DNA of 40,458 bases from Pseudomonadota bacterium (GTDB taxonomy: Bacteria; Desulfobacterota; Desulfobacteria; Desulfobacterales; JBDRRP01). The notes below the pieces were generated by a model. It made no database searches, had not been told where the DNA came from, and saw only the letters and a list, made by a program, of their open reading frames with translations. The translations under genes were made by a program, and so were the position numbers. How positions within the stretch are numbered: the first letter of the stretch is position 1; every line of letters begins with the position of its first letter. Shown piece by piece: positions 1 through 40,458 of this stretch. Location of the stretch: the NCBI GenBank assembly GCA_043825735.1, contig JBDRRP010000066.1, positions 1 to 40,458 of the forward strand. The letters are read 5' to 3'.

Positions 1-52
1 ATCGATTGCGATTCATTGGATCCTATTGCCAGAAAACGTTCGAGGCCTTTTT

Positions 53-631
53 CTATGTAGCCATGGATGTGACCATGAATACTTTGGGCCTCGTGAGAAA
101 CAGAAATATCAGCTTCTCAACGAATCCCGAAAGTTGAGTTATTACTAATGATCCCATTAAGCCAGCGGTAAGCGGATCTATCTTCGCAAATCGGTCGAGT
201 AACACCCTGACCTCAGCTATCGTAACTGACAGTTCATCGATGGCAAACATTGTTCTCATTGGTGGGCAGTAGTGTATTTCAGCACCTATCCTATCTATCA
301 AGTCTGGAGAGATTCTGAAGGACCAACCGTCCATTCCATGTCCCCCCAATCCATGTCCTCTGGGTGGAATAAAAATCTGCTTGGGAAGATCTGTAGATAA
401 TCCGAACCAGCTTTTAAGCTGATTCCAATTTTGAGGACGTATTTTTTCATATCTCATCTTTCCCAAAACTTCATTTGTCCCTAATTCACTAATTGCCTGT
501 TTATTGGCAGTGAACACTACTCTTTTTGCACCGCCGGCGGATCTGGCATAGTTTAATCTCCCACTTTTCTTTAACCCATAAGAATTTAGAAGGTCACCCA
601 TGGATCGATACACTTTTCTCTGATTTGCCAT
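53..631 (-). CDS. Hypothetical protein, 192 aa (3' end possibly frameshifted)
   Basis: ORF with ATG and a strong AGGAGG RBS (cctcct at ~637-642). No recognisable motif. Confidence 0.55.
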   Translation of the reverse strand: MANQRKVYRSMGDLLNSYGLKKSGRLNYARSAGGAKRVVFTANKQAISELGTNEVLGKMRYEKIRPQNWNQLKSWFGLSTDLPKQIFIPPRGHGLGGHGMDGWSFRISPDLIDRIGAEIHYCPPMRTMFAIDELSVTIAEVRVLLDRFAKIDPLTAGLMGSLVITQLSGFVEKLIFLFLTRPKVFMVTSMAT

Positions 632-707
632 GACATCCTCCTATTTATGAAAATGATATGTCTTAAAAAACCCGTTAAAATTGAATATATGTTAAGGATA
701 TCTGAAC

Positions 708-886
708 CGAGGACTATTGCCATTAGTCCTCGCTGAAGGGATAGGGGGGGGTAGGGGGCTCAGGGATAGGGGCCTCACCAAGCTAAGTAAAAGTAATTGA
801 GGTGAAAATAACGAAAGACACCCGAAAAACGACCCAATATCGCATTTGTCGGGGCCAAAAAGAGCGATATTGGATTTTCCCGGGTG
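708..886. promoter_or_regulatory. Structured intergenic region: two inverted repeats flanking a G-run tract
   Basis: CGAGGACTA/TAGTCCTCG (708-716/724-732); five G-runs at 738-772; CCAATATCGC/GCGATATTGG (834-843/864-873) with outer CACCCG/CGGGTG (819-824/881-886). Confidence 0.4.
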
Positions 887-1265
887 ATCCTCTGAAATGA
901 AAGCGGTGATGATAGAAAAACATCTTCAAAGTCGTGACTCCTACAACAGGAAAGAAAAGGGAATAGATCAGTTGACGGCAGTTTTGAGTTGAGAGAGATT
1001 TCTGAATCCTATAATACCCATTTCGCCATTAAAAAAGCCAATATAGCCCAGACAAACACCTATAATTAAGATAAAAATATAAGTGTTTACAACTTGTTGA
1101 TTTGGTGCGACCCCAATTGCAATCCCAATTGCAATTGCACCTAGAGGCAAAAACCTCGAGGGGTAATGCCGAGTCTATCGTTGTTTGGGGCCAGCTTACC
1201 ACTGCCCTGTGACAGATCCGGTCGGACCTATTGCTTACGGGAGAATTGTAAATAACCAGATAATA

Positions 1266-3113
1266 CTATTTTGTACATGTTAAATCTTCGAGTAGAATTT
1301 TACCCTTGATATCTTGTGTGGATGGATAAGGATTGTTCTTGCACTTTGGGTATTTATAATTTGGGAATTGTAGCTCTTTGAGCCCGTAAATTGAAGGAAA
1401 AAATTGGGGTTTGAATAGAACATTGAAAACCGTGCTTCTTAAGAATGGATTGACATATAATTTCAACCCTTTAGTATTGTTTTCATAGTAATTATAACCA
1501 AAATTAAGATCTTTGGGATGGGGACATACGCCATCGGATCTCGGCCAAGGTAATCCGTAAGCTTGCCATTGATCGTTGCCATCAAGATTGCGGGCAAAGT
1601 TTATCAAGATGCTAAAGTTCCTACAATCCTGTTTGTATACTTCCTCTCCTAATAAAAAAGGTGGTTGGTTAAAGGTAAAATTTTCTATCATTCTATTAAT
1701 CTCATCCGAGTCAAGCAAACCAATTTTCGCAAGCACAACTGAGTGCTTTATTGGTGAAAATCTTTGTGGATCAAGTTTTGTGTCTGATAGGTTTAGATCT
1801 CGGTCAATAAGATCTGAAACATGTTCGAAAATTAGAAGTTTTTTGTTGGACGTATTAATGCTAAATGCATCGTTAAGATCTTGGCGTTTTACCACGATAT
1901 TGTTGTCAGTTACAGTAAAAATGAAGGGGACAAGATCATTATCGAGGCCGATTTTCGAAAATTCAATCGCTGCTGCCTTTAAATTAATTTTTAACTTATA
2001 TTTTGCTTTTCTCCAGGCATTTGTATATTTTGTTAGAAGTGTCTGAAATCCTGGTGGTAACTTTTCAATAAGATCATTGTAAATGTCGATTGTTTCTTCG
2101 ATTTTTTCAATGAACATTAGTTTAATATCGCATTTAGTATTATCAACAACAGCTGGCACCGCCAAAAAAACATTTCCATAACAGCTTTTCCATTCTTCGT
2201 ACTCTTTTAAAGGATTGCCTGATCCGCTAACCATATCTATACTTGCACGATAGCTTGCTTTTATGTATTCTTCCGTGGAAATATCCATATCCGAAAGCCA
2301 TCGATTCAAATTGTAAGACAATCTATCAGTCCGCGCATTTAGCTGGGTAGATTTAATTTTGCTGACTAACTTGTTTATTATCATCATACTATCAGATAGC
2401 GATTTCACTTCGGATCGTATTTTGCCCATTAACCATAGATGTTTTGCTTGGATTGTATGTTCATATTGGCGATGCGACTCGGCACTGTAAATAAACATAT
2501 CACGAAGAAACAGATATGGGGGGGCTATGATCTGATTCTCATTTGAAACACTTTGAATGGAAAATGATAATTTTGGAGTAGCACCTTCAATATATTTTTC
2601 CAGAGTGATGTGGCGGTGTTCGACTGTTCGTTCTTTGTCCTGTAAATCAAATATGTCGCCGGCATAAAAATTGATATAAGTATGCCCAAATATGTCACCG
2701 GCGTAATGTGTCATATATCCGTAAGAGAATGCAATCTGCTCAGGCGTTTGAGCATTTTTAAGAAGGTGCCTAAGCCAATCATCAGATTGCCAATAGTTTT
2801 GAATTCCAGGGTGTATTACCATCTGGCCAACAAACGCATCAGGATAAATATCTGGACCTAAAGAGCCTGCGTAAAAGCTATCCGGGTGCGACCTAATTGC
2901 ATTAGAAATATCCGCAGGTATTTCGTATTCTATACCGTTTATAGTGACTTTGCCATCATCGCTAATGTCATAAAACAATTCTTGAGCAATCCATAAATGA
3001 GTCTTTAAACACCACGAATAACCATGGTTTGGTGCTAACAGAATGATACTGCATATCAATACAAAATGATAAGTTGAATTAAAGCAAGTTTTTATACGTT
3101 CATGGATTGGCAT
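1266..3113 (-). CDS. Zinc-dependent phospholipase C family protein, probably secreted
   Basis: Hydrophobic signal-like stretch (FVLICSIILLAP..GYS) followed by mature N-terminal W-C-L-K-T-H; GSLGPDIYPD; GYMTHYAGDIFGH; HITLEKYI. These match the PLC/P1-nuclease Zn-ligand pattern. Start moved from 3296 to the ATG at 3113 to avoid overlapping the amidohydrolase. Confidence 0.75.
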   Translation of the reverse strand: MPIHERIKTCFNSTYHFVLICSIILLAPNHGYSWCLKTHLWIAQELFYDISDDGKVTINGIEYEIPADISNAIRSHPDSFYAGSLGPDIYPDAFVGQMVIHPGIQNYWQSDDWLRHLLKNAQTPEQIAFSYGYMTHYAGDIFGHTYINFYAGDIFDLQDKERTVEHRHITLEKYIEGATPKLSFSIQSVSNENQIIAPPYLFLRDMFIYSAESHRQYEHTIQAKHLWLMGKIRSEVKSLSDSMMIINKLVSKIKSTQLNARTDRLSYNLNRWLSDMDISTEEYIKASYRASIDMVSGSGNPLKEYEEWKSCYGNVFLAVPAVVDNTKCDIKLMFIEKIEETIDIYNDLIEKLPPGFQTLLTKYTNAWRKAKYKLKINLKAAAIEFSKIGLDNDLVPFIFTVTDNNIVVKRQDLNDAFSINTSNKKLLIFEHVSDLIDRDLNLSDTKLDPQRFSPIKHSVVLAKIGLLDSDEINRMIENFTFNQPPFLLGEEVYKQDCRNFSILINFARNLDGNDQWQAYGLPWPRSDGVCPHPKDLNFGYNYYENNTKGLKLYVNPFLRSTVFNVLFKPQFFPSIYGLKELQFPNYKYPKCKNNPYPSTQDIKGKILLEDLTCTK

Positions 3114-3256
3114 ATATTCAAGCACATCGGTTATATTGTGCAGAGCCATAGGAATATTCTCCAACAGGTTGCAGAAATACAATTCAGACACTGCGTCTAC
3201 GAATAGACAATGCCGGACTTTGTTCCGGACTACTACATCAATCGTTTCTATCTTCT

Positions 3257-4783
3257 TCAGGAAGGCAACTTTAGAAATCGATAGGCATTTTGCCAAAAGA
3301 AACGTTCGAGATAGCTTTTGTAAGCTTCTCGATTCATGATCTTTAAAAAAATCTCTAAATATTTACGAGTATTGCCGACCATTTTGCTCATGTGCCAATC
3401 CGAACCGTAAGCCATTTTGTCCAGTAGTTCATAATGACGGCCTTCTTCATTTGCTTTTGTTCTGGCCCGCTCGATGTTAGCAACAAAGACTTCCGGATTT
3501 GTGTTTTCGAACAACGATGTAATATAACCAACTTCGCAATACACGTTTGGGTAAGTAGTGCATAACTCTGTGACGATTCTGGCAAAGTTGTCCTCTTCCA
3601 GCCATTCTTCATCAGACTCAGCCATCCATCCAGGGGACTCCAGATCGCCGTTTCTCATTCGGCCGCCTCCTGCATGTCCCAGGCACAGTCGCAAGGTACC
3701 CCATCGTTGGTTTTCAAGCACGCTTCGCCAGTATTTCGGGTGTGCGTTTGCTCCTAGCTTGTGGCGCGTCTGAAAGCCCTGCGGTGTACAGTGAGCAAAG
3801 ACGGCAACATCCTTCAAAACGCAAAAATCGAAAAATGCATCTATTCTTGCCTGGATTTCAGTGATATTTCCGATTGGCTTATAGCCCATCGCCGGGTAAA
3901 ATTTAAATCCAAGTAAACCTTTTGACAAAGAGTATTCAGCGATAGCGATACAATCTTCTCTCTGTGGATCAAAGGCGGAAAATCCAAACACGCACGCAGG
4001 GCTAGCTCGTTGAAGTTCCTGCATGCGCTTGATCTGTGATGGATAAAATGGGTAATAGGGGGATTTATGCCCCGCATATGCCATTTGCATGTCCATCATA
4101 TAGTGCGAAATCTGCAGTTGTGGTAGATCGTGGCCGTACCCTTTAAATACCTTTGCCAGCATTTTTTCTTCTGATTTAAGCATTGTAAGGAAGAACTCGA
4201 TATAATTCTCAGCTTTCCCCCAAGCATTGGGGCTCATTAATGAATTAACTACTCGTAATGCTTTTTTCACCACACTTTTGGCCCAGTCAAAAAGTCCTCC
4301 GACTAACAATGTTTTGCCCAAATTTTTAAAAGGCACGACAGGGGAATAGAACGCTGGCAAACGCCCTGTCCACCCCTCAGCGGTATAGTCTATCTCTGAT
4401 AGATCCTTAATGATGCTCATCAATTCAGAAGAGCGTAGCGAGTCGAAGGCAGAATCTGCAAAAGGCCTATTTTGAAGAATGCTCACGCCCATATTCATCG
4501 CATCCAAGGATCCTGTTGCGACAAGTAGTTCGAATCTGGTTATTTCCCAAATCTGTTCCAATCGGTATTCATCCAATGCATCCTCATCTGTGAACGAATG
4601 AACCATCACTGATTCAGAATCAGGATACGAGGAGCCAGTAAGCGCCTCGAGAAGTTTTGCTATATAATTGGCCAGAATACTCTCATCCTTGTTCATTGCG
4701 TTGGCAATTATACTGGCCAGCGGAATATATCGCGCATTAAACAAATGAGTATGCAAATCGAAAATACGAGCGGGAAGATTCAT
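3257..4783 (-). CDS. Amidohydrolase family (Amidohydro_2-type) metallo-hydrolase
   Basis: DLHTH, GFKFYPAMGY, AHCTP, CLGHAGGG and YGSDWHM motifs. GGAGG RBS precedes the ATG at 4783. Confidence 0.85.
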   Translation of the reverse strand: MNLPARIFDLHTHLFNARYIPLASIIANAMNKDESILANYIAKLLEALTGSSYPDSESVMVHSFTDEDALDEYRLEQIWEITRFELLVATGSLDAMNMGVSILQNRPFADSAFDSLRSSELMSIIKDLSEIDYTAEGWTGRLPAFYSPVVPFKNLGKTLLVGGLFDWAKSVVKKALRVVNSLMSPNAWGKAENYIEFFLTMLKSEEKMLAKVFKGYGHDLPQLQISHYMMDMQMAYAGHKSPYYPFYPSQIKRMQELQRASPACVFGFSAFDPQREDCIAIAEYSLSKGLLGFKFYPAMGYKPIGNITEIQARIDAFFDFCVLKDVAVFAHCTPQGFQTRHKLGANAHPKYWRSVLENQRWGTLRLCLGHAGGGRMRNGDLESPGWMAESDEEWLEEDNFARIVTELCTTYPNVYCEVGYITSLFENTNPEVFVANIERARTKANEEGRHYELLDKMAYGSDWHMSKMVGNTRKYLEIFLKIMNREAYKSYLERFFWQNAYRFLKLPS

Positions 4784-4897
4784 AAGACCTCCTTCAATTT
4801 TTAATAAATACGCTTTAGCCAATCAATACTCATAACAGGTATCTTCATCCCGTTTGATATCTTTCCAAAAGGATTCCCCTGAGCCTTCAACTAATCG

Positions 4898-5807
4898 AGT
4901 CGGTCTTGAAAAAGCAATTAAATCGCTGTAATTAACTGGTAAAGGTAGGATTATGTTGCAAGTAATTATGACATTGCATCCTAAAAAATTGGAAATTTAC
5001 GGAGCATGAAAGCTTAAAAATCCCAACACAAAAACAGGCAACGAGATTTGTTCCTGGTTGAGCTTTCACAGATCGCCGATACCGGACACTCACAGGTCAA
5101 ACTTTCCAAGGCCGTTGCTTGGGATCGACTGGACGAGCTGTTCGGTGCTTCCTACTACCCGGATATTGGCTGACCGGCAGTTAGTACGAGATTGATTGTG
5201 GCATTGCATTACCTGAAGTACACACACAATCATTAGCGATGAAAATGTTTCTATCGGCTGGGTGAGGCACCCTCACTGGCAGCACTTTAGCGGTATAAAG
5301 TGGTTCGAACATGAGTTCCCCATCAATTCTTCCAGCATGACCCGATGGCGAAACCGCATCGGAGAAACCGGCGCCGAGCAGTTCCTCAAAGAAACCATTG
5401 AAGCCGGGATGAAATAGAAAGCGGTAACGACTTCTAACTCAAGCGGATCGTTGAAACTACGGTCCAGGAAAAAGAAATCCGGTTTCTCACGGATGCAAGG
5501 CTCTATGACCGGGTAAGGCAAAAGCTAGTCAACGCGGCCAAGAGTCTCTGGCGCTGGAAGAACCGACGAGCCGCAATTGAACCATGTATCGGGCACCTTA
5601 AAAGAGAGCACCGAATGGACCGTAACCGCTTGAAGGGAGAAGCCGGAGACGGCATCAATGCTATCATGAGAGTGGCCGGTATGAATTTCAGAAAGCTGCT
5701 GAGGTGGCTGGCAGCGCTTTTATGCCTATTTTTATACTGGCTTTTTTCTTCTCAAAGAGCATCGATCTGCATGTCGTGAGCAAATCGAGAGTTATTCAGA
5801 ATCGACT
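4898..5807 (+). mobile_element. Degenerate IS5-family element (transposase pseudogene with internal deletion)
   Basis: + frames read WDRLDELFG..*PAVSTRLIVALHYLKY, then WQHFSGIKWFEHEFPINSSSMTRWRNRIG, then TTVQEKEIRFLTDARL, then RRAAIEPCIGHLK..MNFRKLL, with stops and frameshifts. Imperfect terminal IRs: AGTCGGTCTTGAAAAA at 4898 versus reverse complement AGTCGATTCTGAATAA ending at 5807. Confidence 0.85.
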
Positions 5808-6016
5808 AATTGAGTTCGGAAACGATGTTGCTCAACCGCAAAGGAGGCTGATCCACGATATCGAGATGCGAATAAAGTCGCCCCTCGAAGACTCAGCGTC
5901 CGCTTCCAGAACAGCCGTCGCTATAGTCCTTCTCCAAATTCTAAAGGCTCTCAATGATTTCGGCAACCCCCTTGGGGAAGCCGACGCTGGACTTCTGCGC
6001 TTTTAGCATACCAATC

Positions 6017-6390
6017 GGATCAAAGCCGAAATGTACAAACCTTGTCATCGACTTTGTAGGCGTCGTGAAAATAACTTTTGAGTTGCCTGACCATCTGCTT
6101 GCCGATTTCGTAGCGACCGGAAAAACCCATTTTGCATAATCGATTATAGATCCAAATAGCCGTGTAGCCACTGTCGTTTTCAATCCAGGCAATAATGTCG
6201 GCGATACAGGGATCGAATTGGCTTTGTTAGATTCAGTTGTTCGGGTGGTTGAAACGCCTGGTCCGGATTTTCGATATATTTTTGGCGGTGTTGCGGTTGA
6301 TGCAGAGCGTTCTGGCGATGACCCGCTGCTTCATCCCTTATTTGATGCAGACTGATAATGTCAAAAACAGCCGCCTGTTGTTGTAAGATC
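6017..6390 (-). pseudogene. IS21-family transposase (IstA) N-terminal remnant
   Basis: Frameshifted minus-strand pieces: VFDIISLHQ / GMKQRVIARTLCINRNTAK / YIENP / SQFDPCIADIIAWIENDSGYTAIWIYNRLCKMGFSGRYEIGKQMVRQLK. This is the typical IstA HTH region. Boundaries approximate. Confidence 0.7.
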
Positions 6391-6548
6391 CGGTCAATCT
6401 CTGTACCTAATAAAGGTTTTTAGAGAACCGAATAATCTTACTCAGCTATACCTTTGGCTCTAAAAATTCTCACAATAAGCCTGTTGCTATTCACAATTTG
6501 GCTGGCACCACGGCGGTGGCCTGCCCGTAAATGACGCTGTATTTTTGT

Positions 6549-9500
6549 TTACTCATCAACATAGATGCGTATATTCGATAACCGGAATATAGACCGATTA
6601 CACTCAGTGAACCATTGCAAATCGATTGAGAAATCTCGGAAGGGTTCTGGAAGCCCGATGAGTGCAGTAGGTTGTTCTTCTGATTTAAAAGTACTAACGC
6701 TTAAAGGCAAATGAGTTACGGAGTCGTTGTCCGTGATTTCTTGCTTCCGTTGAGCGTCATCAAAGTAGCCTCGCAAAACTTGAGTTCTCTGCTCGACGAA
6801 AAGACTGATGGTAAGTTCAAAATTCACTCTGTCAGAGGATTTTGATAAGAAGCCGTTGTCTATCAACCAGGATTCTAAAGCAGGCCATTGTAGCCGTCTC
6901 GATTCCGCTCGCATACGATACTTTTTATCAAGAGCCACGGTGACTGGAAGCTGTTGTGGCGCGGTGCTGGTTAAGGAATCACTGACAAAGCCAAAGACAG
7001 GAGCGAAATCCGGACCATGTAAATTTTTACGGTTGCGCGTGTGGCGCAAATGGATAACAGTGGGTCGCCAAATCGGTCGTTCTACACAGAACAATAAGTA
7101 GTATGGGCTTGCTCCGATTTGTGGCGAAGTATTGGGGTCTTCATCAGGTTTGAGCAGATAAGCCTCAAAGAAGCCAGTCAGGGCGAAACCATCTCCATCC
7201 ACTATTAGGCAGAAAGTGGTACTCGACTCCCCGATAGGTGCTTCCTCGCACGAGTTCACAACCAATCGCAGATCGGGTTGAGGATCGGAATCGGGAGACG
7301 CGAAAAGCAATGGTTTATTTCGGTCCCCCTGAGAAGGAACAATCAGTTGGGTTATCACGGCGATAAACGGCAGTATGCTCTTAAGTTCGGAGTACTCTTC
7401 GATTCTTGGAGCATCGCTCAAAGCTTTAAGTGCCTTCAAGAAATCCTCTGGAAACTGTTCGGATTGGCTCGCCACCTTTGGAACAGGACTGTTTTGTTTA
7501 TCAACTTCCTCCACCCAGAACTCGAAAGCGTCGTTTGAGAAACTGTCCTCCTCATCACTCCAAACCTGGAATACGGCAGTTGCCAGAAAATCATCCAGAG
7601 GCGGATTACGCTCGCGCATTGGCGTGTTGGGCGCGAATACCGACACACGAGGTTTGTCCTGGGTGTATTCCGGCTCGATCGATCCACTGAGCAGCTTGCT
7701 CAAATTCATCATTCGTTTTGAGTCCTTACGATACGCGCATGACCAGTCTGATTTCTCTTTCTGATCCTGAATGTTGGTCAGCAGCTGTGAAGAGGCCACC
7801 TTAGGTTCGAATATTGGCTCACGCGATGGAAGAAAGACCTGTGGATTCAATTCATTCGCTTTCGCATGTGGAACACGCACCCGGCGGGTCTCGAGGTCGA
7901 TATCGCCGAGTGAACGGGTTGACAGTTTTACAGACGAAGAAACGACATCGATCAGACTTTCAAGGGAATATGCCTGGGCATCCTGAAGGAAGAAGTGGTT
8001 GCTATATGTGGCATCGGGAAGCACTTCCACGAAGCCGTATCCGATAGTCCCTGCCAGTTCGCTCAACCCTTCGTTAAAGGCCAGGTCGGAGTCGTCTTGA
8101 ATGCAGCCATCACCTTTGATAGCCAAATTGAATGCCGTCGTGGATCGACGGGTGCGCCAGTGGTGAAATTGTCCTGTGAGGGACCGTTGTGGGCTGTCGC
8201 CATCGCGGAAACGAGTGTAAAGCAAGGCTTTCGCATTTGCATACAGAGCTATATCCTTCACCAACAAGGCTTCAAGATGCTTGTTGATATTCTTAGACAT
8301 TTCGTTGCCGGTATCATTAAGCATTTCAATAGTAGCGCTGATTTCATCATCGGGTTGCTCATCACTGCCAAGGCTTCTTGCAAGATGAACGGGTTTAATA
8401 ACACGCCTGAGGCTTACAACCATAACCTTCAGGTCATCCTTGAATTCATGCGAGGCAAATTGTCTGAACAATTTTTTCCAGGCCTCAACGAGCTTATCGT
8501 CGGATAGGATATTGCCATCCTCACCGGGGTTCCAAGCCCCAGGCGTCAAGGAAACCATCGTCTGCAAGGCACGCAGACAGAGCTTGACCAAATTGAACGT
8601 TTGGCCGGTCAATCGCCTGTTGCGTTCAATGGGCACAAATCCGAGCGGAGTGATACTCGCCATAATGCGTCTGCTGTCGAGTCGAGCCAGGCCTTTGGGT
8701 ACGATCCAGGCACCAGCAGCCTCGGCATCACCTTCAGACAGCAAAGCAAGCAGTTTTTCGCCATTGGCATCTTTTGGGGCAATAACGCCTTTGCTCTCAC
8801 TCAGTTGTTTGAGATGCTCGGCGAAGAACGCTTCTGAGATGTTGGCGGGTTCCGTTTGGGGGCCACCGGGTTCTATTTTGGACGGACGCAATGCCAAGCG
8901 AACCACAGCCCAGTCTTTATCAGGATCTGGAATGGCGCCGGGACGCCTGCGCAATCGTAGCGAGAATTCCACCACGTTGCAGGACGTCGTGATGTCAGGA
9001 TGGGCTCCAACCGGCAAAGTAATCTCAAGGCAGTCCAAAGCGGTCCCCCAGTCATCCAGCAAACCACGTGATAGCCCCTTTAGGTCACGATCTGGCACCC
9101 CAGGGTCATTTAATTGAATTGGCCAGCCGCAACCTTTGAATCCTTCAACCTCTTTAAGTCCGCGTACAAGTTGGGTCTTCGCGTTGTCGGTCCCTAGTGC
9201 CTTCGCATAATCAAATGCAAGAAAGCGTCCATGCAACTCTAGTTCCTGCGCATAAGCGAGTTCGCACAATGCCCGGATAGCTTGTACATGTGCCTCGCGC
9301 CAAGCGGCCTTCGACCGGTCCTCCTGCCCGATGTCACTGGGTTTGTCTTTCGCCAGCATCGGATCTAAATAAGCGCGGTCGAACTTCAACCGCAGAATAC
9401 TCTCTCCGGTCAGCTCTACAGTAAAAAAAGGAGGGTGACCCACGAGGTCTTCGTTGCCATCTTGTATCTGTGTATTGCTAAACGGTGAGGTTACTTGAGT

Positions 9501-11717
9501 GGGCAGTTGCGGTCTGATATCCAACGGTGTTTGGTGTTCGGAATCTTGATCTGCACCGGGGTTGATGTCGATTTCAGCTCCGTAAGTGTTTTCAATTCGA
9601 AAATCCAAAAAGCGAGCCTCTTTTCCGGCAGCTGTGTATAGTGCATCGAAGTAGTGGCGGATTTGTTCTCCAGTCAATTCGTCCGGTGGCGATTGTTGGG
9701 GTTGGGAGAATCGATAGTGGAATGCATGGCTGTGGTTCGTCCCTTGAACCGCATCTGAACTCCAAAAGGGGAACAATTCGCTAAATCGATTGCATTGTTC
9801 GCGTCTATTCTCCTTGCCGCTAAATACTGCGTTGAAGGCCTCCCACCTGTGGTAAATGTTCAGGGTGTTGAAGTTTAACAGGTCTTCGCCGATCTCTTGC
9901 TCAGCAACATCGCCGGTAATTAAGGGGTAATCTACACGAATCACTCCCTCGTAGCGGCCTGCGCTGCGCGCAAATGCAAACTCCGAGTCTTTCTTGAAAG
10001 CTGCTGCAACAACCAACTCCTCCCAAGCGCGCTCGTTCTCAATCGGTGGGTCCACTAAGCGCAGTAGTTCGAATTCCACCTCGGGCAGGTCCTGGTGGTC
10101 ACGCAGCTCCCAACGAGGACCGCTGGGGTCGGCCACCACGACCCCGTTCTTAGGTTTTTCAGAGGTCCCCGCCGGCTCGAGGAGGAGGGTGATAGGGTTG
10201 TTGTTGCTATCGCGCCTGGGTAGCAGAACGCTGACGCGGCGCATGGCTGTGTTTCCCTGGTCATTGGTTTTCTGCTTGAATTTAACTAGATATAGAACAA
10301 CTGGAGCCGGCTCCCAGGCGAAATCGTAGCAACCGAGGAAGCGCACTTCGTCAGCACCGATTTCCTTTCCATCTTCATCTAATATCGGATTGTCGGCAAA
10401 ACTACCGGGATCTTTTTCGAGCTCACGTTTGAACTGTGTTACGTCCGTCGGGGTGGGATTGAGCTGGCAGACGATCCATCCAGCCTTGGAGCGCCCACCA
10501 CACCGGTAGCGGAAGAACCGTGCTTCAACGATGTCAGCAACTTCGAATCTAAGATTGCGATTCCAATCAATCGTCAACGATTCAGAGCGCTGATGCACCA
10601 CAACGCGGCTGAGTTCGGATAGCCGCGCGGCGACATCTGCATCCGCGCGGCGTTCGGCCCGTCGACGAAACCAAGGCCTTTTCTTGTCTGCGTTGGTATG
10701 GGCTACCAACTCGATGTCCATTGGCGCAAAGCCGGACATTTGTTCCTCGATATAAACCCGCCGAGCGAATTCGGGACATTCATGTTTGCGAACCTTTGAC
10801 AGCAAATGAGGGTCTACATCGGGCAGTGTTTTGAAATAGTCCCTCAGCCCTTGTATGGCTTCCCTTTCTCCATCCGAGTTTAATATAGAGCTGATCGGTG
10901 GAAGGCTCTCTCCGCCATCATCATAGGTCAAATGTATCACAAGATCGTTTAAAATATTGGTCTGATTCGTGGCATCGTCATAACTCAGAACCTTGAACAT
11001 CAGGCCGTTTAGACTGTGCAGATTGGTGACGCGATAGCTTGAGTCAGCACTCTGATCCAAGGAATCTTCAGGAGTGCCCGTTTCCAGTACCAAGAATTCC
11101 ACGTCACCTGGCTGAACGGTCTTCCCGGCACGAATACGGCGCCTTGTGCCGCCCCAGAAGGCAAGACTGAGTTGATCCGCAAGGTCGGAGATATCACGCT
11201 CTTTGTCGGCTTCCAGATTAGTAAGGGCCTCCTTGAGCGCGTCGTTGTATAGCCCTGCGAATGGAGGCGAATCGCTGTCGTCGATAGCCCACGTGGAAAG
11301 GTCGCGGTTTTCCTTTTGCTGCAAACTGTAAGGCAGAATTTCTCGGTTGTCGCGCTCGAATCCTTCGGCATTCAATATGCGCATTCCGTCTTTACGCGTA
11401 TTATTGTTTTCCCCACTAACCGGACCCGTACCTATCCATTTAATACGCAAATCCACATCGGAAGGAAAATTAACTGGTACAAACTCCCGATCATGGTCAG
11501 ATTCTTTCGAGATGAAGACATATGAGAAATTGCCTCCTTTCTCGCAATTTTCGATGTATGTTTTCAAATCACGGTAGCGTTGATCCACTTGGGCATTAGG
11601 AGGACCATGCAGTTCGACATGTGGCTGCACACAGAGCCAGACAGCAGCATCAGGCTTATCTGGCTCAAACCAACGGTGGGTAAACAAATCCAGTGTGAGG
11701 TATATTTTAGTTTTCAT
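6549..11717 (-). CDS. Giant hypothetical protein, 1722 aa
   Basis: Uninterrupted 5.2-kb ORF; ATGA overlap with the upstream gene at 11714-11717; no signal peptide, TM helix or catalytic motif recognised. Confidence 0.9.
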   Translation of the reverse strand: MKTKIYLTLDLFTHRWFEPDKPDAAVWLCVQPHVELHGPPNAQVDQRYRDLKTYIENCEKGGNFSYVFISKESDHDREFVPVNFPSDVDLRIKWIGTGPVSGENNNTRKDGMRILNAEGFERDNREILPYSLQQKENRDLSTWAIDDSDSPPFAGLYNDALKEALTNLEADKERDISDLADQLSLAFWGGTRRRIRAGKTVQPGDVEFLVLETGTPEDSLDQSADSSYRVTNLHSLNGLMFKVLSYDDATNQTNILNDLVIHLTYDDGGESLPPISSILNSDGEREAIQGLRDYFKTLPDVDPHLLSKVRKHECPEFARRVYIEEQMSGFAPMDIELVAHTNADKKRPWFRRRAERRADADVAARLSELSRVVVHQRSESLTIDWNRNLRFEVADIVEARFFRYRCGGRSKAGWIVCQLNPTPTDVTQFKRELEKDPGSFADNPILDEDGKEIGADEVRFLGCYDFAWEPAPVVLYLVKFKQKTNDQGNTAMRRVSVLLPRRDSNNNPITLLLEPAGTSEKPKNGVVVADPSGPRWELRDHQDLPEVEFELLRLVDPPIENERAWEELVVAAAFKKDSEFAFARSAGRYEGVIRVDYPLITGDVAEQEIGEDLLNFNTLNIYHRWEAFNAVFSGKENRREQCNRFSELFPFWSSDAVQGTNHSHAFHYRFSQPQQSPPDELTGEQIRHYFDALYTAAGKEARFLDFRIENTYGAEIDINPGADQDSEHQTPLDIRPQLPTQVTSPFSNTQIQDGNEDLVGHPPFFTVELTGESILRLKFDRAYLDPMLAKDKPSDIGQEDRSKAAWREAHVQAIRALCELAYAQELELHGRFLAFDYAKALGTDNAKTQLVRGLKEVEGFKGCGWPIQLNDPGVPDRDLKGLSRGLLDDWGTALDCLEITLPVGAHPDITTSCNVVEFSLRLRRRPGAIPDPDKDWAVVRLALRPSKIEPGGPQTEPANISEAFFAEHLKQLSESKGVIAPKDANGEKLLALLSEGDAEAAGAWIVPKGLARLDSRRIMASITPLGFVPIERNRRLTGQTFNLVKLCLRALQTMVSLTPGAWNPGEDGNILSDDKLVEAWKKLFRQFASHEFKDDLKVMVVSLRRVIKPVHLARSLGSDEQPDDEISATIEMLNDTGNEMSKNINKHLEALLVKDIALYANAKALLYTRFRDGDSPQRSLTGQFHHWRTRRSTTAFNLAIKGDGCIQDDSDLAFNEGLSELAGTIGYGFVEVLPDATYSNHFFLQDAQAYSLESLIDVVSSSVKLSTRSLGDIDLETRRVRVPHAKANELNPQVFLPSREPIFEPKVASSQLLTNIQDQKEKSDWSCAYRKDSKRMMNLSKLLSGSIEPEYTQDKPRVSVFAPNTPMRERNPPLDDFLATAVFQVWSDEEDSFSNDAFEFWVEEVDKQNSPVPKVASQSEQFPEDFLKALKALSDAPRIEEYSELKSILPFIAVITQLIVPSQGDRNKPLLFASPDSDPQPDLRLVVNSCEEAPIGESSTTFCLIVDGDGFALTGFFEAYLLKPDEDPNTSPQIGASPYYLLFCVERPIWRPTVIHLRHTRNRKNLHGPDFAPVFGFVSDSLTSTAPQQLPVTVALDKKYRMRAESRRLQWPALESWLIDNGFLSKSSDRVNFELTISLFVEQRTQVLRGYFDDAQRKQEITDNDSVTHLPLSVSTFKSEEQPTALIGLPEPFRDFSIDLQWFTECNRSIFRLSNIRIYVDE

Positions 11718-14700
11718 AGTGCGCCCCCGAGTTTCAGATCATAGTGGACCTGCATGGGCACGCTCACTGAAATGGATTTACAGATCTTAAACCATTTCTT
11801 GCCGATGCAGGCTCGAGCTGAGGCTCGTGCGTAAACGCGGAACCTGACGCGTATTGTACTGGCCATAATAAAGCTTTGATCATTAGGTATGCCAACCCTG
11901 GATAGATGAGGCAATAGTGCCGGATCGCGAACTGAAATAAAGGTGATACTGGCCTCGGCACCGACCACGATTTCAACGCGCAAAGAGATTATCCACCACC
12001 GCAATTCGCCACCGCCTCGTAATACAACGCCGATGGCCCCGCTGAGCCGCAGTGCCAGCATATTACTACCTTCAAGGACCACGATGCCCTCGATGATGGT
12101 GTACAATCCAATGGTTACCCAGACTGTGAAAACACCGCCTCCAAACGATGCTCCCAGACCGCCTTGCAAGCCATAGCCACCGCCTACGGCAAGTATGGAC
12201 CTGGCACCAGGACCGGATCCCAACCTAATCGGAAATGAGATATTTCCTTTCCGGATGTAAAAACCACCCGTGGCCTGAAATGGTGTAACGATGGCACCAA
12301 AGGTACGGTCCCACATACGAAAACCGTTGCGTATCCACGGGAATCCGCAATCCAGCAGGAAGCTACTATCAAAAGAAATACTCAGCGATATGACTCCACC
12401 CATGAAAGTGAAAGCGGGCAATACCACCTTGGGCGCTCGGATTGAGATGACCACGCGATCCTGGCTGGCCATAGGACCTTTTTCGTAAAGTACCGACAGG
12501 GCAAAATCGAAGCCGAACCATTCCTTGAAGATGCCGTTTCCCAACGCGAGCCCGTAATATTTACGGTCCTGGAAGAGAAGACGTCCGTCCAGAAGGTTGT
12601 CATCACTGCCACCTATGCCGAATCCGGCGGCGAACACCCACTCCCCAATGATCGGATCTAAGCTAGTCGGAATGACCTTCTCATAGGGAGCCTCATTAGG
12701 ATTGTTCTTGTCGTAAAGCAGCTCAGCGATTTTTTCGTCTTCTCCAGGTCCAAGGACTTCAACCGACATAATATCTTCTGCCAGCTGAGGGCTTAAGGTC
12801 ACTCCGCGCCCGATCATTATCCAACGAATTGACAGGAATCCACTCACCCTTGTGGGTAGATAGACATAGAAAGCAAGTTTTCCACCCTGCGTAAGGATCA
12901 CGGCAAAACTGAGGTGTTTCACGACTTCCTTGTCGAGGACCAGCAAGCGTACATCTACCCCTTCAATCGCTGTGTAGCGAATCGTTTCACCCGGAAGTAC
13001 CAGAGTTCTTGAGACCAACCCAAGCTTTTTGACAGATACCGTAAGAAAGCGCATTAGATCTAGTTCAAATCGGTTGAACTCAACAGCACTGAGTCCAATT
13101 TGCACCCGACTCCAGAAGTCACCTGAGACACCTTGAAATCCAATTTGAAAATCCAGAAGAAAGCGATTGCTGTTTTTACTGGCCAGTTCAGGCAGAAGGC
13201 CAAAGTCCAGTCGCAAGTCGATGAATAAGGTCGGCAGTGTTATATCAATTGGTTTCGCTGTCGGCAGCTTCATCGGACTCTCCCAATCGATACCATTGCC
13301 ATCGAACGACATCGCGATCGATTTGAGTTTCAGGCTGATTCCGGCTATGCGAAAAGGGTTTAAATCGAGATTAAATTTTAAGGAAGGATAGCTGAACTCG
13401 AGTAAATCGCCCTCCAGTTTTAATCGTTTTGGAATCTTCAACCCAAAACTCTTGAATTCAAGCACCTTGTTTGTATCGAGCTCGAATCCGTCAAAATCCA
13501 ATCCGGGAATTTTGAACTCTCTAAGCCGGATATCACCATCAAGGCTCAGTTGCAGATCTTCACCGGATTTGATTATCTCCACGGACTTTAAGTCAACGCG
13601 TTCGAGAGGTCCTTCTGTTACCGGAGTGTCAGTAAATGGAAAAAGCTTGTAGGGACCGGCAAATTGAGCGAGGAAACGGATTTCGTCGGTCAGCTCATCA
13701 TAGCGCCCGATGATATCTATGGCCTTTTCTCGTGGGTCACCGGTAACCTTTTGAAAACGTATTCCGAAGATACTGTCTACCCACAGTTTGGTTTGTACCC
13801 GTAGATTTTCTAGTTGGTTATCTGCCCATGAAACATCTATCTCTCTGATTTGGAAGCGCGTTTCATGTGTCTCGGAATCGTCTGAGTAATCCAGCGGATC
13901 TATCGGAACACTACCATTTTTCCACAACACGCGTGCAAAATGTGATTGCAGTACTGGTCCATTGTTGCGGGCTTGTTTGGGGGAAACAGCAAGATAGGCC
14001 AACTCCAAATTGACCTTTTTAACATTACTAATTAAATCACCGGCCAAACCAGAAGTATTACCCTGGGTTCCTACGATTGGCACCCGAAATATTATCAACC
14101 CGGCCCATGTCTTATCTGTAAGCTCTCTGTTCAGTAGATCTCCAAACAATTCACGTTGTTCTCCACTACCACCGGGTACTACATATGCTTTCCGCAGACC
14201 ATGCCTGTCGAATATTGATTCAAGCGTTTCATCGCGGGAGAGTTTAACGATGGCAACGGGCAGGTTGGCATCGCCGTTGACCTGTTGATCAGGGCGGTTT
14301 GGCAGGTCACCGGTAAGCATGAAATTGTTGCTGGGATCTACTTTAAAATCTTGAAAATCCTTTGTGTTAAAAATGTTGTCAATCAGGTGATCAGGACGAA
14401 TGATAACGTAGTCCAGTTCTTCCGTCTTGATGTTCAGTTTAAGATTAAAGTGGCCATATCCGTAAACCGTGTCGTAGGGTTCGAAGCGCGGTGTGGATAA
14501 ACTATCACCCTCTTCAGCGTCTACCCCTGTTGTTGGGAAATAGCGTGATTCGGAAACAACGCCAGCGTCTTTCGCGGACTGGAATAGGTACTTGAAACGC
14601 TGTACGATCTCCTGGTCCAGCAGGGTGGGCAATTCACCTACACCGGTGTCGTGTTTGGCGTCCTTGTTATGAATGTGCTTGATCTTGGAAAGTGTGCTTG

Positions 14701-16090
14701 CCTCCGTGTCCCCCACCGCCTTATCCCACTTCGCTTGCTTGGCTTCCGTTACATGTCGGCGGTCGATCAAAGGCAAAACTAACTTTGGACCATGCATGAC
14801 CAGGTTTGCGGCCTGCGTGCTATCGACACCTGTAAATGTCTCACCGGGACAGGCTGTGACGATTTCAAGGTCAGTATCAGATTCAGCTGTGAACTCAATT
14901 ATTGGCAGGACGGTGTCAACCATGAGATCCGCCGATACATTGGCTGGCGGTATGGGCTTGATACCGATCTCCGCGGTGGCGAATACACCGCCAACCCGGG
15001 ATTTAAACCGGGTTCGGCCTATCACGCCATGCAGACCATTTTTATCCAGCCTGTCCTGCTTGCAAGGTCGAATGTCGTTCAACTGAATATTGGGGGCCAA
15101 GCAGAGACTGCCTGGGCGCTGTTGATCTCCTCGGCGCATCGCCAGAGGCAGTTCAGAATTGGACCGCCACTTCATCACAGCGTTGAGAGCGTCGGCGAAT
15201 GCGAAAGTGTTTAGCACCAGTTCCTCTCCAGGTCTTGGTTGCAGCCGAAGTTCCGCCAACTTTGGGATAGCGCCCGTACCTTTGCGCATTTCTACAAACA
15301 ATTCACAAAACTGCGCAGTTAGAGGAACCTGGATGGGATTGAATATAGAGACTGCGCCTGAGGCCCTGTTGTCCGCATTAAGGATAAAAACACTCGAGGG
15401 ATCCGCAGGAGAAAATACACAATTATATCTGGCATTCGCCTCATGTAGCAAGATAGGTCTGCCATGCTTTGAAAATCCACGCCAGCTAAACAAATCTGAC
15501 TGAGTATTGGGCTCATTGACGGCTATTGCAGCGACGCGCACGTTGGCGGAAAAGGCGGCCCGAGTGGGTATCAAATGCCCTGCGGATAGGTCCAGTTCAA
15601 AGCCACCGCTGCTACCACGAACATCGAGCGGGATGAGATTTGGCCTTGGTGCCGAGAATAACGGTATGGATGTGAAGCTCGCCACCAGCTTTCCATCACG
15701 ATTGAAAAAGGCCTTTTCTGGTGGATCACCGACAAGACGCAGAGCTCCCAACGAAATACACCATGGGCTCCCTGGGTCGCTGCCGTTAAAGATCCGGAAG
15801 TTGAACCCGGCATTATCAGAGATGGGATCATCAGCGGGTATTAAAAGATCTGGCGCTCCCGACGCGGGTGTTAACAGTACATCCGTGATAATGATTTCAA
15901 TCTGGGTATTTGAGATTCCGGCAATCAATTCCAGATCGGCATACCATTTGTCACCAACGAATCCAACTTGACCGACCAGTTTCTTAATATTCAGATGTGG
16001 CGCGCCTACCGGCAGGTCCATTTCTCCGCCGGGTTGTCCAGGTATGTTCTGATGAATCGGGAAAAACAGGCCGAATAGGCGTAGTCGCAT
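11714..16090 (-). CDS. Giant beta-rich hypothetical protein, 1458 aa
   Basis: Uninterrupted ORF with GGAGG RBS (16096-16100). The C-terminal half consists of alternating hydrophobic and Gly-rich beta-strand-like segments. No signal peptide. Confidence 0.9.
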   Translation of the reverse strand: MRLRLFGLFFPIHQNIPGQPGGEMDLPVGAPHLNIKKLVGQVGFVGDKWYADLELIAGISNTQIEIIITDVLLTPASGAPDLLIPADDPISDNAGFNFRIFNGSDPGSPWCISLGALRLVGDPPEKAFFNRDGKLVASFTSIPLFSAPRPNLIPLDVRGSSGGFELDLSAGHLIPTRAAFSANVRVAAIAVNEPNTQSDLFSWRGFSKHGRPILLHEANARYNCVFSPADPSSVFILNADNRASGAVSIFNPIQVPLTAQFCELFVEMRKGTGAIPKLAELRLQPRPGEELVLNTFAFADALNAVMKWRSNSELPLAMRRGDQQRPGSLCLAPNIQLNDIRPCKQDRLDKNGLHGVIGRTRFKSRVGGVFATAEIGIKPIPPANVSADLMVDTVLPIIEFTAESDTDLEIVTACPGETFTGVDSTQAANLVMHGPKLVLPLIDRRHVTEAKQAKWDKAVGDTEASTLSKIKHIHNKDAKHDTGVGELPTLLDQEIVQRFKYLFQSAKDAGVVSESRYFPTTGVDAEEGDSLSTPRFEPYDTVYGYGHFNLKLNIKTEELDYVIIRPDHLIDNIFNTKDFQDFKVDPSNNFMLTGDLPNRPDQQVNGDANLPVAIVKLSRDETLESIFDRHGLRKAYVVPGGSGEQRELFGDLLNRELTDKTWAGLIIFRVPIVGTQGNTSGLAGDLISNVKKVNLELAYLAVSPKQARNNGPVLQSHFARVLWKNGSVPIDPLDYSDDSETHETRFQIREIDVSWADNQLENLRVQTKLWVDSIFGIRFQKVTGDPREKAIDIIGRYDELTDEIRFLAQFAGPYKLFPFTDTPVTEGPLERVDLKSVEIIKSGEDLQLSLDGDIRLREFKIPGLDFDGFELDTNKVLEFKSFGLKIPKRLKLEGDLLEFSYPSLKFNLDLNPFRIAGISLKLKSIAMSFDGNGIDWESPMKLPTAKPIDITLPTLFIDLRLDFGLLPELASKNSNRFLLDFQIGFQGVSGDFWSRVQIGLSAVEFNRFELDLMRFLTVSVKKLGLVSRTLVLPGETIRYTAIEGVDVRLLVLDKEVVKHLSFAVILTQGGKLAFYVYLPTRVSGFLSIRWIMIGRGVTLSPQLAEDIMSVEVLGPGEDEKIAELLYDKNNPNEAPYEKVIPTSLDPIIGEWVFAAGFGIGGSDDNLLDGRLLFQDRKYYGLALGNGIFKEWFGFDFALSVLYEKGPMASQDRVVISIRAPKVVLPAFTFMGGVISLSISFDSSFLLDCGFPWIRNGFRMWDRTFGAIVTPFQATGGFYIRKGNISFPIRLGSGPGARSILAVGGGYGLQGGLGASFGGGVFTVWVTIGLYTIIEGIVVLEGSNMLALRLSGAIGVVLRGGGELRWWIISLRVEIVVGAEASITFISVRDPALLPHLSRVGIPNDQSFIMASTIRVRFRVYARASARACIGKKWFKICKSISVSVPMQVHYDLKLGGAL

Positions 16091-16116
16091 AATAACCTCC
16101 CCTACCGCGGAGTATT

Positions 16117-17367
16117 TCAGTTATTATCATTGATTGCTTGCCAAATTACGATGTCCTCTGCCGCAACCAATGTATTTTCTTTGTCTAATTTCGGAAGCAC
16201 TAATGGGTGCTTATTAGTCCATACAATTTCATACCCGTCGCAAAATCGAATTTCAAACCGAGATCCGTCAGATTGTCGTGCATAGGTTATATCGGGGTTG
16301 TCTTCATGCTTATAAGGAAAATAACGGTCGCGCCGTGATAGACCCATAACCGTGATACCGAGGTCCCGTTCAATATCGGCCACGCTATAGTAAAAAGGGA
16401 TATAGCGATAACCAGCCTGGCCGACCAAGCGTATCGGTACTTTTAATTCCAAAACGGCTCTTGGGGCCACCACCGTATCTTTCAAGCGAAGCAGTTCTTC
16501 AATAAGGAGGTTCCCCTTTATATCTTTCTCATTTCCTTCATTTTTGATGGTAAGCTTACTGCCTTCTTTTACGATAAGGCTTTGCAAACCGATGGTTGGG
16601 CTGCCCAGCCAAACGTTTGGATAAGGAGGATCGCTGCATTCGCTGTACGACATCGGAGGCCGGGTAAAAAAGGGATCATTCCCAAAATTGAAGAACGTGG
16701 CTTGCTTATAGCTGTTCACACAGCGTTGATTCGTATCTCCATCAATTTTCGGAACTGGCACTTCAAATTCAAGAAAAATAGTGGAGTTACAGTCCTTTGC
16801 CTCGAAATCAATGGCCTGCCCCTCGGTGGCTAAATAACGATACCACGAGGGTGTGCCACGCATTAACGCAGAATTTTTATCGGAAGGATCAGGTGTAGAA
16901 AACTCTAGCTTCATCGAATTGATTGCTTTGCCAATAACTTTTTCCGCATAAGCTTGGAAAAAATCCTCCGGATTATCCGAAAAGTTTGCACGCATATTTT
17001 GGCCGATTTCTCTCATGCATACAACCGCGTCAAAAGGATTTCCGGTCTCATCGAATGGCATTTTTGCTGCAGAAACCATGGATGTTAGAAGTAGAAAATC
17101 TTTGCGCGCGTATTGTTGTGGCGACGGAATTTTCCATCTGAATGCAGCAGGCAATGCTGAGATGGAGTTCTCGTACTGTGTCTTCAGCGCTATGCTGGTA
17201 GTGACCAGAAGCATACCCGGGCCGGGTTTTACTTGAGGCTTGAATTTGCCTAAGTTGCTTTTGGATAGGTAATCCAGACCGCGGCTTAGAGTTATGGGCG
17301 ATTTAAGAGGCGTTCCGCAACCGGTTAAGAAAACAGCCAATGTAAGAAGCAAACCGATAGTTTTCAT
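16117..17367 (-). CDS. Putative lipoprotein of unknown function
   Basis: MKTIGLLLTLAVFLTGC signal peptide with lipobox (start at M10 of the 425-aa ORF); ends 26 nt before the giant gene. Confidence 0.8.
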   Translation of the reverse strand: MKTIGLLLTLAVFLTGCGTPLKSPITLSRGLDYLSKSNLGKFKPQVKPGPGMLLVTTSIALKTQYENSISALPAAFRWKIPSPQQYARKDFLLLTSMVSAAKMPFDETGNPFDAVVCMREIGQNMRANFSDNPEDFFQAYAEKVIGKAINSMKLEFSTPDPSDKNSALMRGTPSWYRYLATEGQAIDFEAKDCNSTIFLEFEVPVPKIDGDTNQRCVNSYKQATFFNFGNDPFFTRPPMSYSECSDPPYPNVWLGSPTIGLQSLIVKEGSKLTIKNEGNEKDIKGNLLIEELLRLKDTVVAPRAVLELKVPIRLVGQAGYRYIPFYYSVADIERDLGITVMGLSRRDRYFPYKHEDNPDITYARQSDGSRFEIRFCDGYEIVWTNKHPLVLPKLDKENTLVAAEDIVIWQAINDNN

Positions 17368-17525
17368 TTTTTCGATCTCCAGTTTCAAATTCATTGTGAT
17401 GAGGCAATCACTAAATCGGTATTTGCCAGTTACGGATACTCGGTAGGCTTATTAGAGAATCCTATCCAAGACGCCAAAACCATATCGTATCTGATCCTGG
17501 ATATTGCGCATTTATGCCTTTTGTC

Positions 17526-17833
17526 TCATCCCACAGATAAATTTATGAAGGCGATACGAACGTTTGAGTCATGCGGATCGAAAGCACTGTGGATCCAGAA
17601 GGAAAACTCAGTATTTGCACCTGCCTCGCTTTCCCAGCGAGAGGCAGTCTTGTACACTCGTTTCTGTAATTCGATCGAATCCTCGATGAAAGCAATGGTT
17701 ATTCTCGTTAGCTGACCCCACCATTGTTCGTTTAGCAGTGCCGCACGGCGGCCGCCTTTCCCCGTTGTTTAGGCAGGGATTTAGGGCACAGGCAAGGGAG
17801 AACGTTCATGAATTTTTGTTCTTGCGTCTCCAA
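17526..17833 (-). pseudogene. Astacin/M12A-like metallopeptidase N-terminal remnant
   Basis: TTG start with AGGTGG RBS gives ETQEQKFMNVLPCLCPKSLP. After a frameshift it reads RRAALLNEQWWGQLTRITIAFIEDSIELQKRVYKTASRWESEAGANTEFSF..SNVRIAF, then a stop. No HExxH follows. Confidence 0.6.
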
Positions 17834-17862
17834 TCTTTCCACCTATCGGTTAGGCGTCCCAA

Positions 17863-18792
17863 TTATACTGCTATTGATGCGTAGGTGACCTTGTCCCGGT
17901 CATCCTTTGAGAAAGAGTAATTTATAGTTGTTCCCATTTTGCCATTAGGTCGAATGAGTTCATTCTCACTACCCCAGTAAGCTGTAGGATATTTATCGAA
18001 GGCAAGCGGTCCTTTTACAACAACGACAACATGGCCGTGGGCAGAACCAAGTTCAGCTGATGTCATGCCGGCTACCACGAATTTACCATTTACGGCCGCG
18101 AAGGCCGCCGCCTGCCCATCATGTTTGTGTTGGGTCCAATTGGCACCCCTAATTTGATTTACGATATCATCTGCGTTTCCGCTTAATAATACATTAAACG
18201 TATTGCCCACAGCACTCACAAACTTGTTACAGTAGTTGGCGTTTTCCTCTATCTCGCGTAACTCCTTACAAGCTTGAATGATCTGGTCGGCCTTGTTCTT
18301 TGCTTTTACATCAAGTGGTTGCGGGAATTGAGCCGCCGTCGGCGCATGAACTTGTGCAGATCCTGTATTTATAGTTACGAGAGGAGCCATTTGGGGGGAG
18401 GCTCCGACTGGAAAGTTGCAGTGGCAAACGGGTTCAGCAATCATTGGGCGAATTGAAGGGGCTACTTCACCTGGAACATACCAAGGGCCTTCGGGTTTTT
18501 TCCGGCGGCCGTCTAAAAACCAATCGTTGTTAAAATTTTCAGAGCGGGTTACATGTATAAGCAGTGTTGTAAAATAGCCGAAAAAACCTATGAAAAGACC
18601 GATCCCATAGGCGCCAAACAACGTCTTGTCATTACCGAAAAGCTGAAGGACGCTTGCTCCACCCACAACACCAATAACTGTGGTGATGTCGGAGAACTGA
18701 ACCTCGCCTTTCCGGTAACGATTCACATAATACACATACCAGCCGATAATCGCCCCAAATGCGCCTGCACCGACAAGGTGTAAATGTGCCAT
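17863..18792 (-). CDS. Membrane protein with C-terminal CHAP/NlpC-P60-like Cys-His domain (putative peptidoglycan amidase)
   Basis: Three N-terminal hydrophobic helices, a Pro/Ala-rich linker, then NYCNKFVSAV..NADDIV..GKFVVAG..HGHVVVVV..YPTAYWGS. Confidence 0.65.
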   Translation of the reverse strand: MAHLHLVGAGAFGAIIGWYVYYVNRYRKGEVQFSDITTVIGVVGGASVLQLFGNDKTLFGAYGIGLFIGFFGYFTTLLIHVTRSENFNNDWFLDGRRKKPEGPWYVPGEVAPSIRPMIAEPVCHCNFPVGASPQMAPLVTINTGSAQVHAPTAAQFPQPLDVKAKNKADQIIQACKELREIEENANYCNKFVSAVGNTFNVLLSGNADDIVNQIRGANWTQHKHDGQAAAFAAVNGKFVVAGMTSAELGSAHGHVVVVVKGPLAFDKYPTAYWGSENELIRPNGKMGTTINYSFSKDDRDKVTYASIAV

Positions 18793-18914
18793 ATTATTTA
18801 TCCTTTTTTCTTGAAAAAAAGCATGTGTAAAAATTCACGATACGAAGGGAGAATGGCGGCCGTAAACGAATTTATAAAAATATTATGTTGAGCGAATATT
18901 GATCCATAAGCATC

Positions 18915-19166
18915 TTAATCTGAAAGCGCTTTTTGCTCAGCAACAGAGATATGAAACGCTTGATGTATAAGGGCGCCTATAATCGCTCCGAATATCGTAG
19001 CCACACTGGACAATAGCATCGAAAGAATGGCATATAACATTGGTAATGCAGCAACCGCAAACAACACTGCGAGACGTTTTACTAATTTACGTTCGCGATT
19101 GCCTATCATCATTCCGAGCCATCCTGTCATGGTCCCGGCCGCTATTCCCCCGATAAAATCTATCAT
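18915..19166 (-). CDS. Small membrane protein (about 3 TM), 83 aa
   Basis: GGAGG RBS upstream; three hydrophobic, Gly-rich segments. Confidence 0.6.
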   Translation of the reverse strand: MIDFIGGIAAGTMTGWLGMMIGNRERKLVKRLAVLFAVAALPMLYAILSMLLSSVATIFGAIIGALIHQAFHISVAEQKALSD

Positions 19167-19619
19167 TAACTTCGACCTCCGTAGACGTTTTAAATGTAAT
19201 TCCAGAATATAAAAATATTGTTATTAATGGTAATGTTATTGCCACGATATAATTCTTAGAATATTCAATATAATCAAAATTCAGTTCACCTGCTGACATT
19301 TTACTATCGGTTTCTATGGAGCTATATTTCAGTAGAACAACGAGATTAAAGAACCCAATGCAGGACTTATTATCCAAATGAATCTGATCATTATGGGCGA
19401 TTAGTTGTTGCTTGGTAGCAATATTGTATAAAATGGGAGGCGTTGCTGGGTAGCCTATGTTCGGCGAGAGTAGGAGAGGGGCTACCCTGATAGTCAACGC
19501 CGAAAAGGATATTAGAGCGTTCATAAAAGAATGTCGAAAAAAAGTCAATAAAAAACTCAAAACAGTTTGAATGGGCAAAAATATTGCCTATCGGGTTGTA
19601 AACACTTCAGGATTTAAGG

Positions 19620-19755
19620 TTGATGGTCATGTAAAAAAATAGCATTTTCTCTTTTTTTGTCATCCCGGCGAAGGCCGGGATCCCGTGAGTACAAATACTT
19701 CTGGGCACCGCTCTTGGCAGGGGACGGCTTTCCGGACTTTTTACGGCTTCATCAA
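19620..19755. repeat. MITE/REP-like palindromic element
   Basis: Inverted termini TTGATGgtcatGTAAAAA (19620) and TTTTTACggcttCATCAA (ending 19755) enclose the GTCATCCCGGCGAAGGCCGGGATCC hairpin (19659-19683). Confidence 0.65.
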
Positions 19756-19790
19756 GTTTACTTACAAAAAATTCCAGATCTCTGCCCGAA

Positions 19791-20594
19791 TTACTGGCAG
19801 TATGCTGGAACACCGAGACCGATTTTCCGGATTTCACGCGCTGAATCTACGGTGATCCCCAGGGGAGGGTTATTTCCCGGGAAATTATCGTGGAATTCTT
19901 TTACTTTGGTCACAAACACCGCGGCAGTGGAATCATAATAGCCAAAGGCTTTTTTGGCGTTGGTGCAGTAGTAGTCGTGCATGCCCGGGTGGGAGACCAG
20001 GCGCTCATCCTTTCCGATGGCCAATATTTTTTGGACCACCGGTTTCGTTTGGTTCAGCGCATCGCTTATTTTACCCATGGTCTCGATTTCTTTGGGTGTC
20101 TCGGCATTGTCGGTAAAATTTACACTGGCCAGCACGCCGGATAACCCGTTTCCGTTGGCATTGGCCTCCAGGCCGGCGAAGGGAATCACGAGACGCAGAA
20201 ACAGGCAGTCGCGATCAGGCGCGTTATCGCCCAATTGGCTGCACAATTCACTGCCCGCATCGGACACTTCGAACAGTTCGTTGACGACTTCGGGGTTGCC
20301 GCTTCGCCAGTAAGCTGTCGCTGCGATGCGATAATAGGCGATGGCGTCGGGTTTTTTGCCTTGAATGGTTCTCAATGCGTCCGCTTCATCTTTGGCGTGG
20401 GCCGCCAGGCCGCTGAGGTACATCGCAGCGCCGGCCTGATCATTGGGGCGCACTTCAACCAGAAGGCGGGTCAACTCGTTGTCGGTGCGGATGAGATCCG
20501 ATGCGCGTCGCACATCGTCTACCGTCGCGCAGCCAGTAGACAGCACCAGGAAAAAGGCAATCGCGAATCGGGCCGTGCGCTTTTTCATGATCAT
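19791..20594 (-). CDS. Putative lipoprotein, alpha-helical (TPR-like segment)
   Basis: MKKRTARFAIAFFLVLSTGC lipobox; DAIAYYRIAATAYW helix; four further Cys; GGAGG RBS; 5 nt from the upstream stop. Confidence 0.85.
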   Translation of the reverse strand: MIMKKRTARFAIAFFLVLSTGCATVDDVRRASDLIRTDNELTRLLVEVRPNDQAGAAMYLSGLAAHAKDEADALRTIQGKKPDAIAYYRIAATAYWRSGNPEVVNELFEVSDAGSELCSQLGDNAPDRDCLFLRLVIPFAGLEANANGNGLSGVLASVNFTDNAETPKEIETMGKISDALNQTKPVVQKILAIGKDERLVSHPGMHDYYCTNAKKAFGYYDSTAAVFVTKVKEFHDNFPGNNPPLGITVDSAREIRKIGLGVPAYCQ

Positions 20595-20599
20595 ACCTC

Positions 20600-22462
20600 C
20601 TATGCTGACAGGGCCTCGTCAATTTCCTGATCGGTGGGTAGTGTGCCGGTTGCAAGGACGCTCCCGATGAAGACAGCCAAGAGGTTTAACAACCCCTCAC
20701 TGCCATATTTATCCGGGTTTTTGGACGCGTCCGACAAAAGTTTCTGCAGAAACTGGTCAACGACTTGTGGATCCTTGGCCACTGCAGTCACGTTGCCCGA
20801 GAGCGCCTCGATCACTATCGCGATGGCCGTTTCCAGTGTCTCGCCAAAGAGCAGTTGCGGTTTTGATCGACCGCCGGCGGTCCAGGCCTTGCCGGCCACG
20901 GTCAGCACCGACGTGATGACCGTCACCGCCAACGCATCTTCCAGTTCGCCGGTGGACAGCCCGAACAACCGGCCGGGATTGGAAGCCGCTTTCTGTGCGG
21001 CAATGCCTGCTATTTTTATCCATTCGTCGGCCGATAGCAGCAGATTGTCATCGGCGGCCATGGCCTCCGCCATACCGGCGACGATCACTTGCACCTCCGA
21101 GCGCTGGAGGCCCAACATGCCGGGCGTTTTGGCCGCTTGCTCCAGAACCACCCGCCCGAGTTCGAGCAGTTGCGCATCGCTGAAGGCTTTTAAGGCGCCT
21201 TTGGGCAGGCCGCCATCGTCCAGGTCGCTTAAGGCCTTTGACAGCCCCGTCGTGAACTGTGCCAATGCGGTCACAGCGACTTTTTCCCACGGTTCGTTCG
21301 GATTTAGCCGGAGGAGTGCGGGAGCACTGCGCCCTACCGTTTCAACGGCCATGGCTGCCAGCGAAGCCCCGATGGGGCCTTTAAAACGCGGGTTCGCGCG
21401 CAATATCGCGGCCGTGCCGCTGATCAGTTCTTTAAACAGTGCGCTTTTAGCGGTATCGTCATCCCCAATGAACAGGCCGGGTCTATCCACCGCCACGCCG
21501 AGTCCAGCCTGATAGAGGCGCACGATGCCCTGCTCGCTGAAGACGTCAACGATAGATCCGCCATGCGCCGTCGAAGTGATCTCTTCAAACAAAGCGGATG
21601 TTACCGAGCCAAGCGCCTTGTCGTTAGCGAAGTCTTTACCCAGATAGGTCTCGGTGTTCTCGGCGAGCAACCTGAAGGCCGCTTCAGCCGAGGGACCCGC
21701 CAAGGCATCGACAAGATCGCGATAGTGGATCTGCTCAGCAATGCCGTTCGGGAGCGCATCGACGATGGGTTTGGCAACCCCCGTAAAAAGGTTGGCGATA
21801 TCCTCGTCTTTAAAAACGGTCGCGGCGTTGCTTGAAAGGGTCCCCAGTCCGGCCCTGAGAAAAATACCCAACACACGGTCGGCGAAGTCCGCCTTGGGTC
21901 CAAACGTGACGACATCATCCGGAATGAGCGCCGACATGTTTTTTGCAAAGGCAACAATGAGCTTTTCGCCGCGGCTGCCAACGCCGAGAATGGACGGGTC
22001 CGAGGAGACATATTCCAGCCCGATGTCGGTCAGCGTCAGAGCCATCCGGATAATCGCACTGGGCGGCTTGCGCTCTTCGCGCCATTGCTCGATCATGCGG
22101 CCGCCCGATAACATCTCCGCCTCGCGTATAGCGGCATCATCACTTTTGCCGTCGCTGAGCAGTTGAAGCTTTGCTTTGTGCTTCAGCATGACGGCATAAG
22201 CCGCATCGATCAGTTCCGCCTTCGTTGTGGTGAGCTCCCGGTGTGTGCTGTCCCACATGGCGGCAAATTCAGGATCACTTGCGGCCAGTTGCTGGTTTTC
22301 CATGAGGAACTGATGCAACTGAACCGACCGTGATCCGGGGGGCAGTTCCAGGTTCGGAAGGAACACCTTGCGATCGCGTGCATGCTCTCCGTAAAGGTCC
22401 GCTCCCGCCTGCGCGGCGCGAAGGCTAGCTTGAATCCCAAAAACAATTAATGCAGGGTTCAT
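20600..22462 (-). CDS. Hypothetical alpha-helical repeat protein, 620 aa
   Basis: Long ORF with GGAG RBS, Ala/Leu-rich, carrying a degenerate repeat of about 57 aa. Confidence 0.85.
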   Translation of the reverse strand: MNPALIVFGIQASLRAAQAGADLYGEHARDRKVFLPNLELPPGSRSVQLHQFLMENQQLAASDPEFAAMWDSTHRELTTTKAELIDAAYAVMLKHKAKLQLLSDGKSDDAAIREAEMLSGGRMIEQWREERKPPSAIIRMALTLTDIGLEYVSSDPSILGVGSRGEKLIVAFAKNMSALIPDDVVTFGPKADFADRVLGIFLRAGLGTLSSNAATVFKDEDIANLFTGVAKPIVDALPNGIAEQIHYRDLVDALAGPSAEAAFRLLAENTETYLGKDFANDKALGSVTSALFEEITSTAHGGSIVDVFSEQGIVRLYQAGLGVAVDRPGLFIGDDDTAKSALFKELISGTAAILRANPRFKGPIGASLAAMAVETVGRSAPALLRLNPNEPWEKVAVTALAQFTTGLSKALSDLDDGGLPKGALKAFSDAQLLELGRVVLEQAAKTPGMLGLQRSEVQVIVAGMAEAMAADDNLLLSADEWIKIAGIAAQKAASNPGRLFGLSTGELEDALAVTVITSVLTVAGKAWTAGGRSKPQLLFGETLETAIAIVIEALSGNVTAVAKDPQVVDQFLQKLLSDASKNPDKYGSEGLLNLLAVFIGSVLATGTLPTDQEIDEALSA

Positions 22463-22482
22463 AATATCTCCTGTCTTGGATG

Positions 22483-23580
22483 CTATAGGCGCAGAGCTTT
22501 TGGCCCTAAAAATGCGTCCGGTTCAGCACATGTGCCGTCTAGTATGCGATTGGTGCGAATAACGCTTTTGAAGGCACTTTTAGGATCTTCCGCGGCCCCT
22601 ATCCCGCCACCCCTTGGTGATTCGCCCTCCTTTTCGGGATCATCTGTCGACGAGGGTTGCCGAACCAGCGCGCCGGCGACCTGGTTGATCGGAGTCAGCC
22701 GTTTGACGACGTCGTACCAGAACGGTCCTCCGAGGCCGATCAGCAAACCGGTAAGGATGGTGGTGATCACCCACACGAACCAGTCTGGCGCGTCCATTGT
22801 TTTTTCAGTTGTTTTTTCGGCATTTTTCTTTGATTTATCTATCGTGGATACATTTCCATTGTACCATGTAAACGGCCAGCCGATTGGCAGGCCCATTTCT
22901 ATCGTATCCGCCACCGAAGTCTTGAGTCTGTCGACGCTTTCCTTCAAACTTTTCATGTCGGCATCAACATCTGTCGTATCCGCGTCATTTTTATCGATGG
23001 TCGCTGCCAGCGACTTGGCCTGAATCTGGTAAGAAGTCATTGCTTGTTCGGCCTGAAGGGCTACCTTTCGAGCCAGGGTCTCGTTTTGTAGAAACGCCTT
23101 GAATATGATCACGCCGTTGATGTTCAGACACAAAGCGACAAGGACCGAGACGAGGACCGTACCGATCTGAGAATATTTGCGAAACCACACACTGGCCTGG
23201 CGACCGTATTCTTCGTAGCGTACTGCGATTTCTTCGATCAAGGCATCGACTTCAGTGTCGACCCTCTGGGATATGCCTTTTCCGATCTCGGTGTCGGCGA
23301 GCCTGCGAATGAATTCGAGGGTGGTCACATTGGAGTCACTGCCCTTTAACGTGATCTTATCGATAAATTCAGGCATATCCTCACTTGCAGCTTTCTCCCG
23401 CTTGAGCATGACCTGAATGCGTTGCTTCACCTCGCCCGTATAAAAGGCCTGGAGCATTTTCTTGAGTCCGATGCGGCGCATACCCAGCACCTTATGTATT
23501 ATTTCAACGACCATTGTCGCGAGGGTCGCAAACATGAGCATGCTGACTGCAATGGCAAGGGCTATCTGCAACACATTCAT
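22483..23580 (-). CDS. Membrane protein of unknown function (3 TM plus coiled coil)
   Basis: N-terminal TM; RQASVWFRKYSQ..VALCLNING TM; coiled-coil-like segment; LPIGW; ILTGLLIGLGGPFWYD. GGAGG RBS. Confidence 0.85.
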   Translation of the reverse strand: MNVLQIALAIAVSMLMFATLATMVVEIIHKVLGMRRIGLKKMLQAFYTGEVKQRIQVMLKREKAASEDMPEFIDKITLKGSDSNVTTLEFIRRLADTEIGKGISQRVDTEVDALIEEIAVRYEEYGRQASVWFRKYSQIGTVLVSVLVALCLNINGVIIFKAFLQNETLARKVALQAEQAMTSYQIQAKSLAATIDKNDADTTDVDADMKSLKESVDRLKTSVADTIEMGLPIGWPFTWYNGNVSTIDKSKKNAEKTTEKTMDAPDWFVWVITTILTGLLIGLGGPFWYDVVKRLTPINQVAGALVRQPSSTDDPEKEGESPRGGGIGAAEDPKSAFKSVIRTNRILDGTCAEPDAFLGPKALRL

Positions 23581-23949
23581 TTTCGCCTCCCGATTTTTTG
23601 ATATGATTCAAAGCGGGGAAACATTGTTGATTAAAGTATAAAACGAAATCATATCAATCCTGAAATCCGGATTAGAACCGGCTTAGAATGGAAACAGTTT
23701 CGTTTATGCCGAGTGACTGTTGCTTGGGCAGCAGCATCTCTGAAACCGGCAGAGCAAATAGGCAGCGTGGATTTGAAGGGAGAAGGATAGGGCTACCTCG
23801 AGTGTCACCGGCGACCATATCTATTTGAGCGGTCATAAAAAATCTGAAATTAAAAGTCAATAAAATTGTTATAAAAGGTATCGCCGGCAAAGTGTGGAGC
23901 AATTAGTGCAAGGATAATTCGGAAGGACGTTTGTTATCGGTGGTTTTTC

Positions 23950-23986
23950 ACCTTCACCCCGGCCCTCTCCCATCAAGGGTGAGGGA
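23950..23986. repeat. REP-like palindrome (CCCTCTCCC...GGGTGAGGG type)
   Basis: ccttcaccccggCCCTCTCCCatcaaGGGTGAGGG imperfect hairpin in intergenic DNA. Confidence 0.55.
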
Positions 23987-24126
23987 GCAAGAGGCTTCCC
24001 ATGGATGGAGACGAGTTGGTGCGATTGACGACCACGCGTAATTGGCATATTCGGGACCTGTTTCCTAAGGCGGTGATTTGTTGCGGGTCCAACTGTTACA
24101 GGCGGTTTTGGAGCCATTCCTTGGAC

Positions 24127-25200
24127 ATGAATCTTTCGGTCATCATTCCCACATTGAATGAGGAGGCCTGGCTGCCGCGGTTGCTGGCTGATCTCCAGCG
24201 CCAGCAGGAAGTGACTCTGGAGGTGATCGTCGCCGACGGCGGGTCCACGGATCGCACCCTCGATGCGTGCCGGCCCTATGAGCCAATCATTGTCAGTGCG
24301 CCCCGGGGTCGCGCGCGGCAGCTCAACGCCGGGTTTAAGGCATCGACCGGCGAGAACCTGCTGTTTTTGCATGCCGACTCGAGAATCGAAGATCCGTACC
24401 TGTTGAGAAATGCCCTCCGGCGCTGGGAATCGGTCATTTCAACGGCAGGCTCCGATGCCGTGGCCGGGCACTTTCCCCTGAAGTTCGTGCGGTCCGGTAC
24501 CGGCAACGCCATGTCGTTTCGGTATATGGAAGGCAAGACCCATTTCAACCGGGTCAATACCACCAACGGCGATCAGGGGTTTTTGCTGAAGCGATCATTT
24601 TTCGAGAAACTGGGCGGATTCGATGAGGGGCAGGAATTTCTGGAAGACCAGAAACTGGCTGAGAAAATTCGAAGGCACGGCATTTGGATCACCCTGCCCG
24701 GGCGGCTGCTGACTTCCGGGCGGCGGTTCGAAGCTGAAGGGGTCCACCGGCGTTATACGTTCATGAGCATGATCATGGCGCTGCATACCACCGGGCGCAT
24801 GGAATTTTTCGACAGGGCCAAAAAGATCTATGCCAGTCAGGGCGAGACGGGGCACCTGCGGCTGAAGCCGTATTTCAAGGCCGTCGCCACGATGTTCATT
24901 AAGGATCTGGGATTTTTTAGAAGTTTTGCGGCGTGGTTTTATATCGGCCGATACATCCGGCAGAACTCATGGCAGATGTTTTACTTTTTCGATGTGCTGC
25001 TCGGGACTCATGAACGCACCGGGCGCTATCCGCTGCTGGCGTTTCACGATACCTGCTTCTGGCCGCTCACCGACAATTCCCTCTGCGATGCCATCACGGC
25101 GATGGTCTCATTCGTTTGGTTCATGCTCGTTCTCGCACCGTATTACACCGTCGTTGATTCGCTCTGGCCCGAAGGGTGCCGAATCGATCCCGTGGCGTAA
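24127..25200 (+). CDS. Glycosyltransferase family 2 (TIGR04283-like)
   Basis: SVIIPTLNEE, VADGGSTD, GRARQLNAG, LLFLHAD, NGDQGF, LEDQ and TSGRRF motifs. Start set at MNLSVIIP. Confidence 0.88.
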   Translation: MNLSVIIPTLNEEAWLPRLLADLQRQQEVTLEVIVADGGSTDRTLDACRPYEPIIVSAPRGRARQLNAGFKASTGENLLFLHADSRIEDPYLLRNALRRWESVISTAGSDAVAGHFPLKFVRSGTGNAMSFRYMEGKTHFNRVNTTNGDQGFLLKRSFFEKLGGFDEGQEFLEDQKLAEKIRRHGIWITLPGRLLTSGRRFEAEGVHRRYTFMSMIMALHTTGRMEFFDRAKKIYASQGETGHLRLKPYFKAVATMFIKDLGFFRSFAAWFYIGRYIRQNSWQMFYFFDVLLGTHERTGRYPLLAFHDTCFWPLTDNSLCDAITAMVSFVWFMLVLAPYYTVVDSLWPEGCRIDPVA

Positions 25201-25220
25201 CCGCGCGACGGCGGTTCTTG

Positions 25221-28200
25221 TCAATCGACCGCTGCGAGTCCTACGCCCTTGATGGTTTTTACGTTGGAGAATATTTGAGCCAAAGCCCCGTCAAGTTCCT
25301 TTAGAAGTGACACTGCCCTTCCGGTGTCGGCATTCTGGCAGGCCTCTTCAAGCGCCTCGGCCGTGGTTCTGAGATCCGTTGCCGATATATTGGCTGCCGC
25401 GCCCTTGAGGGAATGGGCCTTTTTCCTGGCAGCATCAAAGCTCTTTTTTCCAATCAGTTCCGAGAATTCGGGAACGATGTCCTTGTACAGGTCGCAATAG
25501 GATTCCAGGATATCGACATACAAATCCCAGGAGCGTCCGACTCTGATCAGCGCCGACTCGATGTCCATTCCCGGCAGATGTTCAGGATAACTGTCATTGG
25601 GGTCTTCCTCCCCAGCGGCCGGTGATGGTGCTCCGGCGCAGGGCGCGGACGGAGTGACGTATTTACCTATGGTGTCAAAGAGTTCATCGGGGCTGATGGG
25701 TTTGGACACAAAATCGGTCATCCCGGCGGCGAGACACTTCTCGCGGTCTCCCGACATGGTGTGCGCTGTTATGGCAATGATCGGCAGATCGGTTATCCCA
25801 TGGTTTTCACGCAACACCCGCGTCGCCTCCCTGCCGTCCATTTCGGGCATTTGAATATCCATCAGCACCATGTCGTAGGGCTTGTTGATCACGGCCGCCA
25901 CGGCCTTTTTACCATTGTCCACGACATCCGGCACGATGCCGCAGAGCTTGAGAATCTCTACGGCCACGCGCTGGTTGATGGGGTTGTCTTCGGCGAGCAG
26001 TACCGAGCAGGCTGAAAAGTCGGGTCGCAACGGTGTCTCGGGAACCGGTTTGGTGACGCTTTTTTCGCGGTATCCGAATACCGACAGGATCGCGTCACGA
26101 AGTCCGATTGGCCGGATGGGTTTGATCAGGTAGTGATCGATACCCGCATTCTGGGCGCGCTTGATGTTGTCCGGGCCCCCCGAAACACTGATGCATATCA
26201 CCGGGACGGGGCGCTCCGGTGTCATATCGCGGATTTCCTTGGCCGCTTCGATGCCATCCTTATCCGGCAGACCGACATCCATTAACACCAGCCCGTAGGG
26301 ATCAGCTTCCAGCCCCGCAGAAAACAGCGCCACCGCTTCGCCGGCGGAGGGCGCTGTCACCGGGCGGCAGTCAAATGAAGCCACCATTCGTTTGACCACT
26401 TGGAGGGTGATCCGGTTGTCATCAACAATGAGCACCCGCGTGTTACGGATTTTGTCCGGGACAGACAATCTGGCTTTGCGGCTGTCGCCGGCGACTCCGA
26501 AGCACGCTGAAAAACAGAATGAACTTCCCTTGCCGGGAGTACTTTCCACCCAGATGTCCCCGCCCATCAGGGTGACGATGCGTTTGCTGATGGCCAGTCC
26601 AAGGCCGGTGCCGCCATATTTGCGGGTTGTGGAGCCATCGGCCTGGGTGAAGACATCGAAGAGGCGGGTTTGCATTTCCGGTGCGATCCCGATGCCCGTA
26701 TCGCGCACGCAGAAGAGCAGTTCGATCGAATCGGCATGGCGCGCCTTCGTTCTAACGGAGAGGTGGATTTCTCCCCGATCGGTAAATTTTACGGAATTGG
26801 ATACCAGGTTGATGATGACCTGTCGTGTTCGCAGCGGGTCGGAGATAACCGTATCCGGAACGTCATCGGCGATGTCGATGATCATTTCCAGGTCGGCCCG
26901 CGACAGTCTTTCAATGAACATGTCGGGAATTTCGGCGATGGTTTGCCGCAGTGAGAAGGCGGTTCTTTCAAATTGGAGTTTGTCCGCTTCGATCTTTGAA
27001 AAATCAAGAATGTCGTTGATCAGATCCAGCAGCGATCTGGATGATGAGCGGATAATTTCCAGATATTCATTTTGCTTCCGGTTCAGCTTTGTACTCAACA
27101 TCAGATCGCACATACCGACGATGCCGTTCATGGGCGTTCGGATTTCGTGGCTCATGTTGGCCAAAAACTCGCTTTTGGCGATATTGGCGGCTTCAGCGTC
27201 CTTGGCCAGTTTTTTGGCCTTTTCGATGGCGGACTCGAGTTCTTTTTTAGACTCCTCCAACATGGCGGTGCGCTCGGTGATGTGCAGCTCCAGACTTTCG
27301 TTGAGCTCGCGCAACTCATCTTCGACCGTCTTGCGATTGGTGATGTTGTGAAGGGCGATCACGCGGCCCAGCAGTGTGCCGCTTTTGTCCTTGAGTTTGG
27401 TGACGCGCACGTCGAATACGCGTTTTTCACCATCTATTGTGAGTCGCACTTCGATCGGTTGCGGCGCATCCGATAACTCATGGAGGGGATGATATGCCTT
27501 GAAAACATCCCTGGCCGGCAGACCGCTGACAGCCGAGATGGTGGTGGCAAACATCGATTCCGCAGCCGGGTTCATGTCCAGGACCCGTCCCTTGACATCG
27601 AGCACCACGACGACGTCGTCCAGGCCGCGGAAGATCTCCGTTCTGGCTACCGGCAGGATGTCCAGCAGGTGATATCGGAAAAAGCCCCAGGCCAGGGTCG
27701 CCGCCACCAGCGTGAACGCGATCGGGCCGGTATCCATATTGGGTACCGGGCTGTTTCCGGTGACGTAGATGATATTGTTCAGCCAGACCACTGTCAGGGC
27801 CACCAGAAACACGATGGCCTGAGCCCGGTGAACGGCCTGAGTCGATACCACCTGGTGGATCAATAAGATGGTTGCCGCCGCCAGGAGCAGGTAGTGGTAT
27901 GAAATGATGGTCCACCACAGCGGACCGTGTTTGAGCCCCAGCATGGGGAACGGTCCGGTATCGATGGTATAGTGGTAGGTATACACGAGGTGGTGGATGG
28001 GGTTGGTCCACACAGCCGCGATGATGGCTGCGGCGATGGCAAGAAGCAGAAGCCGCCAGGTCCGCGTGATCCAGTTTTCAAACCCGAAAACGGACAGAAC
28101 GCACAGCAGCGACATCGGTACGATGGTTGCGACGCCCAGGTACTGGAGTCGGGTGATGACCATGTTGGTGGATGTGTCCAGGCCCAGGTAGAGCATCCCT

Positions 28201-28352
28201 TCGGTGCCCGACCAGAATGCGGCCGCAAGGCAGTAGATTATCAAATACCACGCTCCGCGGGCATTGCGGCGGGGATAGGCGATGATGGCAACGGCAAATA
28301 TGAAGATCGCCGACAGGAAAAATGGCGTGCAGTATGCGATTCTGGGATCCAT
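25221..28352 (-). CDS. Hybrid sensor histidine kinase (HisKA_7TM-PAS-HisKA-HATPase-REC-REC-Hpt)
   Basis: Seven N-terminal TMs; [62 protein letters not shown]. Confidence 0.95.
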
Positions 28353-28445
28353 GACACCTTAACGCACTGGGATGCGTCTTATTCCCGGGTAGTTGGAATC
28401 ATCAGTGAGCCGATAATCTTGTCGACTCTTAAGAAGTCCTCCAAT

Positions 28446-28626
28446 CGTCATGCCGGACTTGATCGGGCATCCAGATGGGTTTGCAGCAGTCGGGATCCCG
28501 GCCTTTGCCGTGATTACGAACGACCGAAGAGCCGAAGTGGATCGTCATTCCAGGCTCCGCCCCGGCATCCAGAGTTGTGCTTTTATCGTCATGCCGGTTC
28601 CGGACGCGATCCTGGCCCGGCATTCC
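28446..28626. repeat. Cluster of CGTCAT-type REP palindromes
   Basis: CGTCATGCCGGACTTGATCGGGCATCCA (28446), CGTCATTCCAGGCTCCGCCCCGGCATCCA (28543), CGTCATGCCGG..CCGGCATTCC (28587), plus a degenerate inverted copy near 28493-28518. Confidence 0.7.
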
Positions 28627-29033
28627 TATAAAGTCCCATCCTGCTTTGGGAATTGGCCCTGATATGTCTATCCGGCCGCAAGGGTTGTTTAACGATTGAC
28701 TGAAATTGAAGGATATGCAGGAAAAACGGTTAGATGTCAATGAGGATGACGGGCGGGGCTTCTCATCGTGTTCCAAGGGCGCCCTCAACGACCCGTCCCC
28801 AACTGCCGCGCGTTGCCATCAGCTCCGCTCCTCACCCCTCACAGGGTGCCGGCTTGTTTCGGGATACGCACGATGAATTTAAAACTGTCGATCTATCAGC
28901 AATCGCATGTTTCAGGAGTCGTGAGGTATGATCTGGCTATTTCTGAAATTCTCAGGCATCAAAGAGACGTCACATTGAATGTGGCGCTATTTTCGGCAGT
29001 ACCGTTATTATCTGAACCAAGGAGTTATTATAT

Positions 29034-29507
29034 ATGAGCGCTTTTCCTGATAATATGCTGGAATTGATCAATGAAAATCTTGGTGGCTTCAATAATTCAT
29101 TGGGGCTTCGGTTTACAAAAGCGGCCCCGGATGAATACGTGGCTGAAATTGAGATTGCCGACCGTCACCTTCAACCTTATGGCCTGGTGCATGGCGGCGT
29201 TTATGCCAGTATGATCGAGACCCTGTGTTCCACCTGTGCGGCCATGAAGGTCTGGGGAGAGAATAAAACCACGGTCGGCTTGGAAAACAACACCTCGTTT
29301 CTGAAAGCCGTTCGCAGTGGCCGACTGCGCTGCACGGCCAGGCCGCTGGTACTGGGGAAACGGTCACACGTCTGGGAGGCCAGCATTCATGATGATCAAG
29401 GCCGCCTGGTGGCCTCAGGTCGGGTCCGTATGATGGTCCTGGAGCCAGGGGCCGCAGTCGCCGGAATGGAAGTCGGCATGCAGGAACAAAATGATCCCGC
29501 CCGGTAA
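29034..29507 (+). CDS. PaaI-family (hotdog) thioesterase
   Basis: HLQPYGLVHGGVYASMIET and VGLENNTSFLKAV motifs; AGGAG RBS. Confidence 0.92.
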   Translation: MSAFPDNMLELINENLGGFNNSLGLRFTKAAPDEYVAEIEIADRHLQPYGLVHGGVYASMIETLCSTCAAMKVWGENKTTVGLENNTSFLKAVRSGRLRCTARPLVLGKRSHVWEASIHDDQGRLVASGRVRMMVLEPGAAVAGMEVGMQEQNDPAR

Positions 29508-29592
29508 CCCGGTTAGCGAATTTTTAACATTCTGCTCTAATCGTTGAGTGCCTGCAATCGGCGCTGAACTGCGAGTGGATGACAGGTTTTTT

Positions 29593-30087
29593 CTAAATAG
29601 CGCTGGTTGACTTGATCAGTTTTTTGATCTTATCCAAGAGGTCATGTTTTCCCTCATGGGTGAATCCATTTAGGATGATTCCAATGGATTCGTTTTTTTC
29701 ATCTTCGATCATCTTCAGGGCATCCCTGCCTTTGCGGGTAATGGCAAGCAGGGTGACCCGTTCATCCTGGGGATCCCGTGTCCGCAGGATAAACCCATCC
29801 TTTTCGAGCCTCTTGGAAAGACCTGTCATGTTGGCCCCGGGTACCAGCATGATCCTGCTGACAGCACTGGTTTTATTACGGCCGTTTTCAGATGCATCGA
29901 GGACCCGTAGAATATTGTATTGGGGGAAGGAGAGTCCGTGTTTCTTGAAAATGGATGAATGCGCTCTCTTAAAATTTTCTGCAGCCCTGACGATTGCCAT
30001 CATCACCTTTTCATCAAAGGTCAGGTCGCTGACATAGTTTGTCTTGGTCTTCTCGTTCATGGTTTTCAGAAGAGTCTGAATTTTCAT
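29593..30087 (-). CDS. MarR-family transcriptional regulator
   Basis: GLSFPQYNILRVL, ANMTGLSKRLEKDGFI, DPQDERVTLLAITRKG. Start uncertain (30087 or 30060). Confidence 0.92.
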   Translation of the reverse strand: MKIQTLLKTMNEKTKTNYVSDLTFDEKVMMAIVRAAENFKRAHSSIFKKHGLSFPQYNILRVLDASENGRNKTSAVSRIMLVPGANMTGLSKRLEKDGFILRTRDPQDERVTLLAITRKGRDALKMIEDEKNESIGIILNGFTHEGKHDLLDKIKKLIKSTSAI

Positions 30088-30133
30088 AATAATTTGCGTG
30101 ACGATGCGCGACGGTATTACAATGGCGCTCAAT

Positions 30134-30189
30134 GATCAATAGATATAAAGTCAATTTATTGACTAAATGATCCGGCCTTGATATTGATC
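30134..30189. promoter_or_regulatory. Divergent promoter region with candidate MarR operator
   Basis: AGTCAAT-tt-ATTGACT palindrome (30149-30164), giving TTGACT on both strands; outer IR GATCAATA/TATTGATC (30134-30141/30182-30189). Confidence 0.5.
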
Positions 30190-30216
30190 GAGTATCGCCC
30201 ACCCAGCCTTGAGGTA

Positions 30217-32673
30217 ATGCCAGTGAACGATCAAGGAAGCCACATCGTTAAAACAACCACCTGGTCGCCCGGCCCTGGATGCCATGGCGGCTGCGGCGTG
30301 CTGGCCCACATTAAGGACGGGAAACTGGTAAAGATCGAAGGAGACTCCGACCATCCCATGAACCAGGGACGCCTGTGCGCCAGGGCCCTTGCCATGACCC
30401 AGTATATCGATCACCCGGACCGGTTAAGGTATCCGGTCAAACGCACTGGCAAGCGCGGTGAAGGCAAATGGCAGCGTATCACCTGGGCCGAGGCCTTCGA
30501 CCTGATTGAAGAAAGGATGAATAAAATCCGTGAGGAGCACGGGCCGGAAAGCATGGTGTTCAATGTTGGCACAGGCCGGGATATTTATTCCTGGATCTGC
30601 ATGCTGGCCTATGCCTATGGCAGCCCCAACGTTATGTTCGGTCTTTCCGGCCAGGCCTGTTACGGGCCCCGCCTCTCCGCCGTTATCACCGTCCAGGGTG
30701 ATTTTGCTGTTTTTGACGCCGCCCAGTGGTTCTCGGACCGGTATAAGGACCCGAGATACACTCCCCCGGAGTGCATGATTATCTGGGGCTACAACATTCA
30801 TGCCACATGTCCGGATAACCAGTTCGGCCACTGGATCGTCGATCTGATGAAAAAAGGAACCAAGATCATCTGCATTGATCCCAGACTGTCCTGGTTCGCC
30901 TCCCGGTCAAAGCACCACCTGAGATTGAGACCCGGAACCGATTCCGCCCTGGTCATGGGATTTCTCAATGTCATCATCAACCAGGACCTTCATGACAGGC
31001 AGTTCCTTGAGCGGTGGACCAACGGTGCCCATCTGATCCGTGAGGACACCGGCAAGCTGCTCAGGGAAGACGACCTGAACGACACGGGTTTCCGTGGCAA
31101 TTTTGCTGCATGGGATACCGAGAACGCCAGGCCGGTCATCTGGGATACGGCCGATGTCGCCTACCGGGACAGTCAGGCCAGTCCGGCCCTGTCCGGCCGA
31201 TGGGAGGTTGTGCTGGCCAGCGGTGATATGGTCAGGTGCCACACGGCATGGGACGAATTCTGCCGGGAGGTCAATACCTATCCCCTGGACAGGGTTGAAG
31301 CCATCACCGGGGTGCCGGCCAAGGAAATCCGGGCGGCGGCCGAGCTATACGCAAAAAGCAAACCAGCGTCCATACACTGGGGTGTTGCCGTCGACATGAC
31401 ACCCGCACTCACCCCCCTGGTGACCGGGATTACTGCCCTGTGGGCCCTGACCGGAAACCTGGACATCCCTGGTGGAAACGTATTTGCACGGTTTGCCTTT
31501 GACGTGGTCTCCTACGCCCTGCCGGGCACCACTGGGCCCATCCGCCTCAAGACCAAGGAGATGGACAAACCCCGTATCGGTGCTGACCGGTTCATGCCCT
31601 TGAACAAGTTCTACTGGCGCTGCCAGACCGATATGACCCTGGATCAGATCTTTACTGAAAAGCCCTACCCCATCAAAGGGATGTGGATACAGACCGCCGG
31701 CATCATGCAGGGACTGGGCATGGACCCGAAACGATGGAAAAAAGCTTTAGAAAAACTAGATTTCGTGGTGGCCGTCGACCTGTTTCACACGCCCACCACC
31801 CAGTATGCGGATGTGGTGCTTCCGGCAGCAACCTTTCTTGAAAAAGACAGCTTCAGGAGTTGGTGGGTGCCGCTGCAGAGCATCAACAAAGCCATGACAG
31901 TGGACGAATGCCTGCCGGATGTGGAAATCAATTTTGAACTGGCCAAACGGTTTGATCCCGAGTACAAATATGAGACGATTCATGATTTGTTTGATGATAT
32001 TCTCAAACCCTCGGGTATGACCTTCAAGGAGCTCCAGGAAAAGGGATGGGCCTATCCTCCCGAGGGGAGTTCGAGCTGCCCCTACCGGCGTCATGAGAAG
32101 GGGCTGCTTCGGCCCGATAAGAAACCGGGCTTCAGGACCCAGACAGGCCTTTTTGAACTCTATTCCACCCTACGGGAGGAGTGGGACTTGGAGCCTATCC
32201 CCCACCATGAAGAGCCGCCATTCACACCGGTCAGCAGGCCGGACCTGGCCAAAGATTATCCCCTGATCCTCTCCACGGGGAGGCGGTCGCCGGCATTCTT
32301 CCATTCAGAACATCGGAATATCCCTTGGCTCCGGGAGATCGATCCTGATCCGCTGGTGGAGATCCATCCGGAAACCGCCGCCAGCCACGGTATCGGCAAC
32401 GGCGAGTGGATGTGGATAGAAAACTGGATGGGCCGTGCCCGGTACAAGGCAAAACTGACGCCCGTGGTTCCTGAATGGATGATCATGGCGTCCCATGGCT
32501 GGTGGTTTCCGGAAAAGGCGGCGGCCGAACCCAGCCTGTTCGGGGTGTGGGAGTCCAACATCAACCAACTGATCCCCATGAACCACCACGGGAAAGACGG
32601 CCAGGGCGCCCCCATAAAACATTCCATGTGCAGGATCTACAAATGCAGCCCCGAGGAGGTGAACCATGGCTAA
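30217..32673 (+). CDS. Molybdopterin-dependent oxidoreductase catalytic subunit (DMSO reductase superfamily; acetylene hydratase/catechol dehydroxylase-like)
   Basis: WSPGPGCHGGCG..GRLC; HPDRLRYP; WQRITWAEAFD; GQACYGPR; LRPGTDSAL; TTQYADVVLPAA; FHSEHR; EIHPETA. No Tat signal. GAGG RBS precedes the ATG at 30217. Confidence 0.92.
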   Translation: MPVNDQGSHIVKTTTWSPGPGCHGGCGVLAHIKDGKLVKIEGDSDHPMNQGRLCARALAMTQYIDHPDRLRYPVKRTGKRGEGKWQRITWAEAFDLIEERMNKIREEHGPESMVFNVGTGRDIYSWICMLAYAYGSPNVMFGLSGQACYGPRLSAVITVQGDFAVFDAAQWFSDRYKDPRYTPPECMIIWGYNIHATCPDNQFGHWIVDLMKKGTKIICIDPRLSWFASRSKHHLRLRPGTDSALVMGFLNVIINQDLHDRQFLERWTNGAHLIREDTGKLLREDDLNDTGFRGNFAAWDTENARPVIWDTADVAYRDSQASPALSGRWEVVLASGDMVRCHTAWDEFCREVNTYPLDRVEAITGVPAKEIRAAAELYAKSKPASIHWGVAVDMTPALTPLVTGITALWALTGNLDIPGGNVFARFAFDVVSYALPGTTGPIRLKTKEMDKPRIGADRFMPLNKFYWRCQTDMTLDQIFTEKPYPIKGMWIQTAGIMQGLGMDPKRWKKALEKLDFVVAVDLFHTPTTQYADVVLPAATFLEKDSFRSWWVPLQSINKAMTVDECLPDVEINFELAKRFDPEYKYETIHDLFDDILKPSGMTFKELQEKGWAYPPEGSSSCPYRRHEKGLLRPDKKPGFRTQTGLFELYSTLREEWDLEPIPHHEEPPFTPVSRPDLAKDYPLILSTGRRSPAFFHSEHRNIPWLREIDPDPLVEIHPETAASHGIGNGEWMWIENWMGRARYKAKLTPVVPEWMIMASHGWWFPEKAAAEPSLFGVWESNINQLIPMNHHGKDGQGAPIKHSMCRIYKCSPEEVNHG

Positions 32674-33007
32674 AAAGCATGAATTCGGCCTCCTGATCGA
32701 CTATGAATACTGCACCGGATGCCATACCTGCCAGGTCGCCTGTGCCCAGGAGCACGGCTGGCCTGCCGGAATGGGGGGAATTCGTGTCAGCGAGATCGTC
32801 CAGAAGCTGCCCAAGGGAAAGTACTACCTCACCTACCTTCCCTTTCCAACGGAGCTGTGTATCCTGTGCAAACCTCGAACCAAACAGGGCCTTGAACCTG
32901 CCTGCGTGAAGCATTGCATGGCAGGATGTATGAAATACGGCCCCGTGGAAGAACTGGCAAAAGAGATGACAAAAAAAGCGCGCACGGTTCTGTGGGTGCC
33001 GAGATGA
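32666..33007 (+). CDS. 4Fe-4S dicluster small subunit of the molybdoenzyme
   Basis: GLLIDYEYCTGCHTCQVAC and CILC..PACVKHC; overlaps the upstream stop; GGAGG RBS. Confidence 0.9.
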   Translation: MAKKHEFGLLIDYEYCTGCHTCQVACAQEHGWPAGMGGIRVSEIVQKLPKGKYYLTYLPFPTELCILCKPRTKQGLEPACVKHCMAGCMKYGPVEELAKEMTKKARTVLWVPR

Positions 33008-33161
33008 TCAACCGCCAACAGAATTGATTTGAGCCGGTCGTGGAAGAAATCGTCGAAATCAAAGACCGACTCCGGACCTGGCAAGACCGCCGATATGGAA
33101 ATCACACTGGTTCACTGGCCATGGTCTTTCTTTATCCAATCTTTCAACGGGGAGGTTCAGC

Positions 33162-34370
33162 ATGAAAAGGTTTGCCTGGTGTTTCGTCGCAATGGTAATG
33201 GCCCTGGCCCTGATCACCACACCCGCCCAGGCGGAAAAGGCGATCAAGATCGGCATCGTCGACTGTTACAGCGGTCCGCCGGCCACTTACACCAACGATG
33301 TTCGGGATGCTTTCCAGATGGAAGTCGACAGGCTAAATGCCGCCGGCGGCGTACTGGGCCGCAAGGTGGAAGTGTTGACCCGCGACAGCAAATTTAAAGT
33401 CGACCTGGGGCTGTCGGCCGCCAAAGAGCTGATTTACCGTGAAAAGGTCGATATTATCATGGGCACAATCAACAGCGCGCTGGCCCTGGCAATCTCTGAT
33501 ATGTGCAAAAAAGAAAAAGTGCCATTTTTTGTCACCTTCTCTAAAAGCGCTAAAATCACAGGGGCCAAGGGTCATCGTTATGTCTTTTCCATTACTGAAA
33601 ACACCGCCCTGGCCGGCAAGGCCGCCGCGGTCGGCCTTGCCAAAAAACCCTACATGAAATACTGGATCGCCGGTGATGACTATGAATACGGGCATGCCAT
33701 CGCGGACGGCGTGTGGGACAACCTGAAGCAAATGAAGCCCGGGGTTGAACTGCTCGGCCAGTCCTGGTGGAAAGTGGGTGAGCCCGATTTCACGCCCTAT
33801 ATCACGGCCATTATTTCAGCCAAACCGGATGCCGTCATCGTTGCCACCGGCGGGCGCGACTGCGTCCCCTTTCTCAAAGCCGCCAAGGCAACCGGCTTCA
33901 ACGAGCGGGTGCCTTTCTTCATGCACACGGCCACGGAACTTTCCACTTTGAAAGCGCTGGGTCAGGACGGGCCGGAAGGGGTCATCGGAACTTCCAATTA
34001 CTTCTTCTACTATCCGGAAACGGCCGCGAACAAAAAATTTGTCAAAGATTTTGAAGCCGCCTACAACCGGAAACCGGCCGTCGGGGCGGTCTACGGATTT
34101 CTGACCGCCCGATACATATTCGGGGCCTATCAAAAGGCCGGTGTTATCGACACGGAAAAACTCATCGACAACGTTGAAGGCATGTGGGTTGACAGCCCGG
34201 TGGGCAGGGTCACCATGCGTGCTTATGACCACCAGGCCATGCTGCCGATGTTTATGGGTGTAACCAAGAAAGTGGCCGGTTATGACTTCTTGATCGCCAG
34301 TGATATTGTGACCATCCCCGGTGAAGAGGTCATGCCGTCTATCGAAGAAATCAAAGCGGCCCGGGAATAG
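33162..34370 (+). CDS. ABC transporter substrate-binding protein (LivJ/LivK-like, possibly aromatic acids)
   Basis: Signal peptide ending AQA; IKIGIV; NAAGGVLGRKVE; DDYEYGH; DFTPYITAI; SPVGRVTMRAYDHQA. Confidence 0.92.
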   Translation: MKRFAWCFVAMVMALALITTPAQAEKAIKIGIVDCYSGPPATYTNDVRDAFQMEVDRLNAAGGVLGRKVEVLTRDSKFKVDLGLSAAKELIYREKVDIIMGTINSALALAISDMCKKEKVPFFVTFSKSAKITGAKGHRYVFSITENTALAGKAAAVGLAKKPYMKYWIAGDDYEYGHAIADGVWDNLKQMKPGVELLGQSWWKVGEPDFTPYITAIISAKPDAVIVATGGRDCVPFLKAAKATGFNERVPFFMHTATELSTLKALGQDGPEGVIGTSNYFFYYPETAANKKFVKDFEAAYNRKPAVGAVYGFLTARYIFGAYQKAGVIDTEKLIDNVEGMWVDSPVGRVTMRAYDHQAMLPMFMGVTKKVAGYDFLIASDIVTIPGEEVMPSIEEIKAARE

Positions 34371-34403
34371 GCCGGCCCGAAACGGTTCAACGCTAATTTT
34401 GCC

Positions 34404-34432
34404 CCGGGGATGGGGCGGTGCCCCATTCCCGG
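34404..34432 (+). promoter_or_regulatory. Intercistronic stem-loop after the binding-protein gene (mRNA stabiliser or partial terminator)
   Basis: CCGGGGATGGGGC-ggt-GCCCCATTCCCGG, 13-bp stem with one G-U pair, no U-tract. Confidence 0.55.
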
Positions 34433-34459
34433 CAAGCACTGTTGCTTGAAGGTTTTCAT

Positions 34460-35356
34460 ATGGAATTTGCTGCAAATGTTACCCTGGCGGCACTGATACA
34501 GCAGATCCTGGTCGGCCTGAGCAGAACCACGATCCTTTTCATTGTCGCTTCCGGCCTGAGTCTCGTCCTGGGGGTCCTGCGCATCCCGAACGTTGCCCAC
34601 GGGTCCCTGTACATGATCGGTGCCTTTCTGACGTACACCGTCGCAAACCTGTTCGGCCAGAGCGCCCTCGGTTTCTGGCTGGCCCTGATCATTGCCCCGC
34701 TGGGGGTCGCGCTAATCAGCTTTGTGGTCGAACGGGGACTGTTCTGCCATCTTTACGAACGTGAACATATGATGCTTCTTTTGTTCACCTTCGCCTTTTC
34801 CCTCGTTTTCGGCGATATGGTCAAGCTGATCTGGGGTTCGGATTATCGCAGTCTGGTAGCACCGGTCTTCCTGCAGGGCTCTTTTTTGATCGGTGATCTT
34901 CCATTTCCACGTTACAACCTGTTTTTGTTGATCATTGGACCCCTGGTCGCAGCCGGCCTGTGGTTTCTGACCAATCGGACCAAAATCGGAAAGATAGCCC
35001 GGGCGGCCGCCGTCGACCGGGAAATGGTCGGCGCCATCGGCATCAATGTCAGCTGGGTGTTTGCCGCGGTATTCGTTATTGGCTGCTACCTGGCGGGATT
35101 GGGCGGCGCCCTGGTGGCCCCCACCCAGAATATTACCCAGGGTATGGATCATGCGATCATCATCGAGGCCTTCCTGATTGTCATCATCGGCGGCCTCGGC
35201 AATATCTGGGGCGCCCTTCTCGGAGCGCTGATTTTTGGGCTGACGGATTCAATCGGAATCCTGATCTGGCCTCAGTTTGCGATTGTGTTCCCCTATGTGG
35301 CCGTAATTACGGTCTTGCTTTTCTGCCCGAAAGGACTGCTGAAATCGACCTGGTAA
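34460..35356 (+). CDS. Branched-chain amino acid-type ABC permease (LivH-like)
   Basis: ASGLSLVLGVLRIPNVAHGSLYMIGA; RTKIGKIARAA; IVIIGGLGNIWGA; PKGL. Confidence 0.92.
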   Translation: MEFAANVTLAALIQQILVGLSRTTILFIVASGLSLVLGVLRIPNVAHGSLYMIGAFLTYTVANLFGQSALGFWLALIIAPLGVALISFVVERGLFCHLYEREHMMLLLFTFAFSLVFGDMVKLIWGSDYRSLVAPVFLQGSFLIGDLPFPRYNLFLLIIGPLVAAGLWFLTNRTKIGKIARAAAVDREMVGAIGINVSWVFAAVFVIGCYLAGLGGALVAPTQNITQGMDHAIIIEAFLIVIIGGLGNIWGALLGALIFGLTDSIGILIWPQFAIVFPYVAVITVLLFCPKGLLKSTW

Positions 35357-35379
35357 AGAGACCGTTGAAAGAGGTGGCC

Positions 35380-36351
35380 TTGTTTAACGCCCTGTTCAAT
35401 ATAAAAACAACGATAACCGGTCTGGTCCTGCTGGCACTTCTCCTGCTGGTCCCCCAGGTCCTTTCACGGTTTTATGTTTACCTGGGCGCGCTTATCTTCG
35501 CGATCGCCTTGCTGGCGACCAGCCTAAACCTGGTGCTTGGCTACGGCGGCATGTACCAGTTTCACCATGCGGTGTTTTACGGGGTCGGGGCCTATGCTTT
35601 CGCCCTGTTTGCCACGAAATCCGGCCTGCCTGTCTGGTTTGGCTATATCCTCGCGCCCTTTTGTTCCGCCGCCCTGGGGCTGGTGATGGGGCTGATCACG
35701 GTACGCCTGAACCAGCTCTACTTCGGTATGCTGCAAATTTCTCTCGGTTCCCTGGTATGGGCCATCACCTACCGCTGGTATGCTTTTACCGGCGGCGACG
35801 ACGGGATTCACGGCGTGCCCCTGCCGGATCTGATCAGCAGCTCCAGTGGGGCCTACTATTTCAACCTGGTCGTCACCGCGCTTTGTTTACTGCTGATGTA
35901 CCTGATCGTCAATTCACCCTTTGGCCGGACCTTCCAGGGAATCCGCGATAATGCTGTGCGCTGTGAAGCCGTGGGCGTCAATGTGCAGAAGCAACAGCTG
36001 GTCGGACAGATGCTTGCCGCTTTTTTCGCCGGTATTGCCGGCACCCTTTTTGTGACCGTGGAGGGCTCGGTATTTCCGGACCTGATGTTTTGGACCCTCT
36101 CGCTGGAAATCCTGATCATGTGTCTTTTGGGCGGTTGGTTTATTTTTATGGGACCCGCCCTGGGTGCTGTTATTATCATCAGCCTGCGAAGCTTCGTGGG
36201 GATTTACACAGAATACTGGACCTTGATTCTGGGCATCGTCCTGATGCTGCTCATCTTCTTTCTGCCGGAGGGGGTGCTCGGTCTGTTTCTCAAGAAAGCC
36301 GCGCAACCGGAAAAAAATATGGGGGGGCAATGCTCCGCGTCGAATCCCTGA
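35380..36351 (+). CDS. Branched-chain amino acid-type ABC permease (LivM-like)
   Basis: SLNLVLGYGG; HAVFYGVGAY; TGGDDGI; SPFGRTFQGIRDN; FLPEGV. Start at TTG 35380 or GTG 35374. Confidence 0.9.
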   Translation: MFNALFNIKTTITGLVLLALLLLVPQVLSRFYVYLGALIFAIALLATSLNLVLGYGGMYQFHHAVFYGVGAYAFALFATKSGLPVWFGYILAPFCSAALGLVMGLITVRLNQLYFGMLQISLGSLVWAITYRWYAFTGGDDGIHGVPLPDLISSSSGAYYFNLVVTALCLLLMYLIVNSPFGRTFQGIRDNAVRCEAVGVNVQKQQLVGQMLAAFFAGIAGTLFVTVEGSVFPDLMFWTLSLEILIMCLLGGWFIFMGPALGAVIIISLRSFVGIYTEYWTLILGIVLMLLIFFLPEGVLGLFLKKAAQPEKNMGGQCSASNP

Positions 36352-37079
36352 AAAAATCATTCGATGGATTCATGGCTGTCAACGACGCATCGCTCAAGGT
36401 TGAAACAGGCGATGTCGTCGCCGTGATCGGACCGAATGGCGCCGGCAAAACCACTTTGTTTCACCTGATTACCGGCCAACTCGCGCCCACCGCCGGAACC
36501 ATTTTGTTCAAGGGGGAGAACATCGCCGGCCTTGCGCCCTACCGTGTTTGCCGGAAAGGAATCAGCCGGTCCTACCAGGTTGTCAATATTTTCAGCCGCC
36601 TCACCGTATTTGAAAACGTACAGGTTGCGGTTCTTTCTTACCGAAAAAAGACGTTCAATATCTTCCGGCCGGCCAAAACCATGGCTGTTCGTGAAACCCG
36701 GCGGATACTTGAAAGTGTCGGCCTGCTTGACAAGGCGGACATGACCAGCGGGGTCCTCTCCCATGGAGATCAAAAAGTTCTGGAAATCGCCATTGCGCTA
36801 GGCAACCGTCCCCAACTACTCATCCTGGACGAACCTACCGCCGGCATGTCGCCTGAAGAAACTGCTGTCACGTTGCGCCTAATGAGGCAGCTCTCCGGAG
36901 AACTGGGCCTGACGATTCTTTTTTGTGAACACGACATGGGGATGGTCTTTTCCATCGCCAACCAGATCATGGTTATGCAGCAGGGCAAAACGATTATCCA
37001 GGGCCCTCCGGATGAAGTGCGCAGCAACCAGTTGGTACGACAAGCCTATCTTGGAGGTGCCGACGAATGCTCCATGTAG
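36330..37079 (+). CDS. ABC transporter ATP-binding protein (LivG-like)
   Basis: GPNGAGKTT; LSHGDQK; LILDEPTAGM; EHDM; VRQAYLG. Confidence 0.93.
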   Translation: MLRVESLKKSFDGFMAVNDASLKVETGDVVAVIGPNGAGKTTLFHLITGQLAPTAGTILFKGENIAGLAPYRVCRKGISRSYQVVNIFSRLTVFENVQVAVLSYRKKTFNIFRPAKTMAVRETRRILESVGLLDKADMTSGVLSHGDQKVLEIAIALGNRPQLLILDEPTAGMSPEETAVTLRLMRQLSGELGLTILFCEHDMGMVFSIANQIMVMQQGKTIIQGPPDEVRSNQLVRQAYLGGADECSM

Positions 37080-37762
37080 AAGATATCCATACGTACTACG
37101 GCCTGAGCCATATCCTGTTCGGTGTCTCCCTGGATGTGGATCAGGGTGAAATCGTCTGTCTCCTGGGGCGTAACGGCGCGGGTAAAAGCACAACCATGAA
37201 AAGCATCATGGGGTTAACGCCGCCGAAAAAAGGTTTTATCAAATTCAAGAATATCACCTGTACCGGCCAGAAACCCTACCTGATGGCCCGCATGGGAATC
37301 GGTTTTGTACCGGATGATCGCAGAGTGTTTGCTGATCTCACGGTGGGCGAGAACCTTGAGATTTCGGCGCGCAATTTTACGGCTGGCGGCTGGGACAAAG
37401 ACCGAGTGTATGCCTTTTTCCCGGCCCTGGGTGAAATTGATTCACGCCGAGCAGGGTTCCTCAGCGGTGGTGAACAGCAAATGCTGACCATCGCTCGGGC
37501 GCTGATGACCAATCCGGATTTTATTTTACTCGATGAACCCACGGAAGGGCTGGCGCCCCTGATTGTGAATATGCTTGAAGAGCAGATATTCCGGCTAAAG
37601 GAAAGCGGGTTGACGGTCCTGCTGGCCGAGCAGAATCTTGAGGTTGCCCTGCGGCTATCCGACCGCGGCTATGTCATCGACAACGGAACGATCTGCTACC
37701 ATGGTACCCGGGACGACCTGCAACACAACGCGGACGTGCGCGACAAATACCTGTGCGTATGA
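37067..37762 (+). CDS. ABC transporter ATP-binding protein (LivF-like)
   Basis: GRNGAGKST; LSGGEQQM; LLDEPTEGLAP; AEQN. Confidence 0.93.
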   Translation: MLHVEDIHTYYGLSHILFGVSLDVDQGEIVCLLGRNGAGKSTTMKSIMGLTPPKKGFIKFKNITCTGQKPYLMARMGIGFVPDDRRVFADLTVGENLEISARNFTAGGWDKDRVYAFFPALGEIDSRRAGFLSGGEQQMLTIARALMTNPDFILLDEPTEGLAPLIVNMLEEQIFRLKESGLTVLLAEQNLEVALRLSDRGYVIDNGTICYHGTRDDLQHNADVRDKYLCV

Positions 37763-38242
37763 CACCAGAATCGTCTCGATGTCTTCCGAGCTTTCATTGT
37801 GTATTTGGGAGGGCTCACCGTTGCAGGCCACATTCACCATACTTACGGATTCATCTGAAATGCCCGTCGATGTATAGGCCGGCGGTCTCTGAAACAGCAG
37901 TCGGGTCGCAGTGAGGCCGGTTTCTTCCTCGAGTTCCCGTTTCGCAGCGCCAAACACGGTTTCCCCTGGATCGACCAGACCTGCAGGAAAACCATACTGG
38001 TAATCTCCCAGGGGCACCCGGAATTCCTTGATCAACACCAGTTTCCCCGATGGTTCGTGAAAAGGGATGATCACAACGGCATCCGGGTTGTCAAATTCAA
38101 ACGTCACACACCTCGGCGTCCGCTGCCTGGAAACCATGTGCCAGCGCTTTTCGTTACCCCGCATATCCTGATACCGGATTTCAAACATATTAAGACACCG
38201 GTTGTCGGTCATTTGCATGACATCAACGATTTTCAAAGCCAT
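37655..38242 (-). CDS. NUDIX hydrolase (ADP-ribose pyrophosphatase-like); 3' end probably replaced
   Basis: Nudix box GLVDPGETVFGAAKRELEEETGL; GGAGG RBS. The last ~35 codons are antisense to the LivF-like gene. Confidence 0.85.
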   Translation of the reverse strand: MALKIVDVMQMTDNRCLNMFEIRYQDMRGNEKRWHMVSRQRTPRCVTFEFDNPDAVVIIPFHEPSGKLVLIKEFRVPLGDYQYGFPAGLVDPGETVFGAAKRELEEETGLTATRLLFQRPPAYTSTGISDESVSMVNVACNGEPSQIHNESSEDIETILVSYAQVFVAHVRVVLQVVPGTMVADRSVVDDIAAVG

Positions 38243-38336
38243 AGCCTCCGTTTATAGTTGCCGGGGAAAGGTAGTGGGAAGTTAGGGACATCTCAAAACA
38301 AAAAGTTGAATCATCAAATTATCGACTGCGGTTGTG

Positions 38337-38924
38337 CTATGGCGGGCCATTGAGCGCCTTCAATTGCATTTGAACCGCCGGTGGGTAGTGCCGGGCCATG
38401 GAGGCCAGAAGATCCATATCCAACTCGGTCATTTCCAGTTCGTCGGCTGCGGGAAGCCCTTTGTGCAAATGCAGCGCATCCAGCAAGGCTTTTTCCGCTG
38501 TGGCTATGTGAAAACTGTCTATAGTTTCGAAACCGAAGAACAGTTTAGGAGAGATCCTGGAAAACTCGATATGGACCCCTTGATATTCCACACCGCGTTT
38601 CCGGCCGACCGCCGTGCTCAAGGTGACCACCGTGCACACCACCGGTGATTGCAGGCTGATGCCGTGGTAGTTCAAGGCCCACTCGCAGCTCACATAGGCC
38701 GGGGGGCGAAGGAATGAGGCGACTTCTTCCGCGCGAGGGAATCCATACAAAAAAGAATTGACGTAATTGCCGCGGTTGATCCGGTGAATCTGGCCCTTTG
38801 CAACGGCCCGTGACAGGAAAATGGCCGCATGCGGTGCGATCTTTTCGACATCCGTCTTTCGGAATAGTTGCGGCAGGCGTTTAAGACGCAGCAATGTTGG
38901 TTTTTCAGGTGACATTGGTTTCAT
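38337..38924 (-). CDS. AbiEi-like type IV antitoxin / transcriptional regulator
   Basis: IHRINRGNY; PAYVSCEWALNYHG; FFGFE; IATAEKALLD. ATGA overlap with the toxin gene. Confidence 0.82.
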   Translation of the reverse strand: MKPMSPEKPTLLRLKRLPQLFRKTDVEKIAPHAAIFLSRAVAKGQIHRINRGNYVNSFLYGFPRAEEVASFLRPPAYVSCEWALNYHGISLQSPVVCTVVTLSTAVGRKRGVEYQGVHIEFSRISPKLFFGFETIDSFHIATAEKALLDALHLHKGLPAADELEMTELDMDLLASMARHYPPAVQMQLKALNGPP

Positions 38925-39784
38925 TTTGTTGCGGAAAAGTCGAAGGCCGCCATTCCCTGCTTGATGAGTTCGGCAGTTACTTTGCGCACAGCATCAACAA
39001 AGGGGGCAAAATTAGCCTCTTGATAAACCGAGAGGATTGCGGCCGGGATAAAGCGCGGCAGGTCGGTGCGCAGCGCCTCCTGAAGCGCATCAGCGGCGAT
39101 GACATCCTGGAAAGACGACAGATCCCGCTCCGGCGTGAACACCGCCTGGTAAAGGCCCATCTTTCTTTCCACGAGGGGTCGCGATACGTGCACACTCATC
39201 TGGGTTGAAAGCCACCAGAGATCATAGACATCCCGTCCCTTGAGGAATTTCCTTTCAAACAATGCCCGGATTTTGTCAGACAGGATTTCTTCGGCCGTTT
39301 CGACCACCAAGATGCTGCTGGTGTAGGGTAAGACGAGCCGGCCAGCGGCAATCAGACCGGGGACATGCGGCAGGTCCCTCAAAATGTGACGCCGGGATTC
39401 CGGGAGCGCCCCACCGGCGAGCCGTTCGAATTCCATCTTCACCGCGATGCGCTCGCGCTGGTTGTTCGGGCGATATACATAGAAGGCCTTAAGCGAAGAT
39501 TCCCGCCCGGTTTTCGGTTTCATTTCCGCCGTACCGGGACCAAATTGGGCAATGCAGGCATTTTTCATCCGACCGGCCAGGGTGGCCAAAAGCGACTGGA
39601 TGTTACGCAGCGGGAGCGGAGTGACAAAATCAAGATCTTCGGAAAAGCGGTTGCCACCGTAAACCCAGCGCAACGCAGTTCCTCCCTGGAAGATGATCCT
39701 CTCGGAGCCGGACAAGGCATAGAGCGTATCCAGCAAAAGCAACTGGAGCAGTTCGGACTGTCTGATACGCGATTCGTTGTACAT
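38921..39784 (-). CDS. AbiEii/AbiGii nucleotidyltransferase toxin
   Basis: FQGGTALRWVYGGNRFSEDLDF; EILSDKIRALFER; GRDVYDL. Confidence 0.9.
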   Translation of the reverse strand: MYNESRIRQSELLQLLLLDTLYALSGSERIIFQGGTALRWVYGGNRFSEDLDFVTPLPLRNIQSLLATLAGRMKNACIAQFGPGTAEMKPKTGRESSLKAFYVYRPNNQRERIAVKMEFERLAGGALPESRRHILRDLPHVPGLIAAGRLVLPYTSSILVVETAEEILSDKIRALFERKFLKGRDVYDLWWLSTQMSVHVSRPLVERKMGLYQAVFTPERDLSSFQDVIAADALQEALRTDLPRFIPAAILSVYQEANFAPFVDAVRKVTAELIKQGMAAFDFSATK

Positions 39785-40016
39785 AAATCACCTGAAAAAT
39801 AAATATGATTACAATAAGAAACATAAAAGTATATTATTGTCAACGAAAAGCGTTTCTGGAAGGGGCGATACGGGTGTTTTACAACCGCGGTTGCCAAAGA
39901 AATACCCAATGGCCGGCAAGGCATCATCGTATTAACTTGGAATTGTTGCGCGAGGTCTGGAACTTGGTCTGTGACGTTGGGAATACGGCGGAAATATGGA
40001 TTGTTTCAAAAATGAA

Positions 40017-40048
40017 CAAGGGGTTGCGGAATTGACCGCAACCCCTTG
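40017..40048 (-). terminator. Hairpin downstream of the tRNA 3' end (terminator-like)
   Basis: Perfect 13-bp IR CAAGGGGTTGCGG-aattga-CCGCAACCCCTTG, followed on the minus strand by ttcattttt. Confidence 0.75.
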
Positions 40049-40059
40049 ATTTTATTTAG

Positions 40060-40103
40060 TGGTGATCCCACCGGGAATCGAACCCGGGTTACCGGCGTGA
40101 GAG
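40060..40103 (-). tRNA. 3' half of tRNA-Glu(CTC) only; att-site duplication, not an intact gene
   Basis: Minus strand CTCTCAC-GCCGG-TAAC-CCGGG-TTCGATT-CCCGG-TGGGATC-A-CCA gives the anticodon loop, 3' anticodon stem, T arm, acceptor strand and CCA. Upstream sequence has no 5' anticodon stem or D arm. Confidence 0.88.
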
Positions 40104-40458
40104 TTCGATTTTCGTGTAATTACAGCGTATTCCACCTATTTTTATCTCTGTAGGAAACCAGTCAAAGCCGTCGAAAGCCGTCAAAAAAGCCGTCTGCGGG
40201 AGGGACCCAAAACAAAATGGGCAAATAGTGTGTCACGCCCTCCCCATTCGGCTGTTTTACAGCAAGTGTAATAATGGCATAGTAGTGTTACACTATTGTA
40301 ATTACAGCGTGTTACAGCCAATTACACTGTAACGCTAACTGTCACAGTCTCAATAGAAAACACAATTTAGAACATCCCAAATACCTGTAAAAACAGGATA
40401 ATTATGGTTTAAAACACTTCTAAAGCCCCGTACCCTTGTCGAAAGTGTCCTGCAAAGC
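40104..40458. mobile_element. End of an integrative element inserted in tRNA-Glu (extends beyond the window)
   Basis: Abuts the tRNA fragment; AT-rich; AAAGCCGTC x3 (40164, 40174, 40186); TGTAATTACAGCGT x2 (40115, 40297). Confidence 0.6.

Follow-up and report, generated by a model that had tools for sequence, protein, structure and literature searches.

A putative mobile cassette encoding a lipoprotein and two giant proteins inside a mosaic bacterial island

Large toxins that lack signal peptides can leave the bacterial cell through lysis, freed by holin/endolysin clusters, as described in the accessible part of PMC10847048. Here, we analyze a 40,458-nt stretch of a Desulfobacterota genome (the window), in which the region 1266..23580 carries giant proteins beside a membrane-bound cell-wall hydrolase (Table 1). 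The gene set and order agree with the original prediction, every listed gene being present and on the minus strand; plus-strand ORFs within the region are either antisense inside minus-strand genes or IS pieces. The expected lack of T6SS, eCIS, phage tail or defence hallmarks is likewise upheld, as searches of Pfam, NCBIfam, PADLOC, and PHROGs gave nothing above noise (Pfam, NCBIfam, and PHROG for T6SS, eCIS, and tail families in any cluster gene). A scan of the window returned no repeats of note and no tRNA, and its promoter and terminator counts equal those of shuffled sequence.

Table 1 Features of the region 1266..23580 in window coordinates
Feature	Position	Strand	Remark
365-aa protein	22483-23580	-	3 hydrophobic segments
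620-aa protein	20600-22462	-	part of upstream block; putative alpha-repeat protein
267-aa lipoprotein	19791-20594	-	lipobox-like N-terminus
Small hydrophobic ORF	18915-19166 (83 aa) or to 19220 (101 aa)	-	without family
3-TM + Tse1/Tae1-type amidase, 309 aa	17863-18792	-	accessory
M12/astacin-like metalloprotease remnant, N-terminal part	17526-17768	-	
LP425, 425-aa lipoprotein	16117-17394	-	lipobox; 26 nt upstream of G1458
G1458, 1458 aa, core giant	11714-16090	-	
G1722, 1722 aa, core giant partner	6549-11717	-	4-nt overlap of G1722 start and G1458 stop
IS debris	4949-6419	.	between core and amidohydrolase
Amidohydrolase	3257-4822	-	Amidohydro_2, E 7e-8 (Pfam)
Zn-dependent phospholipase C-family protein (PLC)	1266-3296	-	Zn_dep_PLPC, E 1.5e-11

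The predicted structural core is borne out: LP425, G1458, and G1722 are kept as a unit across phyla and match no known family. A G1722 homolog directly follows the G1458 homolog at 22 of 22 related loci, with a gap of 1-18 nt at 16 of these, and an LP425-type lipoprotein precedes G1458 at 14 of the 17 loci with upstream DNA. All 14 aligned LP425 members carry a lipobox-like motif. No LP425 homolog was found in three gammaproteobacterial carriers, and the three loci that lack the lipoprotein are surrounded by unrelated genes. Between pairs of loci, sequence identity in one giant correlates with that in the other (rho 0.73 and 0.83, 0/2000 permutations), which is compatible with plain co-inheritance. 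The G1458 family comprises 1322 clusters at E<=1e-3 and 198 at 1e-30. The core was found in none of 150 host relatives and none of 300 additional genomes of one carrier's phylum, yet its carriers include Alpha- and Gammaproteobacteria and one genome each of Phycisphaerales, Acidobacteriota, and Lacunisphaera, which argues that the cassette is mobile. G1458 relatives were found neither in plasmids nor in viral contigs; a distant family member has one partial plasmid match, without an intact cassette. On these sequence comparisons, LP425-G1458-G1722 appears to be a mobile cassette inside a mosaic island, and an undescribed one as judged by the known secretion, tail, and defence families, none of which it matched. 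A protein pair of ~350 kDa that belongs to no known family or fold is thus kept together and passed between phyla; being costly, it is probably important for something, and at 11-12 kb the cassette is compact enough to be directly testable.

The remainder of the region presumably has a different history. At least three composition blocks had been proposed, and GC3 does separate the upstream trio (0.60-0.67) from the amidase, lipoprotein, and giants (0.44-0.53) and from the amidohydrolase (0.44) and PLC (0.34), at a genome GC of 0.575. Between the core and the amidohydrolase, IS debris at 4949-5813 matches DUF772 (E 5.5e-6) and DDE_Tnp_1_6 (E 2.6e-7) in Pfam and is 74-88% identical to a second copy in the same genome; 6020-6419, presumably IS21-like, has no Pfam match. 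A short repeat (19634-19759, ~8 genome copies) lies between the upstream block and the amidase. Neither the 620-aa protein nor PLC was found in any of nine core-carrying genomes, the amidohydrolase in none of five, and the 365-aa TM protein in one of nine, where it is unlinked. No match to the 365-aa, 620-aa or 267-aa proteins, the amidohydrolase or PLC was found in any of the 22 related loci (for the 267-aa lipoprotein, the comparison covers these fetched loci), nor in these loci to the small hydrophobic ORF at 18915..19220. The 620-aa protein is also without a match in PDB, plasmids or carrier genomes, and the 365-aa protein has a single marginal match among 400 genomes of the phylum. By sequence, the 365-aa/620-aa/267-aa trio appears as a separate upstream block, whose inheritance is uncoupled from that of the core in the tested genomes. 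The predicted astacin pseudogene survives in part, as an N-terminal remnant in which the HExxH portion was not found: it is 28% identical to residues 28-88 of an M12 protein encoded at locus L035 (tblastn E 2.8e-5), itself assigned to Astacin at E 1.7e-5, and has no Pfam match of its own. PLC scores 44.9 bits against PF00882 (cut-off 26.8), placing it in the family with predicted activity; besides its low GC, it has a signal-peptide-like stretch, probably its own, and its true start likely lies near codon 50-62.

These distributions argue against a single 22-kb system, as originally envisaged. In its fullest form, all eleven genes would build one export or antagonism apparatus, with the giants as an outer-membrane channel shipping amidase, protease, amidohydrolase, and PLC. 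The genes are indeed co-oriented, the best fold match of the C-terminal half of G1458 is porin-like (maltoporin, Z 12.9), and amidohydrolase, amidase, and M12 families also adjoin a second type of giant pair, considered below, one of which neighbors the best plasmid homolog of the amidohydrolase. Nevertheless, the blocks on either side fail to accompany the core in other genomes and differ from it in GC3, the porin match has an rmsd of 9.3 Å, and G1458 is without a signal peptide and its homologs end in F in only 3 of 129 cases, unlike Sec/BAM barrels. We regard this arrangement as highly improbable, and comparison of the sequences largely refutes it.

The accessory gene at 17863-18792 was predicted to encode a CHAP-like TM hydrolase. 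Its product is a TM hydrolase, and the domain belongs more precisely to the Tse1/Tae1 family: it matches Tse1 in PDB at E 2e-18 and keeps the catalytic Cys and His, so that amidase activity is predicted. Its loop charges suggest an N-out/C-in topology with the catalytic part facing the cytoplasm. The gene lies 468 nt upstream of LP425, and Tae1-type domains are likewise encoded at most 470 nt upstream of the lipoprotein at L005, where the amidase is without the TM part, and at L019, and 192 nt from a giant at L030. A common TM module carries GH19 at L007 and Tae1 at L019 (E 4e-13), and GH19 genes start 36 nt (L007) and 136 nt (L015) after the last G1722-family ORF. A Tae1-type domain occurs in 1 of 752 sampled genomes; no giant ORF lies within ~18 kb on either side of that gene, so the domain is not cassette-specific. 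Of 20 distinct loci, eight have a cell-wall hydrolase beside the core (three of the eight by motif read by eye), and the other 12, several of which are cut short, have none nearby. The idea of exchangeable hydrolases therefore holds in part, with varied enzymes beside the core at some loci and none at most. It is quite unlikely that these neighbors of a genuine cassette are unrelated island passengers, the giants acting or exiting by a route encoded elsewhere. The 12 hydrolase-free loci, the variable position, strand, and family of the hydrolases, and the lipoprotein-less loci amid unrelated genes would all fit such passengers, but the recurrence of the rare Tae1-type domain close to the core at four loci and the tight spacing of both GH19 genes speak against them. 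TM-hydrolase accessories may, all the same, simply be common in conflict islands.

That the hydrolases are cargo is doubtful, since PLC has its own signal-peptide-like stretch and the amidase is membrane-tethered and predicted to face the cytoplasm. Tethered in this way and without a recognized immunity gene, the amidase would suit the part of a release helper better than that of a delivered effector. Its neighbors gave no immunity or T6SS family match in Pfam or NCBIfam, the TM modules matched no holin family (a PHROG holin at E 0.08 for L007 alone), and the scanned proteins matched no spanin family in Pfam or PHROGs. A literature search that covered few subscription papers returned no Tae1 and holin-like fusion.

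Neither giant has a family match in Pfam, NCBIfam, PADLOC, PHROGs or PDB sequences, and PADLOC 2.0 assigned no family to G1458, G1722 or LP425 at E<=0.1. CBASS cyclase, VopS, RraA, and SseC were rejected as core relatives with scores far under the cut-off. No known toxin domain was found in either protein. AF2 models of G1458 (residues 540-1458, pLDDT 82.8) and G1722 (residues 1-1200, pLDDT 80.0) gave Foldseek TM scores of at most 0.15. In these models, G1458 is predicted to be an amphipathic, all-beta meander whose C-terminal strands are long and whose three aromatic hairpin tips are conserved; G1722 is predicted to be an acidic chain of FN3/Ig-like beta-sandwiches with helical inserts. The G1458 meander is continuous over ~900 residues, with small residues mid-strand, strands of up to 20-26 residues, and alternating faces (in 1412-1429, mean hydropathy -1.2 vs 2.9). 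Its tips are well conserved, with W1366 in 70 of 70 homologs, C1428 and C1437 in 94% of 69, and an FGGGxF tip, and the turns opposite are variable; from strand order rather than coordinates, the tips probably share one edge. No signal peptide was found in 129 full-length G1458 homologs, and 10 of 10 G1722 homologs fall below the hydrophobicity cut-off used for G1458 export signals. The best structural neighbors of the G1458 model are membrane beta-sheets. For G1722, the best VIA Z is 5.4; a TssK likeness at Z 5.4 was set aside as a generic sandwich match.

An amphipathic meander with small residues mid-strand could also line a lipid-carrying groove, as in AsmA/TamB or VPS13. G1458 would then be part of a bridge with which the producer handles lipids, or of a machine that remodels its envelope, with G1722 as scaffold, the lipoprotein as far anchor, and the hydrolase opening the wall, and the lipoprotein partner and nearby wall hydrolases suit such a machine. 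We consider it unlikely. AsmA has an N-terminal TM anchor (accessible part of PMC13542527), whereas 0 of 129 G1458 homologs do; no AsmA, TamB or VPS13 chain is among the 50 matches listed, viral Chorein-N reaches only E ~0.05-0.14 and TM 0.09-0.11, and the cassette is rare and patchy, unlike housekeeping lipid traffic. If G1458 did form a lipid groove without an anchor, the class of bridge-like transfer proteins would be broadened.

We tentatively favor a membrane-attacking particle that is assembled in the cytoplasm and released, or helped out, by holin-endolysin-like fusions, a reading we hold at somewhat below an even chance. G1458 and G1722 would be co-produced and, folding in the absence of any export signal, would assemble into a single large particle. 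In it, G1458 would provide the predicted curved, extended beta-sheet, greasy on one side, which terminates in the three aromatic hairpin tips; these tips, of which one is closed by the conserved Cys pair, may dock on or enter a membrane. The predicted beta-sandwich domains of G1722 would act as a stalk or binding arm. The particle would serve as a membrane-acting weapon in cell-cell conflict, with a variable membrane-tethered cell-wall hydrolase (in the window, the 3-TM Tae1-type amidase) aiding its exit in the way that a holin-endolysin module effects release. As envelope-side partner, the lipoprotein would be dispensable, either an anchor or self-protection, and the genes of the upstream trio, the amidohydrolase, and PLC were presumably acquired separately.

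Bacterial gasdermins are coupled to proteases. An M12 protease remnant adjoins the core in the window, and the giants might instead form an intracellular defence or suicide module, gasdermin-like in manner but unrelated in fold, that phage or a neighboring protease would trigger to damage the inner membrane of its own cell, with the tethered amidase finishing lysis. The missing signal peptides would be expected of such a module, and GmrSD (L006), CHAT-TPR and caspase (L015), a ResIII helicase (L019), and a patatin (L022) neighbor other loci. Still, the core has no PADLOC match, no gasdermin is among the fold matches listed for the modelled parts of G1458 and G1722, no protease is conserved next to the core, and the conserved lipoprotein and hairpin Cys pair indicate a non-cytoplasmic site. 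Such a module is therefore rather unlikely.

The second type of giant pair (3,300-4,000 aa and 2,200-2,700 aa) occurs on rhizobial and betaproteobacterial plasmids, and one such giant has a weak DUF6603 match (E 0.011). Window and plasmid giants meet at an HMM E of ~0.005 in a tiny database and at hhalign probabilities of 17% and 40% (reversed controls 4-15%), and G1722 has no match to the plasmid pairs; homology could not be shown by HMM or hhalign. It is doubtful, if conceivable, that G1458-G1722 is a branch of a large undescribed superfamily including plasmid and DUF6603 pairs, whose members would all assemble in the cytoplasm, be let out by interchangeable holin-hydrolase fusions, and attack or tap the membranes of other cells. 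Were this true, it would amount to a new bacterial weapon class or export route. The cassette also offers an entry point to the DUF6603-like giants, which are unstudied.

Among described proteins, DUF6603 (PF20248) giants are similarly large and beta-rich (an Atlas feature match of 0.87 is a lead only), but Pfam gave no match in 19 members (E<=0.1) or 26 distant members (E<=0.05). A literature search with supplements and most subscription papers outside its coverage returned nothing on DUF6603 function; among papers on giant or uncharacterised clusters, the accessible part of PMC12419801 holds nothing on the cassette, and an entry in a comparative-genomics table could be missed. G1458 resembles the curved amphipathic sheets of maltoporin (273 residues) and Bdellovibrio PopA (9gf0; Z 10.5, rmsd 5.0 Å, 223 residues; PMC12228718, accessible part), but differs from outer-membrane porins in its long strands and in lacking a signal peptide and beta-signal; many unrelated barrels give similar scores, so this likeness is a generic sheet match. 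The modelled long antiparallel meander recalls AsmA/TamB/YhdP and VPS13, from which G1458 is set apart by its obligatory beta-sandwich partner, the missing N-terminal TM anchor, and the lack of any sequence match or listed fold match. The window amidase is homologous to the T6SS effector Tse1/Tae1 and keeps its Cys and His, but is fused to three TM helices, with no T6SS gene in the window and no downstream immunity gene recognized. Against the Yersinia BC component, Foldseek gives a TM of 0.06, and the giants are unrelated to Tc cargo. A parallel in organization is Type 10 secretion (accessible part of PMC10847048), where large signal-less proteins lie beside a membrane protein and a peptidoglycan hydrolase of variable family, and the window, too, has a peptidoglycan hydrolase next to the candidate cargo. 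In the cassette, by contrast, a single fused gene encodes both the membrane part and the hydrolase, spanins are not seen, and most loci are without the TM-hydrolase module. Should the giants prove to build a membrane-attacking particle into which a lysis module can be plugged, they would represent a new class of conflict system beside T6SS, eCIS, and Tc.

The lipoprotein LP425 and the two giant proteins G1458 and G1722 form a co-inherited triad. Related loci were found from an alignment of 38 G1458 homologs, and nine genome and 13 metagenome loci were taken (20 distinct, L017 being a duplicate of L007 and L013 a near-duplicate of L012). A G1722 homolog directly follows the G1458 homolog in all 22. 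In 16 of them 1-18 nt separate the two genes; frameshifts or start calling disturb the others. Upstream sequence is available for 17 loci, and 14 of these carry an LP425 homolog there, twelve linked by BLAST and two (L003 and L022) added by position and motifs, for which the profile match is partly circular; the three carriers without an upstream copy (Pseudomarimonas, Alteromonadaceae and Rheinheimera) gave no LP425 match genome-wide. Cross-locus identities of G1458 and G1722 correlate (rho 0.73 and 0.83; about 0.5 for the lipoprotein), a pattern that co-inheritance would produce. The G1458 family, which takes in a 1,700-2,060-aa subfamily, spans 1322 clusters (E<=1e-3) among 1.84 billion representatives, and G1458 was found in 0/150 host relatives and 0/300 other genomes from one carrier's phylum. 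It is rare and widespread, and probably mobile.

The original prediction treated 1266-23580 as one candidate envelope-acting system. Gene calling recovers all eleven minus-strand genes and remnants in the order described, with a Pfam family present only in the last two (amidohydrolase and PLC). The span is nevertheless a mosaic, since GC3 differs between blocks: 0.60-0.67 in the upstream trio, 0.44-0.53 in the amidase, lipoprotein and giants, 0.44 in the amidohydrolase and 0.34 in the PLC (host genome GC 0.575). Between giants and amidohydrolase lies transposase debris, and between trio and amidase lie a short repeated element and an AT-rich kilobase, bearing out the predicted division into at least three blocks. 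Co-orientation aside, a single 22-kb apparatus is highly improbable, because the flanking 365-, 620-, 267-, 521- and 676-aa proteins match 0/22 core loci; the predicted boundaries are too wide. Single-sequence queries of carrier genomes, partly incomplete, found the 620-aa protein and PLC in 0/9, the amidohydrolase in 0/5, and the 365-aa protein in 1/9, on a different contig and without its 620- and 267-aa partners.

Coordinates of features in the window and related loci
Feature	Location	Remark
LP425; G1458; G1722	window 16117-17394; 11714-16090; 6549-11717	minus strand
TM-amidase (309 aa)	window 17863-18792	minus strand
Upstream trio	window 19791-23580	minus strand
Amidohydrolase; PLC	window 3257-4822; 1266-3296	minus strand
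Short palindromic repeats flanking trio	window 19634-19759; 23931-24018	~8; ~27 genome matches
LP425 C-terminus	window 16117-16400	APGDV-like motif
Contig-start element	window 1-147	repeated at other contig ends
192-aa ORF	window 53-631	extends into element; no family
AbiEii toxin, AbiEi-type antitoxin	window 38337-39784	near contig end; AbiEii also downstream of giant pairs in L030, L040
G1458 tip FGGGxF	residues 1316-1321	conserved aromatic turn
G1458 tip W1366	residue 1366	70/70 homologs
G1458 tip GxGWF	flanked by C1428-C1437	94% of homologs
Tae1-type near core	L005, L019
GH19 near core	L007, L015
YkuD near core	L003
M15-like near core	L002, L006, L018	motif only
Stand-alone Tae1-type gene (G1183)	L051 18511-18954	then small probable exported protein; effector-immunity-like pair; no giants nearby
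Tandem 1,250-aa leucine-rich-repeat-like proteins (two)	L047 1317-8920	adjoin unlinked 365-aa TM-protein homolog
Second-type giant pairs	L029 7719-26097; L030 3836-23331; L035-L041	rhizobial and betaproteobacterial plasmids; annotated hypothetical only; variable proteases and wall hydrolases on the flanks
Multi-TM family	L004 6825-7901; L015 7743-8801; L003 6703-7806; L035 16014-16871

The 309-aa protein combines three TM helices with a Tse1/Tae1-type amidase domain, Cys and His intact. Loop charges suggest an N-out/C-in topology, the layout of class I holins, which would keep the amidase domain cytoplasmic, as in a holin-endolysin fusion. Wall-hydrolase genes lie within ~3 kb of the core in 8/20 distinct loci, as judged from 82 selected neighbour ORFs scanned by Pfam and others inspected by eye. 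L007 and L019 have a TM module in common and different enzymes; modules and enzymes are shuffled among loci. The predicted exchangeability of hydrolases thus holds in part, for these varied wall enzymes, whose standing as cargo is doubtful; the amidohydrolase and PLC do not travel with the core in the carriers queried. That the hydrolases are passengers is improbable. A Tae1-type domain was found in 1/752 sampled genomes, with no giant gene near that copy.

Residues 540-1458 of G1458 are predicted as a near all-beta meander (pLDDT 82.8) whose final strands are 18-26 residues long, with hydrophobic and polar faces alternating along most strands. Every second C-terminal turn is conserved and aromatic; intervening turns are variable. 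As the chain is a meander, three tips would share one edge, a putative membrane-docking foot. In the large subfamily (P0119-P0171) the tips are kept, and the Cys pair is missing in the few ends inspected. Structural searches with the model matched membrane beta-barrels with high rmsd values (Z 12.9 and 9.3 A for maltoporin; Z 10.5 and 5.0 A for PopA), and Foldseek gave TM <=0.15; the modelled part is a curved amphipathic sheet of no known fold. Among 129 full-length homologs, none begins with a hydrophobic stretch. G1722 is acidic (net -66), with predicted beta-sandwiches and helical inserts over residues 1-1200 (pLDDT 80.0), weak similarity to FN3 pairs (Z <=5.4) and scattered invariant polar residues; sequence inspection recognised no catalytic motif. 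All 14 LP425 family members carry a lipobox-like motif. Their APGDV-like end presumably resembles beta-grasp/SLBB domains of polysaccharide-export lipoproteins, a resemblance with no library match.

The amidohydrolase's best plasmid homolog (35% identity, Undibacterium) and the amidase's sole one (Rhizobium) both adjoin a different giant pair, of 3,300-4,000 and 2,200-2,700 aa, the second gene sometimes split; two further amidohydrolase homologs inspected (of 23 records) have no giant nearby. Second-type giants occur in 11 plasmid records. In the nine inspected, an M12 protease and a C70 papain-like protease are among the neighbours, together with YkuD enzymes and TM proteins whose relationship to those next to the window-type cassette is weak. 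Both cassette types have, upstream and in divergent orientation, a member of a multi-TM family, one of which contains an IPT/TIG domain. We show that an accessory pool is common to both. The first 1,600 residues of second-type giants look G1458-like by eye and one giant matches DUF6603 weakly; profile comparisons with the window giants gave no separation from controls.

The established features are the co-inherited triad, signal-less giants, recurrent wall hydrolases and a modelled amphipathic sheet with conserved aromatic tips. We tentatively propose, as possible rather than probable, that G1458 and G1722 would form a complex that docks on the membrane, is freed via a holin-endolysin-like helper and acts in conflict. 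Among the rivals, an intracellular defence pore is rated somewhat unlikely and a lipid bridge unlikely. In line with the original prediction, no known T6SS, eCIS, tail or defence system was recognised. Where membership could be tested, the core failed: against T6SS/eCIS/tails, PADLOC systems and DUF6603, and likewise against AsmA proteins and Sec/BAM barrels. Within partial literature coverage, nothing was found on DUF6603 or a Tae1-holin fusion. In our judgement the core is a new kind of unit, for which the mechanism given is a proposal. Helper-mediated release is modelled on type 10 secretion (PMC10847048).
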